Source: Candidatus Parcubacteria bacterium (GTDB lineage Bacteria > Patescibacteriota > Saccharimonadia > UBA4664 > JBIOIQ01). From it: a stretch of 64,000 nucleotides of DNA. Made by a program: the position numbers and the translations under genes. The notes beneath the pieces were generated by a model. That model did no database searches. It saw only the letters and a program-made list of their open reading frames with translations, and was not told where the DNA came from. Shown piece after piece: positions 1 through 64,000 of the stretch. How positions within the stretch are numbered: position 1 is the stretch's first letter; each line of letters begins with the position of its first letter. The stretch covers positions 68,396-132,395 of the forward strand of contig OY970378.1 of assembly GCA_963718875.1 (NCBI GenBank). The letters are read 5' to 3'.

Positions 1-1650
1 GGCAATGTCCACCACTGGTTGTACCAAAATATACGAACCGGTGTCGTTTTTAAATTTGAGATCCACTTGTGGAGAGTAAATTGTGGCATCGACTCCTGGC
101 ACCCCAAAAGGAGCAATGTAGTAAGCAAGGGCGTAAGCGTGGTTTACGCGCTCAACAATTGGAAGCCCAGCCAACAGTGCCGCTCGATAAACAGTTGAGG
201 AAACTTGGCAAAGCCCTCCCCCGTATTCGGGTTGGATCTTATTGCCTACAATGGCTAGCCCCGGTCGAAAGCCATTGGCTGCATCAACATTTCCCAAATA
301 CTCATTGAAGGAAAAGATTTCATTCGGCTTGATGATAATTTGACTGTACTTATTGCTCCCTACCGTTATATTGGTAATTCTGTCGGCGGTGGAATGTGGA
401 AAATATGATATGCCTTCGGAAATTAGTTCCTTTATCCCTAGACTAGCCAAATTGTTTTCCGTAACGTCGGGCTGAGTAACTTTAACAGCTAGCGTTAACT
501 CACGGTCATAAGCTGATTTTGTTAAAGCAGTTTTTATTGATGCAACTGTGGCCAGCTGATCAAGTGATTGGCCTGGACGGCTTGGCTGCACCACAATCAA
601 CTGGTTGTTTTGCATCGCGAGCAAAGCATTTTTTCCAGCTTGATCGATCTTGGCCGCAAGACCCGCGACGTATTTGGTGACGGCAGCATCATTAAGCGAC
701 ATTTTTACCTCAGCGGGACCAGCATAGTAGTCGGCAATATTGTGGCTAGTTTCAAAGGTTTTGGAGTTGGGTCGCGAAAGTTTAATCCATGACACGATTT
801 GGTCCTGACTGACCGTAATGGTCTCTGTGGGTGTATCGAGTTTTAACGGACCAGACACATAGGTAGAGGCCTGGGCTTTGGCGGATTGAAGACTGGGGGC
901 ATCTATGGACGGAGCTACATCTGACACTGGAGCATCGATAGCTTCTAGGCTAGCACTCTCTAAGCGGTTTTTTACTTGCATTACAAAAGACCCAATATCC
1001 AATCGCTTCCCTGGATTATCAGCGGTAACAGTGACGCTGTTGCCACTGAAATTAAGGCTAGCGTCTGAGACGGCGCTAAATGTACTGCTATCAATTTGTT
1101 GGACAAAAGGAGTCAAAGCATCATCACTAAACTCTACATTTGACACATTGGTCGATCGGCCTAAAAGCGCCAAAATGTAATCTTTGGCCTGCTTCCAGGT
1201 GGAACCGCGTCGACCAACTTGTAACCCTTGGTCAACTGCTGCTGCCACATCATATTTAACATCTAGCTTAGAAGGGCTAAGCTGCAAGCTTGTGCCAGCG
1301 TAATTGACAGGAATCAGACTGCCTGAAAATTCATCGACGTGCTGTTGAACAGCGGCTATGGCGCTGTTTCGGTCCAAGCCGGCGATTTTGGCACCATTCA
1401 CTGCCACTCCCGGCAAACCCTTGCCACTGTAAACAAATATTATGACTAGCGCTAGCCCAACAACCAGTAAGACACTCCAACCGGCCAACCGCCAGGGCAA
1501 AGGAAGCCTTTTTGACCTGGGCTCTAGGTTCCAGTCTTCGGGTCGGCTATTATCGGGAGTGAAAACAATTGGGGTAGACCCGGCAGTAGGTTCGGACGCG
1601 ATGGCAGGCTCAGCAGGTATATTAAAGGAATGTTTTTTAGTCTTTGTCAT
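1..1650 (-). CDS. VanW domain-containing cell-wall protein (YoaR-like), 3' end beyond window start
   Basis: My own minus-strand translation from ATG at 1648-1650 gives one open frame to position 1, absent from the ORF track because it has no stop in the window. N-terminal TM anchor (LAGWSVLLVVGLALVIIFVY), then motif PGLAIVGNKIQPEYGGGLCQVSSTVYRAALLAGLPIVERVNHAY typical of VanW domains. The + strand ORFs 69-1657 in the track are antisense artifacts. Confidence 0.7.
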   Translation of the reverse strand, partial: MTKTKKHSFNIPAEPAIASEPTAGSTPIVFTPDNSRPEDWNLEPRSKRLPLPWRLAGWSVLLVVGLALVIIFVYSGKGLPGVAVNGAKIAGLDRNSAIAAVQQHVDEFSGSLIPVNYAGTSLQLSPSKLDVKYDVAAAVDQGLQVGRRGSTWKQAKDYILALLGRSTNVSNVEFSDDALTPFVQQIDSSTFSAVSDASLNFSGNSVTVTADNPGKRLDIGSFVMQVKNRLESASLEAIDAPVSDVAPSIDAPSLQSAKAQASTYVSGPLKLDTPTETITVSQDQIVSWIKLSRPNSKTFETSHNIADYYAGPAEVKMSLNDAAVTKYVAGLAAKIDQAGKNALLAMQNNQLIVVQPSRPGQSLDQLATVASIKTALTKSAYDRELTLAVKVTQPDVTENNLASLGIKELISEGISYFPHSTADRITNITVGSNKYSQIIIKPNEIFSFNEYLGNVDAANGFRPGLAIVGNKIQPEYGGGLCQVSSTVYRAALLAGLPIVERVNHAYALAYYIAPFGVPGVDATIYSPQVDLKFKNDTGSYILVQPVVDIA

Positions 1651-1725
1651 TACTTGACATTATATTACATAGACAGTAATAAGGTAAGAATAATCGGATC
1701 TAGTAGTTACACTTATGCTATAATA

Positions 1726-2352
1726 ATGACAATGAAACCCGGGGGTAAAAAACTGAAAAAAATCAAAATACGCCAAAATCTACCACTGATTATCACTGGA
1801 TTAGTGGCCTTGGGGCTAGTGAGTACGGCAGCTTACGTTTATTTTAACCGTCCGGAAAACCGCTTAGCCACGGAGACTAAGAAGCCCACTGATCATCCTG
1901 GTGCCGGTGCGGCAGAAATTACCAACAACCCTGGATCGGGCGGTGTTGCGGAAGGAAATGAGGGTGGCTCATATACCAGCCCAAGCGCCAACCAAACGGA
2001 TCCTCAATACAATTCCACAACTTTAGCTTCTCCGATCCAAACCTTTAACAAATCTCGTACGCCAGTTTCATTGAGCCAAACGGATACCAGCCAACCTGAT
2101 CATCCAACATTAGTTTCTACCTGTCAGTCCGTAGCTGGGGCTACTTGTGAAATTCACGCTATCCTTGGTAGTGCGGATATTGTGGTGGCTGGGCCAATGA
2201 CTGTGTCTGATGACACAACCGGAGCGGAAATGTCTTGGAACGCCAAGGATAAAGGCTTGACTAAGGGGGTGTGGACAATCAAGGCCGTTGCAAAAAAAGG
2301 CGGCCAAACTAGCACATCAACCTCAAACTACACTTTAACGGTCAACCCATGA
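1726..2352 (+). CDS. membrane-anchored surface protein with Thr/Ser-rich C-terminal domain (hypothetical)
   Basis: ORF 1630-2352; likely true start at MTMKPGGKKLKK (ATG 1726), followed by a TM helix (LPLIITGLVALGLVSTAAYVYF) and a low-complexity extracellular region; the stop overlaps the next start (ATGA). Confidence 0.5.
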   Translation: MTMKPGGKKLKKIKIRQNLPLIITGLVALGLVSTAAYVYFNRPENRLATETKKPTDHPGAGAAEITNNPGSGGVAEGNEGGSYTSPSANQTDPQYNSTTLASPIQTFNKSRTPVSLSQTDTSQPDHPTLVSTCQSVAGATCEIHAILGSADIVVAGPMTVSDDTTGAEMSWNAKDKGLTKGVWTIKAVAKKGGQTSTSTSNYTLTVNP

Positions 2353-4385
2353 AATACCAGCTTACAACCTTGGCAAATTTCGACGGCAGAACCTCCGCTC
2401 CTCGTTTAAAGAAATTGCGTTGGCTCACTCCCCTGTTAGTAGCCTTTGGTGTGGCTGTAGCTCTGAGTGGTCAGGCTTCGGCTTACTCCAACTCTAGACT
2501 GATGGACGACCAGGTTTTTGATAATGTCGGTTCATTGAATGCTGCCCAAGTGGCGGATTTTTTAGCGGCTAGAACGGGTCCTTTTACTAAGTTATCGGGG
2601 CCTTCGCCTTGTTTGTCTGGTCACTCAAATATTAATTTTCATTGGGACAATGTTAAGTGGCACTATGGCAGTGATGCAGACTGGAATACGGCTTGGGGGC
2701 CTGCCCAGATTGCGGCTTCAGACATAATATATAAGGCTGCTCAAATGTGGGGCATTAACCCACAAGTTTTAATTGCTACTTTGCAAAAAGAACAAAGCCT
2801 GATTACCGGGACATCTTGCGATGGTTGGCGTTACAATTCCGCCATGGGGTACGGATGTCCCGACTCTGGCGGATGTAACCCAAAATACGCTGGTTTTAGC
2901 AAACAAGTACTGTGGGGGGCATGGCAACTTAAATTTAATAAAGAGCGTAGCTACGGCAACACCACGTGGGATGGAGACGACGTAATTACGTATGTTGGGT
3001 ATATGACCCAAGGCACGCGTAAACGTTGCGGGACCTGTACGGCTAATTATTATGACGGTTACGCCACGATTGATGGTCAGACGTTTTATTTGGAAAACGG
3101 CACCACTGCGTCTCTCTATACATACACACCTCACCTTGGACAAAGCTTTCCCGGTATTTTTCAGGGTTGGTTTGGCCCAACCATACTGCCAACGCATGCG
3201 TGGAACTTTGCGGGCCAGACTAGCACAAAAGACCTAAACGGCATCATAGTGGGGCAAACAGCAACATTATCGGTGTCGGCCGTAAATGCTGGTAATACCA
3301 CTTGGACCAATAGTGGGGCTAACCCGGTCCGGCTTGGAGCAAGCCAGCCCAGAGATCGTAAAAGTCTTTTTGCCACCTCCGGTTGGATTGCGCCCACCCG
3401 ACCCGCCAACCTAGATCAAGCTTCGGTAGCGCCGGGTCAAACCGGGACTTTCACTTTTACTATCCAGGCGCCGGCGGCTCCGGGTGACTACAAAGAATAC
3501 TTTAATCTTCTGGCTGAGGGAGTTACTTGGATGAATGATCCGGGAGTTTACTTTACTATTCGCGTTGCCCCTATTACATATACATGGTCTTTGGCAGGAC
3601 AAGCTGCCTACTCTGATTCGGGCAAGACAACTGGGATTGATTTGGCCGCGTTTTCTCCTGGGCAAAGTGGCTGGCTGGTTCTCAAAGCTAAAAATACCGG
3701 AAATGTTATTTGGAGTAATTCTGGTGCTAATCCCATTAGAGTAGGAACCGAGGCGAACAAGGACAGGCGAAGTTTGTTTAACACTGGTGGCTGGTTGGCC
3801 CCACATCGCCCCAGTAACATGGTGGAGTCCAGTGTAGCTCCAGGTGCGATTGGAACTTTTGAATTCCCTATCACAGCTCCTGCTAACGGTGGCACATATT
3901 TTGAGCGGTTTAATGTCTTGGCTGAGGGTATTACTTGGATGAATGACCTTGGTTTATATTATTACATCAAGGTAAACTCGGGTTACTCATGGACTCTAAC
4001 AAGCCAATACGCCTATGCAGACAGCTCTAAAACTGCAGGGGCTAATTTGGCTGCACTTTCACCAGGCCAAACAGTCTTTATAGGCTTGACAGCCAAAAAT
4101 ACCGGTACAGCTACTTGGTTTAATTCGGGCCCATATCCAATGGATTTGGCGACTTCGCGCCCGATTGATCGGATCAGTAAATTCCAGGCAGTTGGATGGT
4201 TGGCTCCTCAGCGACCGGCGCGGATGAAGGAAGCCTTTGTGGCTTCAGGGCAAACAGCCACATTCGAGTTCAATTATACGGCCCCAGCCCAAGTCGGCAC
4301 TTATTTTGAGTATTTTAACCCCGTAGCCGAAGCCATTACCCATTTGAACGACATTGGGATGTACTTCTACACCGTCGTTCAATAA
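2349..4385 (+). CDS. secreted protein: N-terminal possible lysozyme-like region plus three tandem ~115-aa repeats
   Basis: Signal peptide/TM at residues ~25-45. Three consecutive repeats share NTGNxxWxNSGANPxRLG ... R(K/R)SLF ... GW(I/L)AP.RP ... SVAPG..GTF.F ... AP...G.Y.E.FN.LAEG(V/I)TWMND.G.Y. The QKEQSLITG stretch is weakly reminiscent of lysozyme-like folds. Confidence 0.55.
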   Translation: MKYQLTTLANFDGRTSAPRLKKLRWLTPLLVAFGVAVALSGQASAYSNSRLMDDQVFDNVGSLNAAQVADFLAARTGPFTKLSGPSPCLSGHSNINFHWDNVKWHYGSDADWNTAWGPAQIAASDIIYKAAQMWGINPQVLIATLQKEQSLITGTSCDGWRYNSAMGYGCPDSGGCNPKYAGFSKQVLWGAWQLKFNKERSYGNTTWDGDDVITYVGYMTQGTRKRCGTCTANYYDGYATIDGQTFYLENGTTASLYTYTPHLGQSFPGIFQGWFGPTILPTHAWNFAGQTSTKDLNGIIVGQTATLSVSAVNAGNTTWTNSGANPVRLGASQPRDRKSLFATSGWIAPTRPANLDQASVAPGQTGTFTFTIQAPAAPGDYKEYFNLLAEGVTWMNDPGVYFTIRVAPITYTWSLAGQAAYSDSGKTTGIDLAAFSPGQSGWLVLKAKNTGNVIWSNSGANPIRVGTEANKDRRSLFNTGGWLAPHRPSNMVESSVAPGAIGTFEFPITAPANGGTYFERFNVLAEGITWMNDLGLYYYIKVNSGYSWTLTSQYAYADSSKTAGANLAALSPGQTVFIGLTAKNTGTATWFNSGPYPMDLATSRPIDRISKFQAVGWLAPQRPARMKEAFVASGQTATFEFNYTAPAQVGTYFEYFNPVAEAITHLNDIGMYFYTVVQ

Positions 4386-4461
4386 GCTTGCTTCGACACA
4401 ACGAAGGTTATCAGGCACGGTCAAATCTGTTATGATAATGCTACTAAGCTAAAGGAACTTT

Positions 4462-6212
<1,751 letters not shown>

Positions 6213-6216
<4 letters not shown>

Positions 6217-7460
6217 AACAACCAATTATTGAAATCAAGAACCTTAGCAAAGTTTACACTATTAGCCATGAGCAGCAGTCGTCCGGCAATGCCACTTTTC
6301 GTGACGCCCTGGTAAAGCTAGCTAAAAAACCGATTGAACTAGTGGCGGGTCATCGTCAAGAAAAAGAAAAGTTTCATGCTTTGCAAAACGTCAGCGCCGA
6401 TATTCAAAAAGGGGATGTAGTAGGCCTCATTGGCAAGAATGGCTCGGGTAAGTCCACTTTGTTAAAAATTTTGTCGCGGATTGTGGAGCCAACCGAAGGG
6501 GAAATTATCATGCGAGGCAAGTCTGCTAGCTTACTTGAAGTTGGCACCGGCTTTCATCCAGAATTAACTGGCCGTGAGAACATTTTCTTTAACGGGGCGA
6601 TTTTGGGCATGAGCCGGCGTGAAATTAAGAGCAAGTTTAATGAAATTGTGACTTTTTCAGGTGTAGAAAAGTTTCTCGATACTCCAGTTAAGTTTTATTC
6701 ATCGGGAATGTATGTACGTTTGGCTTTTGCCGTAGCTGCCCATTTGGAGCCTGATATTTTGATGGTTGATGAGGTGCTGGCAGTTGGCGACGCTGAGTTC
6801 CAGAAAAAAAGCCTTGGCAAAATGCGTGACGTCACTAGTAACCACGACCGCACGGTTATATTTGTGAGCCATAATATGGATGCTATCCAGAGCGTTTGTA
6901 ATAAATGTATTTGGCTGGCGGGTGGTGAAGTGGTTGAATTCGGTAATACCGATGATGTTGTCAGAAACTACATGGCGCTAGTGGGCCCACAAAACCAAAT
7001 GCCAATTGCGGAGCGCAAAGACCGCAAAGGCAGTGGTCGTGTTCGGATAACAAAAATTGTTATCGATGACGCGATTGGTAAAAATCGTAGCCTAAAGCTT
7101 GATATTGAACTCAATAATAAGACTGTTGAGATTTATGATGATTTTAAGCTTTCACTGGATTTATACGATAGCCTTGGAAACCACATCAGCAATTTGTACA
7201 ACAATACGATCGAAAAGAGACTCAACCTGAGACCGGGTATAAATCGTGCAAAACTAACCATTCACAACTTTAACCTTGTGCCGGGTACGTATAGCTTCAA
7301 CGCATTTGCAGCGTCTGATCATCACAACACTGAAATTTTTGACTGGATTGATGATGCCACATCATTTGTTGTTCCAGCCTATGATTACTATAAAACGGGC
7401 ACTGTTCCGACCTTCCGTGGGAAATTTGTTTTTATGGATTTTGACTATGCCATTGAATGA
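6213..7460 (+). CDS. wzt: polysaccharide export ABC transporter ATP-binding protein (Wzt/TagH family) with C-terminal extra domain
   Basis: Walker A GKNGSGKST, ABC signature YSSGMYVRLAF, Walker B ILMVDEVLAVGD. A ~170-aa C-terminal extension resembles Wzt-type glycan-terminus-binding domains. Confidence 0.8.
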
Positions 7461-8151
7461 TATAGCAAAAAAATTCAAACACCGCTTAGTAGGCGCGCCG
7501 GCCGATCCATTTGGCTTGACTTCATATTCTCAAGAAGGCGAGGATATGGTTTTGCGCCGGTTTGTCGGCGATAAGCTTAATGGGTTCTATGTCGATATCG
7601 GGGCTCACCACCCTAAGAGGTTTTCTAATACCTATTACTTTTATAAGCTGGGCTGGAGGGGGATAAATGTTGATGCAGACCCACTACTTATTAAGGAATT
7701 TGATAGCACCCGCCCAGATGATATAAATATTGCTTGTGGAGTTGGCAACTCAAATGAAGAGCTTACTTTTTATGTGTTTGATGAGCCTGCCATAAACACC
7801 TTTGATAGTGCTTTAGCTCAGGAAAGAGTTGCAAAGCATGGATACAGAATTGTTCGAGAAGAGAAAATTGCAATAAAAAAATTAGACTTAATTCTTAATG
7901 AATTTTTACCAACAGGACAAAAAATTGATTTTATGTCAGTTGATGTTGAAGGTAAAGATCTTGAAGTATTAAAATCAAATAATTGGTTAAAATACCGTCC
8001 TAGGTTTTTATTAGTAGAGTGCCTTGATACGAGCAGTTTAGAAAAAGTGTTGGTAGATGGGGTGACAAGCTATCTTAAGGGCGTGGGTTACAAACCAATA
8101 GCTAAATCATTATTTACAGTCTTTTTCGCAGATACGGAAAATCCAGCGTGA
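7447..8151 (+). CDS. FkbM-family SAM-dependent methyltransferase
   Basis: ORF 7276-8151; probable start ATG 7447 (MPLNDIAKKF) overlapping the wzt stop. Motif FYVDIGAHHPKRFSNTYYFYKLGWRGINVDADP fits the FkbM methyltransferase family. Confidence 0.6.
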   Translation: MPLNDIAKKFKHRLVGAPADPFGLTSYSQEGEDMVLRRFVGDKLNGFYVDIGAHHPKRFSNTYYFYKLGWRGINVDADPLLIKEFDSTRPDDINIACGVGNSNEELTFYVFDEPAINTFDSALAQERVAKHGYRIVREEKIAIKKLDLILNEFLPTGQKIDFMSVDVEGKDLEVLKSNNWLKYRPRFLLVECLDTSSLEKVLVDGVTSYLKGVGYKPIAKSLFTVFFADTENPA

Positions 8152-9707
8152 CTAATAATGATACTCCGGTAGTTCTGTTTGTTTTTAATCGGCATGAAAA
8201 TTTGGCCGATACTCTGGCCTGCCTGAAAGCCAACAGCATCACAAAACTTTATGTTTTTTCAGATGGACCCCGCAACCAAGACGATGTGGCCGGGATAGCT
8301 AAAGTGCGGGAGATTATTGCCCAAATTGATTGGGTCGAGGCCGAGATAATTGAACATCAAGCAAATCAAGGTTTGAGCCAATCGATCCAAAATGGGCTTA
8401 GCTATGTTTTTAAAAAACACGAAACTGCTATTGTGGTTGAGGATGACATTAAGATTGCCCCAGATTTTTATAATTATGCTGTCCAGGCACTTGAGGGCTA
8501 TCGTCAGGACAAAAATGTTATGGGTATTACTGGCTTACGATACCCATTTAAGCGCGACGGCCTTGATGCCGCTAGATATGACGCGTTTTTTACTCCCCGT
8601 TTTTCCTCCTGGGGATGGGCCACTTGGCGAGATCGGTGGCAGCGGGTTTCATTTGATTTAGAGGCAGTTAAGTCGGCTATAAAATCTAAATCAGACTTTG
8701 ATCCTAGCATTGCCGGAGCGGATATTCCGGGAACAATACAGGCATTGCTTGATGATAATTTGACTGGCTGTTGGGACGTATTTGTATTGATTCATATGCT
8801 TTTAAATAACAAGCTTTTTGTTTGGCCGCGCTATAATATGGTAACCAACACGGGGTTGCTGGAGGGCAGTCATGCCAATGGTATAGCCCCTTCCTGGAAG
8901 TTGAAATGGGAAACAAACCCAAGTACCGGATGGAAGTTACCTGGGCATGCAAAGGTTGACGAAAATATTTTGCGTGACTTCCGTCAGTTTTTTTTAAACA
9001 TAAGCAGTAAAGAAGGAATATCAATGAAGCAGCAAGTAAAAGCGGTCTTAAGGAAAATAAAGCATAGTTTAGAGCCCACTCCACCTACGCACGAGCCCAA
9101 AGAGTATTCAACTACCGATGAGCCTATGGAAGTGCCGTGTCAAAAGGAAGCCTATTACTTAGCATTAAACAAATACATGCAGGACGGAGATAAAGTCTTG
9201 GATGTTGGTTGCGGGCTTGGTTATGGCCTTAATTTACTTTCGATCAAAGCAAAGTCGACTTATGGTGTAGATGTTGACCCAAAGGCGGTTGAATATTGTA
9301 AGCAAAATATCCTGGGTAAAAATCCGCGCCTTCAGAGTGTCCAGGCTTACGACGGTTACAGCTTACCGTTTAAAGACAAGGAGTTTGATATTGTAACTAC
9401 AGTTGACGTGTTGGAGCATGTTGAGGATTATGATCGGTTTATTGATGAGTTAATACGAGTGGCTAAGCGGGCAGTAATCATAAGCACACCCAACCGCAGG
9501 CCGGAATACACCAATCCAGACGGGACTCCAAAAAACTTTTGGCACTTAAGGGAGTGGTCGCACTCGGAACTAGAAGACATAGTGAGTAGCCATGGCGTAA
9601 AACAAGATTGGAATTTTATCAACGGACCTTGGGACGGACCATTTGCCACTTCTGCCAAGGTTCAAGATGATACTATGACCTTAACTCCTGCCCTCATACT
9701 TAAATAG
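8148..9707 (+). CDS. bifunctional glycosyltransferase / class I SAM-methyltransferase
   Basis: N-terminal domain (VVLFVFNRHENLADTLACLKAN...VVEDDIKIAPDF) is glycosyltransferase-like. C-terminal domain carries the SAM-binding motif VLDVGCGLGYGLNLL and DIVTTVDVLEHVED. Confidence 0.6.
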   Translation: MTNNDTPVVLFVFNRHENLADTLACLKANSITKLYVFSDGPRNQDDVAGIAKVREIIAQIDWVEAEIIEHQANQGLSQSIQNGLSYVFKKHETAIVVEDDIKIAPDFYNYAVQALEGYRQDKNVMGITGLRYPFKRDGLDAARYDAFFTPRFSSWGWATWRDRWQRVSFDLEAVKSAIKSKSDFDPSIAGADIPGTIQALLDDNLTGCWDVFVLIHMLLNNKLFVWPRYNMVTNTGLLEGSHANGIAPSWKLKWETNPSTGWKLPGHAKVDENILRDFRQFFLNISSKEGISMKQQVKAVLRKIKHSLEPTPPTHEPKEYSTTDEPMEVPCQKEAYYLALNKYMQDGDKVLDVGCGLGYGLNLLSIKAKSTYGVDVDPKAVEYCKQNILGKNPRLQSVQAYDGYSLPFKDKEFDIVTTVDVLEHVEDYDRFIDELIRVAKRAVIISTPNRRPEYTNPDGTPKNFWHLREWSHSELEDIVSSHGVKQDWNFINGPWDGPFATSAKVQDDTMTLTPALILK

Positions 9708-9752
9708 AATGTTTTTCTCTTGTGATAATTCCATATTTAGAGAGGCCGCTTA

Positions 9753-10931
9753 ATGTTGGGTCGTGCCAAACGGGCTGTTTTACAAAAATTAGCCACAAGC
9801 CGGGGATGGCTGAGCATAGAAGAGGGGCAAAGACCTTATGTATATGACTATAAAAAATACTTAAAACCAGGGCCGTCCAAGCGGGCGTTATTATCATATT
9901 TGCCAAATTTTGTTATAGATGAGGCCGCCGGGTTAAAGACTAGCCAGTTTAGTAATGTGGGGCTAGCCTTAACGTTGCCTAAAGTACTAAATAACTTGGG
10001 CTACAGTGTAGATATTGTAAGCTGGGATGACACGACCTTTAAGCCCAATAAGAAATACGATTTATTTATTGGGCACGGGGCAAAAAATTTTGAATTGCTT
10101 CATAACTTGATGCAGCCCAAACCGTTAACAATTTACTTTTCAACTGGAAGTTATTGGCGTTTCCATAACGAACAGGAGGATATGAGGTTGGCTGGGTTTA
10201 AAAAGCGCCATCACGTAGAGCTACCTAGAGACCGTTACATTTATGAATCGGAGGAGCTGGCAAATAAAGCGGCGGACGCAATTATCTGCTTAGGTAATGA
10301 AGACGCTAAGCAAACATATTTGGGCTTTCCAGCTGTTTATAGTCTGCCTATTGCCTGTTATCCGGAAGTTAGACCTCTGCCTGAAATGACGGCGGAACGA
10401 CGGCAAAGCTTCATCTTTTTTTCGGGAGGCGGTAATATTCACAAAGGCTTAGACTTAGTGTTAGATGCTTTTGAGGGAAGCCAAAACGAGCTATACATCT
10501 GTTCAATTCTTGACCCTGAATTTGAGACTTATTACAAAGACCTGCTGTATCACTCACCCAATATCCATTATGTTGGACTCGTTGAGCCACGTAGCCAGCA
10601 ATTTTACGAAGTTATGGATAAATGCGCCTTTACAATTTTGCCTTCCTGTAGCGAGGGTAGCCCTGGTTCGGTAGTAGAGTGCATGCAACAAGGTCTTGTC
10701 CCGATAGTGAGCAACGAGGCTCATATAGACGTGGCCGACTTTGGTATAACGCTGAACAAAACAAATGTGGAAACAATAAAAGCGGCCGTTGAAAAGAGTT
10801 CTGAGATTCCGATCGCGGATTTACGTTTGCGGTCCAAAAAGTCTAGGCGTTCTGCACAAAACTATTCCATCGAAAAATTCGAATCGAATCTTGAGGCGAT
10901 ATTCACTAAGATTAGCGCTGAGGTTTTATGA
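9753..10931 (+). CDS. glycosyltransferase (GT1/GT4-like)
   Basis: 392 aa; C-terminal EGSPGSVVECMQQGLVPIV motif matches the E-x7-E nucleotide-sugar-binding site of retaining GT-B enzymes. Confidence 0.55.
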   Translation: MLGRAKRAVLQKLATSRGWLSIEEGQRPYVYDYKKYLKPGPSKRALLSYLPNFVIDEAAGLKTSQFSNVGLALTLPKVLNNLGYSVDIVSWDDTTFKPNKKYDLFIGHGAKNFELLHNLMQPKPLTIYFSTGSYWRFHNEQEDMRLAGFKKRHHVELPRDRYIYESEELANKAADAIICLGNEDAKQTYLGFPAVYSLPIACYPEVRPLPEMTAERRQSFIFFSGGGNIHKGLDLVLDAFEGSQNELYICSILDPEFETYYKDLLYHSPNIHYVGLVEPRSQQFYEVMDKCAFTILPSCSEGSPGSVVECMQQGLVPIVSNEAHIDVADFGITLNKTNVETIKAAVEKSSEIPIADLRLRSKKSRRSAQNYSIEKFESNLEAIFTKISAEVL

Positions 10932-12070
10932 AAATCGGAATTGTAGCTTTAACTTTTGCACCCGGTAAGTCAGGCGGGATAGAAATATATTTTCGAAACT
11001 TAATCGAGTACTTACAAAAAACCACGTCTGGAAATCAATACTTTATTTTTTTGCCGACTGAGCATGCCGGGGAAATTGAGTTAACTTCGGAGGCTTTTAA
11101 GATTGTGCCTATCTCAATGACGCCTAAGTTAAAGTCGAAGATTGTAGCTAAACTTAAAAAAGAAGATTCTTTACAACTACAAGCATCTAAGGAAATTAAT
11201 AGCTATATGTGCGATTTAATACACTTTCCCCTTCAAATAATTTATCCGGCTGGAGTAAAAGGCCCTAAGGTGCTTAGTTTTATGGATTTACAACAAGAGT
11301 ACTATCCCGAATTTTTTAGCCAAGAAGACTTGCTGTCTCGAGCCAAAACTTACAGACCCTCTGCGGAAGCAGCCGACCATATTATTGCTATTTCTAATCA
11401 CACCAAAGCTAGCTTAACTGACAAATACCTTATCCCCGCTGCTAAGATTTCTACAATTTACTTGTCCTACGATGAACAGGTGTTTAGCCAAGACACTCAT
11501 GCAAAAGTCCCGGTGGAGTTTAAATATTTTTTTTACCCGGCTGCGACATGGCCACACAAAAATCATCTGCGTCTAATCGAGGCTTTTGCGTTACTGGCAG
11601 AAAAGTACCCAGATATTAAACTGGTTTTTTCGGGTGCTAAAAAACAAACAAGTGATGATTTAGTAAATAAAATAGATGAGCTAGAGCTAAGTAAGCGGGT
11701 TACTTTTATGGGGTACTTGCCATATGAAGACTTACCTTTAATGTATCGCCACGCAATTGCATTGGTATATCCGTCCTTATTTGAGGGCTTCGGCATTCCA
11801 CTACTCGAAGCTATGGCTTCTGATTGCCCAATAGTGGCCTCAGATGTTGGCTCAATACCAGAAATAGCCGCGGATGCAGCCCTATATTTCGATCCCACAA
11901 AACCTCAGGACATGGCTGAAAAAATGAAAATTATACTAAAAAATGATGAGATTAAAAAAAAGCTGGTTGAAGCTGGCAGAAAAAGAGTTAAGACTTTTTC
12001 CTCTGCTAAAATGGCGGATGAGACACTAGGGGTTTACAGGAAAGTATTGAGGCAATCTAATGGAGACTAA
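10928..12070 (+). CDS. glycosyltransferase family 4
   Basis: YPSLFEGFGIPLLEAMASDCPIVASDVGSIPEI, the canonical GT4 motif; start overlaps the previous stop. Confidence 0.8.
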   Translation: MKIGIVALTFAPGKSGGIEIYFRNLIEYLQKTTSGNQYFIFLPTEHAGEIELTSEAFKIVPISMTPKLKSKIVAKLKKEDSLQLQASKEINSYMCDLIHFPLQIIYPAGVKGPKVLSFMDLQQEYYPEFFSQEDLLSRAKTYRPSAEAADHIIAISNHTKASLTDKYLIPAAKISTIYLSYDEQVFSQDTHAKVPVEFKYFFYPAATWPHKNHLRLIEAFALLAEKYPDIKLVFSGAKKQTSDDLVNKIDELELSKRVTFMGYLPYEDLPLMYRHAIALVYPSLFEGFGIPLLEAMASDCPIVASDVGSIPEIAADAALYFDPTKPQDMAEKMKIILKNDEIKKKLVEAGRKRVKTFSSAKMADETLGVYRKVLRQSNGD

Positions 12071-12992
12071 GCAGACACCGGCTGTCACTGTTGTGACGCC
12101 TATATATAATGGGATTGAGCACACCATTCCTTACCTTCGATCACTAAAAAAAGTAAAATATTCATACTTAGAAATTGTAATTGTAGACGACGGTTCTACG
12201 GATGGATCGGCTGAAAAGATTCGAGCAGAGTTTCCGGACGTTGTGGTTCTACAAGGAGATGGTTCGTTGTGGTGGTCCGGGGCAACAAACTTAGGAGTTA
12301 AATATGCACTTGAGCACAATGCCGATTATATATATACCGTCAATAATGACGTAGAGCTTGAATCTGGGTCAATTGGAAATTTAGTAAAGCTGGCGAAAGA
12401 AAATCCAACTGCCCTTATTGGATCAATGGTCTGCTACCTTGGCGAGCCGGACAGAGTTTGGTATTGTGGGGCAGAGTTTGACAATAAAACCAAGGATTTA
12501 ATTCACCGCTCTGGCTCGCGCGATCAATTCACTAAAATGGAGTCTTCTGAATGGCTAGCAGGTATGGGCGTGTTAGTCCCAGCTAGGGCATATGCGGATG
12601 TAGGGCTGTACGACCAATTAAATTTCCCTCAATATTTTGGTGACGCCGACTTTTCACTGCGGGCCAAAGCCCAAGGCTATTCGCTTTTGGTTGCCCCTTC
12701 AAGCGTGGTACTTGTAGACGACACTTCGTCTTGGGTGTTCAAAGCTTTCGAAAAAGGCTCCTGGAGTTTCATTTTTGAAGCCCTGGGTTCAATAAAATCT
12801 CAATACAACTTCAAGGTCAGATATAAATTTTACCGACGATATTGGCCAGGGTCGTGGCTAGGGGCTCTGTCTGGTTTTTATATTCACTTTACTAGCACTA
12901 TGTTAATCCCCTTCATAAAAATGAAAACTAAGCGGATCATATTAAGACTGTTTCCTTTTTTAGCTCGCTTTGAAAAAGGTGACCAGCAATGA
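12060..12992 (+). CDS. glycosyltransferase family 2
   Basis: VTVVTPIYNGIEHTIPYLRSL...EIVIVDDGSTDGS is GT2 GT-A fold with a DxD region; overlaps neighbours on both sides. Confidence 0.75.
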   Translation: METKQTPAVTVVTPIYNGIEHTIPYLRSLKKVKYSYLEIVIVDDGSTDGSAEKIRAEFPDVVVLQGDGSLWWSGATNLGVKYALEHNADYIYTVNNDVELESGSIGNLVKLAKENPTALIGSMVCYLGEPDRVWYCGAEFDNKTKDLIHRSGSRDQFTKMESSEWLAGMGVLVPARAYADVGLYDQLNFPQYFGDADFSLRAKAQGYSLLVAPSSVVLVDDTSSWVFKAFEKGSWSFIFEALGSIKSQYNFKVRYKFYRRYWPGSWLGALSGFYIHFTSTMLIPFIKMKTKRIILRLFPFLARFEKGDQQ

Positions 12993-14002
12993 GCGTGCGG
13001 CATTTTGGCCCAAAAGACAAAGGCAATAACGGGGTAGCCAAGTATTCTACAATCATCGACGGGATAATTGATACCTTGCCAAAGCATTTAAACAATATTG
13101 AGCATTTTGAGCTTGGTTATACCGGACATAGAGAGTTATGGATGGCTCTTTCGGCGATAAGGAAGCATAACTCCAAAATTGTTCTTACATTGCATGATCC
13201 GCTTATTGTAACGGGCAAGCCATTTTACAAATATTTGCCTGGTAGCTTTCTAATAGTGAAGTTAATTAGAAAAGTGCTCGATGTAAGCTTTGGCAAACTG
13301 ATAATTCGGGAAGTAGTCAGAAAAGCTTCGGCCATAATAGTTTTAAACCCGCTGGCGAAGCCCGAAGTCGCAAAGCGATTTAATGTGCCTCCACAAAAGA
13401 TTCATAGCCTGCCTCTTCCTCCATTGCTACAGAGCGCACCGAGCGCTAACTCAAAGGGTTTTAATATATTAACTTTTGGTAATCTATCTCCACGCAAAGG
13501 GGTCGACTTATTAATTGAGGCCTTTGCCGGAGCTTTCGCGGATGATAAAAGAGCGAGCTTGGTGGTTGTGGGCGGATGCAAGGGGGAAGAAAAATATATG
13601 CAAAAGCTAGAGGCCATGAGCCACGGCATGAATGTGGCTTTTAAAGGTAGCCTTTCGGACAATGATTTAGCAACGGACATTGGAAAAGCTAATGTAGTGG
13701 TGTTACCTTACTATGACCCCGGGATTATACACGCCAGCGGACCACTAATTGCTGCTATGGCAGCCGGTAAAGCAGTAGTAGCATCACGTATACCTATTTT
13801 TGAAGGGGTAATGGAAGACGGAAAAACTGGTCTGCTTTTTGAGGAAGGTGATGCTAGCGACCTTAAGATAAAGTTATTGGAGCTAAAGAATGATCAAGCT
13901 TTAGCAAAGCGTATTGGGCAAGCCGCAGAGCAACATATACGCAAGTATCACAACCTGGATATAATTAAAAAACAGTTAATAACCACATACGAGTCACTAT
14001 GA
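12989..14002 (+). CDS. glycosyltransferase family 4
   Basis: GT-B C-terminal domain (LIAAMAAGKAVVASRIPIFEGVMEDGKTGLLFEEGD). Confidence 0.65.
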   Translation: MSVRHFGPKDKGNNGVAKYSTIIDGIIDTLPKHLNNIEHFELGYTGHRELWMALSAIRKHNSKIVLTLHDPLIVTGKPFYKYLPGSFLIVKLIRKVLDVSFGKLIIREVVRKASAIIVLNPLAKPEVAKRFNVPPQKIHSLPLPPLLQSAPSANSKGFNILTFGNLSPRKGVDLLIEAFAGAFADDKRASLVVVGGCKGEEKYMQKLEAMSHGMNVAFKGSLSDNDLATDIGKANVVVLPYYDPGIIHASGPLIAAMAAGKAVVASRIPIFEGVMEDGKTGLLFEEGDASDLKIKLLELKNDQALAKRIGQAAEQHIRKYHNLDIIKKQLITTYESL

Positions 14003-15150
14003 AAATTGGCGTTGAAACATCGGTACTAATTCGAAAACAAAAAACAGGGGTAGAAAACTATACTCTTAATATTCTTAGAGAAGTTGTTAAGCAAATGCCT
14101 AATGACCAGTTTTACATGACTTATATCAGCTTTATTACAAAAAAATCGGCTGATCTTGGCGTTCGTGGTCCAAATGTTTTTCAAAGAAAAATTAATCTAC
14201 TCCCGGGGAGACTTTATCATTTGTTCGTTCGTAAACTGGTTGGGATTCCATATGATTTTCTAGCTTTGTTGAAGCCAGATATTTTCTTTTTTCCAAATTT
14301 TATTAGGTGGCCATTAGCCTGGACAAAAAAATCCGTAATCGTTGTTTATGACTTATCTTTCTTAAAAGCTAGTGAATACGCCACAAAAAGCTTTCGAGAG
14401 TATATGACCAAAATTGTGCCAAAATCCATTCGGCAGGCGTCCCAGGTAGTGGCAATTTCTGAGAGCACAAAACGGGAAATTATTAATGAGTATGGGACTG
14501 ACCCAAATAAAATAACCGTGATTTACCCGGCGGTTGACCATGAATTTTTTCGGCCCGCCAGTAGCAACGAGGTGGAGGATGTAAAGCAAAAGTTCCAGAT
14601 TGAGGGGCCGTATATTTTGAGTGTGGGCACTCAAGAACCACGTAAAAATTTGCTCGGGCTACTCAAAGCTTACGCTAAGCTCGACGAAAAGATTCTTAGC
14701 AGCCATACTCTTGTGCTTACCGGGGGCAAAGGCTGGCTGGATCAGGAGCTTAATAGCTTGTACGATAATTTAATTAAAAACTATAGCATCATCCGTACTG
14801 GGTACGTTGACGAAAAAGATTTACCAGCACTTTTTACAGGGGCCAGCGTTTTTGCTTACCCAGCTTTTTATGAAGGCTTTGGCATGCCTCCACTTGAAGC
14901 CATGGCCTGTGGTACGCCGGTGATAACGTCTAATAATACTTCCTTACCCGAAGTTGTGGGAGATGCCGGCCTGATGGTTGGTGCACATAACATTGACGAA
15001 TTGACGGCTGCCCTGACTCGTGTGCTAAGCGACGAAAAGCTGGCCCAAAAAATGTCAAAAGCCGGGCTGGAACAGTCCAAAAAGTTTGTCTGGAGTCACG
15101 AAGCCGCAAAACTAGTAAAAGTTTTTGATGGGCTTGGTAAATCAAAATGA
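13999..15150 (+). CDS. glycosyltransferase family 4
   Basis: [40 protein letters not shown]4 motif. Confidence 0.8.
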
Positions 15151-16067
15151 AAGCTTTAGTTACTGGCGCCAATGGTTTTGTGGGCCAACACTTAGTGGAT
15201 TTGCTCATTGGCGATAAGGTTAGGGTGGTTGCAACTGGGCAGAGCCCTACTAGCCCTTTTGGTGAAGGTGTTGAATATGTTTGCGTTGACCTTATGGATG
15301 ATAATAAGGTAAAAACCTTGCCATTAGCTGATGTCGGTGTCGTTTTTCACTTGGCTGGGTTAGCCGCCATTGGCCCAAGCTTTGAGATGCCTAGAAAATA
15401 CATTGAGACAAACGCCGGTATTCAAATTAATTTGTTTGAAGCGTGTTTGGCACAAAAGATTTTTCCTAGAGTTGTTGTGGTGAGTTCAGGGGCACTATAT
15501 GACCCTCACAATGTATTACCGCTAACGGAAAAGTCCGCCACCTCCCCTAACTCGCCCTATGCTGTTAGTAAACTGAGCCAAGAAGCTTTGGGTTATTATT
15601 ATGGCACTCGTGGATTTGAAGTAATAGTTGCCCGTCCATTTAATCACATTGGTCCGGGGCAAGGGCCGGGGTTTTTGGTGCCAGATTTGTGCAAGCAAAT
15701 CGTGGAGGCGGAACAGTCGAGTAAAAGCAAAATTAAAGTGGGAAATCTTGATTCAAAACGCGACTATACTGATGTACGTGACATCGTGCGGGCTTATGTG
15801 CTCTTGGCAGACAAAGGCACAGCTGGCGAAGTTTATAACGTTTGTAACGGTAGCTCGGTGTCTGGCAAAGAAATTCTTAATCAACTGCTGGCTTTATCTG
15901 ACGCGGCCATTACTGTAGAGGAGGATGCGGATAAATTGCGCCCCTCTGACATTCCTGATCTTTATGGCGACTACTCAAAGCTGCATCAAGCGACCGGCTG
16001 GCAGCCGCAAATTCCACTAGATCAGACTTTGAAGGACACTTTAGAATTTTGGCGTAAGCGAGCTTAG
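15147..16067 (+). CDS. rmd: GDP-4-dehydro-6-deoxy-D-mannose reductase (Rmd-like NAD-dependent epimerase/reductase)
   Basis: TGANGFVGQHL Rossmann motif, SPYAVSKL catalytic YxxxK, ARPFNHIGPGQ and YNVCNG, all strongly reminiscent of Rmd (GDP-D-rhamnose synthesis). Confidence 0.65.
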   Translation: MKALVTGANGFVGQHLVDLLIGDKVRVVATGQSPTSPFGEGVEYVCVDLMDDNKVKTLPLADVGVVFHLAGLAAIGPSFEMPRKYIETNAGIQINLFEACLAQKIFPRVVVVSSGALYDPHNVLPLTEKSATSPNSPYAVSKLSQEALGYYYGTRGFEVIVARPFNHIGPGQGPGFLVPDLCKQIVEAEQSSKSKIKVGNLDSKRDYTDVRDIVRAYVLLADKGTAGEVYNVCNGSSVSGKEILNQLLALSDAAITVEEDADKLRPSDIPDLYGDYSKLHQATGWQPQIPLDQTLKDTLEFWRKRA

Positions 16068-16089
16068 ACGGGAGGGCTTGGAAAGAGGT

Positions 16090-17103
16090 CTATTGTTTAA
16101 TTTTGGCGCCCTCAATTTTTAGGTCGTGTTCGACCATCATTTTGACTAGCCCAGGAAAGTCCACTTGACGCTTCCAACCCAAGACTTTTTCCGCTTTAGT
16201 GGCATTCCCTAGCAGCAAGTCGACTTCAGACGGGCGCATAAAAGCTGGATCTTGTTTAACATACTTTTTCCAGTCATTGACCCCAATCGCTTTGAACGAG
16301 AGAGCTAAAAACTCTTTGATGTCGTGGGTCTCTCCTGTAGCTAAAACGTAATCATCCGGTTCCGTTTGTTGCAGCATACGCCACATACCTTCGACATAAT
16401 CCCCCGCGTAACCCCAGTCTCTCTTGGCATCCAAATTGCCGAGGATAATTTCTTCTTGAAGCCCTAGCTTGATTCTGGCTACCGCTTGGCTGATTTTACG
16501 GGTTACAAATTCTGGACCGCGTCGGGGGCCTTCATGATTAAACAAGATCCCACAACTGATGTGCATACCGTAACTTTCGCGGTAATTGCGGCTAATCCAG
16601 TGGCCATAAAGCTTGGCTACGCCATAGGGGCTGCGGGGATGGAAGGTAGCGGTTTCGTCGTACCCGGTGTCGGGGCGGTTATACGCCAGGCCGCCGAACA
16701 TTTCGGAAGTTGAAGCTTGGTAAAATCGAACGGTTGGTTCGCCACCAGATAGCCGGATTGCTTCCAGCATATTGAGAACGCCGCCTCCAGTAACTTGGTG
16801 CGTCAGGATTGGGTCGCGGAATGAGTAGCCGACATGGCTGATAGCCGCCAAGTTATAAACCTCATTTGCCTGAGACTCCTGCATTGCTCGAACCAGTGAG
16901 GATAAATCGAGCAGATCCGCCATTATGAGATTAACGTAGGGCATTTCCTGCTTAACAGCTTTGTAACGCGGGTGGCTGGCTTCCATTTGACCACGGATGA
17001 TGCCATAGACCTCATAGCCTTTTTGGTGTAAAAGCTCTGCTAAGTGGCCTCCGTCTTGACCTGCAATTCCGGTAATAAGTGCGCGCTTAGTAGGTTGTGA
17101 CAT
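16090..17103 (-). CDS. gmd: GDP-mannose 4,6-dehydratase
   Basis: MSQPTKRALITGIAGQDGGHLAELLHQKGYEVYGIIRG plus a conserved Gmd core along 337 aa. Confidence 0.9.
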   Translation of the reverse strand: MSQPTKRALITGIAGQDGGHLAELLHQKGYEVYGIIRGQMEASHPRYKAVKQEMPYVNLIMADLLDLSSLVRAMQESQANEVYNLAAISHVGYSFRDPILTHQVTGGGVLNMLEAIRLSGGEPTVRFYQASTSEMFGGLAYNRPDTGYDETATFHPRSPYGVAKLYGHWISRNYRESYGMHISCGILFNHEGPRRGPEFVTRKISQAVARIKLGLQEEIILGNLDAKRDWGYAGDYVEGMWRMLQQTEPDDYVLATGETHDIKEFLALSFKAIGVNDWKKYVKQDPAFMRPSEVDLLLGNATKAEKVLGWKRQVDFPGLVKMMVEHDLKIEGAKIKQ

Positions 17104-17149
17104 CGTGTCCTTTCGTAAAGTACTGCTTTAAAGATTTTCTCTGCTCCAG

Positions 17150-17215
17150 ATACAAAAGTCAAACACATGGCTCGTATGCCGCTACCCGTAATCCGTCTTC
17201 CGTCGCCTTGCCGCG
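17150..17215. repeat. ~65-bp direct repeat, copy 1, flanking the BrnTA cassette
   Basis: ATGGCTCGTATGCCGCTACCCGT...TCCGTCGCC...GCGGC.TGC.GA.AAC recurs at 17835-17905 on the other side of the TA pair. Confidence 0.6.
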
Positions 17216-17235
17216 GCTTGCAGATAACCTATAGC

Positions 17236-17496
17236 TTACTTATTGGCAAAACGGTGCAAAACAGAGCTAACCAGAGTCTGATATGGTAACCCGTTTTCGG
17301 CTGCCTTGGCCTTGATTTTAAGTAAAGCTTTTTCCGACAAGCGAATATTAATATTTTTGGTTTTGCCTAAACTTTCTTTGGCAACCAGCTGAAAACGCTT
17401 TTGCTCTTCTTCTAAATTGCCAACACTGGCAAACTCGCCCTGTTCTACGTCGTCCAGGATCTGTTGCTCTTCTTGGCTAAGTTCATAAAACTTCAT
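17236..17496 (-). CDS. brnA: BrnA-type antitoxin (ribbon-helix-helix)
   Basis: 86 aa; C-terminal NINIRLSEKALLKIKAKAAENGLPYQTLVSSVLHRF is typical of BrnA; overlaps the upstream toxin gene by 4 nt. Confidence 0.7.
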   Translation of the reverse strand: MKFYELSQEEQQILDDVEQGEFASVGNLEEEQKRFQLVAKESLGKTKNINIRLSEKALLKIKAKAAENGLPYQTLVSSVLHRFANK

Positions 17497-17783
17497 GACT
17501 TTTTCCTTCTATCAATTAAGTATTTTTTGGTGGCTTTTCTACTGGAGATAATGGTTTTTAGGAAAATTTTTTGTTCATCCTCCACAAAAGGCACGAGGTA
17601 GACATACTCGTATATTTCTACAATCAATACCCGCTGGTTTTTATATTTGGTTTTATTGTGATGCTCTACAATGTCCAATATTTTTCGATCTTCGATGGCA
17701 AGCTCAACCTCTTCAAAAGAAGTATTACGTTCTATCTTTAGCGATTGATTCTTATCATTATCCCAATCAAAATATTTCATCAA
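17493..17783 (-). CDS. brnT: BrnT-type toxin (DUF497 ribonuclease)
   Basis: 96 aa, MKYFDWDNDKNQSLKIERNTSFEEVELAIED...RVLIVEI signature. Confidence 0.65.
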   Translation of the reverse strand: MMKYFDWDNDKNQSLKIERNTSFEEVELAIEDRKILDIVEHHNKTKYKNQRVLIVEIYEYVYLVPFVEDEQKIFLKTIISSRKATKKYLIDRRKKS

Positions 17784-17834
17784 TCAAATTGTATGACAAC
17801 TAGTATGTAATGTCAATAATTCTGAGTAAATTGA

Positions 17835-17905
17835 GTATGGCTCGTATGCCGCTACCCGTGCTTACGCTTTCCGTCGCCATATGCGGCCTGCGGAGAACGG
17901 AGAAA
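17835..17905. repeat. ~65-bp direct repeat, copy 2, flanking the BrnTA cassette
   Basis: Shares a 23-bp identical core (ATGGCTCGTATGCCGCTACCCGT) and further motifs with 17150-17215. Confidence 0.6.
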
Positions 17906-17917
17906 CGGAGGTAGCAT

Positions 17918-19243
17918 ATGATAGAATACCTGGGTATGAAATTCCTCAAGAAATACTGGATTTACTTTTTAGTCGCTTCCCTACCCTTTGAACGAATCCC
18001 CTCTTTCAATATTTCACTCCAAGGCCGTAGCGTAACTGTGAGGCTGAGTTATATTGTGGCGGTACTTGGGCTGGTGCTGTTTGGGAAACAGCTTTTAAAG
18101 GTGCTTAAATGGCGTTGGACCTCTCCTGTGTCGTGGTTATTGCTGTATCTTTTTGTAGCCTTCCTTTCTACTATTGCGGCGCTTGATGTTGCGAGAGCAG
18201 TAATAGCGTTGGTGGCCAGCTTAATTACGATTGGAACGGGGCTTGTTGTAGCCCAGGTCGTAAAGCCCAACATGATGCCACAGATTTACCGCGTCCTGTC
18301 AGTTGTAACGGTTGTAGCTTGTTTAATAGGACTTTACCAATTCTTTGGTGACAGTTTTGGTCTTTCACCGAGCCTAACTGGTTTGACGCCGAATTATGTC
18401 CATAAAGTGTTTGGTTTTCCTAGGATTCAATCAACTGGTTTAGAGCCGCTTTTTTTTGGTAATTTCCTTTTAATCCCGTTTGGATTAACTTTGGCCAAAA
18501 TCTTAGGTAATCGTTACAGTAAATGGACTGCATTACTTTTGATATTAATCACGATCACAATTGTTCTAACCCTGTCACGTGGCACCTTTTATGCGGCGTC
18601 GGCTGGCCTAATTGGTCTGGCTATCACCTTGGTTCGCCGCAACAGATTAAGAAGCGCTGGAGTTGCTTTAGCAGCATTACTGGGGGGAATAGGGATTGGA
18701 GTTGGTTTGATTGTGGCGGTTACAACTCTGAACCCTTACGAGGGGCGGAGTGGTAAAAAATCAATCCAACAGTTTGCTAAGCAATCAACCACCCTCAATG
18801 CTAGCGCAACTTCGGCTGATAGCGATCGGGTAGTTAATCGTCGACTGGCTGTTCAAGCCTTCGAAGCAAGTCCATTTTTAGGTAATGGCCTTGGTAATTT
18901 TGGAACTTACGTTCAAGCCACCAACCCTGACCTTTATGGTCCTCGTACTTCTAAGGTAGTGGTAAACAATGAATACCTAGAGGTGTTGGCGGAAACTGGT
19001 ATTGCAGGGGCTTTTGCTTTAGTCGGCTTTGTGCTTAGTTTGGCTTGGACGGTATTCAAACGTGTAATATTTGTGATGGATGAAGAAAGGATGTGGTTAC
19101 TTGGCCTGACTGCAGTCTGCGGCGGTTTTTTGATTCAGTTTTACGCGTTTTCCACTTTGTATGTGATGCATATTTGGGTAGCCGTTGGCTTGCTTATGGG
19201 GCTAGCCCAGTTTAATGGTCGGACGGCCAAAGATAGGGCTTAA
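17918..19243 (+). CDS. O-antigen ligase/polymerase family membrane protein (Wzy_C-like)
   Basis: 441 aa, ~10 TM helices with a large loop containing LSRGTFYAASAGLIGLA and NGLGNFGTY, consistent with the O-antigen ligase family. Confidence 0.6.
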   Translation: MIEYLGMKFLKKYWIYFLVASLPFERIPSFNISLQGRSVTVRLSYIVAVLGLVLFGKQLLKVLKWRWTSPVSWLLLYLFVAFLSTIAALDVARAVIALVASLITIGTGLVVAQVVKPNMMPQIYRVLSVVTVVACLIGLYQFFGDSFGLSPSLTGLTPNYVHKVFGFPRIQSTGLEPLFFGNFLLIPFGLTLAKILGNRYSKWTALLLILITITIVLTLSRGTFYAASAGLIGLAITLVRRNRLRSAGVALAALLGGIGIGVGLIVAVTTLNPYEGRSGKKSIQQFAKQSTTLNASATSADSDRVVNRRLAVQAFEASPFLGNGLGNFGTYVQATNPDLYGPRTSKVVVNNEYLEVLAETGIAGAFALVGFVLSLAWTVFKRVIFVMDEERMWLLGLTAVCGGFLIQFYAFSTLYVMHIWVAVGLLMGLAQFNGRTAKDRA

Positions 19244-19248
19244 GGCAT

Positions 19249-20388
19249 ATGAAAATTGTAATTGATGGGCGCATGCTGGCCTGGACTGGTATTGGGCGAT
19301 ATACCAGTGAGTTAATCCAAAATTTGGCAAAGATAGACAAAGACAACGACTATACCGTTTTACTTGATCCAAAAGATGCAGATAAGCTTGGTGCGTTACC
19401 GACCAACTTTGAAAAAAGAGTTGTAAATATTAGGCCTTATGGATTACAAGAACAGCTGGTGTTGCCATTTATTCTGTACAAACTACGGCCAGACTTGGTT
19501 CATTTTGTGCATTTTACCGCTCCTCCTTTGTATTTTGGTAAACGGGCGGTAACTGTTCATGACCTGACTCTGGTACGCTACAAGACACATCGTGGAACAG
19601 GATTTAAGCGTCTTGTATTTGAACTTAAGTACTGGATTATGCGCTTTCTATTACGCTGCTCAGTAATGCGAGCTGACGCGGTTTTGACTGATACCGAATG
19701 GGTTAAGCGAGATATTTTGAGCTTTTATAGGCATTCGGTTTTCCGCAAGCTTTTAGAAGGTAAAATAACTGCTACCTTGCTATCAATTAGCTCTTCAGCT
19801 ACACAGATTGATGCTAGTAAGGCAAGCATTAAGATTGATGAACCGTTTTTGCTCTATGTCGGAAACTATTACCCCAATAAAAATATATTCACTTTGTTAA
19901 GCGTTTTTGAACGGCTACGAGCCGCCCGACCCAAACTAAGGCTGGTATTAGTCGGCCCCAAGGATTATTTTTTAGAGCAAGCGAAACTCCAAATCACAAA
20001 AATGGGACTAAACGACTCCGTGACTGTAACCGGGTGGATCACAGATGCGGACTTGGCCTGGTTATATAAAAAAGCGGCGTTATTTGTATTTCCGTCGCTA
20101 TCCGAAGGGTTTGGGATGCCACCGCTAGAAGCTATGGCTGCTGGCACCCCAGTAATATCGTCTGATTCAACTTGCCTGCCAGAGGTTTTGGGAGATGCGG
20201 CGGCTTACCTTGACCCTACTGATCCCCAAGACATGGAAACTAAAATAGATGCCCTGCTAAAAAACGACAAAGAGTTAGGGCGGCTGCGTAAAGCCGGTTA
20301 TGAGCGGGTTAAGCTTTTTTCTTGGCACCGAACAGCTAAGCAGACTCTGGATGTGTACCGGAAGGTTCTTTTCGCGAATAATGAATAA
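19249..20388 (+). CDS. glycosyltransferase family 4
   Basis: [38 protein letters not shown]. Confidence 0.8.
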   Translation: MKIVIDGRMLAWTGIGRYTSELIQNLAKIDKDNDYTVLLDPKDADKLGALPTNFEKRVVNIRPYGLQEQLVLPFILYKLRPDLVHFVHFTAPPLYFGKRAVTVHDLTLVRYKTHRGTGFKRLVFELKYWIMRFLLRCSVMRADAVLTDTEWVKRDILSFYRHSVFRKLLEGKITATLLSISSSATQIDASKASIKIDEPFLLYVGNYYPNKNIFTLLSVFERLRAARPKLRLVLVGPKDYFLEQAKLQITKMGLNDSVTVTGWITDADLAWLYKKAALFVFPSLSEGFGMPPLEAMAAGTPVISSDSTCLPEVLGDAAAYLDPTDPQDMETKIDALLKNDKELGRLRKAGYERVKLFSWHRTAKQTLDVYRKVLFANNE

Positions 20389-20563
20389 GGAATTATAAAT
20401 TAGGTTTACCGAAGCGCTTGCCTGAGCTTGTCGAATACTAAGTAGGCGCCGTGCCCAGCCCTTCGACCCTTCGATTACGCTCAGGCCAGGCAGGCTCAGG
20501 GAGTAAAATGGAGGCATTGTAAGCGCCGTGATTCTTGATTCTTAATTCATGATTCGTTAGTGC

Positions 20564-21955
20564 TTACTTGCCGATGCAGAAATTACTAAAAATCTGGTCA
20601 ATCACGGCCTTGTTGACCGATTCGCCAAGTAGTCCACTTAGCTTTTCAGCAGCAATGGTTAGCTCACCAGCTAGAACATCGAATGGGGCCCCGTCATGCA
20701 GGGCGTGGGAGGCTCGACCAAGTCCTTCATTGGCTTCTTTAAGGCCGTTAAGCTGACGAGCGCTGGTAACAAAAGCGGATTCGACCTTAACTGAACCTGT
20801 ACCTATTTGATAAAGTTTTTGTCGCAAATTATCCAGCCCCTTGCCCGTCTTGGCCGAGGTTTGGATTACAACCGTAGGTTTGAATGGCCAGGCTATACCA
20901 AGTCTTGGGTCTTGAGTCTTGAGTCTTGAGGGGGGTGCGTCATCGGCCATGTCTATTTTGGTTTGAACACCAATCACTGGCGTTCCCGGAGTAAGTCTTA
21001 AGCTCTCAAACTGTTCTAGCAACTGGCCCATGTTTTGCTCGGCGCTAGCTGCCACCAGCAGTACGTCGGCCTGACGAGACTGAGCTTGGCTGCGGGCTAC
21101 CCCCTGTTGCTCGACAATTTCGGCGGCCTCCCGCAATCCGGCTGTATCAACAAACACTACTCCCAGCCCATGGATAGAGATACTCTCTTCCAGGGTATCG
21201 CGAGTGGTGCCAGCTAAGTCAGCTACAATAGCACGCTCGTATCCAACCAGGGCATTGAGCAGACTCGACTTTCCAGCGTTGGGCAGGCCAACAATTGCAA
21301 CTCTAAGCCCGTCCTTGGCAATTAAAGCCGTCTTAGCATTATCAAGCCACAAGGAAATGACATTCTGCAGCCCTTGTAAATCAGTCGCGATGGTGGCTGG
21401 GTCAAGATCAGGAATGTCTTCTTCGCCAAAGTCGAGGTTGGCCGATATCTTGGCGATGAGATCTACAATGTCTCCCCGCACTTGTTCGATCTGCCGCGAC
21501 ACCACGCCAGAAACTTTTCGCTCTGCTAGGAGCAATGCCGCTTCTGTATTGGCATCAATTAAATCGGCAACGGCCTCTGCTTGCATAAGGTCTAGTTTGC
21601 CATTTAAGTAGGCGCGCTTGGTAAATTCACCTGGTTCGGCCAACCGAGCACCGGCGGCCATAGCACCAGAAATAAGTTTTTCGACCACAGCCGTGCTCGC
21701 ATGCAGCTGCAGTTCAACAACGTCTTCGCCGGTGTAGGAGTTGGGAGCCGGCATGGCTACAACTAACGCTTGATCAATTGCCTCATCATTGGATTGTGCA
21801 GAACCCAAAATGAGCTCACGCGGACGCTGCCAGGCTAACTTAGAGCGGTTGTGCAAAGACAAACTTATGGCCTCAGCTTGTGGTCCGCTGAGTCTTATTA
21901 CGGCAATCCCTCCCCTCCCGGGTGGCGTTGCCAAAGCTACAATAGTGTCATTCAT
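20564..21955 (-). CDS. mnmE: tRNA modification GTPase MnmE
   Basis: N-terminal DTIVALATPPGRGGIAVIRLSG, G-domain GLPNAGKSSLLNAL...DTAGLRE, C-terminal CIGK. Contains a 7-bp x4 tandem repeat at 20901-20928 inside the coding region. Confidence 0.9.
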   Translation of the reverse strand: MNDTIVALATPPGRGGIAVIRLSGPQAEAISLSLHNRSKLAWQRPRELILGSAQSNDEAIDQALVVAMPAPNSYTGEDVVELQLHASTAVVEKLISGAMAAGARLAEPGEFTKRAYLNGKLDLMQAEAVADLIDANTEAALLLAERKVSGVVSRQIEQVRGDIVDLIAKISANLDFGEEDIPDLDPATIATDLQGLQNVISLWLDNAKTALIAKDGLRVAIVGLPNAGKSSLLNALVGYERAIVADLAGTTRDTLEESISIHGLGVVFVDTAGLREAAEIVEQQGVARSQAQSRQADVLLVAASAEQNMGQLLEQFESLRLTPGTPVIGVQTKIDMADDAPPSRLKTQDPRLGIAWPFKPTVVIQTSAKTGKGLDNLRQKLYQIGTGSVKVESAFVTSARQLNGLKEANEGLGRASHALHDGAPFDVLAGELTIAAEKLSGLLGESVNKAVIDQIFSNFCIGK

Positions 21956-22158
21956 GGGCTAAATTTGGCTCCTATGCTTAGCGCCCAAACCTGTCATCCC
22001 CTATCGGAAGGTCATTTTTACTTATCTGTAATATAACAATTGACCGCTCCGGATAGGGGAACCACCAGCCAATGTTGATCCTGAACGGTAGGAGCCTGCC
22101 TGCCGGCAGGCAGGCGGCCATTTAATACTGGTTTTCCTCTTTTAGGATGACAAAAGAG

Positions 22159-22611
22159 CTAGGGTTTTGGCTTAATCACTACTCTGCGCTCACGTCCGTC
22201 CCCTTGGCTTTCCGTTACAACTTCGGGGATATCGGCCAAAGCCATGTGGACAATCCGTCGTTCCGCTGCGTTCATGGGCCGTAATGTCCGTGGCTCCCCC
22301 GTTTGGGCAACATGTTGGGCGTCATTTTTTGCTGACTCAGACAAAGCTTCGGCGCGGGCTTTTTTATAATCACCTACGTCAACACTTATATAAACATGCT
22401 CGGCAGTATGAGCCCGCACTAGAGCATTAACGAGTTGTTGCAAGGCATCGAGCGTTTCCCCGTGACGTCCTATTAAACGACCGGTGTCGTCGCTTTGGAC
22501 AGACAGAGTAATAGTTGACTCGTCAAAGTCGGCTTTAGCGGAGGTGTTAACACCAAAGTAAGTCAACATTTCTTCCAGCCGCAATTTTGCTAAAGCCGCG
22601 ATGTCTTCCAC
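22159..22611 (-). CDS. jag: Jag/KhpB-like RNA-binding protein (KH + R3H domains)
   Basis: 150 aa; KH-like LIGRHGETLDALQQLV and R3H-like C-terminus; position downstream of yidC matches the conserved yidC-jag arrangement. Confidence 0.7.
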   Translation of the reverse strand: MEDIAALAKLRLEEMLTYFGVNTSAKADFDESTITLSVQSDDTGRLIGRHGETLDALQQLVNALVRAHTAEHVYISVDVGDYKKARAEALSESAKNDAQHVAQTGEPRTLRPMNAAERRIVHMALADIPEVVTESQGDGRERRVVIKPKP

Positions 22612-23354
22612 TATTTTTTGACCTCTTCCATTTCTTCCACGTCGCGGTTAAGCACCAGGTGTTGTTGCAAGATCGCCACCAGGCTAGTAACTGTCCAGTA
22701 CAGCGCTAGGGCTGCAGGCAGCGTTAAGGCAAATACAAAAGTTACCACTGGAAAAATTGTTCCAGAAATAGCCATGGCTTGAGCGCTGGCATCTTTTTTT
22801 TGCTTGGAAGGGTTTTTAGGAGTCAGTTGGCGCGTTTGGACAAACTGCGTTAAACCAGCTAAAACTGCCAGCACCATGCTTGGCTTGGATAGGTTGATTA
22901 TGCCAAGTAAGCTGGTATGAAGATGTTCGGGGTGGGCAATGATGTCCTTAACAACATCAAAGTTTTTAATTGGCTCGTAAGCTAGCTTGGCAATTTCACC
23001 GGCTTTCAAGACGTCTCGTAAAACGATAAATAGAGCAAACAGTAGAGGAAGTTGGATAAACAGCGGAATTAGGGCCGTAAACGGACTAATCTCTTTTTCT
23101 TTATATAACTCCATGAGTAATTTGCTTTCGAGCTGCTTGTCGCCTTTGGCTTTTTCGCGTACCTTGGCAATTTCCGGAGCCAGCTTCTGCATGGCCCGCT
23201 GCGAGTGGAGCTGCTTATTTACCAACGGCCACAACAGTAGGCGCATGGCAATTGTAAGGGCTATAACAGCTATGCCTAAGTCGTGGCCAGGAATTATGGA
23301 ATAGAAAAATAGCAGGAGATTAAAAAGCGGCTGAATAAGAATGGTGTTAAACAT
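22611..23354 (-). CDS. yidC: membrane protein insertase YidC/Oxa1 (short Gram-positive type)
   Basis: 247 aa, 5 TM helices, conserved QLHSQRAMQKLAPEI...LYKEKEISP core. Confidence 0.85.
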   Translation of the reverse strand: MFNTILIQPLFNLLLFFYSIIPGHDLGIAVIALTIAMRLLLWPLVNKQLHSQRAMQKLAPEIAKVREKAKGDKQLESKLLMELYKEKEISPFTALIPLFIQLPLLFALFIVLRDVLKAGEIAKLAYEPIKNFDVVKDIIAHPEHLHTSLLGIINLSKPSMVLAVLAGLTQFVQTRQLTPKNPSKQKKDASAQAMAISGTIFPVVTFVFALTLPAALALYWTVTSLVAILQQHLVLNRDVEEMEEVKK

Positions 23355-23370
23355 GCAGACCTTTCCGTGA

Positions 23371-23715
23371 TTATTGTGTTAAGACGCCCGATTTACGCAA
23401 TGCGGAGTTTAAATCTTGGCCCAGCGCTGTAGGGGCAGTTTTGGACACATCCTCCCGTACAGTTACTACTATATCGTAACCAGGCTGAACTGTCTGCCAG
23501 TTGTCGCCCAGGTAGCCAGACAAGCGCCGTTTTATACGGTTGCGAACCACTGCTCGCTTAGAAATTTTTTTGCTTACCACGATGGCGACTCTGCTGGTGG
23601 GGAGCTTGGATGACAAAGCTTTGACTTGAAGCGAAGAGACACCACCATACCGCCCTTTGCGGTAAACCATAGCGATGTCTTTTTCACGGCGCAGGCGTTT
23701 GTCTCTAGATAACAT
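23371..23715 (-). CDS. rnpA: ribonuclease P protein component
   Basis: ORF 23371-23799; likely start at MLSRDKRLRRE (23715) giving a 113-aa protein with the RNR motif region KISKRAVVRNRIKRRL. Confidence 0.85.
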   Translation of the reverse strand: MLSRDKRLRREKDIAMVYRKGRYGGVSSLQVKALSSKLPTSRVAIVVSKKISKRAVVRNRIKRRLSGYLGDNWQTVQPGYDIVVTVREDVSKTAPTALGQDLNSALRKSGVLTQ

Positions 23716-23879
23716 AAAAATAATCCCTAATATGCAAATCCCGTAAAGGGACGAGGTCCCCGCGGGACTTTTGGTCCGAAATCCGAAGGAATGAACCAAG
23801 TTCTAATGTTTAAACCATTCGTTACTGGATAATTATTTCGTCCGTCAGCTGACGGATTCGAGCTTAAATATTAGGTATT

Positions 23880-24017
23880 TTAGGCAGAAAGGACTTTGCG
23901 TCCTTTAAGACGGCGGCGCTTGAGCACGTTTCGACCCACGCGCGTAGCCATGCGACTCATAAATCCGTGCACTCTTTGGCGGCGGCGTTTTTTTGGTTGG
24001 TAGGTTTGCTTTGACAT
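23880..24017 (-). CDS. rpmH: 50S ribosomal protein L34
   Basis: Not in the ORF track (45 aa). My minus-strand translation: [45 protein letters not shown]. Confidence 0.9.
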
Positions 24018-24134
24018 TACCGAGGAATTTTACACTAATCTGGCCTTCCGGTCAATTCTGCCTTGGTTGAGCGAACGATACACGGCGCCACTTGTGTAAT
24101 AAGCAACTAATCACTCCCGCCTGTTTAGCAAGAC

Positions 24135-24395
24135 TTACTCGTACAGTTGCGAGTGCGTTCCGACAGCTACTAAGATGATGGTGTCGGGAGCCGATTGTAA
24201 AAAATGAACTCTCAAATCACCGCCGGCACTGATGGAGAACTGGGGATAATATTTGCCCTTGAGTTGATGAAGCCGCAACTGTGAGTTGGTAGAGTCTTTG
24301 ATAAATAACTCGATACTTGTGTTGACGCGCTGCTGCTTTCGCAAAGGCAGTTTTACCCATTGTTTGATGTAATTGCGATGGAGATCAATCTGCAT
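24135..24395 (-). CDS. RelE/YafQ-family type II toxin (mRNA interferase)
   Basis: 86 aa with GDLRVHF...IILVAVGTHSQLY C-terminus typical of RelE/YafQ; overlaps the antitoxin gene by 11 nt. Confidence 0.6.
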   Translation of the reverse strand: MQIDLHRNYIKQWVKLPLRKQQRVNTSIELFIKDSTNSQLRLHQLKGKYYPQFSISAGGDLRVHFLQSAPDTIILVAVGTHSQLYE

Positions 24396-24672
24396 GCGGT
24401 AACGACTTGAGGTAGGCCAGAGCCTGTTTGGCGGGCATGGGGCCCGTCAAATTGCGGCCAGCACGAACGTCGCTCTCTACTCCGTCTAGTTGTTTGGCAA
24501 ATGCAGCATTTGGTACTAGTGCTTCAGTGAACTCGACTGTTCGTTCAGCTAAAACCTTGCGGGCCTGGTTGTTCAAAATTGCGCTCATACTGAGGCCGAC
24601 GCTTTCGGCAAAATCCTGCAACTCTTCTTTAATTTTTGGATCCATTTTGATTGATACGACTACGTTTTTCAT
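24385..24672 (-). CDS. RelB/DinJ-family antitoxin
   Basis: 95 aa, MDPKIKEELQDFAESVGLSMSAILN ribbon-helix-helix N-terminus typical of DinJ/RelB. Confidence 0.6.
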   Translation of the reverse strand: MKNVVVSIKMDPKIKEELQDFAESVGLSMSAILNNQARKVLAERTVEFTEALVPNAAFAKQLDGVESDVRAGRNLTGPMPAKQALAYLKSLPHAD

Positions 24673-24839
24673 ATATACAAGGTATTATTTTGTTAGTACT
24701 TTGTCAATACGTGCCTAGCTCTTGAGTCTCAAAACTCACATCACCGTCATTCCGATGGGAAGTCCCACCCTGGCGGGACGCTCCTGATCCGTTCTCCGTA
24801 GCACTACGAAGGATGAATCGAGGATGTCAAAAAAGATAA

Positions 24840-25073
24840 GGTTTTTCGAAAATCTTCTCCACCGCCGGAGTGGACTTTTCCACCGTTTTCTCAGATAGAC
24901 CACAGTTTTGCACAGCTTTTTTGGTCTAAAAAAGCATTAATTTTAACGTTGTGGAAAAACATCATGGTGGTTATGATTATTACATTAGGTTTTTGAGAAG
25001 TGTGAACGAATATTTTTTAGAAGTTTTATTCTAAAATGCGTTTGTTTGTGAACTCATTGCCCTACTAACAAAG
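24840..25073. promoter_or_regulatory. dnaA upstream region with DnaA-box-like motifs (candidate oriC portion / dnaA promoter)
   Basis: TTCTCCACC (~24866), TTTTCCACC (~24885) and TGTGGAAAA (~24951) match TTWTCCACA in 6-8 of 9 positions; the surrounding tract is AT-rich. Confidence 0.4.
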
Positions 25074-26462
25074 GTGGTGAAAGTGGAAAAAAGGGGTTTG
25101 TGGCAGGCTGTGCTTGGCGAATTAGAGCTAACGATTAGCAAAGCTAATTTTGGTACATGGTTTAACCACACAGCAATATTGTCTAATGAAGATGGCCATG
25201 TAGTTATTGGTGTCCCCAATATTTTTACCAAGATTCGACTGCAAGATAAGTACCATGGTGCCATCAAAGACACTTTGGCGCGCATGACACCGGTGAAATC
25301 GATTGAATATAAGCTCACGCCCACCTCAAGCACCACTATTACCTCAAATCCGTTTGTGATTGAAGCCGCGCCAATCTCATCTCCCTCTGAATCTGTACCT
25401 ACGACCAAGGCTGTTACTGCAATGTCCGCTCCATCTACCACTACGCTTAACCCTAAATACACTTTTGACTCCTTTGTGGTAGGTTCAAGTAACGAGCTGG
25501 CCTATGCCGCCTGTATGGCGGTAGCAAAGAGCCCCGGAGCCAAATATAACCCCCTCTATATTTATGGAGGTGTCGGCCTGGGCAAGACGCACTTAATGCA
25601 GGCTGTGGGAAACGAGGTTTTACGGGCCGACCCGACAAAGAAGATTGTTTACATCACAACTGAGGGTTTTACCAATGAGTTTGTTGACAGTATTCGCAAC
25701 AAAAAACCCCAGGGCTTTACCAACAAGTTCCGGGGCGTGGATGTCTTAATCATTGACGACATGCAGTTTTTGGGAACCAAAGAAAAGACTCAGGAAGCTT
25801 TTTTCCATACTTTCAACGCGCTGCACCAAGCTGGCAAACAAGTAATTATTTCCAGCGACAAACCGCCCAAAGCCATTCCCTCACTCGAGGAACGCTTGCG
25901 ATCACGTTTTGAATCGGGCATGATGGCCGACATTCAGCCGCCCGATCTTGAAACCAGAGCAGCCATTTTGCAAAGCAAGGCCAGCGCTCAGGGCGTAATG
26001 TTGCCGCCGGAGGTGATCGAGTACCTGTCGCGCAATATCAAGCAAAATGTGCGCGAACTAGAAGGGGCATTAACTCAGCTGGTAGCGCACTGTGAGTTTT
26101 TGGGAGTGGACCCAAGCATTGCCACTGTTACGGGCATATTAGGCAATATTGCCATGGCTAAGCCGAAGCTAAAAACTTTATCGGCGCGGTTGGTAATTGA
26201 GCGCGCGGCTGGTTATTACGACTTATCGATTGATGACATTACAGGGCCAAAGCGCGATAAGGAGATTGTGCTAGCTAGACAAGTGGCAATGTATTTAATG
26301 CGCCATGAAATGAGCTTGAGTTTCCCCAAGATTGCTAAGGCAGTCGGCGGACGTGATCACACCACTGCCATGCACTCAGTGCAGAAGATTGAAAAATTGG
26401 TGGAAATTGATGAAATGCTGCGAAGTGAAATCAATGCTGTGCGCGAACGGCTATTTGTCTAG
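25074..26462 (+). CDS. dnaA: chromosomal replication initiator protein DnaA
   Basis: AAA+ Walker A GGVGLGKTHL, Walker B LIIDDMQFL, C-terminal DNA-binding domain; probable non-ATG (GTG) start. Confidence 0.95.
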   Translation: MVKVEKRGLWQAVLGELELTISKANFGTWFNHTAILSNEDGHVVIGVPNIFTKIRLQDKYHGAIKDTLARMTPVKSIEYKLTPTSSTTITSNPFVIEAAPISSPSESVPTTKAVTAMSAPSTTTLNPKYTFDSFVVGSSNELAYAACMAVAKSPGAKYNPLYIYGGVGLGKTHLMQAVGNEVLRADPTKKIVYITTEGFTNEFVDSIRNKKPQGFTNKFRGVDVLIIDDMQFLGTKEKTQEAFFHTFNALHQAGKQVIISSDKPPKAIPSLEERLRSRFESGMMADIQPPDLETRAAILQSKASAQGVMLPPEVIEYLSRNIKQNVRELEGALTQLVAHCEFLGVDPSIATVTGILGNIAMAKPKLKTLSARLVIERAAGYYDLSIDDITGPKRDKEIVLARQVAMYLMRHEMSLSFPKIAKAVGGRDHTTAMHSVQKIEKLVEIDEMLRSEINAVRERLFV

Positions 26463-26504
26463 GCTTTAGATGTGCCCTCACGAGGAGGCTCCTTCTTTTA
26501 GCGG

Positions 26505-26533
26505 TCTATTGCACGGGTGCCTCCCGTGCAATA
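26505..26533 (+). terminator. hairpin downstream of dnaA
   Basis: ATTGCACGGG-TGCCTC-CCGTGCAAT, a perfect 10-bp inverted repeat, followed by ATTTCC (weak U-tract). Confidence 0.35.
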
Positions 26534-26624
26534 TTTCCAAACCAACCATCTTTTTGTGATTACCTTGGAAACTCCTCCATCGCCGCCACGTTAATGAGGA
26601 CGATGGAGGGTAGAACCGCGGCCG

Positions 26625-27056
26625 CTAGTTGCCGCCGAGCTCGATGCACTGGCCGCCGGAAAGTTGTCGAAGACGATCGCGGACGTCGTCGGGGTAAACG
26701 CCGAACTCCTGCGACAGCTCAAACACCCTTCGGCTATAGATCTCCCTCCAGGTTCCGTCGGCTCGGCGATAAGAGGAAACCAAATAGCAATCAAGGCATT
26801 CTCGCTCGGGTGTATTGCGATGAGGTTTGGTCGCATCTTTGCTCGCAGTCGTGCACGAGCGAAGTCTCTCAAAGCGCCAGTCCGGCAACAGATAAAAAGC
26901 GGCAGCCCATAGCTGGTTTGCACTTTCCCATTCGGGAGTTTGGACGAGGCACCTCGCGCAGATTACGCCAGTGGGGCTGGTTTTGATCTGTACGAAGACT
27001 GCAAACTCGCCTTTACATTGCGAGCAACTAAGGCGGCGTTCGGTGAATTGTTGCAC
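26625..27056 (-). CDS. hypothetical protein inside the high-GC insert, Cys-rich (CxxC...CxxC)
   Basis: 143 aa ORF in the ~60% GC segment 26470-27790 between dnaA and dnaN; no recognisable family. Confidence 0.35.
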   Translation of the reverse strand: MQQFTERRLSCSQCKGEFAVFVQIKTSPTGVICARCLVQTPEWESANQLWAAAFYLLPDWRFERLRSCTTASKDATKPHRNTPERECLDCYLVSSYRRADGTWREIYSRRVFELSQEFGVYPDDVRDRLRQLSGGQCIELGGN

Positions 27057-27207
27057 GTACGGTCCTTTCCGGTAGACGGATGCGTATCGCGATGTGAAGA
27101 GCTAGCCGAACTCATTCGACCCCCAAGTTGGCAAAGTTTGTAAACTTAGGGGTCGGCCCCGCCGCTGCCGGTTAGGGCAAACGGCGGGGCCAAAACAACA
27201 GTTGCAT

Positions 27208-27771
27208 CTAGGGGCGGAAGGCGTTGACGGCAAAGATGGTGCCCGGCTGCCACTCGGTCTCATCGGCCACGGTGAGCAGACCGAGGTGCCGCACCTCGTC
27301 GCTGTCGCTGCCGACGTGTCCCACCCAGACATTGGGGACGCTCCAGACGCCCTTACGTACCTTCTTGGTGAGGCGAAGACCGACCGTCACCCTCATGGCA
27401 CGACCTTCGAGCTGTGCGATGGGATCGCAGGGAAAGTCAGGGTGTTGAGCCAGGGCCGCCAGGACGCGAGGTCCAGAGGGCAAAAGGGTGTCTCGACCTC
27501 TCTCGAACATCAGGCTGGCCTGGATCTCGGCCGTGGTTGCCCAGTCGTCGAGCTCGTAGAGCATGACTGTACCGGAGTACCCATGCCCCTCGAACTCGTC
27601 GCTGTAGGCGGGGTCGGCAAGGAGGGCGGCGTTGATAGTGAGGTAGTCGCTGGCGGATTGTGCCAACGAAACGCCACTAGGGACGTCGACTCGTACCTGA
27701 CGGATGTCTCCGGATTTCCAAAGACGCTTCATGATGGTCCCTTCGGGGTTTGGGGCAGGTGCCCGGTACAA
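27208..27771 (-). CDS. hypothetical protein inside the high-GC insert
   Basis: 187 aa ORF, same orientation as 26625-27056; a GC-rich hairpin (GGCCCCGCC...GGCGGGGCC, ~27150-27190) lies immediately downstream. Confidence 0.4.
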   Translation of the reverse strand: MYRAPAPNPEGTIMKRLWKSGDIRQVRVDVPSGVSLAQSASDYLTINAALLADPAYSDEFEGHGYSGTVMLYELDDWATTAEIQASLMFERGRDTLLPSGPRVLAALAQHPDFPCDPIAQLEGRAMRVTVGLRLTKKVRKGVWSVPNVWVGHVGSDSDEVRHLGLLTVADETEWQPGTIFAVNAFRP

Positions 27772-27963
27772 CAGCTTTTGAAGAACGTCCTGAGCACAAA
27801 AAACAGTAAATATTGGGTGATGCGATCAGTTGGTTATAGATATTACACTATGAATCATAATTTGTCAAGTATTGAAAGGTTATTTTTTCTTTATATCTGT
27901 TAATTTATAAAATAACTCGGATAAATTGACGTATATATGAATAAATGATAATATTTAATTGTT

Positions 27964-28515
27964 ATGGCTAGACCAGCAACCACAATTCACTTTTTAATGA
28001 CGGGTGGGACGATTGATTCGGAATATAACGGCCGGCAAGACTTAATATTGCCCAACAGCAAGTCGGTGATTCCCGAATTTATTCGCGGGTTGAGGCTCAA
28101 GCAAGGTGCCAAGTTTAATGTGGTGTGTATGAAAGACAGCCGCGAGATAGATAAAATTGATCGGCAAATGTTGCTTAACGCTATTGAGGTTAGCCCGTAC
28201 CGAAAAATTATTGTGACGCATGGACTTTATACTATTACCGAAACTGCGCGCTATCTGGCAAAAAATCTTAAGCGCCGTGACCAAGCCGTTATTTTGGTGG
28301 GGTCGCTCTTGCCTATTCGAGGGTTTGCCCCATCAGACGGACCTTTCAACCTCGGCGTTTGCGTAGCCGAAATACGCCATCTTAAAAAAGGCGTACTTGT
28401 GGCCAATGGTAACCACTTGGTGGACGCCTATGATGAAATGGAGTTGGCGCAAACAGTGTTTTTGAGCTCGCCTTTTTCAGAAAAACCTATTGCTTCAAGC
28501 TCAGCCCAGAGCTAA
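27964..28515 (+). CDS. L-asparaginase N-terminal-domain protein (truncated asparaginase/GatD-like)
   Basis: HFLMTGGTIDS matches the asparaginase TGGTIAG threonine motif; 183 aa is about half a full asparaginase. Preceded by a very AT-rich tract (27800-27960). Confidence 0.5.
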   Translation: MARPATTIHFLMTGGTIDSEYNGRQDLILPNSKSVIPEFIRGLRLKQGAKFNVVCMKDSREIDKIDRQMLLNAIEVSPYRKIIVTHGLYTITETARYLAKNLKRRDQAVILVGSLLPIRGFAPSDGPFNLGVCVAEIRHLKKGVLVANGNHLVDAYDEMELAQTVFLSSPFSEKPIASSSAQS

Positions 28516-28873
28516 ACCTTAAATTAGGGTTTTTAAAACCTGTGGTAATGCGACAAAACAGATTGCGTCCATGTATACTTTGGTAAGTAACTGGTAGTTT
28601 TGGAATGGTGGAAATAGTTCGGGAAAGGATGTGGGAAAAGATGATATTTCCCCAGTTTTGCATAAGCGCTTTGATAACTCATCCACAAGCACCAACACTT
28701 TACCCCACTCCCGCCCGCGGTTATCATGCTTATGTTCACAGTTTTATTTAAAGTATTATAACTTCACAAAGGCTTTTATAATGGTTATGCCCAGTGTCCC
28801 CAACCACTATAATTATGCTTACTGTCTTAAAGTCATCCTATAATAAACTAATAAGAAAGAGATAAGGGGATAA

Positions 28874-29986
28874 GTGAAAGCTAGCGTTACACAAGAAAAC
28901 TTGAATAAAGCCCTCGGTCTAGTTGGTAGAATAGTTAGTTCACGTAGTAGTTTGCCCGTACTGGGAAACATTCTCCTTAGTACTGACAAAAATCGTTTAA
29001 AGCTAGCGGCTACCAATCTTGAAGTTGGAATAAACTATTGGGTGGGTGGAAAAATTGAGCAAGAAGGGGCAATAACCGTACCTGCGAGGTTGGTGTCTGA
29101 GTTTGTGGCGAGTCTTCCAAGTGGGACAATTGAGCTAGATGCTAATGAATCAGGTGTGACCGTTAAAACCAATCATTATCAATCGCATATTAACGGAATA
29201 TCAGCCGATGAATTTCCGCTTATTCCGCAGATTAAGAACAAGCCAGTGTTAACACTCTCGGCTGAACAGTTTCGAGATGCCTTGCAACAAGTGGTTGTGG
29301 CTGCGTCAGCTGACGAGTCGCGTCCCGTACTTGCCGGCGTTTACATGTTTGTGGAAGACAAAAATTTGTTTTTGGTTGCCACAGATAGCTACAGGTTGGC
29401 TGAACGAACCTTAGCTTTAAAAGAAAACCCAGCTGAAAAACTAGAAGTAATAGTGCCTGCTCGTACCATGCAAGAGCTAGCTAGGATTTTGGCCGAGGCA
29501 GAGTCTGAATTGTCGATATATGTGGCGGATAATCAAATAATGTTTGAAGTCGATAGTGTTGAGCTGACGTCTCGTTTAATTGATGGCCAATTTCCTAACT
29601 ACAGGCAAATTATTCCGGCCAAAACCGAAACGGCAATTGAAATTGATACCGCCGAGTTTAGTCGTATTACTAAAGTGGCGAGTTTGTTTGCGAGGGAGAA
29701 TGCTGGTGGTGTTAAGCTTGAAATAAAACAAGGCGGACAAGTAAGTATTGTGTCGGCGGCTTCGCAATTGGGCGATAATGTTTCTACGGCTGATTGCGTT
29801 ACCATTGGTCCCGACGGTGAAATTTCGCTTAATACGCGCTACTTAGCTGATGCGTTGGCGGTTATAAAAACGCCTCAAGTGGAGTTTGCCACCAGCGGCA
29901 AACTGTCGGCTTGTATGTTACGGCCAATTGATGACAAGGGTAAAACTACCAACTACCTGCATATTATTATGCCGCTGCGAACTTAG
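28874..29986 (+). CDS. dnaN: DNA polymerase III subunit beta (sliding clamp)
   Basis: 370 aa, GTG start; three-domain clamp signature (LLSTDKNRLKLAATNLEV..., VVVAASADESRPVLAGV...). Confidence 0.9.
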   Translation: MKASVTQENLNKALGLVGRIVSSRSSLPVLGNILLSTDKNRLKLAATNLEVGINYWVGGKIEQEGAITVPARLVSEFVASLPSGTIELDANESGVTVKTNHYQSHINGISADEFPLIPQIKNKPVLTLSAEQFRDALQQVVVAASADESRPVLAGVYMFVEDKNLFLVATDSYRLAERTLALKENPAEKLEVIVPARTMQELARILAEAESELSIYVADNQIMFEVDSVELTSRLIDGQFPNYRQIIPAKTETAIEIDTAEFSRITKVASLFARENAGGVKLEIKQGGQVSIVSAASQLGDNVSTADCVTIGPDGEISLNTRYLADALAVIKTPQVEFATSGKLSACMLRPIDDKGKTTNYLHIIMPLRT

Positions 29987-30029
29987 CTGTAATCCCTAGC
30001 CCCTAAGTTCTAGAGGGTATAATATCCTT

Positions 30030-31106
30030 GTGGCACTAACCTCTCTTAACTTGGTTAACTTTCGCTCTTATCGCGATGAATCTTTTGAATTTGGTAACGG
30101 GGTCACTTTGGTGGTGGGGCCAAACGCTAGTGGAAAAACCAACTTACTCGAAAGCCTATATGTGCTGGCTTCAACCAAGTCGTTTCGGACTCGCGATCCA
30201 GGGTTGGTTTGTCATAATCAAGATTATTTTCGGATTGTCGGACACTTTCAAGATGATGAAGTGACACTATCGTATGGGCTTCAAAACGGACGCTCTACGA
30301 AACACGCCAGTCGCAACGGAGCAAAGCAAAGCTTAGTGTCGCATGTTGGTAGTGTGCAAGTGACATTGTTTGAGCCCACTGACCTCGAGCTTACTAGTGG
30401 TGCGCCTGAGCGACGTCGGCGCTATATAGATTTTATACTTTGCCAAACCAACCGCGCCTATTTAACGACCTTGAGTCAATATCGAAAGGTGTTACGTCAG
30501 CGCAATAGCCTGCTTAGTAGTTTTGATACATCCCGTATAAAAGACGAGATTTTTGCTTGGGACGTCAAGTTGACAGAGCTAGCAAATGAGATTTATAGTC
30601 GTCGGCTGGAATTTTTAAACTATCTAAACCAAGTGGCTCCTGATTTATACTACGACGTGTCGGGCGAACTAGTTAAAATTAAGTTTGAGTATCAGCCTAG
30701 TGTGGGCGCCAGCGATTATGCAGGTAATTTTTTAGAGGAGCTAGCCAGGCGGCTGACAATCGATTTGGCGGCTGGGTTTACAACTATTGGGTCACATCGA
30801 GAAGACTTTAGGGTCACGTTTAAAAGTAATGACATTAACTCAGTGGCTTCAAGAGGAGAAAACCGCAGTGTAGTGCTAGTAATGAAACTAGCTGAGCTAG
30901 CTTACAACGAGGAGCGCAGCGGCATAAAACCAATTCTTTTACTGGACGATGTTTTTAGCGAGCTAGATATCAACCGGCGCAAGTATTTGGTTAAAAAAGT
31001 TAGTGACCACCAAACCATTATCACGACTACAGAGGCCGAGGCTATCAAAGACATTATGGGTGACTACCATCTTATATCTACTGAGGACAGTTATGCTCGG
31101 CAGTAA
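30030..31106 (+). CDS. recF: DNA replication and repair protein RecF
   Basis: GTG start; Walker A GPNASGKTNLLESL and Walker B LLLDDVFSELD. Confidence 0.9.
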   Translation: MALTSLNLVNFRSYRDESFEFGNGVTLVVGPNASGKTNLLESLYVLASTKSFRTRDPGLVCHNQDYFRIVGHFQDDEVTLSYGLQNGRSTKHASRNGAKQSLVSHVGSVQVTLFEPTDLELTSGAPERRRRYIDFILCQTNRAYLTTLSQYRKVLRQRNSLLSSFDTSRIKDEIFAWDVKLTELANEIYSRRLEFLNYLNQVAPDLYYDVSGELVKIKFEYQPSVGASDYAGNFLEELARRLTIDLAAGFTTIGSHREDFRVTFKSNDINSVASRGENRSVVLVMKLAELAYNEERSGIKPILLLDDVFSELDINRRKYLVKKVSDHQTIITTTEAEAIKDIMGDYHLISTEDSYARQ

Positions 31107-31347
31107 CGATTATTTACGCCAAAAAGCTAGCGAGCTAGATCTTGCGCGCGGCGACTTCTTAGAAGCGGTCCAGCGGCTTTTGGAGCAATGGTATCCGGGG
31201 ACAGTGCGGGCTGTGAGTTTCAATAAGGGGACTTTGCGCCTGGTAACGCCTAATGCGTCGGTGGCGGGTGAACTAAGGTTACGTCAAGTTGAGCTGTTGG
31301 AGGCCATTAAAGAACCGGTGGAGCGGCTGCAGATAAACATTGGCTAA
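31093..31347 (+). CDS. DUF721-family protein (conserved recF-downstream gene)
   Basis: ORF 31003-31347; likely start at MLGSNDY (31093) overlapping the recF end; GTLRLVTPNASVAGELRLRQVELLEAI fits the DUF721 pattern. Confidence 0.5.
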   Translation: MLGSNDYLRQKASELDLARGDFLEAVQRLLEQWYPGTVRAVSFNKGTLRLVTPNASVAGELRLRQVELLEAIKEPVERLQINIG

Positions 31348-31349
31348 TA

Positions 31350-31392
31350 GTTTTATAGAGTCTTTAGAATCCGTAACGTCCTAAAGTAGTTC
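31350..31392. terminator. hairpin between convergent genes
   Basis: CCGTAACG-(21 nt)-CGTTACGG inverted repeat between the DUF721 stop (31347) and the minus-strand stop (31392). Confidence 0.3.
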
Positions 31393-32870
31393 TAGTTCAC
31401 GTTACGGTTGTTAACCGGTTTGGAGTCGAATAGGAGTGTATTTGATTTGCTGTCGTATAAGTATAGTCGGATTGTGGTGAGGTCATAATATTCCATTTTG
31501 GCGCGGAAGGTTCGTTGGCTCATGGCAATATTAAAGTTGGCGGTGGCTTTGCCAGTGGGGTTTTTGCGGTCAATCGGTTCAAGATCAACGTTGGTTATAT
31601 CGACGACTTTGGGATTTAGGCTTGAGCTTAAGGCGTATTGGTAAATAGCGTACTTAAGGCTGCTTGACTGAGTGTTGGTTAAGCCATGCTTCATTAGTTC
31701 TTCTATGCCGGAATAGTTCCATTGGCTAGGCTTAAATGGTTCAATTTCCTTTGTATCTAGTTGTTCCGGAGAGGCAACGTAGGCGTTGTTACTGGAATCT
31801 AGCAGCAAAATTTGGTCATTTTCGTAAGCTACGACCTTTAAATTTGAAGGTATGGCCTGCCCTTTTGATAATTTAAAGCTTAGCTCAAAAATTTTGCCAG
31901 TTCCATCATCCAAGTATCCTGTGAGTTCGTTTTCGCCAACCGTTTCGACTGCAGCCCAAGCGTCGGCTGATCGGCTCCAGGCTGCTGTGCCAGAAAAGGC
32001 CGTATCGATGGTTGTGGGACTAGCCGTGTCGCTTAACGACAATAGTTGCAGGGGGCCGTTAACTTCGCTCAGGGCTTCTTGGCCTTTTTTAATTTCGATC
32101 GGGACTATTAATCCAGCTACCCCGCTGGTATTTAAAACAGTTAAACCTTTGAAATTGTCGTACAGGACTTGAACGGTTTGGTCTTTGATATTGAGCTGGC
32201 TCAAAGTGTGTTTATTGGCGGTATCGACTTTGTAAATAAGCTTATCTTGGTCCGCCCATAACAAATTCGGGCCATCAATTTTTGCCAAAGGGTTGTTGGG
32301 GCCACCTAATGATCCAGAGAATACCGTGTATTCGTATGGTTGGCTGCGGAAAAGTTGGATCTGGGTGTAGTAGTACGTCTCACCATCAATTGACCAAACG
32401 GCGCTATTTATAACTGTGCCGTCGGAAGCGGCGCCATCTGAAGACGGGCCTTGAGGCGAACCCACCAACTTTATTTGGCCGTTTGAGAATGATACAGACC
32501 ACCAGTATGATGCGTTGGACGGCAGTCGTTCTTGGTCAAGAATAGGCTTCAGCTGATCCAACGTGCTGTAGTCATTGGCTTTGAATAGGACACCATTTTT
32601 AGACCACTGGACTTCAAGAACGTTGGGTAGCGAATAGATTGGTGTTAGGGGGCTGGAGGCTTGAGTGGCCAGATCGAATTTTAAAAAGGTACTGCCGTTA
32701 AAATAGTAGGCTTCGGAAGGAGTTAGTTGGGCCGGATAACGAAAGTTGGAGGCTACAACTTTGCTAAAAAATAAGTTTTTTTGGGGAGACAATATTCTTT
32801 GCCCAAATAGCAGGATTGCAACCAAGACTACGGCTACTACAGCAACAGCAATTACTAATTTTTTATTCAT
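31392..32870 (-). CDS. secreted/membrane-anchored T4SS-associated protein (hypothetical, beta-rich)
   Basis: 492 aa, N-terminal signal anchor MNKKLVIAVAVVAVVLVAILLF, no recognisable catalytic motif; last gene of the minus-strand T4SS-like gene string. Confidence 0.5.
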   Translation of the reverse strand: MNKKLVIAVAVVAVVLVAILLFGQRILSPQKNLFFSKVVASNFRYPAQLTPSEAYYFNGSTFLKFDLATQASSPLTPIYSLPNVLEVQWSKNGVLFKANDYSTLDQLKPILDQERLPSNASYWWSVSFSNGQIKLVGSPQGPSSDGAASDGTVINSAVWSIDGETYYYTQIQLFRSQPYEYTVFSGSLGGPNNPLAKIDGPNLLWADQDKLIYKVDTANKHTLSQLNIKDQTVQVLYDNFKGLTVLNTSGVAGLIVPIEIKKGQEALSEVNGPLQLLSLSDTASPTTIDTAFSGTAAWSRSADAWAAVETVGENELTGYLDDGTGKIFELSFKLSKGQAIPSNLKVVAYENDQILLLDSSNNAYVASPEQLDTKEIEPFKPSQWNYSGIEELMKHGLTNTQSSSLKYAIYQYALSSSLNPKVVDITNVDLEPIDRKNPTGKATANFNIAMSQRTFRAKMEYYDLTTIRLYLYDSKSNTLLFDSKPVNNRNVN

Positions 32871-34045
32871 AGTACTCCCGGTAACTTTAGAAATGTGGAA
32901 ATTAAATTGGGCTGAGGGTCAATATAGTGCGTGCGCTCGGATTGGTCTTCGGTATTGGTAATCATAACGGAACTCATTTGAAAGTGGAGGTGTGGTGGGG
33001 TGCCTTCGGCGCAGGCAGACGGGCCAATAGTGCCTAGTTCTGTCCCGGCTGTTACTTCTTGTCCGTCGTGAATCTTAATAGACCCAGGTGACATGTGGGT
33101 GTAATAGTAATAAATGTTGTCAGTTCCCAAAATCTGCACCCTTGGTACATTTGTGCTTCCGGTACAAGTGGTGTCGACGGCTCTTATAACTGTACCGCCA
33201 ACAGCAGCCACAACTGGGGTGCCAATGGCGTCGAATATATCGGCCGCCCGGTAGTCGTGGTGACAGCTAGTGGGACTGTCGAAACACCAACCTCCAGCCG
33301 CCTTAATGGATTCTTGGGTGGTTTTTAGCGGAAATGTAAAATCGCCGCTAACCCCAAGTCCACCGCTGCAGGTGGGAGTGGTTCCTGGTGTAGGCGTGCT
33401 TACTGAAGCATTTGTGCTGCTTGTGGAGCTAGCATATAAATCATAGGCTTGTTGCGCATATTTGACGCGATCTTCAAAGTGAGCTCGGGCAGGATCTGGT
33501 CTTTCAAAACCGTCCATAAAAACCTTTGTGGCATCCCTTACTGTCGTTGTGCTTTTAAGGGTTGTTAAGGTTTCCCCATAGTCTTCGCTTAGTTCTTTCC
33601 ATAAAAAACCCAATTGGGGCTCGAGGGTGTTTACTGGCTTACTAACTGATTGGGCGTAGGCCACTAGTTTTTCTTGTCGCGATGGGAAGGTCCATTGGGC
33701 TATGCCAAAGCCTTCGTGTGGGTAGGGGTTGGGGTCTCCTTTGTGATTAGGGTTTTCTTGGGCAGTTGGGTCAATGATGCCGGCGCCTGATTCCCAGCGG
33801 ATGTTTCCTACTATGCCGGCGGATTGTTCCGGAGTTAGCCCTTGGCTGACAAAATATTTAAACGACGTTTCAATAGCGTCTGAGCCAATAAAAATTCCAG
33901 TGTCCTCCACGGTTTTACAGCGTTTTTCAGCATTATAATAAATTGCGTCGTAGTCGACAGATATTGGTACGTCGGCCAGAACTTGGGCTGGGAGCAAACC
34001 GATTAAAAGTGCCAATATAAGACGTCGTTTGATATAGGTTATCAT
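32867..34045 (-). CDS. secreted bifunctional cell-wall hydrolase: lysozyme-like domain + M23 (LytM) peptidase
   Basis: Signal peptide; GIVGNIRWESG...EGFGIAQWTFPSR resembles the phage-tail-type lysozyme family. C-terminal HHDYRAADIFDAIGTPVVAAVGGTV...THMSPGSIKIHDGQEV...PPHLHFQ is an M23 peptidase (HxxxD ... HxH). Confidence 0.6.
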   Translation of the reverse strand: MITYIKRRLILALLIGLLPAQVLADVPISVDYDAIYYNAEKRCKTVEDTGIFIGSDAIETSFKYFVSQGLTPEQSAGIVGNIRWESGAGIIDPTAQENPNHKGDPNPYPHEGFGIAQWTFPSRQEKLVAYAQSVSKPVNTLEPQLGFLWKELSEDYGETLTTLKSTTTVRDATKVFMDGFERPDPARAHFEDRVKYAQQAYDLYASSTSSTNASVSTPTPGTTPTCSGGLGVSGDFTFPLKTTQESIKAAGGWCFDSPTSCHHDYRAADIFDAIGTPVVAAVGGTVIRAVDTTCTGSTNVPRVQILGTDNIYYYYTHMSPGSIKIHDGQEVTAGTELGTIGPSACAEGTPPHLHFQMSSVMITNTEDQSERTHYIDPQPNLISTFLKLPGVL

Positions 34046-34048
34046 AGA

Positions 34049-36679
34049 TTAACTTCCGGTTACCGACCAGTGCCAAGGTTCGTTGGGAAGCAAGCCCTTA
34101 AGCCCATAGGTCCCAGCATTTTGTGATAACCAGGCAAAGCATTGATCTCCCCTGGACACTAGGCTGCCATTGCAGCTGAAGTCGATGGCGAGTCCCATTT
34201 GGTGGTTTGATTTACCTGGTGGGGCTACCTCTGCCCCACCTGAATCTCCGTTAAAAAGGTCCTGTTGGTGTTGCATGGTACGGAAGGTGCTGGTAGCCGC
34301 AATAGGTAGGTTGGCCGCTTTGGCGGCTGTTGCCAGGGCCAGGAAGGCTCCTGAGGCTCGCGAATTAACTAAGGCTAGGCCGTTGGCGCCGTTGATGTAG
34401 TATGGATCCCCTGGCGAGCTTTCTCTACTGCTACTCGCTAGGTTGGGGAGGGTGCAAAGTTTGATTTGGATGGGCGCCTCATTGTGATAGCCAGTATGGT
34501 TGCCGACTTCATTGGTTCCGGGAGAGCAGCCAATATTATCCGAGGGCTGGAAAACAGTGTTTAAATCAATTGTTCCACCAGCCGTAGTGCTGCTGCCGCC
34601 TACACCCGCAGCTGTAAGAAGAGGGTTTTTGTTTTTTAAACGCATAATGCCATGGATAACCATTTGGTCGGCTTTATATTGGCCGTAGCGTTGGGCGTCA
34701 ATGTCGCCTGCAAGGTTGTCGCATTTAGAGTTTGGGCCATCAATAATTCGTTGGGCGTAATCCTCAGAACTGCCGCCGTAGCACTTGTCATACTTACTCT
34801 TGAATGTTGCCAAGTTAGCTTCAATGTACTTGGCGTTTTCAAGTACTGGCCAGGTGGGAGCGTTGAGCGGAATCCCTACAAATGGTTGGCCAGTTACCGG
34901 GTCAACTGGGTCGGCCGCAAAGGCAGTTGGGGGTGAAACGGTGGCTAGGGCAAGCCGTCCGCTAGATAGTGCAAACTTGGCTGGACTAAAAATGGTCCCA
35001 AAAAAGTGGTTAATTTGCGCCAACATTCCGGAGGGTGATGATGGAATGGCAAACAAGGATTGGGTAAGTACGGAGCGAGGGTTGTTGGTATCAACTAGGC
35101 GCCAGGCAAGCCCTTTTTTCTTATCTAGAGCCAATCGCTCTTGGTGGATGACGGTTTCAAGAGCAACGTTTTCTGCAGGGGTGAGTTGTTTGCAACCGGC
35201 GCTGAAACAGGCGTTGTCGGCAATTATTTTGGTGCCTCCAGACATATAGTTGCCCCAGGCAAGTGGGCTGGCATTGGCTGATATGGCGGTGTGGGCCATT
35301 TGGGAAACTACGTGTACAGCCAAAGCTTTGCCGGCGATTCCAGCAAAAACTACCGCCCCGCCCGCTACAATCGATCCGACTACAGCTCCAACAGTGACGT
35401 TAACACCCGGAGTAAGAACAGCTCCTACTAAAAGCACTACTCCAGCGCCCGCTACCGCAAATTGCACGCCGGGCTTTAGGATGTAGGAACAAGCTTCTTC
35501 AATTTTAGGAATGCCTAAAAAGAAATTGAGAGCCTTGCCAACATTACCACCCGGTGGAGTGTTGGTTGGCTTGGCTTCATCACTAAGGCCTGGGCCGGTA
35601 ATCGGTTGCCCTGAAGCTTGCTGCGCGCCAGCGCTGTTTACAAAAGATTCTTGGCTGTTATCGAGCTTACTAGCAACGGCGCCAATGCCCGCTAATGGAA
35701 CTTGTCCTTGTTTTTGCCCATCGGCCCAAGCGTAAACCGACTCAGCGGCTTTTACGAGGCCTTCGGCCTTGTAAGCAATATAGGCTTTTTTGGAGGCACC
35801 CCAAATGTCTATGGCAATGCAGGCGATGGTCACTTTTGAAAAAATACTCAGGGCTTTACCAGTTGATTCAATTAACCTGGTAGCCGTGTTTTCAACCACA
35901 ACTTTGGGGTCACCGCCGTCTTGTACACCCTTTTTTGTTTCATCAACTGTGTCTTTAACCTCAGCGTCTGGAATTCCGCCTGGTCCCTTGCCTGGATCGT
36001 CAACTTTTGACTGAAGATCTTTGTCGACCGCCGCTTTTATGTCCGCGTCTGGTTTGGTGGTGTCTATGCTCGCTACCGAACGGTCTCTGACTTTGAATCT
36101 TGAATCGGTGTCGGCTCCTGGTGAACCCGATAAGTCTGATTTCATGTATGCGTCAACGTCGGCCTGGAGTTTTATTCGTTCCGGCGAGTCAAGATCAACT
36201 GGCAAGGGACCTTCGCCTTTAGCTTGAGATAGTTGGAGGTCCAGCGGGGCTTCTTTGGGTGCTGGGGCTTGACCTGCTTTTCCGGCTGGCACTGCTCTAG
36301 CGGCTTCCAGCGAGGCAGCAATGCGTTGGGATACAACTCGATTAAATTTGGCAAAGCGGTAAGAAATAAACAGCTCTTTTACGTGGTTAAGCTTAAACAA
36401 AAACAAGAACATAAAAAACAATATAAACGGTGCTAGAATTCCAATAATGCCGCCAACGCCAGCAATCATTTTCCAGCGTTTACTCAAGCCATTGATTTTG
36501 CCCTTCATGTTTTGGGCTTTCCCTTTGGATGATGCGCCTAGGCCAATTCCGTTTGCGCTTCCTCCGCCTCCGGGTTGGCTATCTTGGGCAAACTGATCGC
36601 GTGCGTCGTTTGAGGCAGTTTGTGGGGCCGACTCGTCTTGGGCGGTTGTTTCGTCTTCTGGTAGGGTACCCAGTGCCAT
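34049..36679 (-). CDS. large membrane protein with C-terminal M15 (VanY/LAS-type) peptidoglycan peptidase domain
   Basis: 876 aa; TM helix near residue 70, long Asp/Lys-rich linker, a Gly/Ala/Val-rich hydrophobic block, and C-terminal SNHQMGLAIDF...EPWHW characteristic of peptidase M15. Confidence 0.6.
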   Translation of the reverse strand: MALGTLPEDETTAQDESAPQTASNDARDQFAQDSQPGGGGSANGIGLGASSKGKAQNMKGKINGLSKRWKMIAGVGGIIGILAPFILFFMFLFLFKLNHVKELFISYRFAKFNRVVSQRIAASLEAARAVPAGKAGQAPAPKEAPLDLQLSQAKGEGPLPVDLDSPERIKLQADVDAYMKSDLSGSPGADTDSRFKVRDRSVASIDTTKPDADIKAAVDKDLQSKVDDPGKGPGGIPDAEVKDTVDETKKGVQDGGDPKVVVENTATRLIESTGKALSIFSKVTIACIAIDIWGASKKAYIAYKAEGLVKAAESVYAWADGQKQGQVPLAGIGAVASKLDNSQESFVNSAGAQQASGQPITGPGLSDEAKPTNTPPGGNVGKALNFFLGIPKIEEACSYILKPGVQFAVAGAGVVLLVGAVLTPGVNVTVGAVVGSIVAGGAVVFAGIAGKALAVHVVSQMAHTAISANASPLAWGNYMSGGTKIIADNACFSAGCKQLTPAENVALETVIHQERLALDKKKGLAWRLVDTNNPRSVLTQSLFAIPSSPSGMLAQINHFFGTIFSPAKFALSSGRLALATVSPPTAFAADPVDPVTGQPFVGIPLNAPTWPVLENAKYIEANLATFKSKYDKCYGGSSEDYAQRIIDGPNSKCDNLAGDIDAQRYGQYKADQMVIHGIMRLKNKNPLLTAAGVGGSSTTAGGTIDLNTVFQPSDNIGCSPGTNEVGNHTGYHNEAPIQIKLCTLPNLASSSRESSPGDPYYINGANGLALVNSRASGAFLALATAAKAANLPIAATSTFRTMQHQQDLFNGDSGGAEVAPPGKSNHQMGLAIDFSCNGSLVSRGDQCFAWLSQNAGTYGLKGLLPNEPWHWSVTGS

Positions 36680-36680
36680 A

Positions 36681-38549
36681 CTAGGCTACCTCGCTGCCTT
36701 GCGTGTAGCGTTCTTCAATTGATGGCGGATTGCTTTGGATCAAGTCGGACTCCGTGGCGGATGCTAAGATACGAATAATAACGTGGTTGAGGCCAGCAAA
36801 AAACAAACCTTCCCCTACTGGGAACTGGCTTAAACGGGCTTTTTCAGCTCCCGTTAGCTTAAAGGTGTCGGCTACAATATCTACGGCTGATGGGGCTTGT
36901 TTTAAAAGTAATTGCAAAGACGAGTTGGCAACTACAGCCCGGCCTAGCCTGGAACTAAGGAAGTCTTCGACGTCTTGGGAAATTGTAGTTAGGCCTAGTG
37001 AATACTTGCGGGCGCGCTTGGCGATTGAGAACATAAAGTTGGCTGAGTCGTCGTAGCGCATTAATTGCCAGGCTTCATCGACAATCAAAATACGTTTGCG
37101 CTTGTCGGATTTAACCTTATTCCAGATGTAATTCAGGATAATGTACATGGCGACTGGCCGCAGCTCGTCTTCGAGGTCGCGAATGTTAAACACTACAAAT
37201 TGGTTATTGATGTCGACATTTGATTGCTGGCTAAAAATACCAGAAAACGTACCGGTAGTGTATTTACGCAACCGTTGGGCTAGTGCTGGTCCATTACCGC
37301 TCATGCTTTCGAGCATACTATAAAGGTCATTCATGGTTGGCGGTGTAGCAGCATGGGTTAGAGGATCATTAGTAATGCCAGCTTTGGCGTAGGTGTTAAT
37401 GATGGCCACATCTAAGTCAGCGTCTTCGGCCGGAGTAAGTGCCCCATAATTGGCTTGGCTGGCGGTTTGAGTGCCAGCTTGGGCTTGGGCGCCACCCATC
37501 ATCAACCGCAGTAACCCATGGAGAGTAATAATATTGGCCCGGAGAGAATTATCGGCATCTTCGTCATCGAGAACCCGTGGCAGGTCAAATGGGTTGAGGC
37601 GAGTATCGGAGGCTAAGGAGACGCGCAGGTAGCTCCCCCCTACGGCATCACTGAGGGTGCGATATTCGTCTTCTGGGTCAATAATTATGACTTCAGTACC
37701 AAGCATTAGTGAGCGCAAAGCCTCTAGTTTTACAGCAAAACTTTTACCAGCGCCAGATTTGGCAAATACTACCATGTTGGCGTTTTCCAGACTAAAGCGG
37801 TCAAACAATACTAGTCCGTTGTTGTGGCGGTTAAGTCCATAAAGCACGCCTTCGTTGCGTGATAACTCGGTGGAGGTAAAAGGAAAACAGGTAGAAATAG
37901 CGCCGGTGCTCATATTGCGGCTAATCTGGAGTTGGTCGCTAGCAATCGGCAAAGTTGAATTAAAGGCTTGTTCCATTTGCAGAGAAGCCGGCTTGGTGTA
38001 GACAAGTGATTGGCCAAACATGCCTTCGATTTTGCGTTGCATGGTGGTAAGTTCTTCTAGGCTATCAGCGTACATTGTGACATAGAGGCCAAAGCGGAAA
38101 AAACGTTCCTCCCCAACTTGTAGTTTGTCGCGTAGCTCTTCGGCATCGACTATGGCTGCCTCTAGCCCCGGGTCGCGTACCCGGCCTTTTTCTTGGTTGA
38201 TGGTGTAGGAAGCTTGCAGCTCCCCTACCTTGCGGCGTAAATTGTTAAGGACCACTTGGCTCTCAACTGGGTAAATGTTGATACTGATGTCGAGTATTTC
38301 ATCGAGGTTAATGAGAGGGGAAAGCCAGCCGGTAAAAATTTGGCGGGGGTAGCCGTAAACGTACAACGTTCGGGCAAAGCGCTTTCCCAGCTGAAGGTAG
38401 GACGACTCAATTTTAAGAGACGGCGGCGCAATGAGGTCACGCATAGTAACAATTCCCTGACGGTAAACTGTCTCGGCTTCTTGCTGATCGCGGGCTTTTT
38501 GGCCTTCAGCCAGCATCACTGGATCGACTTTTGGTTTAAATAGACCCAC
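36681..38549 (-). CDS. virB4: VirB4/TrbE-family type IV secretion ATPase (ATPase domain ORF)
   Basis: Walker A VVFAKSGAGKSFA, Walker B ILIVDEAWQLM, plus conserved TISQDVEDF / FAGLNH C-terminal motifs. Confidence 0.85.
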   Translation of the reverse strand: MGLFKPKVDPVMLAEGQKARDQQEAETVYRQGIVTMRDLIAPPSLKIESSYLQLGKRFARTLYVYGYPRQIFTGWLSPLINLDEILDISINIYPVESQVVLNNLRRKVGELQASYTINQEKGRVRDPGLEAAIVDAEELRDKLQVGEERFFRFGLYVTMYADSLEELTTMQRKIEGMFGQSLVYTKPASLQMEQAFNSTLPIASDQLQISRNMSTGAISTCFPFTSTELSRNEGVLYGLNRHNNGLVLFDRFSLENANMVVFAKSGAGKSFAVKLEALRSLMLGTEVIIIDPEDEYRTLSDAVGGSYLRVSLASDTRLNPFDLPRVLDDEDADNSLRANIITLHGLLRLMMGGAQAQAGTQTASQANYGALTPAEDADLDVAIINTYAKAGITNDPLTHAATPPTMNDLYSMLESMSGNGPALAQRLRKYTTGTFSGIFSQQSNVDINNQFVVFNIRDLEDELRPVAMYIILNYIWNKVKSDKRKRILIVDEAWQLMRYDDSANFMFSIAKRARKYSLGLTTISQDVEDFLSSRLGRAVVANSSLQLLLKQAPSAVDIVADTFKLTGAEKARLSQFPVGEGLFFAGLNHVIIRILASATESDLIQSNPPSIEERYTQGSEVA

Positions 38550-38562
38550 TGGGAACCTCCGC

Positions 38563-38667
38563 GAATAATGAATAATGAATCATGAATAAAGGGAAACTGT
38601 CTTGCGTTTTGACCCTATAATTCTTAATTCTTAATTCGTGATTCTTAATTCGTGATTCGTGATTCGT
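38563..38667. repeat. inverted arrays of AT-rich heptamer repeats (GAATAAT-like / TRATTCK) in the virB4N-virB4C gap
   Basis: GAATAATGAATAATGAATCATGAATAAAG (38563-38591) and TAATTCTTAATTCTTAATTCGTGATTCTTAATTCGTGATTCGTGATTCG (38627-38667) are reverse complements of the same 7-bp family. Confidence 0.7.
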
Positions 38668-38674
38668 TTGCATA

Positions 38675-39433
38675 TTATTGTCCAAATGGTCCTGCTAATG
38701 GTGGTGGCGGGGCTTGACCTACGCCCTTGGTGACGGCAGCTGTTTGGAGTTGGCTAGCGTCAATCATTTTTTGGTTAGGGGCAACGTCTGGGTTGTAGGA
38801 AGCATAGTAGAGGTCAATGAGCTCTTGGGTATTGAGCGGGATGGCTCTAAGTCCCATTTGCGCGAGCCCCGCTGATACTAGCTGTACGCGTTGGGCTAGT
38901 TCGGATTTGGCTTTCTCGAAATCAGCGGCTGTAACAGTTATAACGGGTACCGGTTTAAAGATATTGGCGAGTCCTGAAGCCACATTGATTTTTGAAGGGT
39001 CAAGATGGGGGTAAAACGGCACCACAATAAAAAACAACTTGTCCATAATGTTGACTTCTTCGATCAAGCCCTTGATGTTAGCTATGTAATCGTCCATAAG
39101 CTCGGCTAAAAGTGCATTGCCTTGGTCTGAGCGAAGCTTACCAAGGTTGTCGATGTAGCTATCGAGGTCAATTTTTTGGGATTTAATTACAATTTGAAGC
39201 GGGAAATGTAAAGAGTTTAAAAATCCTTGATAAGCATATTCTACGGCGTCTTGTTCTTGCTGGCTCATCAGGTCAAAATTGATGGCGCTGGTCAAAATGA
39301 CTGCGCGCAAACTGCCATCGCGCAACACCACAACTCCATCTTTAATTTCAGATATCAGGAGGCTGCCTTGGGTGCTTTTGGTGCTGGCAGTTACAGGATG
39401 GGCTGGTTGGTTGATGGGGGGAGTTTTTGCCAT
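38675..39433 (-). CDS. VirB4 N-terminal-domain protein (separate ORF)
   Basis: 252 aa; LRDGSLRAVILTSAINFDLMSQQEQDAVEYAYQGFLNSLHFPLQIVIKSQKIDL resembles the N-terminal domain of VirB4/TraC-type proteins. A 125-bp gap to the ATPase ORF is filled by heptamer repeats. Confidence 0.5.
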   Translation of the reverse strand: MAKTPPINQPAHPVTASTKSTQGSLLISEIKDGVVVLRDGSLRAVILTSAINFDLMSQQEQDAVEYAYQGFLNSLHFPLQIVIKSQKIDLDSYIDNLGKLRSDQGNALLAELMDDYIANIKGLIEEVNIMDKLFFIVVPFYPHLDPSKINVASGLANIFKPVPVITVTAADFEKAKSELAQRVQLVSAGLAQMGLRAIPLNTQELIDLYYASYNPDVAPNQKMIDASQLQTAAVTKGVGQAPPPPLAGPFGQ

Positions 39434-39573
39434 TAAACATTAACCTTAGTTAAGTAAGAAACAAGCTACAAGATACAAGAAACAGATAGCTTCAATATTC
39501 AAATTTTCAAACAAGTGGAAAGTTTTTGTCGCTTGGGTATTTGTATCTTGTCTTTTGTGTCTTGGAACTTGCC

Positions 39574-40599
39574 CTAGGCTGCGGGCTGATCTGGATGTAT
39601 CGCTACGGCTTGGCCTTCCACAAGTACTGCCGGGCTGGTGGCCTGGGCGGCAATTTGGCTCACCTGGCTCACCTTCAGGTCGGGCGTCTCCATGGCTCTC
39701 TTTAGTATATCAGCAATGGGATTTGTAGTCATCTCGCTTATGTTGGCTTGGGCTGTTTGGACCACGGCTGCAGAGGGTACGATGGCTGGCGGAATGGGTG
39801 CTGACTGCATTACAGCTGTTGGAGCAGTTTCTGGACTGGGCGTAGGAACTGAATTAGGTTGGACTGACAGAGTCGGAAGGTTTTGACTTTGAGTGGGGGC
39901 TGTTGGCTTGGTAAGGTCGCCGGGGTGAGCGTGGATTGGTGAGGGAAGTTCTTCGCGGATTTTTTGCATGACCTCGTCGTGAATACTTTTTTCGGAGTCC
40001 TCAATCAGGACGCTCAAGTTGCGGGCAGACTGATTGTTATCAAGGTCGAGCATGTCGTCTTCCATGTTGACTACGGATGTGGGTCGAATAGGAGCTATGT
40101 CGAGTTCATTGGTCTTTAAACGCCCGTCCAAGTCTATTACCGGATGTTCTGTGGGCTCCTGTACCTCTGGCTGCTTGCTTTCCCATCCCCTGGTATCAAC
40201 TATTTGGGCTAATTTTTCGAGCTGGCCGCGGACTTCGCGTGGGTCGCGGTGGGCTTCTTCGGGTTTGGGCAATGGTTGCTCAATTTTGAACACTTCTGCA
40301 ACATCCTCCTTAAGCCAGATGCGCTGACGAGGCTTAAACCAAAAGTTAACCAGTGCTAAAAAGTAGGCTTCAAATGGCTGGCCCTCACGTTGGTAAAGGC
40401 CAAGCAGTAGCATCATAGCTGTGGGTGGGACTCCAATAAGTACAAAAAGTATTAGGGCTTTTTTGAATATCTGAAAAGTCAGCAGTCCGTAGGCTACGCC
40501 AATAACGGCGTAAATGAACTGCTTAAGGGTTAAAACCCCAATTATCTTATCTTCGGCTTCGACGTCCTGAGGGACTTTATACTGACCCATTAAGCACAA
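39574..40599 (-). CDS. VirB3-like small-membrane-domain protein with long Pro-rich C-terminal extension
   Basis: The first ~100 aa hold two TM helices (LKQFIYAVIGVAYGLLTF / LILFVLIGVPPTAMMLLLG) immediately upstream of virB4, as for VirB3/PrgI; the remainder is an acidic/proline-rich low-complexity tail. Confidence 0.45.
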   Translation of the reverse strand: MCLMGQYKVPQDVEAEDKIIGVLTLKQFIYAVIGVAYGLLTFQIFKKALILFVLIGVPPTAMMLLLGLYQREGQPFEAYFLALVNFWFKPRQRIWLKEDVAEVFKIEQPLPKPEEAHRDPREVRGQLEKLAQIVDTRGWESKQPEVQEPTEHPVIDLDGRLKTNELDIAPIRPTSVVNMEDDMLDLDNNQSARNLSVLIEDSEKSIHDEVMQKIREELPSPIHAHPGDLTKPTAPTQSQNLPTLSVQPNSVPTPSPETAPTAVMQSAPIPPAIVPSAAVVQTAQANISEMTTNPIADILKRAMETPDLKVSQVSQIAAQATSPAVLVEGQAVAIHPDQPAA

Positions 40600-40700
40600 G
40601 TATAACTCATCTTGGTAATGAACTACGAATATTGAATAAGGAATTATGAATGAAGAGACTTGGAGTTGACAAAAGTTGAACGATTTGATAAGTTAAACGT

Positions 40701-40931
40701 ATGAAAACCGTTATACTTTCAAGTAAATACCAAGTGGTTATTCCTAAAGAGATTAGGGAGTCATTGAATCTTAAGCCTGGGCAAAAACTGCATGTGCAAA
40801 AGGGTAAGAACGGTGCTGTGGAGATTCAAACAAAATCGGCTTTGGATGAGTTATATGGTAGCGTGCCAGGCGTGTGGGGAGATGACGCAGTGGCTTACAT
40901 TCGGAAACAACGCGATGATTGGGAAGGCTAG
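40701..40931 (+). CDS. vapB: AbrB/MazE-fold antitoxin (VapB-like)
   Basis: 76 aa, MKTVILSSKYQVVIPKEIRESLNLKPGQKL swapped-hairpin motif. Confidence 0.65.
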   Translation: MKTVILSSKYQVVIPKEIRESLNLKPGQKLHVQKGKNGAVEIQTKSALDELYGSVPGVWGDDAVAYIRKQRDDWEG

Positions 40932-40964
40932 TTGTTGCTTTCTGCGGATGAACAGTAGGCAAAA

Positions 40965-41390
40965 TTGCTGATAGCTCTCGACGCCAATATTTTTATCTAC
41001 GTTCTTGAACGTGACTATCAGTTTGGGCCGCAGGCTTTAGCTATCTTAAAAGCAGCCGAGTTGGGTACAATCGATGCTGTTACCTCTGAGCTGGTGTATC
41101 TGGAAACACTGGCAAACAGTAAACTGCAGGCTAGCGATGTTAATCGCATCAATCGATTGCTGGAACTTTCAGGAGTAGTATTTGAGCCAATTGAAAAACC
41201 GGTTGTTTTGGAGGCCGCAAGATTAAGGCGCATTTATGGGATTAAAACCCCCGACGCCATTCATATTGCCAGCGCACTTGGTGTAAAGGCTACCCATTTT
41301 GTAACCAACGACAAGCAGTTGTTGAGGCTCAAGATTGCTGGACTTGAAATAGTTTCTCTCGATCAGGCTCTTTTGTTGAGTGAAGCATGA
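40965..41390 (+). CDS. vapC: PIN-domain toxin VapC
   Basis: 141 aa; LDANIFIY ... ETLAN ... TNDK acidic residues spaced as in PIN domains. Confidence 0.65.
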   Translation: MLIALDANIFIYVLERDYQFGPQALAILKAAELGTIDAVTSELVYLETLANSKLQASDVNRINRLLELSGVVFEPIEKPVVLEAARLRRIYGIKTPDAIHIASALGVKATHFVTNDKQLLRLKIAGLEIVSLDQALLLSEA

Positions 41391-41490
41391 GGAAGAGTAA
41401 ATTCCTAATACCTAAACTCGAAATCCGAAGGGATTAACCAAAGTCTAATATTTTAAACATTTGCGCTTGAGTTATCCCTTCGGATTTCCC

Positions 41491-43572
41491 TTAAGGGGTT
41501 CCCGGCAGTCCTTGGTGTTCGATCTTACCGGTGTCAGCAATGTAGTCGTTAAAGAAGTCAACGCCAGTCATATCCCGATTGTCGAACCTTATGCTTTCTG
41601 CTGCCAAGATATTGTGGAATTCGTTGTCGGTTCGAACCTTATCTTTGAAATACGCAACGAGTTGTTGGTCAACCTTGGAGCGTTGATCAGCTGAACTAGC
41701 GATAGTACGGAAGTTGCTGAGCGCCTTTGATACACGGTCTTTTTTGCCTGCAGCAACGTCGGCTGGGTTAGCATCGGTTCCAACAGGAGCCATGATACGG
41801 TTGAAATATTTGTCGGCACCTGAACCATGGATTGATGCTACCTGAGAGGCGCTTAAACCATCATAGGCAACATGTTTTTTGCCTGGGTTAAGCATAGGAA
41901 TGGCTTGAATGGCTTGGGGCATGACGCCACTAGAGCCCATGCCTCGGAACCAGGTATCAGCTGATTCATTGCCAGTAGGTAGGCCCAAACCAGCAATGTA
42001 CTCACCTTTGTAATTGTCTCTCGTAGGATCAAAAATTTGAGCATGAATTTTATTTAGCTCAACGTTGCCGCCTTGCTTAGCAATTTGACCTATAGCTTGA
42101 GCTTGCATGGCTTTGGTAATTTTTTCCTTTTTTGTTCTACCATCTAGCCCGGTGTAAATAAAATCATTGCCGTGTCCTGCCAAAACAACTTTTTTCATTA
42201 AGTCATCATTACTAAGCCCAAGATCATCGAATCTGATGCCCCAGTCTTTCATTTGGGCGCCAATGGCAGCGTCATAGCCTTTAGCTAGTCGACGTCGACC
42301 AGGTTGTCCTAGGCCGGGTTGCCCAGCTCGGGCTCGTCCCAATGCGCGTTCCCATTTATGGCTCGCGTCACGTTGGGCAATAAAGCCCTTTTCCTGACGT
42401 GATTCTTTGATATCTTTCTTTAACTGGCCACCAAGAAAGCCTTTGGCACGATCCTGAGAGCCAAACACCCTACCGGAAACAGTTCCCATAATGCCACTGG
42501 CGATCTTGAAAGTTGCTGGTATGGCCAGGAACACTAGGATGGGGATGAGGCTGGCAAAAATAACGTTAATTTCGTGCGAGCCAAAAATGCCGTCGGTCTC
42601 GCTAGCAACTCGGGCTAGAAACCCACCGATGGAAAGCAGGATAACAATTAGCGGGTACACTAAAATAACCCGAACCATGTTTTTTACCCACTGCTTAAAG
42701 TAAACTTCGGTGTTGGGCAATACCCAAGCGGCAAAAGCCAGTGGTGAGAGTACAATTAAAACAGCAATAATTAGTTGTCTTAGGGCCAGCGTAAAGAATA
42801 CCCCCAGCACACTGATGATGAATCCACCTAGCATCAAGAGGATGGCCGGCCAGGTCAAAATAACTCCGGCTATGACAGCGGTTAGTCCGGCTATACCAAA
42901 AGTGATTATCGAACCGACATTAAAAATACCGTGAGTTATGTCTTGAGAGGTTCCGGCGGTTGTTCCTAACTGGCTCATGATGCTACCTATGCCGGCACCA
43001 GAAACATTACCGATATCAATGATGAAGGCGGTTACAAAGAAAGATACTTGCACTCCAATGGCGGCAATTATGAGTTTGGGTAAGAGGCTTTTAAGGGCGT
43101 ATGAGCCTTCAGATGAAACCATGTTTCCAAAAATTAAGGCTAGGAAAATGAGGATAAACATTACATCGGCCAAGTTTCGAATAGCTTTCCAAGCTTCGTA
43201 GAGGCCGCTGTCTTGGGTTAGCGGCTTGGTTTCAAGCATATCAATTACGAGCTTGCTAATCTTGGCCACGGTTTCAACGCCAGCATTAATAAGCGGGCAA
43301 ACAATCCAGCCCAAGCCTCCCCCGCTACATGATGGTTTGGTGTAGCTACTAGGGTCGGAATCGCCATTACCGCCGGGAAGAATTGGTGCAGTGCTAGTTG
43401 GGCTTGTAGAAGTGGGTGATGTTGTGGAGGTTGTTCCTGGTGTAGTGGTTGTGGTTGTACCAGTTGAGGTGGTTGCGGGTGCGGTTTGGGCGTACACTAA
43501 GCTCGCTTGACTCATGCAGAGCCAGGCGATAAGTAAGGTGATTAAACCGGTTGCGAACCTTCGAATGGACAT
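41491..43572 (-). CDS. VirB6/TrbL-family polytopic T4SS membrane protein with Thr-rich N-terminal region
   Basis: 693 aa; signal peptide, TTSTGTTTTTTPGTTSTTSPTSTSPTST linker, then six or more TM helices and a C-terminal cytoplasmic domain. Confidence 0.65.
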   Translation of the reverse strand: MSIRRFATGLITLLIAWLCMSQASLVYAQTAPATTSTGTTTTTTPGTTSTTSPTSTSPTSTAPILPGGNGDSDPSSYTKPSCSGGGLGWIVCPLINAGVETVAKISKLVIDMLETKPLTQDSGLYEAWKAIRNLADVMFILIFLALIFGNMVSSEGSYALKSLLPKLIIAAIGVQVSFFVTAFIIDIGNVSGAGIGSIMSQLGTTAGTSQDITHGIFNVGSIITFGIAGLTAVIAGVILTWPAILLMLGGFIISVLGVFFTLALRQLIIAVLIVLSPLAFAAWVLPNTEVYFKQWVKNMVRVILVYPLIVILLSIGGFLARVASETDGIFGSHEINVIFASLIPILVFLAIPATFKIASGIMGTVSGRVFGSQDRAKGFLGGQLKKDIKESRQEKGFIAQRDASHKWERALGRARAGQPGLGQPGRRRLAKGYDAAIGAQMKDWGIRFDDLGLSNDDLMKKVVLAGHGNDFIYTGLDGRTKKEKITKAMQAQAIGQIAKQGGNVELNKIHAQIFDPTRDNYKGEYIAGLGLPTGNESADTWFRGMGSSGVMPQAIQAIPMLNPGKKHVAYDGLSASQVASIHGSGADKYFNRIMAPVGTDANPADVAAGKKDRVSKALSNFRTIASSADQRSKVDQQLVAYFKDKVRTDNEFHNILAAESIRFDNRDMTGVDFFNDYIADTGKIEHQGLPGTP

Positions 43573-43807
43573 TGCGGTACGCTCTTCCTTGTAAGCAAGT
43601 TGACAATTGTGTCAACGATCGCGAGAATACTTTCACGCGAATTACAAAGTATACCACATTTATGGCGCTTATGGAAGAGTTTTATCTGTTGGAAGCACAA
43701 GCGTTTAAGTTTGTGAGAGGAAAACAAAACACAAGCATTTCGAGGGAAGCTCCCTCTTATTGCTTGTGTTTTGTTTTTTGCCTGATCACAAGTCCAGATT
43801 AGACTTA

Positions 43808-46522
43808 TCACGGCGGTGGCGGTGGCGGTGGCGGTGGCGGTGGCGGTGGCGGTGGCGGTGGCGGTGGCGGTGGCGGTGGCGGTGGCGGTGGCGGTGGCGG
43901 TGGCGGTGGCGGTGGCGGTGGCGGTGGCGGTGGCGGTGGCGGTGGCGGTGGCGGTGGCGGTGGCGGTGGCGGTGGCGGTGGCGGTGGCGGTGGCGGGCCT
44001 GATACAGAAGGTGGGGGCGCCTTAAGAGTTTTTGATGCACGGTCAACATGGTTGTCAAGGAAGTCTTGTAGGCTCATTTCATTACCGTTGAGAGTAATTT
44101 TGTGTGCCCGGGTGTTAACAGTAGGGTCTGACTCAAGAGCTAGAAGTGCTTCTACGCCCTTGCTTGAAAAGTTGGTTCTAGAAGTGGAATCTTCCATGAC
44201 TTGAGCGATTTGACCCATAAGGGGGTCAATTCTGCCTTCACTTGCAGCAAGCTCAACAGCTTCGGCTTGGCGCTCTTTAGAAAAATTGGCAAGCGCTTGA
44301 CCATTGGCTCCTCGGAGTTGCTCGTAGCCGTCAGGACGGAAGCCAGATTTTGCAGCCCAAGAACCATTGGATCCTTCGTGAGCATTCGACCATAGTTGCG
44401 CGGCTTTTGTTGCGTTGATCCTTCCCCCAGTTTTTGCTTTCAGCTTATTTGGGTCAAATTTACCATTTGCGCCTTGAAGACCTGCAGAAGTATGTACCAC
44501 TGCTCCAGTTTCGTCTTTCCAGTCGCCGCCTTGCATAAGTTTGGCGTATTCTGAGCTCCCTCCATTGCGCATTAGTCTTTCAAGAGCTGCTTGATACATT
44601 TGATCGTCCATTTTGGTTCCATCTGGTAATTCTCCCTTGGCCAAGGCTAAACCTAAGGCCACGTTGTCCGGGGTAAGACGCTTAAGCGTCTCGTCGTGGT
44701 CTTTGCGTCTAGCGGCCTCGGCGGCACCGATACTGGCATTCCTTCTTCGTTGGCCTGTCGGCCCATAGCTAAAAGCATTGCCCGATCCGACCCGACCCAG
44801 AACTTTTTTTATGCGGCCAGAGTCTGGGTCGCCCATCATAAGAGCGGCTTTTTCTCGGCTGGATTCTTTGGCATTTTTCATCAAGCCATTACTTCTTAGG
44901 CCCTTGCTCATTTTGCTGGCTCTCCCCTGAATGGCGCCGCTGACTGCTCCCATAAGCGTTCCCGAGGCCTTAAGGGTTTTTAATACCAAGAAAAATAAAA
45001 TGATGGGACCTAAGGATGACATAACTTGTTGGATTGGATCGCTTGCATTCCCCACCAAAGCCGGAAAGTCACTAATGATTTTGCCAGCGTAAATAAGAAT
45101 TACGATCATAGGGAACATTAGTAGTAGCTTAATTAAATTGGTGGACCACATTTTGAATAACTTTTCGGTATTGGGTAGTACCCAGGCAGCAAGTGCAATC
45201 GGAGACATTAATACCAAGAGATAGAGAATTATTATTCTGGCTTCGAGAGTAACAAATACTGCCAGGATCGAAACTAATGCACTTGCTAGTAAAAGTAACA
45301 AGGGTATTACAAGCCCTACAGCAACAGCGGCTGTGCCGGCAACAGCACCAATAGCCACAGCTTCTAGCCCTCCAAAGAATTGAATGGTACCACTATTGCC
45401 GCTACTAACGTCGTTTAAGGTGCTAAGTGGGGCTAAGAGTCCGCCTATGCCTCGTCCTAAAACATTGGTAAAGTCGATGGCAAAGGCCATAAGTACAAAT
45501 GAAAATTGCACCAAAATAACTGATAGTACTAGTCGTGGTAAAACTTTTTTAATGGTGTAGGCGTCTAAACCTAGGGCGTTACTTCCCAAAATAGCAAAGA
45601 ATATTAAGACAAAAAACACGTTGGCAATGTTTCGAATAATTACCCAGGCTTGGTAAACTGTGGTTGCGTTGCCACTACTATCTTCTGATGCCAGCGGGGC
45701 TGATTGGAGATAATTCAAAATTCTTGTTTCCAAGAAATTGACGGACCCTGTGGCCATGGAAATTAGCGGGCAAAGAATCCAACCTAACCCGCCTTGAATG
45801 TTGCATTTATCTTTAATGGAACCTGAATTTGAGGAGGCAAGACTAACTGAAGCATCGGGCGGCGTATTGCTGATAAGGACGGTACGCGTATCATTTGATT
45901 CGCATGCGTAGGTATTAAAAAATCCCACAATGGTTCTTTGAGTTTTCCTAGGGGTGAAGCGGCCAGTTTCACTGTTAGGGGCGGTTTGGACGGTGCTATG
46001 GCAGTCGCCACTGTTTTTTTGGCCGTAGATATTGGGTTCTGCTGAATTGTTTTGAAAAATTTCGGCCCCAATTTCATCATGTTGTCCGGTTTTAGCCCCT
46101 TTTAGCTCAAAATCGTAATTTGTGAAGGCCGGAGTTAAGGTGTCACCACTGGTCCTATAAAAGTAGACAGATGCTCTGGCTACTTCGCCCATTTCGAGCG
46201 GACGCTCACCGTCATATATGCAGTCAGAGTTGGCGGGATTGGAATGAAAGGAAAATAGGGTGGCTTTTGAGCTAGGATTTGGACTGCCCTCAAACCGTCC
46301 AATCCAGTTTGAGCAGGTTTTGTCGCCATTCAAATAATATTGACGTCCACTATCACCCAGAATGTTATCGATATAGACATCGTTGCCAACCTTGATATGG
46401 GCAGCGTCCAGCCAGGTGGCGTCAGCTGCATAAGCTGGAGTGGTAGGTAGGAGGACGGCGATCATGGGGATCAACACCAATAACATAAACGCTAATGCGC
46501 TTTTTTGCCTCAACCGGTTCAT
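43808..46522 (-). CDS. VirB6/TrbL-family polytopic T4SS membrane protein with large N-terminal ectodomain and ~60-residue C-terminal polyproline tail
   Basis: 904 aa; signal peptide, ~220-aa extracellular domain, multi-TM core paralogous to 41491-43572, C-terminal KAPPPSVSG(P)n encoded by the microsatellite. Confidence 0.65.
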   Translation of the reverse strand: MNRLRQKSALAFMLLVLIPMIAVLLPTTPAYAADATWLDAAHIKVGNDVYIDNILGDSGRQYYLNGDKTCSNWIGRFEGSPNPSSKATLFSFHSNPANSDCIYDGERPLEMGEVARASVYFYRTSGDTLTPAFTNYDFELKGAKTGQHDEIGAEIFQNNSAEPNIYGQKNSGDCHSTVQTAPNSETGRFTPRKTQRTIVGFFNTYACESNDTRTVLISNTPPDASVSLASSNSGSIKDKCNIQGGLGWILCPLISMATGSVNFLETRILNYLQSAPLASEDSSGNATTVYQAWVIIRNIANVFFVLIFFAILGSNALGLDAYTIKKVLPRLVLSVILVQFSFVLMAFAIDFTNVLGRGIGGLLAPLSTLNDVSSGNSGTIQFFGGLEAVAIGAVAGTAAVAVGLVIPLLLLLASALVSILAVFVTLEARIIILYLLVLMSPIALAAWVLPNTEKLFKMWSTNLIKLLLMFPMIVILIYAGKIISDFPALVGNASDPIQQVMSSLGPIILFFLVLKTLKASGTLMGAVSGAIQGRASKMSKGLRSNGLMKNAKESSREKAALMMGDPDSGRIKKVLGRVGSGNAFSYGPTGQRRRNASIGAAEAARRKDHDETLKRLTPDNVALGLALAKGELPDGTKMDDQMYQAALERLMRNGGSSEYAKLMQGGDWKDETGAVVHTSAGLQGANGKFDPNKLKAKTGGRINATKAAQLWSNAHEGSNGSWAAKSGFRPDGYEQLRGANGQALANFSKERQAEAVELAASEGRIDPLMGQIAQVMEDSTSRTNFSSKGVEALLALESDPTVNTRAHKITLNGNEMSLQDFLDNHVDRASKTLKAPPPSVSGPPPPPPPPPPPPPPPPPPPPPPPPPPPPPPPPPPPPPPPPPPPPPPPPPPPPPPPPPPPPPP
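43816..43995. repeat. perfect (GGTGGC)n hexanucleotide microsatellite, ~30 units
   Basis: About 180 bp of uninterrupted GGTGGC repeats; on the minus strand the TrbL-like ORF frame reads CCA CCG = Pro-Pro. The other frames give the artefactual RW/AV/HR ORFs in the track. Confidence 0.95.
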
Positions 46523-46594
46523 GAATACAGTTTAGCATAAAACGCTAATGGTTATGTCGCTTACTGATAACGCAACCAAAGTTATGTCCTGCCT

Positions 46595-46624
46595 TTGACA
46601 TTGTGGTTTTGCTTCGGATATGAT
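46595..46624 (+). promoter_or_regulatory. candidate sigma70-type promoter for the pilin array
   Basis: TTGACA (46595-46600), 18-nt spacer, TATGAT (46619-46624), 8 nt upstream of the first pilin ATG, in the divergent region between the TrbL gene and the pilin genes. Confidence 0.35.
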
Positions 46625-46631
46625 CTAGCTA

Positions 46632-47336
46632 ATGAAAAAGTTAACAGCTCTAATCCCAGTCCTTGCTTTTGCAGTTGTAGTCACATTGTTATTTAGTCCA
46701 CGCGCTGCATTGGCGGATGAAAAAAGTCATTTGTATGGTAACTCAATATCGGAGTGCCGACCCGGGAGCTATTTGTTGTCTGAGCAAGCTGGGCCGGCGC
46801 TCGGAAATTCCTGTTTAACGTTGAGCGATGATAGGACTACTTATTCATCCGCGCCGGCGTCATCCGGTGCTTGTCCAGACAATAGTGAGGGCGCCAGGGG
46901 ATTTAAAGCCAGGCAAGGCACCGATCCAGCGCGATGTTTTTATTTTCAAACCGGTACACTTGAAGTTTCAACCCCTTCTTTATCTACGCCCACGCCTCAA
47001 GCCGGGACATCTCAGGCGTTTCAAGGAGGCTGCAATAACGGCGGCGTCAAGCTAGGGATTAATATTAACTCGAGTGATAATAATTGCGCCGGGGGCAATG
47101 GCGTAAACCCAATTTACGCTTATTTGCGCAGTATTATCCGTTTTGTATCGGGGCTGTTTGGGATAATTGCGGTATTAATGGTAATTCTGTCTGGTTTTCA
47201 ATACATGACATCCGCTGGCAGTCCAGAGGCTGTAAAAAAAGCTAAAAGCCGCTTGGCAAATGTAGTCTTGAGCATTATTGTATTTGCCATGATGTTTGGC
47301 ATCCTTAACTACTTGATTCCGGGAGGGGTAATTTAA
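46632..47336 (+). CDS. VirB2/TrbC-like pilin paralog 1 with extended Cys-containing N-terminal domain
   Basis: 234 aa; signal peptide; C-terminal ~75 aa has the shared two-helix module (IRFVSGLFGIIAVLMVILSGFQYMTSAGSPEAVKKAKSRLANVVLSIIVFAMMFGILNYL). Confidence 0.55.
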   Translation: MKKLTALIPVLAFAVVVTLLFSPRAALADEKSHLYGNSISECRPGSYLLSEQAGPALGNSCLTLSDDRTTYSSAPASSGACPDNSEGARGFKARQGTDPARCFYFQTGTLEVSTPSLSTPTPQAGTSQAFQGGCNNGGVKLGININSSDNNCAGGNGVNPIYAYLRSIIRFVSGLFGIIAVLMVILSGFQYMTSAGSPEAVKKAKSRLANVVLSIIVFAMMFGILNYLIPGGVI

Positions 47337-47683
47337 TGCATGCGTTTAAGATTTTGGCTGCTGCATGCACGCCGGGCGGTAACAATACTAGTTTTTTGTT
47401 GCCAGATCTTTACAAGGGTTTGCGAGGGTCCGACGGTCTCTGCATTACGAGCTTAACCGCTATTGAAGTATTGCTCATGAACATAGTGCAAATAATATTG
47501 GCTTTAGCGGGACTGGCGGCGGTATTCATGGTGATTTTTGCTGGATTTACTTACATTACTTCCAATGGTAACGCTCCCCAAATTACCAAAGCTAAGGATA
47601 CGTTGATAAACTGGGCGTTTGGTTTACTTATAATTATTGGTGCTTATGCTATTGTGGGTCTAGTGGCAGGAGCTTTGAACTAA
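47336..47683 (+). CDS. VirB2/TrbC-like pilin paralog 2
   Basis: 115 aa; signal peptide + hydrophobic helix - GNAPQITKAKDT - hydrophobic helix; start overlaps the previous stop. Confidence 0.55.
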   Translation: MHAFKILAAACTPGGNNTSFLLPDLYKGLRGSDGLCITSLTAIEVLLMNIVQIILALAGLAAVFMVIFAGFTYITSNGNAPQITKAKDTLINWAFGLLIIIGAYAIVGLVAGALN

Positions 47684-47684
47684 G

Positions 47685-47990
47685 ATGGCTGTTGAATTTT
47701 TAGCTCAAGCCCAACAGCTTTGTCGGACTGCGGCTGATTGTGGCCTTCCTAATGTGGCTTTTACCAGCAGTACTTTGGGTCAAATTATTAGCTTGTTATA
47801 TAAGGTGTTGGCGGCCTGCTCAATTTTATTTCTTATGTTTGGGGCCTTTAAATACGCTGCTTCAGGTGGCGACTCAGCGGGTATAAAAAACGCCAAAGAA
47901 ACAATTTTGTACGCAGTTTTTGGCCTGATTATTAGTCTTTTAGCCTTTGTTGCGGTAACATATCTATCGAACAGAGCGGGAGGATTATAG
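47685..47990 (+). CDS. VirB2/TrbC-like pilin paralog 3
   Basis: 101 aa; ...FGAFKYAASGGDSAGIKNAKETILYAVFGLIISLLAFVAV. Confidence 0.55.
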   Translation: MAVEFLAQAQQLCRTAADCGLPNVAFTSSTLGQIISLLYKVLAACSILFLMFGAFKYAASGGDSAGIKNAKETILYAVFGLIISLLAFVAVTYLSNRAGGL

Positions 47991-48394
47991 TGATTAAGCT
48001 AAAATCGGCATTTTTGACATTGCTTGTGGCTGTTGGCCTAGGCGGTGGATTAAGTGTGGTTCTTCCCTCGCTGGCTTTGGCAGCTGATACGCCTTCGCAA
48101 ATTATCACTACTCAAGCCTGTAAAACCAATCCATCTGCCCTTGGCTGCCGTGCAAACGATAAAGTCTTTGGTGCTGGCAGCATATTTAATAACGGCATAG
48201 CCGTATTGATAGGTTTAATAGCTTCAGTCTCGGTGGTGATGGTAGTAGTTGGTGGCTTGCGTTACGTGCTTTCTGGTGGCGATTCAGCTGGTATAAAAAG
48301 CGCTAAAGATACCATTTTGTATGCATTAATTGGGTTGGGTGTGGCGTTGGTGGCGTTTTTGATTGTTGGGTTTGTAATAGGAAGAATAGGATAA
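47990..48394 (+). CDS. VirB2/TrbC-like pilin paralog 4
   Basis: 134 aa, GTG start overlapping the previous stop by 1 nt; VVGGLRYVLSGGDSAGIKSAKDTILYALIGLGVALVAFLIVGFV. Confidence 0.55.
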   Translation: MIKLKSAFLTLLVAVGLGGGLSVVLPSLALAADTPSQIITTQACKTNPSALGCRANDKVFGAGSIFNNGIAVLIGLIASVSVVMVVVGGLRYVLSGGDSAGIKSAKDTILYALIGLGVALVAFLIVGFVIGRIG

Positions 48395-48395
48395 C

Positions 48396-48812
48396 ATGAG
48401 TATTATGAAACGAAGATTTCGAGATTATATTTATACCTCCGCCTTGCTGGCTCCAGCTGTTTTGCTTGGTGGGCGAGCCCTTGCAGTAGATCCCAACTCC
48501 CCTACAGCGCAGGCTTGCACTGGTATTGGCGGTACGCTTAATGCAGCTGGTAAATGTGTGGTCGCTACCTCTAGCGGCAAGGTTGGTGATCTGGGCACAG
48601 CTTTTAAAGCAGTGGCTAACACGCTCATTTTTGTTGTAGGGGCGATTTCGATCATCATGGTTATTATTGGGGGCTTGCGCTACGTGCTTTCAGGGGGTGA
48701 TTCAGCTGGGATAAAGAGCGCTAAAGATACGGTTTTATATGCCCTCATTGGTGTGGGCGTGGCAATTGTGGCTTATGCGCTAGTTAACTTTGTCATAACT
48801 GCAATCACATAA
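48396..48812 (+). CDS. VirB2/TrbC-like pilin paralog 5
   Basis: 138 aa; IIGGLRYVLSGGDSAGIKSAKDTVLYALIGVGVAIVAYALVNFV. Confidence 0.55.
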   Translation: MSIMKRRFRDYIYTSALLAPAVLLGGRALAVDPNSPTAQACTGIGGTLNAAGKCVVATSSGKVGDLGTAFKAVANTLIFVVGAISIIMVIIGGLRYVLSGGDSAGIKSAKDTVLYALIGVGVAIVAYALVNFVITAIT

Positions 48813-48924
48813 TCCAAATTAATTTTTATTATTCTTATGCTTAAATGTTGTTTTGGCCTAGTCAAGCGTTAGCAATTGTGATACAAAGAAACAGTAAACA
48901 AGCCTTTAAGGAGAACTTATTCAA

Positions 48925-49350
48925 ATGACACAAACAATAAAATCGTTGGGTGGTAGGGCAGCTGGTGCAGCCGTATTAATAGCTACATTTGGTACTGGAG
49001 CATATGCTGGAACGCCAGTAACATGTGACCCTACAACAAGTACCGATCCTATTCAAAGCGGCGTAAACTGCAGTCAGCCTGCAGGTAGGGCTGGAAATTC
49101 CCAACTTTTTGGTGGGACCGGATCTATTTTCCAAACTGTTGCTAATACACTTATTTTCATCGTAGGAGCTGTTTCAGTAGTAATGCTTATCATCGGTGGC
49201 TTGCGTTACGTATTGTCGAGTGGTGAAGCCTCAGCTGTTAAGGGTGCTAAAGACACCATTCTTTACGCCATTGTGGGTATTGTAGTGGCTATTCTGGCCT
49301 TTGCGGCCGTATCGTTTGTGACTGGTCGATTTGGCGAGCCTACTGCTTAA
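48925..49350 (+). CDS. VirB2/TrbC-like pilin paralog 6
   Basis: 141 aa; IIGGLRYVLSSGEASAVKGAKDTILYAIVGIVVAILAFAAVSFV. Confidence 0.55.
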   Translation: MTQTIKSLGGRAAGAAVLIATFGTGAYAGTPVTCDPTTSTDPIQSGVNCSQPAGRAGNSQLFGGTGSIFQTVANTLIFIVGAVSVVMLIIGGLRYVLSSGEASAVKGAKDTILYAIVGIVVAILAFAAVSFVTGRFGEPTA

Positions 49351-49367
49351 GCTTAAAAAGTTTTTAT

Positions 49368-49406
49368 ACAAAAAAATCGCCTCTGGTAATGAGGCGATTT
49401 TTTTGA
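49368..49406. terminator. bidirectional rho-independent terminator (pilin array / hsp20)
   Basis: AAAAAAATCGCCTC-TGGTAAT-GAGGCGATTTTTTTG: perfect 8-bp GC-containing stem flanked by an A-run and a T-run. Confidence 0.8.
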
Positions 49407-49508
49407 TGGCGGATTTCTTGTTTTGATTCAGCAGACGAGAGATGGAGCCCTATAGGTGGGAACATAGTTCGTCAAACTTTTAAAAGGTTGTTAGAGGAAA
49501 GAAATTGG

Positions 49509-49967
49509 TTATCCTACTGGCTTAACCTTAATTTTCTTAACCTTATCTTGGGCAACTTTGGGGATTGTAACGGTTAATACGCCGTCTTTAAGAGCAGCTG
49601 AGGCTTTTTCGGCAATGGTGGAGGTAGGCAGAATCACTGAGCGGGAAAACGAGCCCCAATAACATTCTTGAACGTAATAATGCTCGCGGTCAACTTCGCG
49701 CTCTTCTTTGCGTTCGCCCCTTAGGGTTACAACGTCTTCGGATACACTAATGTCAATATCGTCGGCTTTAACTCCAGCAATGGGAGCCTTAATGACCACA
49801 GAGTCTTTGGTTTGGTATACGTCAACGGCTAGCTGGCCTTCTAGCTCTTCGTCACCTAGCCAATCTTCGCCCGTACTGCTGTTATTATCGAGAAACTCGT
49901 CTTGCAAGACGTCTTCATCACCGTTTGGAGCGTTTTTCTTACCCGCCATTTTTACCATTTCCTCCAT
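49509..49967 (-). CDS. Hsp20/alpha-crystallin family small heat-shock protein
   Basis: 152 aa; ACD core PAVDVYQT...VVIKAPIAGVK...ISV...VLTLRGERK...GVLTVTIPK. Confidence 0.8.
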   Translation of the reverse strand: MEEMVKMAGKKNAPNGDEDVLQDEFLDNNSSTGEDWLGDEELEGQLAVDVYQTKDSVVIKAPIAGVKADDIDISVSEDVVTLRGERKEEREVDREHYYVQECYWGSFSRSVILPTSTIAEKASAALKDGVLTVTIPKVAQDKVKKIKVKPVG

Positions 49968-50134
49968 AATTATCAGGTTTGCTACCGTCCCCTCGGGTTG
50001 CTTATTTCAGCCACTTTCCACTATTATATGCAGACCAGGGACGGAAAAGCAACACAAGCAAGCATTTGGCGCTACGCGTCGGATGCTCATAACCAAGGAA
50101 AATGGGCCATGAGGGTGGGCTTTGACTCACTAAT

Positions 50135-50803
50135 ATGGCTTTTTTTGAAACACTTATTGCTATGATTGCACCTCATGCTTGCGTTCTTTGCGGAGTGGAA
50201 GGGCAAATGTTGTGCAAGAGCTGTTCGGCTAAGGCTGTGATTGTAAAACATTCAACCTGTTACCGATGTAATGCTCTGACTGACGACTGGCGGACGTGCC
50301 CATCGTGTAGGGTAAATACCCAGCTAAGTGGGGTGGTGGTTTCGGCCTATTATGACGGCGCAGTAAAAGAGCTCATTCATGAGCTTAAATACGAGCGCGC
50401 ACGGGCAGCTGCAGAAGTTTTGGCTACATTTTTGACCCCTCGTATCAATTCTAAAGAGTTTGATTTTGTGACGTCTGTACCAACTGATCCAGCCCGGAGG
50501 AGGCAAAGGGGGTATAACCAAGCGGAACTGATTGCAAAGGCTGTCGCCAAAGAGCTGAGCCTTCCTTACGTGCAAGTGTTGTTACGGGTGAAGCCAATTC
50601 ATCAAGTGGGGGCGGAGCGAAAACGGCGTTTACAACAGATTAAAGGAGCTTTTTTACCTTATCGAGAGCTGTTTATTAACGAGTCTCGCGTGTTGGTTGT
50701 TGATGATGTGGTAACTACGGGAGCGACATTGGCTGAGTGTGCCAGCGTTTTAAAAGCTGCTGGGGCCAAGCGAATTTGGGGAGCCGCCATTGCCAAGCAT
50801 TAG
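50135..50803 (+). CDS. comF: ComF family protein (ComFC-like phosphoribosyltransferase-fold competence protein)
   Basis: N-terminal four-Cys zinc finger (CVLCG...CKSC...CYRC...CPSC) and C-terminal PRTase motif VLVVDDVVTTGATL. Confidence 0.75.
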   Translation: MAFFETLIAMIAPHACVLCGVEGQMLCKSCSAKAVIVKHSTCYRCNALTDDWRTCPSCRVNTQLSGVVVSAYYDGAVKELIHELKYERARAAAEVLATFLTPRINSKEFDFVTSVPTDPARRRQRGYNQAELIAKAVAKELSLPYVQVLLRVKPIHQVGAERKRRLQQIKGAFLPYRELFINESRVLVVDDVVTTGATLAECASVLKAAGAKRIWGAAIAKH

Positions 50804-50810
50804 CCTCCTT

Positions 50811-50870
50811 ATGTCATCCTGAAGAGAAAGGTCGCTCAAGGCGACCGCTTCTACTGTTCAGGATCTTTTA
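50811..50870 (+). terminator. extended hairpin downstream of comF
   Basis: CATCCTGAAGAGAAAGGTCGC-TCAA-GGCGACCGCTTCTACTGTTCAGGATC nested inverted repeats followed by TTTTAAT. Confidence 0.35.
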
Positions 50871-50944
50871 ATCCAGAATGGGTGGATGCGAGCAGTTGAG
50901 TTGTAATCTAGTGCTCATAGATGGTAATCTAACTTAGTTCATGC

Positions 50945-51020
50945 GCGCTCGTAGCTCAGTGGATAGAGCATCAGCTTGCGGTGCTGGGGGTCGGAGGTTC
51001 GAGTCCTCCCGGGCGCACCA
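50945..51020 (+). tRNA. tRNA-Arg (anticodon read as GCG)
   Basis: Hand-folded cloverleaf: acceptor GCGCUCG/CGGGCGC (one G-U), U8 A9, D-stem GCUC/GAGC, anticodon stem UCAGC/GCUGG with loop UUGCGGU (U33, G37), T-arm GGAGG-UUCGAGU-CCUCC, discriminator A, encoded CCA. Confidence 0.7.
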
Positions 51021-51232
51021 TCGAAAAACACCTGTGTAATTACACAAAATTTTAAAAAAGAGACTTAGCAAAGTCTCTTTTTTTGTATCTAGGGGCACTT
51101 GTCGGGGCAATCAAATGTCAGGCAATTAAGTGAGAAGTTGCTCTATCCCCTTTCGATCGCTCCGCTTGAAGTCTGTAACGTTGCATAGTGATCCAGCTTC
51201 TCGCAGTGTGGTTCAATGCCGATTCATTTTTG
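51015..51232. repeat. att-like ~215-bp repeat E, copy 1 (starts in the tRNA 3' end GCACCA)
   Basis: Contains the 14-bp perfect palindrome TGTGTAATTACACA (51033-51046), an intrinsic terminator (AAGAGACTT-AGCAA-AGTCTCTT + T7, ~51054-51085) and ~130 bp further conserved sequence. Copies at 58451-58668 and 60095-60317 are ~85-90% identical. Confidence 0.8.
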
Positions 51233-51290
51233 CGAGACGCTTTGTTCCGGAGCCTTTACAGATACAACTGGCTTGTGTTCAAATTGATAC

Positions 51291-52376
51291 ATGGAATTTA
51301 TACCAGGATTGCAGTTAAGCGAACTCTTTTACAAAGAGGCAGTTCTGCCGATTCTGGAGGCGAGCTTCCCCCACTTAGCCCATGGGGCTGGGCTTATAGG
51401 TGAGGGGTCGGAGGTGCTCGGGTTTGATGACGAACGTTCAATGGATCACGATTGGGGTCCCAGATGTCAGATTTTTCTGAGCCCTGATGATCACAAGAAG
51501 TTGGCTAGCCAAATCACAGAAGTACTTGGTAAGGAGCTCCCCCGTGATTTTCGCGGGTTTCCTACCCGTTTTAGCGTTTATGAAGATACGGGCGCAAAGC
51601 TTCTGGATCGTAGTGAAAGCGGGCCGGTGACGCACAGAGTTGAAATCGAAAGCATCCCGGAGTTTTTTGGCGGGTATCTGGCATTGGATGTTGATAAAGC
51701 AATGTCTGTCTACGACTGGTTGACCACACCAGAGGAACTCCTGCTTATTGTCACTTCCGGCAAAGTTTTTTCCGACCCTCTCGGCGGACTCCAGCAGATC
51801 CGACAAAAATACTCGTACTATCCGGAGGAGGTGTGGCTGTATTTGCTCGCCTCACAGTGGCGCATAATCAGCCAAGAGGAAGCATTTATTGGTCGCACTG
51901 CGGCGGCAGGGGACGATTTGGGCTCTCGAATATTGACGGCCAAGATGGCTGGCTATTTGATGAAGCTGGCATTTCTAATGGAGAAGAAGTATGCCCCATA
52001 CAGCAAGTGGTTCGGTAAGGCATTTAGTCAGCTTGAAGCTGCAAAGCTGCTGGCTAGCCCTTTGAAATCGGCCCTTGATGCATCTGAATATTCTGAGCGT
52101 GAAGGCTACTTGTCAGAAGCTTATGAAATTGTCGCAGGTATGCATAACCAGCTTGGCATCACAGACGCCATTGACCCAACAGTTCGCTCGCATTACTACG
52201 ATCGACCCTATAAGGTCATCAAGGCCGATAGATTTGTCGATGCCATTGCGAACAAGCTTAAAGGCACTGAGCTAGCCGAGATAGCGGGCATAGGTTCCGT
52301 TGATCAGTTTGTTGCCAACGTTGACCTATTGACCCATCCTGAGCTTTGCCACAGGCTATCTGCTCTATATCTTTAA
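51291..52376 (+). CDS. nucleotidyltransferase-fold protein with DUF4037-like C-terminal region (island cargo)
   Basis: 361 aa; N-terminal GLIGEGSEVLGFDDERSMDHDWGPR resembles the GS...D.D motif of polymerase-beta-type nucleotidyltransferases. Sits between repeat E and repeat F, which are directly fused in the third copy. Confidence 0.4.
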   Translation: MEFIPGLQLSELFYKEAVLPILEASFPHLAHGAGLIGEGSEVLGFDDERSMDHDWGPRCQIFLSPDDHKKLASQITEVLGKELPRDFRGFPTRFSVYEDTGAKLLDRSESGPVTHRVEIESIPEFFGGYLALDVDKAMSVYDWLTTPEELLLIVTSGKVFSDPLGGLQQIRQKYSYYPEEVWLYLLASQWRIISQEEAFIGRTAAAGDDLGSRILTAKMAGYLMKLAFLMEKKYAPYSKWFGKAFSQLEAAKLLASPLKSALDASEYSEREGYLSEAYEIVAGMHNQLGITDAIDPTVRSHYYDRPYKVIKADRFVDAIANKLKGTELAEIAGIGSVDQFVANVDLLTHPELCHRLSALYL

Positions 52377-52380
52377 TCGT

Positions 52381-52605
52381 TTTTGCTCTTGCAGATCTTT
52401 GCTTTCGGCGCGACAATCGCGGTAATTAACGAGAAGTAGTCATGAAGCAGCCCAAACCCCGTTCGCAGCGCCGCGTCAGAGTAACTGGAGTTAAGAAGAA
52501 AGAGCCGAATGTAAAGCTTTTCACATTGGCTCTGATCGAACTAGCAAGGGAGCAGGTGCAAGCTGAGGACAAGAAGACAGGCGACAAATAACGTCTACGT
52601 TACGC
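52381..52605. repeat. ~220-bp repeat F, copy 1 (carries the small basic ORF and ends in the CGCTCATGCTTG box)
   Basis: Second copy at 60318-60545 is ~85% identical and includes a GGCGCGACAATCGCGG inverted-repeat motif. Confidence 0.75.
52442..52591 (+). CDS. small basic protein, 49 aa (duplicated; paralog at 60376-60531)
   Basis: Below the ORF-track size cut-off; my translation is MKQPKPRSQRRVRVTGVKKKEPNVKLFTLALIELAREQVQAEDKKTGDK. The paralog MKQPKPRPQRRVRVAGIKKKEPNVKLFTLALIELAREQMRTEDEKKDKSIT differs mostly by conservative changes, which suggests a real gene. Confidence 0.5.
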   Translation: MKQPKPRSQRRVRVTGVKKKEPNVKLFTLALIELAREQVQAEDKKTGDK

Positions 52606-52693
52606 TCATGCTTGTCTTAAAATCACTGTGCCCTGAGCAGTAAGTGATTCGGTCGACTGGTTTCGAACCACATTCTTTATCTGTCCTTTGGCG

Positions 52694-53341
52694 TTAGGCG
52701 AAGAGACTGTATATGACCGGCTTCTCGGCTCTATGATAAGACACGAATAATCTATCGGAACACAGATTGCCCCAGGACAATACCGACGCCAGGATTTCGG
52801 CTGGCGTCCAACGGTAGGTTACGAACGATGTATCACTTACGGCCGTTGATACGCTCGTTTCCATATGGGAGGTTTGCGGATCAAAGCCCGGGATGAGGGG
52901 CTCATAGGTGAAAATGAGGCTTCCTTTGGAGTTTAGGTGTTTCCCGACCTGCAGTAGCACCTGGGGGAGATCAGGGATAAACTCCAGACTTCCAATGGCC
53001 ACCACAAGGTCAAACAGGCGCGCATCCCTCGCGAGGAACTGCACAAGGTCTTCGGCATGAGTCTCGGCTGAGGGGAACTTCGCCGCAGCTATGTCGATCA
53101 TTGCTGGGGAAATATCCACAGCCACCAAAGTCTGGAGATCTGGATATAGCTCGCATATCTGGCTAAGAGTCTGTCCGGTGCCGCAGCCCAAGTCGAGCGC
53201 CGTCGAAGCTCTGACCGCGCTGGCTAAGAGTTCCTCGCCCAGGACACTGTTTGGTATCCACGCACCATCACCCGTTGCTGCGTCATATAGCGGGGCTAAC
53301 CCATTCCAGTATTTTGCTGTACTCTTATTCAGGTCCACCAT
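52694..53341 (-). CDS. class I SAM-dependent methyltransferase
   Basis: ALDLGCGTGQTLSQI motif I and DLVVAIGSLEFIPD; high-GC gene. Confidence 0.7.
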   Translation of the reverse strand: MVDLNKSTAKYWNGLAPLYDAATGDGAWIPNSVLGEELLASAVRASTALDLGCGTGQTLSQICELYPDLQTLVAVDISPAMIDIAAAKFPSAETHAEDLVQFLARDARLFDLVVAIGSLEFIPDLPQVLLQVGKHLNSKGSLIFTYEPLIPGFDPQTSHMETSVSTAVSDTSFVTYRWTPAEILASVLSWGNLCSDRLFVSYHRAEKPVIYSLFA

Positions 53342-53607
53342 TTAATCCGATTATATACTACGAATAAGGTGGCACTAATTTCGCAAAAGAACAAGTTGCA
53401 GCAGTCGAATCGAGCAAGAGAAATGACGCTAACCAAGCCTACTTTCTCTTTCCCTTATGCTTGGTCAATTGAGCTCAATGTCATATAATGTTGTTTCGGG
53501 TTGACCGGATTGGTTCTTATCCGAATCTGATTTACTTCTGCTTAGCGCTCTGATGAGCCCAGTGCGCTGAGCTTGGGAAGTACCTGAGCCGGCATGGAGG
53601 CAATCCC

Positions 53608-54006
53608 GTGACAATCGGTATCTTCGAAGACGTCCTGCCGGCAGGATGGTCGTCCGATGTTGGCAATCCACCACAGCTCGGCGACGTCATCATGAGCATG
53701 CAGAGCAACCGGTCATTTCCAATCCCCATGCTTCTCGAGGTCACCGATCCATCGGGCATGCTGCCGCCGGAAGAGAGCGTCTACCTTCCGGTGCGTGCGA
53801 CCTCGATCCGCACGGTCTACCCGCAGGGCTGGGACGAGCCCGAGTACGAGGTCGTGGGGTACGTGACTCGCACCAGATCGGAGCGGGAGATCACCTGGGT
53901 TCGGATCGATCTTCGTACGAACGGCGATACCACCATCAAGGAAGCGACGGCGTATCTCCTTGGCCCAGGGGAAGAGATCGGGCTCGATCAGACCATCAGG
54001 AACTGA
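53608..54006 (+). CDS. hypothetical protein (island)
   Basis: 132 aa; preceded by promoter box TATGCTTGGTCA-N17-TATAAT (53455-53492) and followed by hairpin element A (54060-54110). The overlapping Arg-rich 53646-54110 frame is rejected. Confidence 0.45.
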   Translation: MTIGIFEDVLPAGWSSDVGNPPQLGDVIMSMQSNRSFPIPMLLEVTDPSGMLPPEESVYLPVRATSIRTVYPQGWDEPEYEVVGYVTRTRSEREITWVRIDLRTNGDTTIKEATAYLLGPGEEIGLDQTIRN

Positions 54007-54059
54007 GCAAGATTCGGGAGGGCCCCGAGCGGCCGACATCGCCGCGCATCATTGCAAAG

Positions 54060-54110
54060 GCAGGGAACTGGGGTTCGCGCCCCAGTTCCCTGCCCCACTT
54101 TTATGACTAG
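54060..54110 (+). repeat. hairpin element A, copy 1 (GGAACTGGGG-TTCGCG-CCCCAGTTCC + CTGCCCCACTTTTATGACTA)
   Basis: 10-bp GC-rich perfect stem; copies at ~56350-56397 and ~61808-61856, each directly after an ORF stop. Confidence 0.75.
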
Positions 54111-54232
54111 ATACATTGTTAAATAGTCGTTTATGCTTGGCATTAATTCATTTTGGTATTAATATATTCCTACGTTTCAATACGGACCAAACAGCCAACC
54201 TTGGCTAACGTGTTGAACGGTGAGGAGAGTGC

Positions 54233-54568
54233 ATGACAACTGGCGTTTTGACGGATGACGACATCAACGGCAGGCGCAGGATGATTCGTCTCGAACTGCT
54301 CAGTCGCGGCCAAGTCGGCGTGGTTGGTGCGGGGGGCATGGTTCCGATGCAGGAGCTGACTCCCTACGAGCTGCACGAGCACATCGGCAACGTCGGATGG
54401 GAACTCGAAGGCTTGACTCGGACCGACTGGATCAACCTCAGCGCGGCCGAACAGGAGGCCTTCCTGCACAGCATGGACAACCTGGAGAGGTTGCTCGACG
54501 CCGATCCCGAGGCGAGCGTCCCCACGGCACTCGAACTCGGTATCGATCCCAACTTCCTTCTGAACTAG
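54233..54568 (+). CDS. hypothetical protein (island)
   Basis: 111 aa, ~60% GC; upstream TTGGCA-N17-TAATAT box at ~54137-54165; followed by hairpin element B at 54603-54661. Confidence 0.45.
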   Translation: MTTGVLTDDDINGRRRMIRLELLSRGQVGVVGAGGMVPMQELTPYELHEHIGNVGWELEGLTRTDWINLSAAEQEAFLHSMDNLERLLDADPEASVPTALELGIDPNFLLN

Positions 54569-54602
54569 CCCCATCGGCGACGACGCCGAGCTCACCCCCC
54601 GT

Positions 54603-54661
54603 CCTTATTCGCCTCTCAGACAAGGCTCCTCGCCAACTCTGGGAGGCGCCTTGCGTTTAGG
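54603..54661 (+). repeat. hairpin element B, copy 1 (CGCCTCYCAG-N~20-CTGGGAGGCG + CCTTGCGTTT)
   Basis: Copies at 55565-55626, 59299-59355, 59978-60030 (diverged) and 61120-61180, always 10-35 nt after an ORF stop and before the CTCATGCTTGCC promoter box. Confidence 0.8.
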
Positions 54662-54735
54662 CAACCTGTTAAACCCCGCCTGAACCTTTGCGCTCATGCT
54701 TGCCTAATTGAGTTCATATCAGTATTAGTATCTTA

Positions 54736-54823
54736 TGCTCCGCCGCAGCAAACTGAGCACTTCGATTAGCACTCAGCTTGCTGCGAAACCGGAAAGTCCG
54801 GATAAGCGGAGGAGGCTCGTGAT
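54736..54823 (+). ncRNA. conserved structured 5' leader (candidate cis-regulatory RNA), copy 1
   Basis: CTCCGCCGCAGCAAACTGAGCAC-loop-GCACTCAGCTTGCTGCG long helix, CCGGAAAGTCCGG hairpin, then GCGGAGGAGG (SD) whose GCGGAG can pair with the 5' CTCCGC. Second copy at 61237-61319 upstream of an unrelated ORF. Confidence 0.4.
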
Positions 54824-55144
54824 ATGACCGACCAGGCATCAGCTTATCATGTCCCAGTTCTGAGCCACTATGCAATTTGGTACGGACCAAACATCGACGT
54901 TTTGAGCGCTGCCGTTCCATCCCGTGACCCTCGAGGCACGATCAAGCCGGGGGCCGACTACTTCCGGTTCTACGACGTTCTGGAACTTGAAGCGGAAGTC
55001 GATGGGGAGATGGTTCGCTTTTACAGCGGCCCCGCAACTACTCGTCGTTCTATTTTCCTGGGGGTGGCTTCCTTACTGGCGACGATCGTGACAACGCCCT
55101 ACGTCGCCGAGGAATTTCGTTCGAGCTCGACAAGTATCTGGTGA
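54824..55144 (+). CDS. hypothetical protein (island)
   Basis: 106 aa behind the conserved leader. Confidence 0.4.
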   Translation: MTDQASAYHVPVLSHYAIWYGPNIDVLSAAVPSRDPRGTIKPGADYFRFYDVLELEAEVDGEMVRFYSGPATTRRSIFLGVASLLATIVTTPYVAEEFRSSSTSIW

Positions 55145-55192
55145 TCTGGACTCGCTACCGCGTCGTACTCCTGACGGCGGAAGAGCTGGCGG

Positions 55193-55549
55193 GTGCAGAT
55201 GTTGAGTTCCCTCCCCTGGCATCATCCGATGTTGTCTGAGGATCTAGCCACTCTGGCCGCAATTTGGCGAGACTGGCACACTGTGCACTTCGCTCTCGGA
55301 ACCAACAGTGAGCCGGCCGAAATCAAGGTTGTTCAAGAAGCTCACGAGTTCCGCGACCATCCTTCTCTGGCAGAAGCTGCCGACGTGATTATTCCTCTGC
55401 TGACCTGGCTCGATACCAAAGGTCACGCTGTGGAGGATCTGATTGGAGCGGTGGCGGCAAAGATCCATGAGAACATGCGGCGAACCTGGGTGCGTCAACC
55501 TGACGGGACTTTCCAGCATGTCGAAGATTCTGATGAACCAGCCGGCTAA
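55193..55549 (+). CDS. MazG-like all-alpha nucleotide pyrophosphohydrolase (putative)
   Basis: 118 aa; ...VQEAHEFRDH...SLAEAADVIIPLLTWLDTKGHAVEDLIGAVAAKIHENMRR matches the E..E / EEADV-I-LL...G.D...A...K...N..R pattern of MazG/HisE-type NTP-PPases. Confidence 0.4.
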   Translation: MQMLSSLPWHHPMLSEDLATLAAIWRDWHTVHFALGTNSEPAEIKVVQEAHEFRDHPSLAEAADVIIPLLTWLDTKGHAVEDLIGAVAAKIHENMRRTWVRQPDGTFQHVEDSDEPAG

Positions 55550-55665
55550 TGGCCGCAACGATCCGTTCTATTCGCCTCCCAGGCCAAGGCTCCTCGCCAT
55601 TCTGGGAGGCGCCTTGCGTTTTGGGGATTTGTTTCTTGCTCATGCTTGCCTAAAGATTCAAAACG

Positions 55666-55694
55666 TTGACATATTTCAACTTTTAGCATATAAT
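55666..55694 (+). promoter_or_regulatory. consensus sigma70-type promoter (TTGACA-17-TATAAT) inside a conserved CTCATGCTTGCCTAA box
   Basis: TTGACA 55666-55671, 17-nt spacer, TATAAT 55689-55694. Equivalent boxes sit at ~53455, 54137, 54683, 60547 and 61197, each after a hairpin element. Confidence 0.55.
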
Positions 55695-55798
55695 ATGACA
55701 CGGCATTTTTGAAAGGGCTTCGGAGTCTCGCCAGCAGTCTGCTGCTTTTTGCAGGAGCCGCCTGCTGTCCGGGACTCTCACGAAAGGCCTGATTCATA

Positions 55799-56281
55799 AT
55801 GCTGACCTTTGAAGAACTGTTTGCCGAAGTCGTTGTACGCTTCGACGCCGCTCCTGACACCCGCATTGAAGCTGACGGAGTGCTCTATGCAAACGACTAT
55901 GTCCACTTCGCTTGGCTTTTGACTGAAGAGCGCATTACCACGCGGGAGGAAGCGCTTGAACTCATTCAAGACATGGTGCGGAACTATGAAGTTCCGAACG
56001 CATCTCCTAGAGACGGCTTGGAGTTCACCGACTGGGTAGGACTGGCGGTTCAGCTCTTTGTCACCCTGGTCGAAGGGAGGGTTGAAAGTGACCCTGTTTT
56101 GGAACGAGCTGAGCGCAGGCGAAGCGTGTTGGTCTCTGTAGCAACCGAAACTGGTTTGGCCGCTAAGGCCAACCTCGAAGAGAGTGGTTTTACGACCACT
56201 GTGGACTGGGGCAATTTGCTCCTTCTGAGAATCGGAGCAAAGGATCTCGTTCCGGTGCGAGCGCCTGAAGACGAGTCCTGA
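55799..56281 (+). CDS. hypothetical protein (island)
   Basis: 160 aa, followed by hairpin element A copy 2. Confidence 0.45.
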   Translation: MLTFEELFAEVVVRFDAAPDTRIEADGVLYANDYVHFAWLLTEERITTREEALELIQDMVRNYEVPNASPRDGLEFTDWVGLAVQLFVTLVEGRVESDPVLERAERRRSVLVSVATETGLAAKANLEESGFTTTVDWGNLLLLRIGAKDLVPVRAPEDES

Positions 56282-56404
56282 TCCAATAACACTCCATTTC
56301 AACGTTTCCCAGGCTGTTTCGGAGTGAGGCTAGGAGTCCTTGTTCACCGCAGGAGTTGGGGTTCGCGCCCCAGCTCCTGCCCCACTTTATGACTACACAG
56401 CTCG

Positions 56405-56640
56405 CCGCCTGGCGGAACTTCCAGGTTCTTAACGGCAAGAATCAGCTGATTTCTGGATGTTCGGCCAATGTTCGTCAGAGCCTGCCACGGTATAACGACA
56501 AAGAGGGTCTCTTTTTGTAGTTTGTGTAAGCGGGTGTAATCGATGTTGTGCCGGGTCTTAAGCTTCCAGAGTGGAATGATACAGAATACTGATCGCGTCA
56601 TGGATTCCTGGGTTTGAAAGCTGTCCGATTAGGGGCACCA
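56405..56640. repeat. ~230-bp direct repeat D+, copy 1 (ends in the GCACCA core)
   Basis: Near-identical copy at 58224-58452, with partial copies at ~56690-56715 and 60063-60100. Contains the GGAACTTCC palindrome and a terminator-like AAAGAGGGTCTCTTTTT. Confidence 0.75.
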
Positions 56641-56833
56641 ACGTAAGAATTATTCTCAAAACGTGGCTTATCAAAGCCACGTTTTTTGTGGTTTGAATGC
56701 TGTCCGATTAGGTGCCTAATCGAAATGATGACTTGGATGTCCTTGCAGGTATGGTCGAGTAAGTGCGTGATTGCTCAAAGCACAGCTGCCGAGAGCAAGC
56801 TCGACGTAGGCGTTTGCCAAGATAGGCAGTAAA

Positions 56834-57316
56834 ATGGGAACCATGGAGAAATGGTCCCTACCCCCACGGATCAAGATATACGAGGCGCTCGGAGCCATCG
56901 CGGACGGGCGACTGACACTAACGACGCCGGGCGCTGCCACTGTCTTATCCTCTTCTGGCAACAAGACGTACAACGTTACCTACAATGCCGAGACAGGTGA
57001 AGTTACCTCGAATGATAATGGCTCGTATTGGCAAGGATACCTGGGATACCCCGCGATTGCCTATTTCATGGCTAAGGGCATTTTGCAGTACGAGTCAACA
57101 GTCGCGGCGTGGCTCAAAGGAATTGCCTGGAAGGATGTCAACACTAAGTTCGAGAACGACTATGTCCAGACCGAGGCTTTAGTGCGCAGCTATGTCATTG
57201 AAGCAGGAGGCGACCTGGTGGTTCTTGATAGTCAGATCAACAAGACAACACACCAGCTGACGCTCCTTCCTCTCAGGAAGGGCGCTTCCTTGAACAAGCC
57301 CCCTGGGGATTACTAG
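56834..57316 (+). CDS. hypothetical protein (island)
   Basis: 160 aa, lower GC than neighbours, no recognisable motif. Confidence 0.4.
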   Translation: MGTMEKWSLPPRIKIYEALGAIADGRLTLTTPGAATVLSSSGNKTYNVTYNAETGEVTSNDNGSYWQGYLGYPAIAYFMAKGILQYESTVAAWLKGIAWKDVNTKFENDYVQTEALVRSYVIEAGGDLVVLDSQINKTTHQLTLLPLRKGASLNKPPGDY

Positions 57317-57430
57317 GCGAGATATTCTCCAATGCGCCCATTACTCCCCGTGCAACTAACCCCTTGTCCGGCGCTATTTCATATCACATGATCTTGTGAT
57401 ATAACGGCAACAACAACCTTACCAGCGTCC

Positions 57431-57757
57431 GTGAGAACTGACTGGAGGAGACAAAAGCTAAGACGAGGAAATCGATCCATGAAGCGCATCCAGTACGAAC
57501 AACGTTCCAGGCCGATCGCCGCTCTCTGGGCATTCTTGGCCCTAGTACTCAGCCTGCCGATAGTGGGAGGTGCGTGGTTCTTCCTGTCGGCATGGATGGC
57601 GTATAAGTGGGGTGGTGGTTTCTTTAGCCAAAGCCAGCCAATAGCCAGCTGGTATTCCTACGCTTCGTACGGGAGCATTCTGATCGCTCTTGCCATCGAA
57701 GGCGCGATCGTGATATGGGCATATCGTATGGTTCGAAAGCGTACATTGAAGCCTTAA
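57431..57757 (+). CDS. small membrane protein (island)
   Basis: Two to three predicted TM helices (IAALWAFLALVLSLPIVGGAWFFLSAWMAY; GSILIALAIEGAIVIWAY); the true start may be the internal MKRIQYEQ. Confidence 0.4.
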   Translation: MRTDWRRQKLRRGNRSMKRIQYEQRSRPIAALWAFLALVLSLPIVGGAWFFLSAWMAYKWGGGFFSQSQPIASWYSYASYGSILIALAIEGAIVIWAYRMVRKRTLKP

Positions 57758-57859
57758 CCGGCCCCCTCTCTCCCGGTACGTCGGCGACGCTTGCTTTACC
57801 GACTGACTTGTATGTCAAACAAAATGGTGAAACAATTATGACAGTTATTAGGCTATGTC

Positions 57860-58153
57860 ATGAAGAGTTCTTCGCAATCCCCTTATCGTTATTTAATTGC
57901 TGTTGGGATAAGTTTTGCTGCTGTTGTAGAAAGCTGGTGGGTAGTTTCAAAGCTAATCCCTGCTCTCTCAAGCCAGACAGGTATCATGGGGGCGGCACAC
58001 CCTCGTCCTCGGTTTCCTATTTACCTGGCTTGGCTAGTGATGATTGCTGTACTTGGAAGTGCAGCACTTAGCTGGATTAAGTCGAAGTATGCAATCGGGC
58101 TTTTTGCAATCTGTAGTCTCGCGACGTTTATTCTAGCCTTAGCTGCTATTTAG
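57860..58153 (+). CDS. small membrane protein (island)
   Basis: 97 aa, three hydrophobic helices. Confidence 0.4.
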   Translation: MKSSSQSPYRYLIAVGISFAAVVESWWVVSKLIPALSSQTGIMGAAHPRPRFPIYLAWLVMIAVLGSAALSWIKSKYAIGLFAICSLATFILALAAI

Positions 58154-58450
58154 GATCGCTTGTCTGATCCCGTTCCGAACCACACAGAGAAGCAAGAGAA
58201 GTTGCAAACTCAGGGTTCGAACGCCGCCTGGCGGAAGTTCCAGGACCATAGCCGCAACAATCAATCAATTTCTGGACGTTCGGCCAATGTTCGTTCAAGC
58301 CCGCCACGGTATAACGACAAAGAGGGTTTCTTTTTGTAGTTTGTGTAAGCGGGTGTAATCGATGTTGTGCCGGTCTAGGCTTCCTGCGTGGAATGATACA
58401 GAATACTGATCGCGTCATGGATTCCTGGGTTTGAAAGCTGTCCGATTAGG

Positions 58451-58668
58451 GGCACCATCAAATTTCATGTGTGTAATTACACAAAAGTATGGAAAAGAGA
58501 CTTAGCAAAGTCTCTTTTTTGTATTTAGGGGGTAGCCGTCGCATGTATCAATTGCAAGCAACTTAGTAAGAAATCGCTCTACCCCCTCTCGCTCGCTCCG
58601 CTTGAAGTCTGTAATTTTGCATAGTGATCCAACTTCTTGCAATGTGGTTCAATGCCGATTCATTTTTG
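58451..58668. repeat. att-like repeat E, copy 2
   Basis: GCACCATCAAATTTCATGTGTGTAATTACACAAAAG...terminator...GGTTCAATGCCGATTCATTTTT; preceded by D+ copy 2. Confidence 0.8.
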
Positions 58669-58720
58669 AGGGCTTAGGCTTTTGCCACTACGAGTAAGCT
58701 AGAACCCCGTATCCAGCTAT

Positions 58721-59272
58721 TTGTTTCGGGAAGGACATCTGGCTGTGTGTTGGGAGAGAGCAATCAGTGTCTATTTTGGAAGTGAGGGCGGCGGGTGTAC
58801 AATTAATACAATGCATGGATCCACGAGACGTATATCCTCACTGACACTGCTAATAGGTGTGCTGGGAGTTCTTTACGTATCTTGGACTTTGAGCTCTAGT
58901 TTTACCGGCGAACAGAAGGCCGACCCCCAGCTACAAATTCTTCGCCACGATCCAATGGCATCTTGGGATCCCTCTGTTGTAACTGGGACTGAGCAGAGAA
59001 CCGAGCGAGCCTCAAGTGACGGGTTAATAACCGGTACGAACGCCAAGCTCCTGCGCGTTATTCCTCTATCGACTGAGGTTGGTGTACTTGACGAAGCATC
59101 ACGAGCCGCAGCGTCCGCGGGATGGGTATTGCAGGATCGAGCGCAGGCCGATACTATTATTGGTTCCCGAAACATAGAAGCACACGTGGTAACTATTAGT
59201 CTGAGCCTGTTACGACCGCCTGACTCAGGTATCAATGGACCAACTCTTTTGATCAGCCTGACAGGGACCTGA
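58721..59272 (+). CDS. secreted/membrane-anchored hypothetical protein (island)
   Basis: Probable start at the internal MHGSTRRISSLTLLIGVLGVLYVSW (signal anchor); followed by hairpin element B copy 3. Confidence 0.4.
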   Translation: MFREGHLAVCWERAISVYFGSEGGGCTINTMHGSTRRISSLTLLIGVLGVLYVSWTLSSSFTGEQKADPQLQILRHDPMASWDPSVVTGTEQRTERASSDGLITGTNAKLLRVIPLSTEVGVLDEASRAAASAGWVLQDRAQADTIIGSRNIEAHVVTISLSLLRPPDSGINGPTLLISLTGT

Positions 59273-59504
59273 CAGGCTGATCGTCTGTCAGGCAGATGCC
59301 GACGCCTCCCAGGCCAAGGCTTCTCGCCAATCCTGGGAGGCGCCTTGCGTTAAGATCACCCCTTAATAGCAAATGTTGAGCTTCCTATATAGAGTTCAAG
59401 AAAGGCCGTTGGCAAGTAGCTTTTTCTTTGTTTTTATTTTCTCACGTCTCAATATGTACCTATCGCTATTCCGGCGAACTTATTGGGCGGAAGAGGAGCA
59501 CTGA

Positions 59505-59936
59505 ATGACCAACCCGTTCCAGCAGTTGTCTGACGACGAGGTTGCAGCCAGGATAGCTACCTGTCGTCATCTGTTGACCCGGCTCGGCGTAGTCCGCGTG
59601 CACATCGGCCGTGCTTTGCCGATGAGCGAGCTGACCGTTGTCGAGCTCGATGACCGCACCGCCCACATGCAGGCCCTACTCGACACCAAGGGCCAGCCGG
59701 AATCAGTCCGTGACGCAGCAGTGGAAGCCGCTGCCCTGCGCCGCGAGTTCGAGGTCATGGAGTATCTGCTCCAGCACCCCCACGCATCGCTGTTGTCTAC
59801 CGATACCCTCGGGCCTCCGCCCGTTTCGGAGGGTCCCGGCGTGGTGTTGCCAGTCGGAGGTCCTTCGTCCGCAGTGGTGACTCTGTTGCGAGCCAGAAGG
59901 GCTGTTCCCGTCCCTGCCATGGCCATGGCGGCCTAG
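59505..59936 (+). CDS. hypothetical protein (island)
   Basis: 143 aa, high GC, followed by the diverged hairpin element B copy 4. Confidence 0.4.
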   Translation: MTNPFQQLSDDEVAARIATCRHLLTRLGVVRVHIGRALPMSELTVVELDDRTAHMQALLDTKGQPESVRDAAVEAAALRREFEVMEYLLQHPHASLLSTDTLGPPPVSEGPGVVLPVGGPSSAVVTLLRARRAVPVPAMAMAA

Positions 59937-60094
59937 CTGCAACCGATCATCTCCACCTAACCAAGCGACTTCAAGTCGCGACCGCCTCTCACGCAAGGCT
60001 CCTCCTTGCCTGACGGCGTCTTGCTTTAGTCACGAATCACCAAATCACACAAAACAGCCAGAGAAGCCGTGAATTCTGGGTTTGAAAGCTGTCC

Positions 60095-60317
60095 GATCAG
60101 GAGCACCATCAAATTTCATGTGTGTAATTACACAAAAGTATAGAAAAGAGACTTTGCAAAGTCTCTTTTTTGTATTTAGGGCCACTTGTCGGAGGCATCA
60201 AATGTCAAGCAATTAAGTAAGAAGCTGCTTTACCCCTCTGGTTCACTCCGTTTGAAATCTGTAATGTTGCCCAGTGATCCAGCCTCTCGCACTGTGGTTC
60301 AATGCCGAATCATTTTT
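60095..60317. repeat. att-like repeat E, copy 3 (directly fused to repeat F copy 2, 60318-60545)
   Basis: Same palindrome, terminator and core sequence. Here E runs straight into F, whereas copy 1 has 1.15 kb of cargo between them. Confidence 0.8.
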
Positions 60318-60375
60318 TGCTCTTGTAGATATACCGCATCGGCGCGACAATCGCGGTAAATAATGAGATATAGCA

Positions 60376-60531
60376 ATGAAGCAACCCAAACCCCGTCCGC
60401 AGCGCCGCGTCAGAGTAGCTGGAATTAAGAAGAAAGAGCCGAATGTTAAACTTTTCACCTTGGCTCTGATAGAGCTTGCCAGAGAACAGATGAGGACTGA
60501 GGACGAAAAGAAAGACAAGAGTATAACTTAA
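60376..60531 (+). CDS. small basic protein, 51 aa (paralog of 52442-52591)
   Basis: MKQPKPRPQRRVRVAGIKKKEPNVKLFTLALIELAREQMRTEDEKKDKSIT; not in the ORF track. Confidence 0.5.
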   Translation: MKQPKPRPQRRVRVAGIKKKEPNVKLFTLALIELAREQMRTEDEKKDKSIT

Positions 60532-60625
60532 GCGTCCCGCTCATGCTTGCCTAAATAGTTCTTACTTCAGTATAATTAGGCTATTCTTCCGCTTCCGGGC
60601 TTGGCGCTTTGTCTGTCTTATCAGA

Positions 60626-60889
60626 TTGGTAGTGCGCCCGGTCTGGAAATGCCATGACTTGAAGGCTGGAGAAACGATGCCTGATACACAAAATGAAATG
60701 GGCGACCGTCTGCTCAACGGATGTCTTGCCGCCTGGGTCATATTCGGACTTCTCGTCGGCTGGACAGGAGCTTATGAAGGCGGCTGGGAGTTCCTAGCTT
60801 CCGTAAGTGGCTTCTTGGTCACAATTGGTCTAGGAGAGTGGGTGTACGTGTTATTCCCAACATCCCTGCGCACCGCCACGAAGGAGTAA
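60626..60889 (+). CDS. small membrane protein (island)
   Basis: 87 aa, two TM helices; upstream TTGCCT-N18-TATAAT box. Confidence 0.4.
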   Translation: MVVRPVWKCHDLKAGETMPDTQNEMGDRLLNGCLAAWVIFGLLVGWTGAYEGGWEFLASVSGFLVTIGLGEWVYVLFPTSLRTATKE

Positions 60890-60894
60890 TCTCA

Positions 60895-61098
60895 ATGGAA
60901 TCTTTCCTTGTCATCGCAGCGTGGACCCTCGGTGGAGTAATCCTCGGCTGGTTCGCCCCTTACCTATCACTTGAAATCATGAACGTATCTCCGGACACGT
61001 GCGAATACCGTTCGAGCATCACGTTCATGCGATTCTTCACCACGCCTGCCATGGCGGCGTTTTTCCTCCTGACCTATCTCGAGCTCATCCGAGTCTGA
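60895..61098 (+). CDS. small membrane protein (island)
   Basis: ORF 60838-61098; likely start at MESFLVIAAW (ATG 60895); two TM helices; followed by hairpin element B copy 5. Confidence 0.4.
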   Translation: MESFLVIAAWTLGGVILGWFAPYLSLEIMNVSPDTCEYRSSITFMRFFTTPAMAAFFLLTYLELIRV

Positions 61099-61236
61099 GG
61101 GATAGCTAGTCCGCCAAGTTCTATTCGCCTCCCAGGCCAAGGCTCCTCGCCAACTCTGGGAGGTGCCTTGCGTTTTAGGGCCTCAAAGACGCTCGTGCTT
61201 GCCTTTTTAGGCTCATTTCAGTATAAGTACCCTATT

Positions 61237-61319
61237 CCTCCGCCGCAGCAATCTGAGCACTTCTTCCTTAGCACTCAGTTTGCTGCGAAACCGGAAGTAC
61301 CGGATGCGGAGGAGGACGC
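61237..61319 (+). ncRNA. conserved structured 5' leader, copy 2
   Basis: CTCCGCCGCAGCAATCTGAGCAC...GCACTCAGTTTGCTGCG...CCGGAAGTACCGG...GCGGAGGAGG; ~85% identical to 54736-54823. Confidence 0.4.
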
Positions 61320-61781
61320 GTGACAACAGACGGTGCAACCCAAACCATCGAAGAGCTGATGGCGCGCCTTTCGTGGCATACGAATTACGACGTTGAGGTT
61401 TCTGTTCTAAGCGGGATGGGGTTTTCAGCTAAGATCACCGACCCATCCTTCGGTTTGCCCGTCGTGTATGGATTCGGGATCGGCAAAACGGTTGTTGAGG
61501 CGCTCCAAAACGCCGAAAGACATGCGGAAAATCTACGAATGGCTGGGTATGTACCCACCGCTGAGCGGAACCAGCCATGCCTCAGGTGCAACAATGACGG
61601 TTTCTTGCCCGAATCGAGCCATGCAACTGGCGCTACGTGCAGATGCTCTTACGGCCGCAGGGCGCGCTTAGCGGAGCGAGCGTTTCAGGATCGGGGGCAA
61701 CAGACGGACGGTGTCACTCGAGCTTCCTCGAGAAGATCAATGGCTCCGCGAGGAAGATGTCGACGTACTGGTCCGGCTTGA
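61320..61781 (+). CDS. hypothetical protein (island), Cys-rich C-terminus
   Basis: 153 aa, GTG start; followed by hairpin element A copy 3. Confidence 0.4.
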   Translation: MTTDGATQTIEELMARLSWHTNYDVEVSVLSGMGFSAKITDPSFGLPVVYGFGIGKTVVEALQNAERHAENLRMAGYVPTAERNQPCLRCNNDGFLPESSHATGATCRCSYGRRARLAERAFQDRGQQTDGVTRASSRRSMAPRGRCRRTGPA

Positions 61782-62000
61782 TACCCAATCACATGTCCTT
61801 GACCACCGCAGGAACTGGGGTTCACGCCTCAGTTCCTGCCCCACTTTATGACTACAGGACTTCACAGATGGCTCTGTCATCTGTGAGTGTTTATTGAAGC
61901 CTCCCCGTGGACGATGGCGCACGAAAGTCGTCCAATCAGGTGTGTTATAGCTAATCCATTACTTATTGCAAAATGTAATGGTATTTGATAAAGTAATGGT

Positions 62001-62252
62001 ATGAGAACAACGCTTACCATCACTAGTAAAGGGCAGACTACTATTCCGGTTGAGATACGCAAGAAGTTAGGTATTTCAGACGATGGAGGAATTTTATCAA
62101 TTGATTTTAACGAGCAAAAAGGCGCAGCTATTATTACAAAGCCTATGAGTATTGAGCTGCTTAGTGAGATAGTCAGCAAAAATATTCAACCAGGCACTGT
62201 TCCTGTGATAGATGCAGATAGTTATTACCAAGAGCATCGAGGGAAAGAATAA
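62001..62252 (+). CDS. vapB: AbrB/MazE-fold antitoxin (VapB-like)
   Basis: MRTTLTITSKGQTTIPVEIRKKLGI swapped-hairpin motif; stop overlaps the toxin start. Confidence 0.65.
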   Translation: MRTTLTITSKGQTTIPVEIRKKLGISDDGGILSIDFNEQKGAAIITKPMSIELLSEIVSKNIQPGTVPVIDADSYYQEHRGKE

Positions 62253-62656
62253 TGTCTAAGCTGGTTGGTTCGCTAGATGCAAATGTTATTCTAAGACTGC
62301 TTTTAAATGACGTTCCGGAGCAGCATCAAGCAGCTTTGAGGCTGTTCCATGGTGCAAATGGCCAATTTGCCGTGGCAGATACCGCCATTATTGAAGTGGT
62401 TTTTGTGCTGTGCCGAGCTTACGGTTTTACCAGAGAACAAACCCGGCAAGCCGTGGCTGGTTTGATGAAACTTAGCGAACTCAACTTGAATCGAAATGCC
62501 TTTGACCTGGCATTGCCGCTATTTGTAAGTTACCCAGGGTTGTCATTTGAAGATTGCTGTTTATCGGTATACTCCCAGCTCAATGACGCCGAGCCGTTAT
62601 GGACTTTTGATAAAAAACTGGCTAATCAAGTATCGAATGCTCAATTGGCTGCGTGA
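62252..62656 (+). CDS. vapC: PIN-domain toxin VapC
   Basis: 134 aa; LDANVILRLL...D...E...D acidic quartet spacing of PIN domains. Confidence 0.6.
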   Translation: MSKLVGSLDANVILRLLLNDVPEQHQAALRLFHGANGQFAVADTAIIEVVFVLCRAYGFTREQTRQAVAGLMKLSELNLNRNAFDLALPLFVSYPGLSFEDCCLSVYSQLNDAEPLWTFDKKLANQVSNAQLAA

Positions 62657-62708
62657 TGATTTTTGCCCCCTACTGCTCTTAATTGGAGGCCCCAAACGGG
62701 GCCTTTCG

Positions 62709-63374
62709 CTATCTAACGATGGTTGATTGTTTCAATATTTGGTTGAACTCGTCGACAAAGTCATGTGAATCGGTAATAAATTCGAGGGTTTTGTCTCGGA
62801 CGGGTACAAGCACAATAATCCCATTGTGCTCCGCGTCAAATTTACCGTCCAGCCAGGTGGCGCCAATGCCCGATACTGTAACGCTTTTTTCGGTTAATCG
62901 GCCGGCTTTTACGGCGTTTTTATAGTAGGTGTCGTATAGGGTAGATTGCTTTTGGTTAATTAAGAGTGCTCTAAAGGCATAGAGGTTAGTGCGTATGCTG
63001 CGGTCGAGTTTTACAGCGACCGGGTGAAGCAGTAGGTTTACTTGGGTTAGGGCGGTTTGGTCTTCTATTACGTAGGCATTCCAATTTTTAGGGAATGAAA
63101 TTACAAAATTTCCATAAAGGTCGGGGGCTTTGTACTGACGATAAGGCAACGCATTGGCAGTAGCGTACTCCTTGTTGTCGGCATCCCTTTGGGCGGCTTG
63201 GCCTTGTTTGTAGGAGGCGGCTTTAAGTACGTCAGTGGCTTTTTGGGTTTGTTGGTTGTTGGTGTAGGCATAAATTGCCAGGATGCCAAAAATAAGTGTG
63301 CTCAAGCCCAATAGTAAGGTTGAGATAAGTAGAATGTTAACTTCGCCGCGAGTAGATCGTAATATTTTAAACAT
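62709..63374 (-). CDS. membrane-anchored hypothetical protein
   Basis: 221 aa with N-terminal TM (VNILLISTLLLGLSTLIFGILAIYAY). Confidence 0.45.
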   Translation of the reverse strand: MFKILRSTRGEVNILLISTLLLGLSTLIFGILAIYAYTNNQQTQKATDVLKAASYKQGQAAQRDADNKEYATANALPYRQYKAPDLYGNFVISFPKNWNAYVIEDQTALTQVNLLLHPVAVKLDRSIRTNLYAFRALLINQKQSTLYDTYYKNAVKAGRLTEKSVTVSGIGATWLDGKFDAEHNGIIVLVPVRDKTLEFITDSHDFVDEFNQILKQSTIVR

Positions 63375-63623
63375 GCTTGTGCTTATAATACCGAATTTTA
63401 GAGAATGCGCAAAGGACTAGAGACCTAAAATATTTGGAATTGGTCCCACGTGATCATAATTATCTAAGGCCGTATTGGCTGCAAGTTGGTACCCGGCGGT
63501 AGCTGTAGAGCTGATGCAAAGTAGTTTTTAAAAAGCTGTTGCAGGCATTCTGTAGTTCTATATAGTTAAGAGAATAAACTTCCAAAAAGCGCAAAACAAT
63601 CAATCACGCCTTTTAAACATTGT

Positions 63624-64000
63624 TTATGTTTGTACTCCGGGCCGCTCCCAGTTTGACGTGTCTAATTTAGTAAGATCGGCCGAAATGAGAAACTCGCGAC
63701 TTCGATCTTCTGGATCCTCTTCGATTAATCCTGCGCGAGCTAGGGATTCTATGGCCTGTTGGTTTGTTATTGGGATGTTCATTAATCTGTAGCTAGAGAG
63801 GGCTTGATCTCGAACCTTGTATTCTATGTCATCACCCAATAGCTTAGCTAAGACTTTTAAGGAAAAGTCATTAACAACTGATGCTCTCAATTGAGTAGCT
63901 CCATGGTCAACTGCATAGGCCAGTGAGGCTTCGATCAGTCTTTGTCCGATACCCCTATTGCGTAAAGCAGGATTTACTCGAACATATCCAGGATTGTATA
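63624..64000 (-). CDS. GNAT-family N-acetyltransferase, 5' end beyond window
   Basis: The minus-strand frame continues open to the window end; NPALRNRGIGQRLIEASLAYAVDHG is GNAT motif A (R/Q-x-x-G-x-G/A). Confidence 0.55.
   Translation of the reverse strand, partial: YNPGYVRVNPALRNRGIGQRLIEASLAYAVDHGATQLRASVVNDFSLKVLAKLLGDDIEYKVRDQALSSYRLMNIPITNQQAIESLARAGLIEEDPEDRSREFLISADLTKLDTSNWERPGVQT

Follow-up and report, generated by a model that had tools for sequence, protein, structure and literature searches.

The adjacency of dnaA and dnaN often serves to anchor or orient genomes and to predict oriC, and in Bacillus subtilis (incAB/incC) and Helicobacter pylori a bipartite oriC flanks dnaA. The same region can receive mobile DNA, as in Mycobacterium tuberculosis, where IS6110 prefers the dnaA-dnaN region. 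Two further kinds of described system are relevant here: phage morons, which are single transcription units of atypical composition with their own promoter and terminator among unrelated genes, and immunity or specificity genes, capsule and O-antigen loci, in which hypervariable alleles are kept by recombination in conserved flanks. A literature search returned nothing specific to the feature under study.

The locus described here lies in a small Saccharimonadia (CPR) genome, of which a 64-kb stretch (hereafter the window) was analysed, with positions counted from its first letter. The dnaA-dnaN gap contains a GC-rich two-gene operon, ORF174-ORF143 (the module), and a separate, ordinary CPR asnN gene. 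On balance, its structure and evolution are probably those of a hypervariable accessory locus in an insertion hot spot, not of a newly landed mobile element. Comparisons of the module were based on one orthologous locus of 2 kb, L085 (GCA_025491075.1, JAOQFB010027867.1), and three sub-kilobase fragments, L001-L003.

As in core-gene insertion hot spots such as that of IS6110, a compact gene pair is broken repeatedly by differing accessory DNA in relatives. Unlike the IS6110 case, the window gap shows neither an insertion sequence or integrase nor a duplicated target, and what it carries is an orphan operon with a promoter of its own; the non-coding scaffold of this operon has been conserved across lineages. 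The module resembles a phage moron in its predicted sigma-70 promoter, the stem-loops after each gene, its deviant GC and the lack of a role evident from gene context. However, its neighbours are dnaA, asnN and dnaN, with no PHROGs match and no prophage, and it consists of two genes with a structured spacer and has a divergent-allele orthologue in a related chromosome. With hypervariable allelic loci it shares conserved flanks, coding alleles that are 27% identical where the gene next to them reaches 73%, and a sharp mosaic junction; unlike the products of those loci, the module proteins are cytoplasmic orphans without a toxin, immunity, restriction-modification or surface domain, and three alleles are known.

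Gene Content of the dnaA-dnaN Region

The genes of the region are the following.

25074-26462, plus strand: dnaA, with Pfam domains DnaA_N, Bac_DnaA (5.8e-70) and Bac_DnaA_C
26625-27056, minus strand: ORF143, 143 aa, GTG start, eight cysteines
27208-27732, minus strand: ORF174, 174 aa with its ATG start at 27732, product on record P0001
27964-28515, plus strand: asnN, 183 aa, PF00710 at 4.9e-16 over residues 8-157
28874-29986, plus strand: dnaN, with three Pfam DNA_pol3_beta (beta-clamp) domains
30030-31106, downstream of dnaN: recF, from tblastn synteny and precomputed Pfam SMC_N/AAA matches to the same gene on a Logan contig

The separation of dnaA and dnaN by 2.4 kb, which the initial annotation had proposed, holds with the Pfam identities of both genes and a measured gap of 2411 bp; the spacing is indeed abnormal, the gap being ~270 bp in most Saccharimonadia relatives. 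Translation of dnaA probably begins at the GTG at 25083; the product on record is exactly the resulting 459-aa version, not the 462-aa one. The two minus-strand ORFs reported in the gap are both real genes, the larger being trimmed from the 187 aa obtained when 27208-27771 is counted from TTG to 174 aa from the true ATG start. ORF174 is accepted as a gene because its own frame has a GC3 of 0.75 (0.66/0.46/0.75 at codon positions 1/2/3) and its product is on record. For ORF143, the case comes from comparison with a metagenomic homologue, P0002, at 88% identity: dN is 0.080 and dS 0.661 (ratio 0.12), and the differences at codon positions 1/2/3 number 15/10/45, an excess at third positions.

The asparaginase-domain gene had been described as half-size. 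It does encode the N-terminal domain alone, as type I and II L-asparaginases are ~330-350 aa with a C-terminal domain whereas AsnN has 183 aa and a single domain, with an NCBIfam full-length score of 40 against a cut-off of 314. Its length, however, is normal for its family and its composition is that of the backbone (GC 0.466, GC3 0.49). It is an ordinary member of a widespread CPR family of ~172 aa and not a remnant, and its 122 homologues of ~170-180 aa are named from Patescibacteria lineages. Residues T13-G14-G15-T16, in the TGGTI motif region, are invariant in the family alignment. The canonical second catalytic motif of L-asparaginase is HGTDT; in the AsnN family it takes the form T-H-G-(T/L/N)-Y-(T/S), which is THGLYT, not HGTDT, in the window protein. 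None of 80 metagenome loci retrieved with AsnN lies beside dnaA or dnaN, and none carries the module.

Base Composition of the Operon

The GC content climbs from ~48% to 55-64% across ~26560 to ~27795, the window's GC maximum at the 1.3-kb scale, and falls to 25.5% at 27800-27999. For 26501-27790 (1290 bp) it is 58.7%, against a mean of 47.2% (sd 3.9) for all 1290-bp windows in the 64 kb (z = 2.95), only 0.05% of which are equally GC-rich. The dinucleotide distance of the block to the backbone is 151, compared with 65 +/- 20 (maximum 114) for backbone pieces of equal size. The block is compositionally alien to its surroundings. The ~1.3 kb of clearly higher GC described in the initial annotation thus differs from the background in sliding windows, and the extremely AT-rich tract placed beyond it is present. 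Of the bounds given there, 26470 and 27790, the right one stands but the left one moves: the GC-rich sequence starts near 26560, while 26463-26560 is like the backbone in composition and contains the terminator-like hairpin that follows dnaA.

A likeness to the island at tRNA-Arg had also been noted, and a common source suggested. The likeness is found in dinucleotides, the block having a dinucleotide distance of 68-90 from the GC-rich patches that follow tRNA-Arg (53-62 kb) and of 151 from the backbone, but the common source finds no paralogy behind it. No copy of any part of 26463-28873 occurs elsewhere in the 64 kb, including the tRNA-Arg region, so that a shared source is an argument from composition.

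Regulatory DNA and Hairpins

The non-coding features of the region are listed below.

26507-26533, plus strand: dnaA-distal stem-loop with a perfect 11-bp stem (TATTGCACGGG / CCCGTGCAATA), from an inverted-repeat search
26578-26610, minus strand: 9-bp stem-loop (CCTCCATCG ... CGATGGAGG), read from the sequence, 15 nt past the ORF143 stop
27116-27191, minus strand: twin abutting GC-rich stem-loops in the ORF174/ORF143 intercistronic spacer
27733-27839, minus strand: GC-rich 5'UTR of the ORF174 operon, ~100 nt
27840-27868, minus strand: predicted sigma-70-type promoter TTGACA-17-TAATAT of the ORF174-ORF143 operon
27796-27963, both strands: AT-rich divergent promoter region, ~25% GC, serving the module and asnN
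27926-27954, plus strand: predicted asnN promoter TTGACG-17-TAATAT, from a promoter scan

The operon promoter, at 27868-27840, is the top promoter match in 26300-29000 (10/12), and L085 keeps both hexamers and their spacing identically. The 5'UTR folds into no significant structure (z = 0.6 and -1.1). The GC-rich hairpins noticed initially are real: the intercistronic spacer (154 nt) has a minimum free energy of -70.6 kcal/mol (z = -5.9), and among the 28 pairs of the twin hairpin four show compensatory changes across the window, L001, L002 and L085. An Rfam search over 26400-28000 at E <= 1 gave no match. As read from the sequence, the hairpins of the block have no U-tract; hairpins of this kind are common in high-GC bacteria. 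The stem-loop at 26507-26533 sits in sequence of backbone composition and is probably the dnaA terminator, and that at 26578-26610 probably terminates the operon and forms the left boundary of the GC-rich block. The homology of L001 ends at the ORF143 stop codon, and the Logan contig with dnaA stops close to this second stem-loop. An 18-nt hairpin motif was also matched in 11 viral contigs; all of them fell by chance within coding sequence and formed no hairpin.

Proteins Encoded by the Module

The ORF143 protein, predicted to be cytoplasmic, consists of an N-terminal four-cysteine zinc ribbon (C11, C14, C33, C36), a second CxxC (C87, C90) and a helical C-terminus. Family searches returned zinc-ribbon matches, all sub-threshold. 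A word-indexed homologue search found P0002 alone, and the relatives of ORF143 are tiny metagenomic proteins; a first metagenome scan had found nothing. The L085 homologue is 26% identical, and L001 holds a paralogue.

For ORF174, an exhaustive HMMER search of 1.84 billion cluster representatives (~15 billion proteins) found no homologue, its matches being itself and two spurious repetitive proteins, and the word-indexed search gave the self-match only. Its homologues are L085 554-1069 (27% identity, pairwise E 5e-7) and 3' fragments in L001-L003. It has no match in Pfam, PHROGs, NCBIfam, PADLOC or PDB. Profiles of the two families, run against every ORF in the retrieved loci, added no further members; nothing significant was obtained for ORF174, ORF143 and their L085/L001 relatives against Pfam, PHROGs, NCBIfam and PADLOC, nor for the module proteins in PDB sequence and profile searches. 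The two families are essentially without relatives in current databases. The AlphaFold2 models are unusable, with a pLDDT of 35.7 for ORF174 and 41.2 for ORF143.

Several known classes of element were considered. An integron cassette was rejected because there is no tyrosine recombinase (intI) in the gap by Pfam and NCBIfam and, on direct reading, no attC core (GTTRRRY / RYYYAAC) at the hairpin bases. A diversity-generating retroelement was rejected because the 64 kb holds no template repeat; differences between alleles are also not confined to a subset of positions. A type II toxin-antitoxin pair was discarded as well, given the structured spacer of 151 nt between the genes and the lack of a family match in Pfam and PADLOC. 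Known anti-phage systems (PADLOC-DB 2.0) gave no match in the window or in the L085 and L001 alleles.

Comparison with Related Loci

The order in L085 is zinc-ribbon gene, twin hairpin, ORF174-like gene, AT-rich divergent promoter and asnN, with the same strands and the same GC-rich/AT-rich/asnN transitions as in the window. This shared arrangement and sequence show the two loci as orthologous. AsnN is 73% identical between them and both module proteins ~27%; dN is 0.24 for asnN and 0.90 for ORF174, and the asnN dS of 1.5 is saturated. GC3 is similar in both lineages, at 0.75-0.77 for the ORF174 alleles and 0.49-0.50 for asnN.

Judged by alignment, the regulatory DNA of the module is better conserved than its coding DNA. 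Against shuffles, the 5'UTR is 70% identical to that of L085 with z = 8.3, the divergent promoter region 76% with z = 8.7 and the intercistronic hairpin spacer 65% with z = 7.5, while the coding DNA gives z = 4.3 for ORF174 and z = -0.6 for the zinc-ribbon gene. L001 and L002/L003 diverge up to a point ~35 nt short of the ORF174 stop and from there on match at 629/633 positions, which shows, at the level of these alignments, a mosaic recombination junction inside ORF174. Since L085 carries the module with a conserved promoter, 5'UTR and hairpins, the locus either predates this genome or passes among relatives. The GC-rich locus of a related lineage encodes very different proteins, which argues for a variable accessory locus and not a fresh one-off insertion.

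Origin and Possible Role of the Module

The initial annotation suggested that the block is inserted foreign DNA. The alien composition and abnormal spacing behind that reading are both present, but no donor or mobility genes were found, and L085 shares the locus. It had also held that a related genome carrying the same insert at native composition would speak against a foreign source; the insert is present in L085, but it is still GC-rich there. A recent horizontal insertion from a high-GC donor (for instance the actinobacterial host of the epibiont or one of its phages), shared with the tRNA-Arg patches, would fit the GC content of 58.7% against 47.2%, the ORF174 GC3 of 0.75, the dinucleotide distances to backbone (151) and to the 53-62 kb patches (68-90), the hairpins without a U-tract and the relatives that lack the module genes at the dnaA-dnaN site. 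We consider it rather unlikely nonetheless, as there is no homologue from a GC-rich organism among the representatives of ~15 billion proteins; module relatives are absent from phage and plasmid collections (BLAST, protein and DNA) and from viral contigs (single proteins and family alignments); and the tRNA-Arg region shows no sequence similarity. Nor does the site itself look like that of a mobile element: the ORFs of 26463-28873 include no integrase, recombinase or transposase (Pfam, NCBIfam, PHROGs), the direct and inverted repeats are short and at chance level, with none bracketing the block, and the only tRNA gene in the window is at 50945, not at the block. Of the marks of a genomic island, atypical composition is thus seen and an integrase and flanking repeats or tRNA insertion are not. 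In addition, L085 shares the whole locus, GC-rich spacer and 5'UTR included, while its AsnN differs by 27%, so that an insertion, if there was one, must date far back or have happened more than once and was no recent, single event.

A native, fast-evolving locus whose GC, and GC3 in particular, was raised by GC-biased gene conversion under frequent recombination would need no donor, in keeping with the empty donor search. The sharp mosaic junction between alleles, the concentration of excess GC in third codon positions (0.75, with 0.46 in second ones) and the high GC3 in two lineages despite saturated asnN synonymous divergence all favour it. However, a sharply bounded 25-point rise in GC3 across ~1.2 kb is a large one for this process, the non-coding spacer and 5'UTR are GC-rich too, and the signature resembles other GC-rich orphan patches of the same genome, which points to a shared outside pool; we regard this explanation as improbable. 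An assembly artefact, with a GC-rich fragment of another organism stitched between dnaA and asnN, is very improbable. The Logan short-read assembly of the source sample (ERR12037361) does leave the ORF143 segment unbridged, because its contigs end on both sides of it: the dnaA contig (5644 bp) ~130 bp after dnaA and the asnN-dnaN contig (17,646 bp) just past ORF174. Yet in that independent assembly ORF174, the AT tract, asnN, dnaN and recF are contiguous, L001 and L085, from other samples, join the ORF174 3' end, the twin hairpin and ORF143, and L085 shows the same junction, with the GC-rich block giving way to the AT-rich tract and then to asnN. Only the ORF143-dnaA join of ~160 bp (26463-26625) is without support from an independent assembly.

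As a hypervariable accessory locus, the region comprises a lineage-restricted operon running from its predicted sigma-70 promoter through the ~100-nt 5'UTR, ORF174, the twin hairpins and ORF143 to the probable terminator hairpin, and diverging from asnN off a shared AT-rich promoter region. A scaffold of promoter, 5'UTR and twin hairpin, conserved in the related lineage, holds deeply divergent, uniformly GC3-rich coding alleles, which may be swapped by homologous recombination within the conserved flanks; the ORF174 junction ~35 nt before the stop would mark one such exchange point. The alleles may ultimately derive from a GC-rich gene pool absent from public data. The twin hairpin could act as a partial terminator or mRNA stabiliser, in which case ORF174 would be made in excess over ORF143, itself possibly a nucleic-acid-binding regulator or partner. 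Against the hypervariable-locus reading, simple vertical descent fails to explain the persistently high GC3, and allele exchange requires an as yet unseen donor pool.

It is tentatively possible that ORF174-ORF143 is a conflict-type module, in defence, immunity or exclusion, whose diversity would be maintained by frequency-dependent selection. Quite doubtful is a more specific proposal, that the episymbiont origin carries a fixed 'expression socket', made up of the conserved promoter, 5'UTR and twin hairpin, for integrase-free cassette exchange in symbiont-host/phage conflict; GC-rich ORFs would then come from a high-GC, possibly host-derived pool, and the hairpin would serve as both recombination boundary and RNA element. 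The pattern itself, with ~27% alleles beside a 73% neighbour and a GC3 of ~0.75 in genomes of ~47% GC, is unusual. If general, it would represent a compact system for variable, possibly conflict-related genes of ultra-small symbionts, and a way to trace where foreign-looking composition originates.

Insertion Hot Spot and Replication Origin

In the nearest relatives the dnaA-dnaN gap holds other accessory genes, such as a GIY-YIG gene in L004 (gap of 850 bp) and a Clp_N gene in L006 (870 bp), while that of L005 is 565 bp; in more distant relatives it measures ~270 bp. These occupants show the gap to be a hot spot for accessory genes in this Saccharimonadia subclade; the sequence downstream of dnaA cannot be aligned with L004-L006. 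Origin predictors and annotation pipelines should therefore expect inserted genes at this position in the subclade. Two further features bear on the origin.

24856-25090, upstream of dnaA and over its start: cluster of DnaA-box-like sites (TTnTCCACn), from a motif scan
28516-28873: native spacer upstream of dnaN, with GTGGAAA at 28608, TCATCCACA at 28679-28687 and an AT-rich end

DnaA-box-like motifs had been reported on both sides of dnaA, and both sets were recovered, the downstream one weaker. The upstream cluster is the strongest in the window, with four of the ten TTnTCCACn sites in 64 kb, and the spacer before dnaN has one or two. Ahead of dnaA in 28 relatives, the 7-8-mers that occur most often are TTCCACAA, GTGGAAAA and TATCCACA; ahead of dnaN in 27 relatives, the non-AT 7-mers most often shared are ATCCACA, CTGTGGA and GTGGAAA. 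It is this relaxed, clade-specific form of the box that clusters; the canonical TTATCCACA, allowing up to one mismatch, shows no enrichment, with 14 occurrences in the window against 14.5 expected. GC skew shows no sign change within the 64-kb window.

The spacer at 28516-28873 aligns weakly with the ~250 bp that immediately precede dnaN in L004-L006 and is a candidate for the downstream half of a bipartite oriC. Box-like k-mers before dnaA and before dnaN in 27-28 relatives recall the bipartite oriC of B. subtilis and H. pylori, but the two sets lie 3.7 kb apart in the window, owing to the inserted genes, instead of ~1.7 kb. As box-like motifs occur on either side of dnaA across the clade, the insert falls between dnaA and the downstream set; with the hot spot between the dnaA 3' end and the spacer before dnaN, the main cluster upstream of dnaA is left untouched.

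On the far side of that cluster lie three further genes.

23880-24017: rpmH, read from the ORF list
24135-24395, minus strand: YafQ-like toxin gene (Pfam YafQ_toxin 9.5e-05, under the gathering cut-off)
24385-24672, minus strand: RelB-like antitoxin gene (Pfam RelB 0.0033, under the gathering cut-off)

The YafQ/RelB-like pair has no counterpart beside dnaA in relatives L004-L030. Lying between rpmH and the box cluster upstream of dnaA, it forms a second accessory module near the origin.

Composition and Boundaries of the dnaA-dnaN Interval

The genes dnaA (25074-26462) and dnaN (28874-29986), both called with Pfam, are 2411 bp apart, in agreement with the split of this pair described in the initial annotation. 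The recorded DnaA (459 aa) begins at a GTG at 25083 (preceded by AGGTGG), not at 25074. All the elements previously listed for the gap were found, namely two minus-strand ORFs, GC-rich hairpins, an AT-rich tract, and an asparaginase-domain gene (asnN). The features of the two-gene module and its surroundings are as follows:

26578-26610, probable terminator stem-loop of 9 bp, 3' of ORF143
26625-27056, minus strand, ORF143, GTG start
27116-27191, two abutting stem-loops in the ORF174-ORF143 spacer
27208-27732, minus strand, ORF174, ATG start, product on record P0001
27926-27954, plus strand, predicted asnN promoter, TTGACG-17-TAATAT

In 200-bp windows, GC content climbs from ~48% to 55-64% across ~26560 to ~27795, is only 25.5% at 27800-27999, and recovers to 41-49% in asnN and the spacer upstream of dnaN. 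The stretch 26501-27790 (1290 bp) has 58.7% GC, compared with a mean of 47.2% (sd 3.9) for all same-size windows in the 64 kb (z = 2.95); 0.05% of 1290-bp windows are as GC-rich, and the 64-kb maximum falls at this stretch. The dinucleotide relative-abundance distance between the insert and the backbone is 151, compared with 65 +/- 20 (maximum 114) for equal-size pieces of the backbone itself. The anomaly therefore exceeds base composition alone, as the dinucleotide signature deviates too. Both measures support the higher-GC block reported after dnaA, but not its start at 26470; the real start is near 26560, and the ~100 bp directly 3' of dnaA match the backbone in composition and contain a perfect 11-bp stem-loop (26507-26533) that is probably the dnaA terminator.

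Genes and Regulatory Anatomy of the Module

The two ORFs of the block, which had been listed without a function, are both real genes, and neither has a recognized family. The length of 187 aa assigned to ORF174 was not upheld, as its start is an ATG downstream, which aligns together with its ribosome-binding-site context with L085, a metagenome contig of the same layout. GC by codon position in ORF174 (0.66/0.46/0.75) is distributed as in a true coding frame of high GC, a pattern absent from the overlapping plus-strand ORFs, and its C-terminal 33 residues are 88% identical in L001, one of three small ENA contigs (L001-L003) encoding P0002, a protein 88% identical to ORF143. ORF143 differs from its L001 counterpart synonymously at 38 codons and non-synonymously at 18, with nucleotide differences by codon position of 15/10/45, dN of 0.080, and dS of 0.661. 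By the resulting dN/dS ratio (0.12) and the codon-position bias, ORF143 is a real gene under clear purifying selection. The window's own ORF143 gave no self-hit in the protein collection that returned the 88% homologue; gene calling in the source genome seems to have skipped it or yielded another form.

No model in Pfam, PHROGs, NCBIfam or PADLOC matched ORF143 or ORF174, PDB searches with the two proteins returned nothing, and the AlphaFold2 models were unusable (pLDDT 35.7 for ORF174 and 41.2 for ORF143). A word-indexed search of ORF174 against 5.8 billion clusters gave only the self-hit, and an exhaustive HMMER search of 1.84 billion representatives gave the protein itself and two further matches, rejected as repeat-driven false positives. 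The database signals of ORF143 are limited to sub-threshold zinc-ribbon matches. This protein has eight cysteines, four of which make an N-terminal CxxC...CxxC zinc-ribbon pattern invariant in 4/4 family members, with a second CxxC at residues 87-90. Homology between the window and L001 stops exactly at the ORF143 stop codon, and L001 carries 3' of ORF143 a second Zn-ribbon paralogue (676-873, 36-41% identical over ~50 aa), its start codon overlapping the stop of ORF143 (ATGA), so the module can be longer elsewhere than in the window.

The best sigma-70-type promoter found by scanning 26300-29000 is TTGACA-17-TAATAT (27868-27840, minus strand), directed into ORF174, with both hexamers and the spacing identical in L085. 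Since the predicted promoters face ORF174 and asnN in opposite directions, the extremely AT-rich tract is a divergent promoter region. The module 5'UTR (~100 nt) is conserved, with no significant fold. The ORF174-ORF143 spacer folds at -70.6 kcal/mol (z = -5.9), and its 28 stem pairs are kept in the window, L001, L002, and L085, with compensatory changes in 4/28; no Rfam family matched these hairpins. The module is probably a single transcription unit, in which the twin hairpin would attenuate read-through or stabilise the upstream message.

The Adjoining asnN Gene

The asnN product (183 aa) matches only the N-terminal asparaginase domain in Pfam, consistent with the half-size gene previously noted before dnaN, but not with a truncated remnant, as its 122 homologues are equally ~170-180 aa, the source-named ones coming from Patescibacteria lineages. 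The gene has backbone-like composition and is a normal member of a CPR family. In the family alignment (A4), the TGGT motif is kept and the second motif reads HG(T/L/N)Y(T/S), with HGLYT in the window protein. Canonical asparaginases carry HGTDT at this position, so classical asparaginase chemistry may be altered in the AsnN family.

Across 80 JGI loci, asnN is often found among toxin-antitoxin genes and in none (0/80) next to dnaA or dnaN. A GC-rich divergent neighbour occurs only in the three closest members (the window, L085, and the asnN-homologue contig L084). In L084, positions 3900-5800, upstream of the asnN homologue (64% identity), have 52-60% GC vs ~43% and encode an AAA_35/AAA_22 ATPase and a 102-aa orphan; the rest of that contig is crowded with PIN, RHH, and MazE toxin-antitoxin genes.

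Orthologous Locus and Divergence of Alleles

The closest AsnN homologue, P0006 (73% identity), is encoded on L085 (2052 bp, NCBI metagenome), whose layout matches that of the window, including a GC-rich hairpin between the first two elements:

Partial Zn-ribbon gene, minus strand, 26% identical to ORF143
ORF174-like gene, minus strand, 171 aa, 61% GC, GC3 0.77, 27% identical to ORF174 (pairwise E = 5e-7)
AT-rich gap, 28% GC
asnN, plus strand, encoding P0006

Table. Global alignment of the window and L085, segment by segment, with shuffle controls (identity; z)
AT-rich promoter region: 76%; 8.7
5'UTR: 70%; 8.3
Inter-ORF hairpin region: 65%; 7.5
asnN DNA: 76%; 142
ORF174 coding sequence: not meaningful; 4.3
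Zn-ribbon coding sequence: not meaningful; -0.6

Because the non-coding segments and asnN align far above shuffles in the same layout, the two loci are orthologous, including the non-coding parts inside the GC-rich block. With this same locus and its conserved non-coding DNA, the foreign insertion at the origin region proposed initially is only partly supported; the block is a genuine compositional islet and not a fresh mobile-element insertion. Both module coding sequences diverge far more than their own regulatory DNA or the adjoining asnN (dN 0.90 for ORF174, 0.24 for asnN, with a saturated asnN dS of 1.5). Both ORF174 alleles have a GC3 of 0.75-0.77, with asnN at the genomic ~0.5; vertical descent at saturated dS should bring GC3 to ~0.5, an expectation from which the ORF174 alleles depart. 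Since constraint on ORF143 is ordinary (ratio 0.12), divergence in place does not suffice to explain these alleles. They look like old lineages, separately maintained or re-imported, set in a conserved scaffold. Starting ~35 nt 5' of the ORF174 stop codon and continuing across the hairpins and ORF143, L001 and L002/L003 agree at 629/633 positions, and 5' of this starting point they encode unlike ORF174 C-termini ("...ADETEWLPGTIFAINNHRL" vs "...PPESVWKEGKNIFAINNHRL"); this is a sharp mosaic junction and a direct sign of allele exchange. There are at least three ORF174 alleles.

The module resembles a phage moron or islet in its autonomous promoter and terminator and its alien composition, and allelic conflict loci in its conserved flanks, deeply divergent alleles, and mosaic junction. 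The ORF174 and ORF143 families are new, and the kind of feature is already known. Tested for membership, the module did not qualify as an integrative island, an integron cassette, the target of a diversity-generating retroelement, a type II toxin-antitoxin pair (ORF174/ORF143), or one of the known defence systems. Tentatively, with low confidence, a conflict-type role is proposed for the module, in which ORF143 would be a zinc-ribbon partner or regulator that binds nucleic acid.

The Logan assembly of run ERR12037361 carries the exact proteins of the window, including DnaA and ORF174. Its dnaA contig stops ~130 bp past dnaA (window ~26590), and its recF-dnaN-asnN-ORF174 contig just beyond ORF174 (window ~27200). 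As these short-read contigs end at both edges of the ORF143 segment, the 160-bp dnaA-ORF143 join is the sole junction without independent confirmation; the ends could reflect graph branching from allele heterogeneity, or a coverage drop.

Accessory Genes and the Origin Region

The window belongs to a Saccharimonadia (CPR/Patescibacteria) genome. By DnaA, its best relatives are metagenome-assembled genomes of Saccharimonadia (47-62% identity), with the usual order yidC-rnpA(-rpmH) and then dnaA-dnaN-recF, and a dnaA-dnaN gap of ~250-320 bp in most, which confirms the unusual spacing of the window. Among the three closest, L005 has a gap of 565 bp, and the two closest by DnaA hold accessory genes: L004 (850 bp) a 92-aa GIY-YIG protein (6258-6536, 1.2e-11), and L006 (870 bp) a 205-aa Clp_N-domain protein (7446-8063, minus strand, 2.1e-18). 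Neither asnN nor the ORF174/ORF143 module is present in the gap of these three relatives. Since L004, L006, and the window hold different accessory genes there, the space just 3' of dnaA is a site where unrelated accessory genes have landed repeatedly in this subclade. The best description of the feature is a hypervariable operon of two genes, restricted to its lineage, that shares with asnN an accessory-gene hot spot between dnaA and the candidate oriC spacer further downstream.

Between rpmH (23880-24017) and the DnaA-box cluster lies a YafQ-like toxin and RelB-like antitoxin pair (24135-24672, minus strand), whose Pfam scores fall under the gathering cut-offs; no such pair occurs at the corresponding place in relatives L004-L030, where the rnpA-dnaA distance is ~0.4 kb vs 1.27 kb in the window. 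With this pair upstream and the module and asnN downstream, accessory modules have been gained on both dnaA flanks.

DnaA-box-like motifs were mapped, as previously noted, both upstream of dnaA and in 28516-28873. Canonical TTATCCACA with <=1 mismatch showed no enrichment in the window, and relaxed TTnTCCACn has 10 sites in the 64 kb, 4/10 of them at 24856-25090, directly upstream of dnaA and over its start. Because across 27-28 relatives box-like k-mers are the most shared before dnaA (TTCCACAA, GTGGAAAA, and TATCCACA among 7-8-mers) and before dnaN (ATCCACA, CTGTGGA, and GTGGAAA, the commonest 7-mers beyond simple AT-rich ones), DnaA boxes seem to flank dnaA on either side in this clade. Positions 28516-28873 retain GTGGAAA (28608), TCATCCACA (28679), and an AT-rich end, and show a weak alignment to the final ~250 bp that precede dnaN in L004-L006. 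In our reading, the main candidate box cluster lies upstream of dnaA, untouched by the insert, and the inserted 2.05 kb separates dnaA from the downstream box/AT-rich spacer, which remained next to dnaN. The minus strand carries the genes left of 24.7 kb, the plus strand dnaA, dnaN, and recF. GC skew shows no sign change within the window, and none at dnaA; cumulative skew climbs almost monotonically over 1-64000 and does not mark the origin.

The tRNA-Arg Region

Downstream of tRNA-Arg(GCG) (50945-51020), GC-rich patches (reaching 65% GC) make up a mosaic over positions 53300-62000, full of small orphan ORFs of GC3 up to 0.79. In dinucleotide signature these patches lie close to the insert (distance 68-90). 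Of the same foreign source proposed for both in the initial annotation, the common composition is real; a common source would be an inference from it, with no sequence similarity detected between the insert and the patches. The patches have no phage matches, and no integrase was found among ten ORFs scanned in the region, where the only products that could be recognised were a DUF4037 protein (51291-52376) and a methyltransferase (52694-53341).

Follow-up and report, generated by a model that had tools for sequence, protein, structure and literature searches.

The window, which is the whole 64-kb stretch of DNA that was analysed out of a genome of ~1.19 Mb, contains at 31392-49350 a type IV secretion system (T4SS) gene cluster that is very probably the canonical chromosomal, origin-proximal T4SS of Saccharimonadia, derived from Gram-positive (MPF_FATA) conjugation machinery and repurposed to act at the epibiont-host interface. 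Profile searches of its ORFs identified a minus-strand string encoding two VirB6/TrbL-like paralogs, PrgI, a TrsD-like protein, VirB4, a VanY/M15 membrane protein, a lysozyme+M23 hydrolase and a 492-aa anchored protein, diverging from plus-strand pilin genes (Table 1). The cluster is already known: it is the T4SS that Wang et al. 2023 (Cell) and Quiñonero-Coronel et al. 2025 (Microb Genom) described from Patescibacteria, with its arrays of pilin genes, TrsD, no relaxase and a site close to dnaA (PMC10633639, PMC12102498). A phylum-wide survey records TrsD, PrgI, VirB6, VirB2 arrays of 2-11 genes and proximity to dnaA (PMC12102498), and a review notes that no T4SS had been shown to be essential before the Patescibacteria one, and that no other monoderm T4SS has VirB2-like pilins (PMC12857230).

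An earlier, sequence-only reading had described a VirB4-based, T4SS-like apparatus without an adjacent coupling protein, relaxase or VirB11, which the profile searches bear out; every ORF coordinate that it gave is correct, and its judgement that this is not a textbook conjugation operon is supported. Its claim of an unusual combination of genes was overstated, since the combination is the norm of the class: six is the modal number of pilins, the pairing of TrsD with VirB4 is near-universal, and two VirB6 genes are found in 9 of 46 related loci. The cluster is near-universal on Saccharibacteria chromosomes beside the replication origin, and the window copy is typical of it apart from two minor local peculiarities.

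Table 1. Features of the T4SS locus and its flanks, by window position. The matches of PrgI, VirB4, VanY, Phage_lysozyme2, Peptidase_M23, T4SS_pilin, MazE-type antitoxin, PIN, HSP20 and ComF exceed curated thresholds.
Feature	Position	Strand	Evidence
dnaA (origin context 25074..31106)	25074-26462	+	Pfam and called genes
dnaN	28874-29986	+	Pfam and called genes
recF	30030-31106	+	Pfam and called genes
N-terminally anchored extracytoplasmic protein, 492 aa, last gene of string	31392..32870	-	
Secreted wall hydrolase, lysozyme-like + M23 endopeptidase, 392 aa	32867..34045	-	Phage_lysozyme2 1.3e-29, Peptidase_M23 5.3e-14
Membrane protein with C-terminal VanY-type (M15B) peptidoglycan peptidase, 876 aa	34049..36679	-	VanY E 1.4e-13, residues 771-874
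VirB4 ATPase, 622 aa	36681..38549	-	Pfam, NCBIfam and PDB matches
TrsD/TraD-like soluble protein, 252 aa	38675..39433	-	NCBIfam TrsD E 4.1e-8
PrgI-family (VirB3-like) protein, 341 aa	39574..40599	-	PF12666 E 2.5e-14, 54 bits (cutoff 27)
VapB-type antitoxin, MazE/AbrB-fold, 76 aa	40701..40931	+	MazE_antitoxin PF04014 E 9e-11
VapC PIN-domain toxin, 141 aa	40965..41390	+	PIN PF01850 E 4.5e-17
VirB6/TrbL-like paralog B, 693 aa	41491..43572	-	Family-level TrbL match, AF2 model
VirB6/TrbL-like paralog A, 904 aa	43808..46522	-	Paralogy, family-level TrbL match
Perfect hexanucleotide repeat (CCGCCA on coding strand), 30.8 copies	43812..43996	.	TRF 100% matches, score 370
Divergent intergenic region, virB6a/pilin array	46523..46631	.	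Sigma-70-like site
VirB2-type pilin 1, 234 aa, long Cys-containing N-terminal extension	46632..47336	+	T4SS_pilin 5e-10, TrbC 4.8e-6
VirB2-type pilin 2, 115 aa	47336..47683	+	T4SS_pilin 6.6e-8
VirB2-type pilin 3, 101 aa	47685..47990	+	T4SS_pilin 6.5e-7, 29.8 bits (cutoff 26.6)
VirB2-type pilin 4, 134 aa	47990..48394	+	T4SS_pilin 3e-6, 27.6 bits
VirB2-type pilin 5, 138 aa	48396..48812	+	T4SS_pilin 2.3e-6, 28 bits
VirB2-type pilin 6, 141 aa	48925..49350	+	T4SS_pilin 5.9e-7, 29.9 bits
hsp20	49509-49967	-	HSP20 3.9e-20
comFC	50135-50803	+	ComF TIGR00201 1.1e-25
tRNA-Arg, after comFC	50945-51020		tRNA search

A fixed chromosomal site

The synteny comparison that the sequence-only reading had proposed was run on 80 other Saccharimonadia species and recovered the same gene order: comFC - hsp20 - pilins - VirB6 (one or two) - PrgI - TrsD - VirB4 - hydrolases - recF - dnaN - dnaA. 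Downstream of virB4, recF is present in 52, dnaN in 47 and dnaA in 38 of the 80 related loci, and the closest VirB4 proteins all belong to Saccharimonadia or Patescibacteria MAGs. The T4SS locus occupies a fixed chromosomal site bounded by recF and hsp20/comFC. Its constant position beside dnaA-dnaN-recF in dozens of species, together with the lack of integrase or replication genes, fits vertical inheritance rather than a mobile element. At the other boundary, hsp20 adjoins the pilin array in 26/30 loci and comFC in 18/21; the adjacency of comFC that had been pointed out earlier is therefore real and conserved. Both genes are conserved neighbours and not demonstrably parts of the machine, and because hsp20, on the opposite strand, sits between comFC and the pilin genes, comFC is not co-transcribed with the pilins.

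Components of the apparatus

VirB4 matches Pfam families P-loop_TraG (2.3e-26), AAA_10 and DUF87, the NCBIfam CD1110-family VirB4 (366 bits; cutoff 325) and the VirB4 ATPase domain of PDB 4AG5 (E 2.8e-44); by these matches it is assigned to the Gram-positive CD1110/MPF_FATA type and not to the MPF_T type. It keeps both Walker A (GAGKS) and Walker B (ILIVDEAW) intact, and its identity to orthologs in 80 Saccharimonadia species is 67-85%, indicating strong purifying selection. The 622-aa protein covers positions 179-730 of the 752-position model, with a weak CagE_TrbE_VirB N-domain match remaining. The adjacent 252-aa ORF had been labelled a VirB4 N-domain and the gene pair a split VirB4, but this ORF encodes a TrsD/TraD-family protein. 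Against full-length VirB4 models of Gram-positive systems, its alignment falls at the far N-terminal end, at positions ~110-220 (VirB4_plasma positions 112-218, E 2e-7; CD1110 positions 118-174), and a precomputed PF26593 TraC-like match is on record. The TrsD family match and the complementary coverage of the VirB4 model indicate that the apparent split is the family-wide TrsD+VirB4 arrangement, found in 67/70 related loci, and not a broken gene. PrgI, which adjoins TrsD/VirB4 in 64/66 loci, probably starts at the ATG at 40590; a TM scan predicts two N-terminal TM helices, followed by a long Pro/Gln/Ala-rich tail.

The two "TrbL-like" ORFs of the sequence-only reading hold as VirB6 proteins at the family level, as judged from sequence families and a structural model, although their individual scores are weak. 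Neither window ORF has a significant Pfam or NCBIfam match of its own, the TrbL matches being faint (paralog A, E 1.2, profile positions 46-210 of 215; paralog B, E 0.31, positions 5-207 of 215). TrbL is matched by 9/46 members of the VirB6 family (best E 4.6e-5), and an 889-aa ortholog of paralog A in related locus L082 matches PF19590 TrbL_3. Paralogs A and B are 34% identical over 450 aa (E 2e-66). The AF2 model of paralog B (pLDDT 78.7) has as its top Foldseek PDB match the R388 TrwI/VirB6 chain 7o3v_G (probability 1.00, target TM-score 0.44, E 0.058), and five further VirB6 chains are among the top 24. In paralog A, for which hydropathy was scanned, a signal peptide and an extracytoplasmic N-domain of ~240 aa precede a membrane core of several helices (~289-525), and a hydrophilic C-domain leads to a tail of 62 prolines. 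In paralog B a Thr/Ser/Pro-rich linker joins the signal peptide to the membrane core, after which comes a helical C-domain.

The two wall hydrolases noted earlier in the string are confirmed by VanY, Phage_lysozyme2 and Peptidase_M23 matches. The 876-aa protein, with predicted TM segments at 69-100 and ~400-459, corresponds to a large gene (750-1280 aa) directly after virB4 in nearly all relatives, and the 392-aa hydrolase has an N-terminal signal-like segment (8-30). The 492-aa protein, which matches no recognised fold family, consists of an N-domain (~30-370) and a conserved C-domain of ~110 aa (~375-490); the C-domain occurs alone in relatives as a TM+domain protein of 150-280 aa.

All six predicted plus-strand pilins exceed the gathering score of T4SS_pilin PF18895, and pilin 1 also matches an Mbov_0395-family pilin-like protein (3.5e-9). 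Arrays in related loci contain 4-8 genes, six being the commonest number. For 236 of 251 pilins the best match lies in another genome, not in the same array; pilin 1 has its best match at array position 1 in 39/47 other genomes, and pilin 2 at position 2 in 26/45. By these sequence comparisons the pilins are old paralogs, of which pilins 1 and 2 are position-conserved. The best sigma-70-like site of the locus by consensus match (TTGACA-18-TATGAT, 11/12, plus strand 46595-46624) precedes the array.

Two lineage-specific additions

The only genome-specific features are the VapBC pair at the virB6-prgI junction and the (CCGCCA)x31 repeat with its 62-proline VirB6 tail, both of which are lineage-specific additions. 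The embedded toxin-antitoxin pair, recognised earlier and confirmed by its MazE-type antitoxin and PIN domain, is a local peculiarity: blastp found no homologs of the VapB-type antitoxin in the 80 related loci. It lies on the strand opposite to the T4SS string, and a hairpin (41420-41488) separates the stop codons of vapC and virB6b. VapBC interrupts the string. To stay expressed, prgI-trsD-virB4 need a promoter within it, for which the candidate is a consensus match ahead of prgI (minus strand 40672-40643). The repeat encodes the prolines at residues 843-904 of VirB6a, by direct reading and count, and these directly precede the stop codon; no comparable proline run was found in the VirB6 homologs of the 80 related loci. 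With a repeat unit of 6 nt, changes in length preserve the reading frame.

Function and alternative explanations

The function suggested here is carried over from the orthologous locus SEML1_0006-0019 of Southlakia epibionticum, a member of a different genus, which cannot grow on its host without the T4SS and pilins and whose cluster has no recognisable T4CP or relaxase (PMC10633639). The earlier alternative, that the system serves cell-cell contact or effectors in keeping with an episymbiotic way of life, matches the current published view (Wang 2023; Quiñonero-Coronel 2025; PMC12857230). In the proposed mechanism, TrsD/VirB4 hexamers would dock on PrgI and VirB6 and power the building of a short filament or conduit of the VirB2 type across the monoderm wall, which the two hydrolases would open locally; where epibiont and host touch, the same hydrolases may act on the host wall as well. 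The apparatus would work at the epibiont-host interface, in protein delivery to the host bacterium or as a conduit, and would serve neither conjugation nor ComEC-dependent transformation. No Patescibacteria T4SS is known to have a demonstrated substrate, effector or pilus.

The Helicobacter pylori ComB system is of the MPF_T type and belongs to a diderm, its ComB7-10 proteins (VirB7-10 homologs) spanning the outer membrane. Like the window locus, ComB is an apparatus containing VirB2/3/4/6 that works without VirD4, VirB11 or relaxase, and the sequence-only reading, pointing to the missing coupling protein and relaxase and to comFC next door, had raised ComB-like DNA import. In a machine of this kind, DNA would be drawn across the wall by the pilins and VirB4 core and passed to ComFC/ComEC. 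It would account for the missing relaxase and coupling protein and for the conserved comFC neighbour, comF being co-localised with the T4SS in class ABY1 also (PMC12102498), but it is very improbable here: the cell is monoderm, VirB7-10 homologs are absent, the VirB4 is of the MPF_FATA and not the MPF_T type, and hsp20 parts comFC from the pilins. Furthermore, the genetics of S. epibionticum separates the T4SS from ComEC-dependent transformation, as deletion of comEC abolishes transformation without killing the cells, and loss of comEC, comF or dprA leaves fitness intact whereas the T4SS and pilins are essential, so that the essential role is not ComEC-dependent uptake (PMC10633639); competence is credited to type IV pili, not to the T4SS (PMC12857230).

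No T4CP, relaxase or VirB11 domains were found in scanned ORFs of at least 100 aa across the 64-kb window, and no integrase or replication-initiator domains within it, nor is a VirB8-like protein recognisable or a VirB7/9/10 outer-membrane core present in the locus, all as read earlier for VirD4, relaxase, VirB11 and VirB8/9/10. A working conjugation or mobilisation system, with coupling protein, relaxase and oriT elsewhere in the genome, would be compatible with a core whose descent from Gram-positive conjugation systems is clear (CD1110-family VirB4, PrgI, TrsD) and with the inspected DNA being 64 kb only. A distant T4CP is indeed likely in the source genome, because most Patescibacteria genomes were found to have VirD4-like genes, as a rule at a distance from virB4 (PMC12102498), and the genome may also have a relaxase outside the 64 kb. 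This explanation is nevertheless very improbable, given that the phylum has very few relaxases (109, in 103 of the thousands of genomes surveyed, versus 2,474 virB4 genes detected), that in S. epibionticum the distant T4CP is non-essential while the T4SS is essential (PMC12102498), and that the same chromosomal site is kept across species. The missing conjugation partners, the toxin-antitoxin pair inside the string and the hypermutable simple repeat at the end of one gene might instead mark an integrated conjugative element that is decaying and no longer functions, which is scarcely credible when 15/15 T4SS ORFs are intact, VirB4 and gene order are conserved, a cultured relative cannot do without the ortholog (PMC10633639) and the repeat can vary in frame.

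The closest known systems are the S. epibionticum ML1 locus and the Patescibacteria-clade T4SS of the 2025 survey. Orthology to the ML1 locus, inferred from its published description and the 80 other Saccharimonadia loci, extends to VirB4, TrsD, PrgI/VirB3, VirB6, six sequence-divergent VirB2-like pilins, a peptidase and lysozyme directly after virB4, the lack of relaxase and T4CP in the cluster and the chromosomal position beside dnaA/dnaN/recF. The window genome differs in its second VirB6, its VapBC pair and Pro62 tail, and a last gene in which an N-domain of ~340 aa is fused to the conserved ~110-aa C-domain. Shared with Gram-positive conjugation systems are the CD1110-family VirB4, a pGO1-type TrsD, PrgI, a VirB6-like channel protein, membrane-anchored multi-domain wall hydrolases and the lack of a VirB7/9/10 core; the window locus differs in having no nearby coupling protein, relaxase, oriT, adhesin, mobile-element backbone or recognisable VirB8-like protein, and in having VirB2-type pilins, which are absent from Gram-positive systems (PMC12102498). 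Several divergent VirB2 genes in tandem beside a T4SS are also found in Bartonella and Anaplasma (PMC12102498), but the window paralogs are of ancient origin and stand in the same order in different species, which points to distinct structural roles and not to recent amplification for antigenic variation.

Gene content and identity of the T4SS locus

The gene string in the window was examined by ORF listing and by profile searches (Pfam, NCBIfam), which confirmed the string proposed in the sequence-only reading (see table). The evidence for VirB4 is strong: with NCBIfam conju_CD1110 (CD1110-family VirB4) the protein reaches 366 bits, the cutoff being 325, and it also matches P-loop_TraG (2.3e-26) and the VirB4 ATPase domain of 4AG5 (2.8e-44). 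No coupling-protein, relaxase, VirB11, integrase or plasmid-replication domains were found in the scanned ORFs of at least 100 aa within the 64-kb window, which bears out the absence of VirD4, relaxase and VirB11 from the window that had been noted before any domain scan.

Features of the T4SS locus and of the neighbouring origin region, with window coordinates
Feature	Coordinates	Strand	Remarks
904-aa membrane protein (virB6a)	43808-46522	-	first in transcription order
693-aa membrane protein (virB6b)	41491-43572	-	second in transcription order
MazE/AbrB-type antitoxin and PIN toxin	40701-41390	opposite to string	between 693-aa gene and prgI
virB6-prgI junction	40600-41490		equivalent of large gaps in related loci L015, L032, L039, L047, L051, L056, L060, L065, L069, L070, L073, L076, L079, L080
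PrgI-family, VirB3-like protein	39574-40599	-	PF12666, E 2.5e-14; 54 bits against a cutoff of 27
252-aa soluble protein, TrsD/TraD family	38675-39433	-	NCBIfam TrsD, E 4.1e-8
VirB4 ATPase, 622 aa	36681-38549	-	Pfam, NCBIfam and PDB matches
876-aa membrane protein, C-terminal VanY/M15B peptidase domain	34049-36679	-	
Secreted lysozyme-like and M23 hydrolase	32867-34045	-	
492-aa N-terminally anchored protein	31392-32870	-	without family match; end of string
Six pilin ORFs	46632-49350	+	divergent from string; PF18895
hsp20, comFC, tRNA-Arg		hsp20 -, comFC +	beyond pilin array, in that order
dnaA	25074-26462	+	
dnaN	28874-29986	+	
recF	30030-31106	+	

The locus is a member of a T4SS system of Patescibacteria that is already known and published. 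In the survey of Quiñonero-Coronel et al. 2025 (PMC12102498), most VirB4 proteins group in a Patescibacteria clade with affinity to MPF_FATA, the partner found most often is TrsD, PrgI/VirB3 and VirB6 are encoded near virB4, VirB2 arrays in the phylum comprise 2-11 genes, and proximity to dnaA and dnaN is common. The window locus shares with this clade a VirB4 of the CD1110/MPF_FATA type whose nearest matches are Patescibacteria (by profile score and search matches), a TrsD gene next to virB4, PrgI/VirB3-like and VirB6-like components, a divergent array of VirB2-like pilins, and a chromosomal, origin-proximal location, the cluster having neither relaxase nor coupling protein (64-kb window). 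The T4SS of the cultured relative Southlakia epibionticum ML1 (SEML1_0006-0019), described by Wang et al. 2023 (PMC10633639), resembles Gram-positive conjugation systems, includes an essential pilin series and has no recognisable coupling protein or relaxase.

The TrsD-like gene lies directly upstream of virB4; its product scores under the curated NCBIfam TrsD cutoff of 200 bits and has no match among PDB sequences. The homology to VirB4 that underlay the earlier label of a split VirB4 is real, the 252-aa protein aligning to approximately positions 110-220 of full-length Gram-positive VirB4 models and the 622-aa VirB4 to positions 179-730 of the 752-position CD1110 model, but the gene is not disrupted: this is the known pGO1-type arrangement of TrsD and VirB4, kept as neighbours in 67 of 70 related loci. 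The 125 nt that separate trsD from virB4 include a short tandem repeat (38618-38667; 7-nt units TAATTCT/ATTCGTG, about 3.6 copies of a 14-mer).

A conserved chromosomal site and its core components

Relatives were sought by scanning one genome per species, which yielded 80 Saccharimonadia loci onto whose ORFs the window proteins were mapped. VirB4 is 67-85% identical to its counterparts in these loci, and the named proteins among its best 120 matches, like all 80 loci, belong to Saccharimonadia/Patescibacteria or to unclassified MAGs. The order that recurs across the 80 species is comFC, hsp20, pilin array, VirB6 (one or two copies; two in 9 of 46 loci), PrgI, TrsD, VirB4, a large membrane protein (750-1280 aa), a wall hydrolase, a small anchored protein, recF, dnaN and dnaA, with the pilin array flanked by hsp20 in 26 of 30 loci and by comFC in 18 of 21. 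Dozens of species share this location between recF and hsp20/comFC. In the window, mnmE, jag/khpB, yidC and rnpA (all on the minus strand) precede dnaA, dnaN and recF; a distance of 286 nt separates recF from the end of the T4SS string, whose last gene lies 4.9 kb from the end of dnaA. Thus, features such as the multiple pilins and the supposedly split VirB4, which had been taken for departures from a textbook operon, are usual in this class.

The two large membrane proteins are mutual paralogs (34% identity, E 2e-66). Neither receives a TrbL/VirB6 assignment at normal Pfam or NCBIfam thresholds, and a profile built from 46 homologs found nothing in PDB sequences. On their own, the window proteins do not bear out the earlier TrbL-like label (TrbL E values of 1.2 and 0.31), but at the family level it is upheld: TrbL is matched by 9 of 46 family members (best E 4.6e-5), and PF19590 TrbL_3 by the ortholog of the 904-aa protein from a related genome. 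The best PDB match of an AlphaFold2 model of the 693-aa protein (pLDDT 78.7) is R388 TrwI/VirB6 (Foldseek probability 1.00, TM-score on target 0.44), and five more VirB6 chains are among its top 24 matches. Because of these Pfam counts, the TrbL_3 match and the fold search, we accept both as probable extended VirB6-type proteins, an assignment that applies at the family level.

The 3' end of virB6a (43812-43996) is a perfect (CCGCCA) repeat of 30.8 copies that encodes a C-terminal tail of 62 prolines; no comparable proline run is present in any VirB6 homolog of the 80 related loci. The repeat is either a recent, in-frame and probably length-variable microsatellite or an assembly artefact. The length of its unit preserves the reading frame, so the tail could vary in length.

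Each of the six pilin ORFs exceeds the Pfam gathering threshold for T4SS_pilin, and the others are 19-30% identical to pilin 1. Of 251 pilins from these loci, 236 match a pilin of another genome better than any in their own array. Pilin 1, which carries a long N-terminal extension, is proximal to VirB6 in 39 of 47 genomes, and pilin 2 holds second place in 26 of 45. The 30 complete arrays include 14 with six genes, eight with five and five with four. Judged by these matches and positions, the pilin paralogs of the window and its 80 relatives are ancient and position-conserved, which suggests distinct structural roles and not recent amplification. Their age and kept positions argue for a filament of specialised subunits, which fits better than the antigenic variation raised in the survey.

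The last gene, wall hydrolases and an accessory slot

The 492-aa product of the last gene is modular. An exhaustive search returned 322 representatives, many of which are proteins of 150-280 aa that match only residues ~355-492 and correspond to the small last gene of related loci. Across Saccharimonadia, this extracytoplasmic C-terminal domain of ~110 aa (window 31392-31820; alignment A4) forms the conserved final gene of the T4SS operon. Its sequence follows the pattern Y.G...L...G.t..Q ... LYLYD....YDSG, no Pfam family includes it, and it stands either alone behind a transmembrane helix or joined to further domains, Big_5 Ig-like domains among them. Its confident model (pLDDT 85.6), in which two helices pack on a five-stranded sheet, predicts a cystatin/NTF2-like fold. 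The fold comparison gave no specific similarity to VirB8, the VirB8-like TraM structure 4ec6 ranking 42nd (E 0.81), and the domain may yet be a divergent VirB8.

The catalytic domains of the wall-hydrolase genes after virB4 are shuffled between close relatives (window 31392-36679 versus 11880-16278 in L082, a further relative whose VirB4 is 88% identical). The large membrane protein of L082 ends in M23 where that of the window has VanY, and its second hydrolase combines lysozyme with a weak Peptidase_C39_2 match where the window counterpart combines lysozyme with M23.

The pair between virB6b and prgI (PF04014, 9e-11; PF01850, 4.5e-17) lies on one strand, antitoxin upstream of toxin with a gap of 33 nt, and is a predicted VapBC type II toxin-antitoxin. 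Searches with blastp found no homolog of the pair in the 80 loci. Also present are a hairpin (41420-41488) and, just upstream of prgI, a promoter-like site. The virB6-prgI gap has a median of 60 nt and exceeds 400 nt in 14 of 55 loci, nearly all of which hold lineage-specific ORFs: L032 has an alpha/beta hydrolase there and L056 an unrelated PIN toxin, and several charged proteins without known function also occur. By sequence comparison, insertions recur at this slot in Saccharimonadia T4SS loci, and the genes there could be accessory or effector genes. The contig of L081, a 95%-identical relative, extends only 272 nt beyond prgI on the upstream side, and these 272 nt do not align to the vapB region of the window, which suggests that VapBC is absent from the slot of L081. 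A second VapBC-like pair is present elsewhere in the window (62001-62656), an 83-aa ORF followed directly by a 134-aa PIN ORF (PF01850, E 3.6e-7).

Possible function and neighbouring genomic features

The T4SS of S. epibionticum is essential for growth on its host, a requirement known only from strain ML1 (PMC10633639), and the peptidase and lysozyme downstream of virB4 are essential there also (PMC12102498); a 2025 review restates these points on the T4SS, with six VirB2-like pilins (PMC12857230). This published system upholds the suggestion, first made from the sequence, of a contact or effector apparatus. In the mechanism that we prefer, TrsD and VirB4, acting on PrgI and VirB6, may power the building of a VirB2-type filament or conduit, which would cross a wall opened by the two hydrolases and would work at the contact between epibiont and host, in protein delivery or another exchange of material.

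A parallel with the ComB DNA-uptake system of Helicobacter pylori had also been proposed, on the ground that a VirB-type apparatus lacking a coupling protein and relaxase stands beside comFC. That neighbour is real and conserved, but comFC sits past an hsp20 gene on the opposite strand, and the ComB reading is disfavoured. It fails because ComB has VirB7-10 homologs (ComB7-10) and an MPF_T-type VirB4, whereas here VirB8/9/10 are unmatched in Pfam and NCBIfam and VirB4 is of the CD1110 (MPF_FATA) type. Genetics in S. epibionticum also speaks against it: comEC, comF and dprA are not fitness genes, and deletion of comEC abolishes transformation without affecting viability (PMC10633639), while competence is credited to type IV pili (PMC12857230). 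The phylum survey found 109 relaxases in 103 genomes, and T4CP genes usually far from virB4 (PMC12102498). Conjugative MPF_FATA systems have a coupling protein of the VirD4/TcpA type and a relaxase with oriT, none of which occurs here within 64 kb, and are borne at variable sites by plasmids or ICEs, in contrast to the fixed chromosomal site found here with neither integrase nor Rep domain. Given this fixed position, the intactness of all genes and the strong conservation of VirB4, neither conjugation with partners encoded far away nor a decayed ICE is likely.

We consider it quite improbable that the T4SS works inwards, a heteropolymeric, position-specific VirB2-type filament and the two hydrolases breaching the host envelope and a TrsD/VirB4-VirB6 core importing host macromolecules or nucleotides independently of ComEC, with comFC a leftover or accessory link and lineage-specific accessory or effector genes in the virB6-prgI slot (one species has an alpha/beta hydrolase there, two have PIN toxins, and others have genes of no known identity). 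If true, import would explain both the essentiality of the system in an organism unable to make nucleotides, amino acids or lipids and the needlessness of a coupling protein or relaxase. What the Patescibacteria T4SS carries matters for understanding the host-bound life of a large share of uncultured bacteria, and the window is no better suited to testing that question than the published S. epibionticum system. Its value, low to moderate, rests on T4SS function overall and not on its own particulars; the synteny from comFC to dnaA in 80 Saccharimonadia species, the age of the pilins, the last-gene domain and the insertion slot are modest additions.

Several other features of the window were noted. 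The 2.4-kb gap between dnaA and dnaN (26463-28873; G+C 0.53) contains ORFs of 130 and 233 aa without family match and one of 183 aa that matches only an N-terminal asparaginase domain; since the spacing in L082 is only ~270 nt, the origin region seems to have gained a lineage-specific insertion here. Beyond the locus, about 9 kb (53300-62300) contain no ORF longer than 183 aa, have a higher G+C (0.51-0.55) and carry dense dispersed repeats, including a 65-nt hairpin-like unit and a GC palindrome (four copies each) and blocks of 230-450 nt repeated at ~56.3, 58.1 and 59.8 kb. This region has no Pfam or Rfam match, the Rfam scan returning no known RNA, and no integrase was seen in it. The stretch of ~210 nt after tRNA-Arg (51020-51232) is found again at 58460-58667 and 60110-60317, both times preceded by '...GGGGCACCA', which resembles a remnant of a tRNA 3' end; this suggests that cassettes or islands inserted in tandem at tRNA-Arg, or that segmental duplication took place there. 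An ICE at tRNA-Arg was rejected for the T4SS itself on account of its conserved chromosomal synteny and the lack of an integrase. At the other end of the window, a surface-polysaccharide cluster of lower G+C (4718-20388; 0.41-0.44) encodes epimerases/dehydratases, a Wzm/Wzt-type ABC-2 exporter with a Wzt C-domain, FkbM and other methyltransferases, six glycosyltransferases and a Wzy_C (O-antigen ligase-like) protein.

What the first reader, a model, noticed from the sequence alone, without database searches (positions are those of the whole stretch)
38550..39433. VirB4 encoded as two ORFs separated by a 125-bp heptamer-repeat inverted structure
ORF 38675-39433 resembles the VirB4 N-terminal domain and ORF 36681-38549 is the Walker A/B ATPase domain. 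The gap holds two oppositely oriented arrays of the same AT-rich 7-mer (GAATAAT... versus ...TGATTCG) that can form a long hairpin in the mRNA. A good GGAGG Shine-Dalgarno sits just 5' of the second ORF. This is either a natively split VirB4 with a regulatory hairpin or attenuator between the halves, or a gene disrupted by insertion of a repeat element.
Basis: partly seen in the sequence, partly recalled or inferred. Interest (0 to 1): 0.6.

Follow-up and report, generated by a model that had tools for sequence, protein, structure and literature searches.

The report
Split VirB4 with translated repeat insert
In this Saccharimonadia (CPR) genome the secretion ATPase VirB4 is encoded as two genes, which is normal and already described for the group; what is unusual is a recent 125-base insertion of 7-base repeats between them, which a small reading frame spans and so probably keeps translation of the two halves linked.

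Summary
ORF 38675-39433(-) and ORF 36681-38549(-) are separated by 125 nt. That gap holds seven A[C/A]GAAT[C/T] heptamers, a 31-nt spacer, four ATTCNNN heptamers, then GGAGG and a GTG start.

The split is native, conserved and already published. The upstream ORF is the TrsD/TraC-like protein, a remote homologue of the VirB4 N-terminus. The downstream ORF is a TrsE-type VirB4. This is the arrangement of pSK41/pGO1 and of Patescibacteria generally (PMC12102498).

In 31 of 34 related loci the two genes overlap or lie within 2 nt of each other, usually as TAATG, with a Shine-Dalgarno motif inside the end of trsD. The repeat structure is therefore a recent insertion into a translationally coupled junction. 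Only the closest relative (86% identity) shares it, and there both arms carry different heptamers.

The sense-strand hairpin in this window is no more stable than shuffled sequence (z about -1). No terminator follows it, so an attenuator is not supported.

New here: a 45-codon ORF runs from 1 nt after the trsD stop to 11 nt past the virB4 start. The three other insertion-bearing loci also have an open bridging frame (joint chance about 1e-3). I infer a relay ORF that preserves coupling. Interest is moderate.

The parts
38675..39433 (-). trsD-like gene (252 aa; Pfam PF26593 'TraC-like'), equivalent to the first ~175 residues of a full-length VirB4
   Evidence: NCBIfam hits: TrsD/TraD 4e-8, VirB4_plasma 2e-7, and CD1110 profile positions 118-174. 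PF26593 is listed for it and all homologues. 3485 and 2923 homologues were found, almost all stand-alone proteins of 200-450 aa. It aligns to residues 12-228 of the fused 898-aa P0238. Top 8 Foldseek PDB hits are TrwK/VirB4, from a weak model of pLDDT 57.
36681..38549 (-). virB4/trsE-type ATPase (622 aa, GTG start). It contains the rest of the VirB4 N-terminal domain plus the Walker A (GAGKS) and Walker B (ILIVDEAW) C-terminal domain.
   Evidence: NF045971 CD1110-family VirB4 scores 366 bits against a cut-off of 325, over profile positions 179-730. Pfam P-loop_TraG, AAA_10 and CagE_TrbE_VirB match. Residues 229-601 match the 4AG5 VirB4 C-terminal domain at 3e-44. It aligns end to end with pSK41 TrsE at 8e-44.
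38550..38674 (-). 125-nt lineage-specific insertion in the trsD-virB4 junction
   Evidence: Absent from 31 of 34 related loci, where the genes overlap or are at most 2 nt apart. Absent from relatives at 76-84% identity. A homologous 93-nt insertion is present in L019 at 86% identity. The same 125-nt gap occurs in an independent assembly from ERR12037361.
38619..38667 (-). 5' arm: seven tandem heptamers A[C/A]GAAT[C/T]
   Evidence: Sequence; TRF; pattern search.
38560..38587 (-). 3' arm: four tandem heptamers ATTCNNN, inverted relative to the 5' arm. The last unit runs into the Shine-Dalgarno GGAGG (38560-38556).
   Evidence: Sequence; TRF; inverted repeat I1, 30 nt and 80% complementary.
38536..38673 (-). 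Bridging mini-ORF of 45 codons from its ATG. The ATG lies 1 nt after the trsD TAA (TAAtATG). The ORF runs through both arrays and the SD and stops at a TAA 11 nt past the virB4 GTG.
   Evidence: the ORF listing gives 38536..38685(-), 49 aa from an upstream TTG. Equivalent open frames exist in L019, L013 and L014. Shuffle probabilities are 0.18, 0.14, 0.12 and 0.37, product 1.1e-3.
39434..39573 (-). Second intercistronic inverted heptamer structure, between the prgI-like gene and trsD. It reads CAAGACA CAAAAGA CAAGATA ... TGTTTCT TGTATCT TGTAGCT TGTTTCT.
   Evidence: Sequence. Lag-7 score is 17 of 21. Fold z is -2.4 sense and -3.4 antisense. It is conserved in L019. Most relatives have no spacer here.
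40620..40651 (+). Single GAATNNN array (ATTCNNN on the operon's sense strand). It overlaps the -10 hexamer of the best promoter-like site upstream of the prgI-like gene.
   Evidence: Pattern search; promoter-like TTGTCA-18-CATAAT at 40672-40643 on the minus strand; sequence.
20376..20555 (.). Related element between convergent genes (a glycosyltransferase and mnmE). GAATNNN units at the left and ATTCNNN units at the right flank a centre of about 130 nt. Its ends are 87-95% identical to the ends of the virB4-gap element.
   Evidence: gene identities.

Best explanation
The locus is the conserved prgI-trsD-virB4 core of the Patescibacteria (monoderm-type, MPF-FATA-like) type IV secretion system.

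VirB4 is natively encoded in two cistrons. trsD corresponds to about the first 175 residues of a full-length VirB4. A TrsE-type virB4 encodes the rest of the N-terminal domain plus the ATPase. Ancestrally the two cistrons are translationally coupled: the stop and start codons overlap by one base (TAATG, TAGTG or TGATG), and the Shine-Dalgarno motif lies inside the last codons of trsD.

In the sub-lineage of this window a small palindromic element landed exactly in that junction. Its arms are tandem heptamers, and they turn over by slippage. It survives because it does not break the coupling, for three reasons:
- It is an open reading frame. Ribosomes finishing trsD can restart 1 nt downstream.
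- Translating through the arrays would melt whatever structure they form.
- The ribosome terminates 11 nt past the virB4 start, next to a strong GGAGG at the right end of the insert, where it can reinitiate.

Shown: the split, its conservation, the overlapping ancestral junction, the recency of the insertion, the repeat anatomy, and the open bridging frame in all four insertion-bearing loci. Inferred: that the mini-ORF is translated and acts as a relay. The peptide itself is probably irrelevant, since the four peptides are unrelated in sequence.
For: - Split and identity. Published in PMC12102498.
- Ancestral coupling: 29 of 34 related junctions overlap (28 by 1 nt, one by 4 nt) and three more have gaps of 0-2 nt. 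An SD-like motif lies upstream in 27 of the 28 overlapping junctions scored.
- Recency: no insertion in relatives at 76-84% identity. A homologous insertion exists in L019 at 86% identity. It shares a GGTCAAA loop motif and the same mini-ORF stop, but its heptamers are GAAGYAC/GTRCTYC in both arms instead of GAATNNN/ATTCNNN.
- Bridging ORFs: window 45 codons, L019 34, L013 45, L014 48. In L013 and L014 the ORF begins at the left TAATG and ends in a second TAATG that overlaps the virB4 start. Chance of an open frame per locus is 0.12-0.37, product 1.1e-3.
- SD relocation: the window's trsD end has lost its embedded GGAG (GGACCATTTGGACAATAA), and a GGAGG now sits at the right edge of the insert.
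- Not a terminator or promoter. No Rfam family.
Against: - Only four insertion-bearing loci are available, and the window and L019 are not independent events. With three independent events the joint probability is only about 0.006-0.008.
- Open frames are common in the GC-rich L013 and L014 inserts. In L014 the virB4 frame is also open across the insert.
- There are no expression or ribosome-profiling data.
- The mini-ORF ATG has no good SD of its own, so the model depends on termination-reinitiation.
- The strong GGAGG could drive independent initiation of virB4 without any relay.
- All the hairpins fold better on the antisense strand, which the relay model does not explain. The A+C-rich composition of the sense strand could account for it.
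Confidence: 0.55

Rival explanations
1. Neutral passenger. The heptamer palindrome is a selfish or slippage-generated intergenic repeat (REP-, MITE- or SSR-like) with no role. virB4 is simply translated independently from the new GGAGG/GTG, and the open frame across the insert is coincidence.
For: - The window's sense-strand hairpin is no better than shuffles.
- Related GAAT-heptamer elements sit at unrelated places: between convergent genes at 20376-20555 and in a promoter region at 40620-40651.
- The closest relative's contig carries a different REP-like palindrome in its intergenic regions, so these genomes accumulate lineage-specific palindromes.
- The per-locus chance of an open frame is not small, 0.12-0.37.
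Against: - All four of four inserts are open in the frame that starts at the retained stop-adjacent ATG.
- Two of them end in a perfect TAATG overlap with virB4.
- Every insert carries an SD at its right end.
- The junction is otherwise under very strong constraint, with 31 of 34 loci overlapping or within 2 nt.
Confidence: 0.28
2. Post-transcriptional control element. The heptamer arrays form an RNA hairpin, or bind a repeat-recognising RNA-binding protein. Either way they set the TrsD:VirB4 ratio or mRNA stability, through RNase III processing or 3'-end protection as with REP elements. Repeat-number changes could make the setting tunable, as in the H. influenzae hmw1A heptamer SSR hairpin.
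For: - The homologous element in L019 is a very stable hairpin: -38.8 kcal/mol, z = -5.9 on the sense strand.
- Both arms changed heptamer sequence together between the window and L019. That needs either selection for pairing or arm-to-arm conversion.
- A second inverted heptamer structure sits at the preceding junction of the same operon and is conserved in L019.
- An ATTC array lies in the operon's promoter/5' leader.
- A precedent exists for a heptamer SSR hairpin processed by RNase III (PMC12721329).
Against: - In this window the sense hairpin is weak (z about -1).
- The units are imperfect, so slippage should be slow.
- Two independent assemblies have the same 125-nt gap, so no length variation was seen.
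- No candidate binding protein or RNase III site is identified.
- If the mini-ORF is translated, the hairpin is melted much of the time.
Confidence: 0.15
3. The structure works on the other strand or at the DNA level. It could be an antisense RNA hairpin, a cruciform or single-stranded-DNA hairpin, or a recognition site for a hairpin-specific (Y1/RAYT-type) transposase.
For: In every case tested the antisense strand folds better than the sense strand. Window gap: -32.8 against -21.8 kcal/mol. L019: -47.8 against -38.8. prgI-trsD element: -37.2 against -32.0. L014: -62.1 against -51.2. The mismatches are A.C on the sense strand and G.U on the antisense strand.
Against: - The sense strand of this region is A+C-rich. 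That alone turns imperfect pairs into A.C on the sense strand and G.U on the other strand.
- No promoter-like site drives an antisense transcript across the gap beyond chance level.
- No transposase gene was identified.
Confidence: 0.07

Closest known systems
TrsD + TrsE (VirB4) of staphylococcal conjugative plasmids pSK41/pGO1 (MPF-FATA), and the TrsD-VirB4 pair reported across Patescibacteria (PMC12102498)
   Same: - Same two-cistron VirB4. pSK41 has trsD (227 aa) 14 nt upstream of a 672-aa DUF87/VirB4 gene.
- ORF2 aligns end to end with TrsE, E = 8e-44.
- The ORF1 family profile aligns collinearly with TrsD: hhalign E = 4e-4, NCBIfam TrsD HMM 4e-8.
- Same neighbourhood: a PrgI/VirB3-like gene upstream, and membrane protein and cell-wall hydrolase genes downstream.
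- The paper reports TrsD as the most abundant T4SS component in Patescibacteria. 1,664 homologues lie next to VirB4, and it is essential in Ca. Southlakia epibionticum.
   Different: - ORF1 scores far below the curated TrsD cut-off (33 against 200 bits), so it is a distant member.
- The Saccharimonadia junction is normally a 1-nt overlap, not a 14-nt spacer.
- This window adds a 125-nt repeat insert and a bridging mini-ORF, which the paper does not mention in the passages read.
Haemophilus influenzae hmw1A 5'-UTR heptamer SSR hairpin (PMC12721329)
   Same: Tandem 7-nt repeats are transcribed upstream of a ribosome-binding site. They form one arm of a long hairpin that affects expression of the downstream gene.
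   Different: - In hmw the repeats are perfect (ATCTTTC)n and phase-variable. They pair with a G-rich non-repeat arm and are cut by RNase III.
- Here both arms are imperfect heptamer arrays.
- The element is intercistronic and lies inside a small ORF.
- No length variation or processing has been shown.
Intergenic heptamer direct repeats: cyanobacterial STRR sequences (my own knowledge, Mazel et al. 1990) and TAACTGA repeats of Beggiatoaceae, Cyanobacteria and Bacteroidetes (PMC4679880)
   Same: Short arrays of 2-7 tandem heptamers are confined to intergenic regions, often just upstream of start codons. A role in translation has been suggested.
   Different: - The unit sequences differ.
- Those arrays are almost always direct only: one indirect repeat among 170 sets in the Guaymas genome.
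- Here the arrays come as inverted pairs around a spacer, and in a CPR bacterium.
REP/BIME and MITE-like small palindromic intergenic elements
   Same: The elements are small (about 100-190 nt), palindromic, intergenic and present in several related copies in one genome. They are lineage-specific and tolerated between genes of an operon.
   Different: - No target-site duplication is visible in the window. L013 and L014 do have 7-8 bp direct repeats at their inserts.
- The arms are built of tandem heptamers rather than a fixed sequence.
- No associated transposase is known.
Translational coupling by termination-reinitiation, and synthetic two-cistron 'bicistronic design' leaders (my own knowledge: Adhin and van Duin 1990; Schoner et al. 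1986; Mutalik et al. 2013)
   Same: A short leader ORF carries the downstream gene's SD inside its coding sequence. Its stop overlaps or abuts the downstream start: TAATG in L013 and L014, and a stop 11 nt downstream of the start in the window and L019. Translating ribosomes would unwind local structure.
   Different: It is natural, arose by insertion into an existing overlap junction, and is untested experimentally.

Membership tests
VirB4/TrsE-type conjugative ATPase (ORF2) | Scores above the curated cut-off of a VirB4 family model | tested here: met
   NF045971 (CD1110-family VirB4) scores 366.4 bits against a cut-off of 325. Pfam P-loop_TraG scores 92.9 against 25.8.
VirB4/TrsE-type conjugative ATPase (ORF2) | Walker A and Walker B motifs in a C-terminal domain homologous to a solved VirB4 C-terminal domain | tested here: met
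   GAGKS and ILIVDEAW are present in the translation. Residues 229-601 match 4AG5 at 2.8e-44.
Full-length single-polypeptide VirB4 | N-terminal ~175 residues and the ATPase in one reading frame | tested here: not met
   There are two ORFs here and in all 34 related loci with both genes. Only one fused form, P0238 of 898 aa, appears among the top 150 cluster representatives.
TrsD/TraD family (ORF1) | Match to the family HMM at its curated cut-off | tested here: not met
   NF041427 gives E = 4.1e-8 but only 33.3 bits against a cut-off of 200. This is remote homology, not curated membership. Pfam PF26593 'TraC-like' is recorded for it and its homologues in the precomputed tables, but my own Pfam scan returned nothing.
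TrsD/TraD family (ORF1) | Protein of about 200-250 aa encoded immediately upstream of a VirB4 that lacks its N-terminus | tested here: met
   This is the arrangement in the window and in 34 loci. The same arrangement occurs in pSK41.
TrsD/TraD family (ORF1) | Homology or fold similarity to the VirB4 N-terminal region | tested here: met
   Profile tiling. Collinear match to residues 12-228 of the fused P0238. Top 8 Foldseek hits are TrwK/VirB4, prob 0.87-0.99, but E is only 6e-3 to 9e-2 and the model has pLDDT 57.
Intrinsic terminator or attenuator | Stable G+C-rich stem followed by a U-tract on the sense strand | tested here: not met
   No terminator-like site falls in 38550-38674 on the minus strand. 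The sense fold has z = -0.84 to -1.06. The hairpin is followed by GGAGGUUCCCAGUG.
Phase-variable simple sequence repeat | Perfect tandem units whose number differs between strains or reads | tested here: inconclusive
   The units are imperfect, 85-90% matches. Two assemblies have the same 125-nt gap. Arm lengths and unit sequences do differ between the window (7+4 units) and L019 (4+4 units). Read-level data were not available.
MITE or REP-like mobile palindrome | Several copies with shared terminal inverted repeats in one genome | tested here: met
   The ends of the gap element match the ends of the element at 20376-20555 at 87-95% over 21-32 nt. They also match the array at 40620-40651.
MITE or REP-like mobile palindrome | Target-site duplication and an empty site in relatives | tested here: inconclusive
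   Empty sites exist in 31 relatives. No clear duplication flanks the window insert. L013 (GTCTAATG) and L014 (TAATGGG) have direct repeats.
MITE or REP-like mobile palindrome | Cognate transposase (RAYT, or an IS family) in the genome | not testable with these tools
   Only 64 kb of the genome is available.
Rfam RNA families | Match at gathering score | tested here: not met
   The only hit in the window is a tRNA at 50945-51017.

The most novel reading that the evidence does not exclude
Saccharimonadia carry a family of self-expanding 'heptamer palindromes' that can colonise even the 1-nt stop/start overlaps of essential operons. They are retained there only when they form a translatable relay ORF, a natural counterpart of engineered bicistronic couplers. 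The GAAU/AUUC arrays sit in the operon leader, before virB4 and at 3' ends. They might additionally be read by a repeat-binding RNA factor or RNase III to tune T4SS stoichiometry, with repeat turnover providing evolvable or phase-variable control.
Probability: 0.15. Interest if true: 0.65.

Novelty: new variant of a known kind. Interest (0 to 1): 0.4.

Why it matters
The T4SS-like system is one of the few gene sets shown to be essential for the epibiotic life of Saccharibacteria (cited in PMC12102498). TrsD and VirB4 are two pieces of what is one polypeptide elsewhere, so their 1:1 production probably matters.

The near-universal TAATG overlap documents that constraint. The rare insertions are natural experiments on it: each one keeps an open frame and supplies its own ribosome-binding site. 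If confirmed, this gives a simple rule for what can be inserted into coupled junctions. It would also be an example of a relay ORF arising by selection.

The split itself is not news. Annotators should label the upstream gene trsD (VirB4 N-terminal-like) rather than treat the pair as a pseudogene.

Tried and rejected
- Attenuator or terminator reading: rejected. No terminator-like site lies in the gap, and the sense fold is not better than shuffles.
- Internal promoter in the gap: none on the sense strand, and the overall count is at chance level.
- Known RNA family: none.
- Sequence search of the ORF1 profile against PDB chains: only noise, E at least 0.15.
- AlphaFold2 model of ORF1: poor, pLDDT 57. 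It was used only as weak supporting evidence.
- Pseudogene or disrupted-gene reading: rejected, because the split is conserved in thousands of homologues and both ORFs are intact.
- Metagenome scan for closer relatives carrying the insert: nothing closer than 73% identity.
- BLAST of the four inserts against all held loci: no copies outside their own genomes.
- A bridging ORF in the prgI-trsD element (39434-39573): on reading the sequence I saw no start near the prgI stop and in-frame stops. It was not tabulated, so the relay idea applies only to the trsD-virB4 junction.
- Antisense-strand selection: considered. The better antisense folds are equally explained by the A+C-rich sense strand, so the idea is kept only as a minor rival.
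- GC skew does not change sign near dnaA. I therefore could not assign leading and lagging strands with confidence.
Full report
**What is there**

All relevant genes lie on the minus strand. ORF1 is 38675-39433 (252 aa, ATG) and ORF2 is 36681-38549 (622 aa, GTG). The 125-nt gap (38550-38674), read on the coding strand, runs as follows:
- TAA, then tATGCAA;
- seven heptamers (ACGAATC x2, ACGAATT, AAGAATC, ACGAATT, AAGAATT x2; 38667-38619);
- a 31-nt spacer;
- four heptamers (ATTCATG, ATTCATT x2, ATTCGCG; 38587-38560);
- GGAGG, six bases, then GTG.

Tandem Repeats Finder and the repeat finder confirm both arrays and a 30-nt inverted repeat that is 80% complementary. The periodicity is not chance. 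Three consecutive GAATNNN units occur 15 times in the window against 0.52 expected. Lag-7 arrays number six, against none at lags 5 or 8-11.

The hairpin is less convincing. The sense-strand fold has z = -0.84 to -1.06 against dinucleotide shuffles. No terminator-like or promoter-like site lies in the gap on the sense strand, and no Rfam family matches.

**The two ORFs are a natively split VirB4, and this is already known**

ORF2 passes the curated cut-off of the CD1110-family VirB4 model (366 bits against 325), over profile positions 179-730. ORF1 residues 164-220 match positions 118-174 of the same profile, so the two ORFs tile one VirB4.

ORF2 residues 229-601 match the solved VirB4 C-terminal domain 4AG5. 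Residues 53-202 match the CagE/TrbE/VirB N-terminal family. The split therefore lies inside the N-terminal domain, not between that domain and the ATPase.

ORF1 hits the TrsD/TraD model at 4e-8, which is well below its curated cut-off. It also carries the Pfam 'TraC-like' domain in the precomputed tables.

ORF1 has 3485 word-indexed homologues and 2923 cluster representatives. Nearly all are stand-alone proteins of 200-450 aa from Saccharimonadia and other Patescibacteria. One representative, P0238 (898 aa), is a fusion: residues 12-228 align with ORF1 and residues 322-895 with ORF2.

The AlphaFold model of ORF1 is poor (pLDDT 57). Even so, its eight best PDB matches are all TrwK/VirB4 of R388.

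In pSK41, trsD (227 aa) sits 14 nt upstream of the 672-aa VirB4-like trsE. ORF2 aligns end to end with TrsE, and the ORF1 profile aligns collinearly with TrsD.

[quoted passage not shown] It also reports that TrsD is the most abundant T4SS component in Patescibacteria, that it usually lies next to virB4, and that it is essential in Ca. Southlakia epibionticum. The 'split VirB4' is therefore correct but not new.

**The junction is normally a one-base overlap**

I collected 34 related loci that hold both genes, from genome, metagenome and assembly collections. The junctions break down as follows:

| Junction type | Loci |
|---|---|
| Stop and start overlap by one base (TAATG, TAGTG, TGATG) | 28 |
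| Overlap by four bases | 1 |
| Gap of 0-2 nt | 3 |
| Insertion | 3 |

An SD-like GGAG/GAGG motif lies in the last codons of trsD in 27 of the 28 overlapping junctions scored. This is the classic arrangement for translational coupling. It fits two proteins that are halves of one ancestral polypeptide.

**The repeat structure is a recent insertion**

Relatives at 76-84% ORF1 identity lack it. Only the closest relative (L019, 86%) has an insert at the same place. It is 93 nt long, shares a GGTCAAA loop motif and has the same downstream stop for the bridging frame.

In L019 the heptamers are GAAGTAC/GAAGCAC on the left and GTACTYC/GTGCTCC on the right. Both arms have thus replaced their unit sequence together. 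That needs unit turnover by slippage, plus either selection for pairing or arm-to-arm conversion.

The L019 version is a strong hairpin (-38.8 kcal/mol, z = -5.9 sense). The window's version has decayed to short (mostly 4-6 bp) helices built on the GAAU/AUUC core.

Two distant relatives have unrelated inserts at exactly the same junction. L014 carries a 154-nt palindrome flanked by TAATGGG. L013 carries 136 nt flanked by GTCTAATG.

**The gap is spanned by a reading frame**

In the window an ATG lies 1 nt after the trsD stop (TAAtATG). It opens a 45-codon frame that runs through both arrays and the SD and ends at a TAA 11 nt past the virB4 GTG.
- L019 has the equivalent 34-codon frame. It starts at the retained TAATG and ends at the same TAA.
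- In L013 (45 codons) and L014 (48 codons) the frame starts at the left TAATG and ends in a second TAATG that overlaps the virB4 start.

The four peptides are unrelated. Dinucleotide shuffles of each insert leave the frame open in 18%, 14%, 12% and 37% of trials. The product is 1.1e-3, or about 0.006-0.008 if the window and L019 are counted as one event.

Every insert also carries an SD 6-9 nt before the virB4 start. The window's trsD end has meanwhile lost its embedded GGAG.

My reading is that only insertions keeping a translatable bridge are tolerated here. The mini-ORF would work as a relay. Ribosomes leaving trsD restart at once, unwind the repeat structure and terminate at or just past the virB4 start, where they reinitiate. 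That step is inferred, not shown.

**Context**

The same architecture, inverted heptamer arrays around a spacer, occurs at the previous junction of the operon (39434-39573, between the prgI-like gene and trsD). The heptamer there is different (CAAGANA / TNTCTTG), and the structure is conserved in L019. Most relatives have no spacer at that junction either.

Two more sites use the GAAT-type unit:
- A palindromic element lies between convergent genes at 20376-20555. Its ends are 87-95% identical to the ends of the gap element.
- A single array at 40620-40651 overlaps the -10 hexamer of the best promoter-like site for the operon.

The other 18 loci first fetched (131 kb) hold only one lag-7 array, the one in L019. 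The L019 contig instead carries its own REP-like palindrome, GCGACAGGTnnnACCTGTCGC, three times. These genomes therefore accumulate lineage-specific small palindromes in their few intergenic spaces.

**Unexplained**

Every hairpin tested folds better on the antisense strand, because the mismatches are A.C on the sense strand and G.U on the other. The sense strand is A+C-rich, which may be enough to explain this. A function on the other strand or in single-stranded DNA is not excluded.

**Verdict**

The split belongs to a known kind (TrsD + VirB4). The insert with its bridging ORF is a new variant worth a systematic census, but the present statistical support is moderate and there is no expression evidence.

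Noticed in passing
window 39434-39573: The spacer between the prgI-like gene and trsD has the same architecture as the virB4 gap: inverted arrays of a heptamer around a spacer. The unit differs (CAAGACA/CAAAAGA/CAAGATA ... TGTTTCT/TGTATCT/TGTAGCT). It is conserved in the closest relative, and most relatives have no spacer at this junction.
   Followed up: partly
window 20376-20555: A palindromic element with a centre of about 130 nt lies between the convergent glycosyltransferase and mnmE genes. Its GAATNNN and ATTCNNN ends are 87-95% identical to the ends of the virB4-gap element, so this is a small dispersed repeat family.
   Followed up: partly
window 40620-40651: A single array of four or five GAATNNN units (ATTCNNN on the operon's sense strand) overlaps the -10 hexamer of the best promoter-like site (TTGTCA-18-CATAAT, 40672-40643, minus strand) upstream of the prgI-like gene. 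It lies in the divergent region shared with a vapB/vapC-like pair (40701-41390).
   Followed up: no
window 20901-20932: A heptamer array, AGTCTTG x4.3, lies inside the mnmE coding region (20564-21955, minus strand). This is an in-frame 21-nt periodicity within a conserved GTPase gene.
   Followed up: no
window 43812-43996: A perfect (GGCGGT)x30.8 repeat encodes a C-terminal run of about 60 prolines in the 904-aa VirB6-like membrane protein (43808-46522, minus strand). It could be an extended spacer or stalk, or an assembly-sensitive repeat.
   Followed up: no
window 20564-31106: mnmE (20564-21955), dnaA (25074-26462), dnaN (28874-29986) and recF (30030-31106) lie just upstream of the T4SS cluster (31392-47336). 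This agrees with the published remark that the Patescibacteria T4SS often sits near the replication origin. GC skew does not change sign there.
   Followed up: partly
L039 114-134, 9493-9513, 9548-9568 (also L039 170-190 and 9466-9510): The closest relative's contig carries a different REP-like palindrome, GCGACAGGTnnnACCTGTCGC, three times in the intergenic regions flanking the T4SS operon. Tandem CCATGCGACAG units lie beside one copy. The palindrome is absent from the window.
   Followed up: partly
L013 4742-4880 and L014 3490-3646: Independent insertions lie at exactly the same trsD-virB4 junction in distant relatives. They are flanked by direct repeats that include the TAATG overlap (GTCTAATG; TAATGGG). 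L014's insert is a long palindrome whose outer ends (GTACGAATC...GATTCGCA) resemble the outer heptamers of the window's insert.
   Followed up: partly
window 41391-41490: A 15-bp perfect inverted repeat (GAAATCCGAAGGGAT ... ATCCCTTCGGATTTC) with a loop of about 37 nt lies between the convergent PIN-domain gene and the 693-aa VirB6-like gene. It may be a bidirectional terminator.
   Followed up: no
P0238 (898 aa, representative library): A rare fused TrsD-VirB4 protein has a linker of about 90 residues between the two parts. It was the only fusion among the top 150 cluster representatives. Its organism and gene context were not examined.
   Followed up: partly
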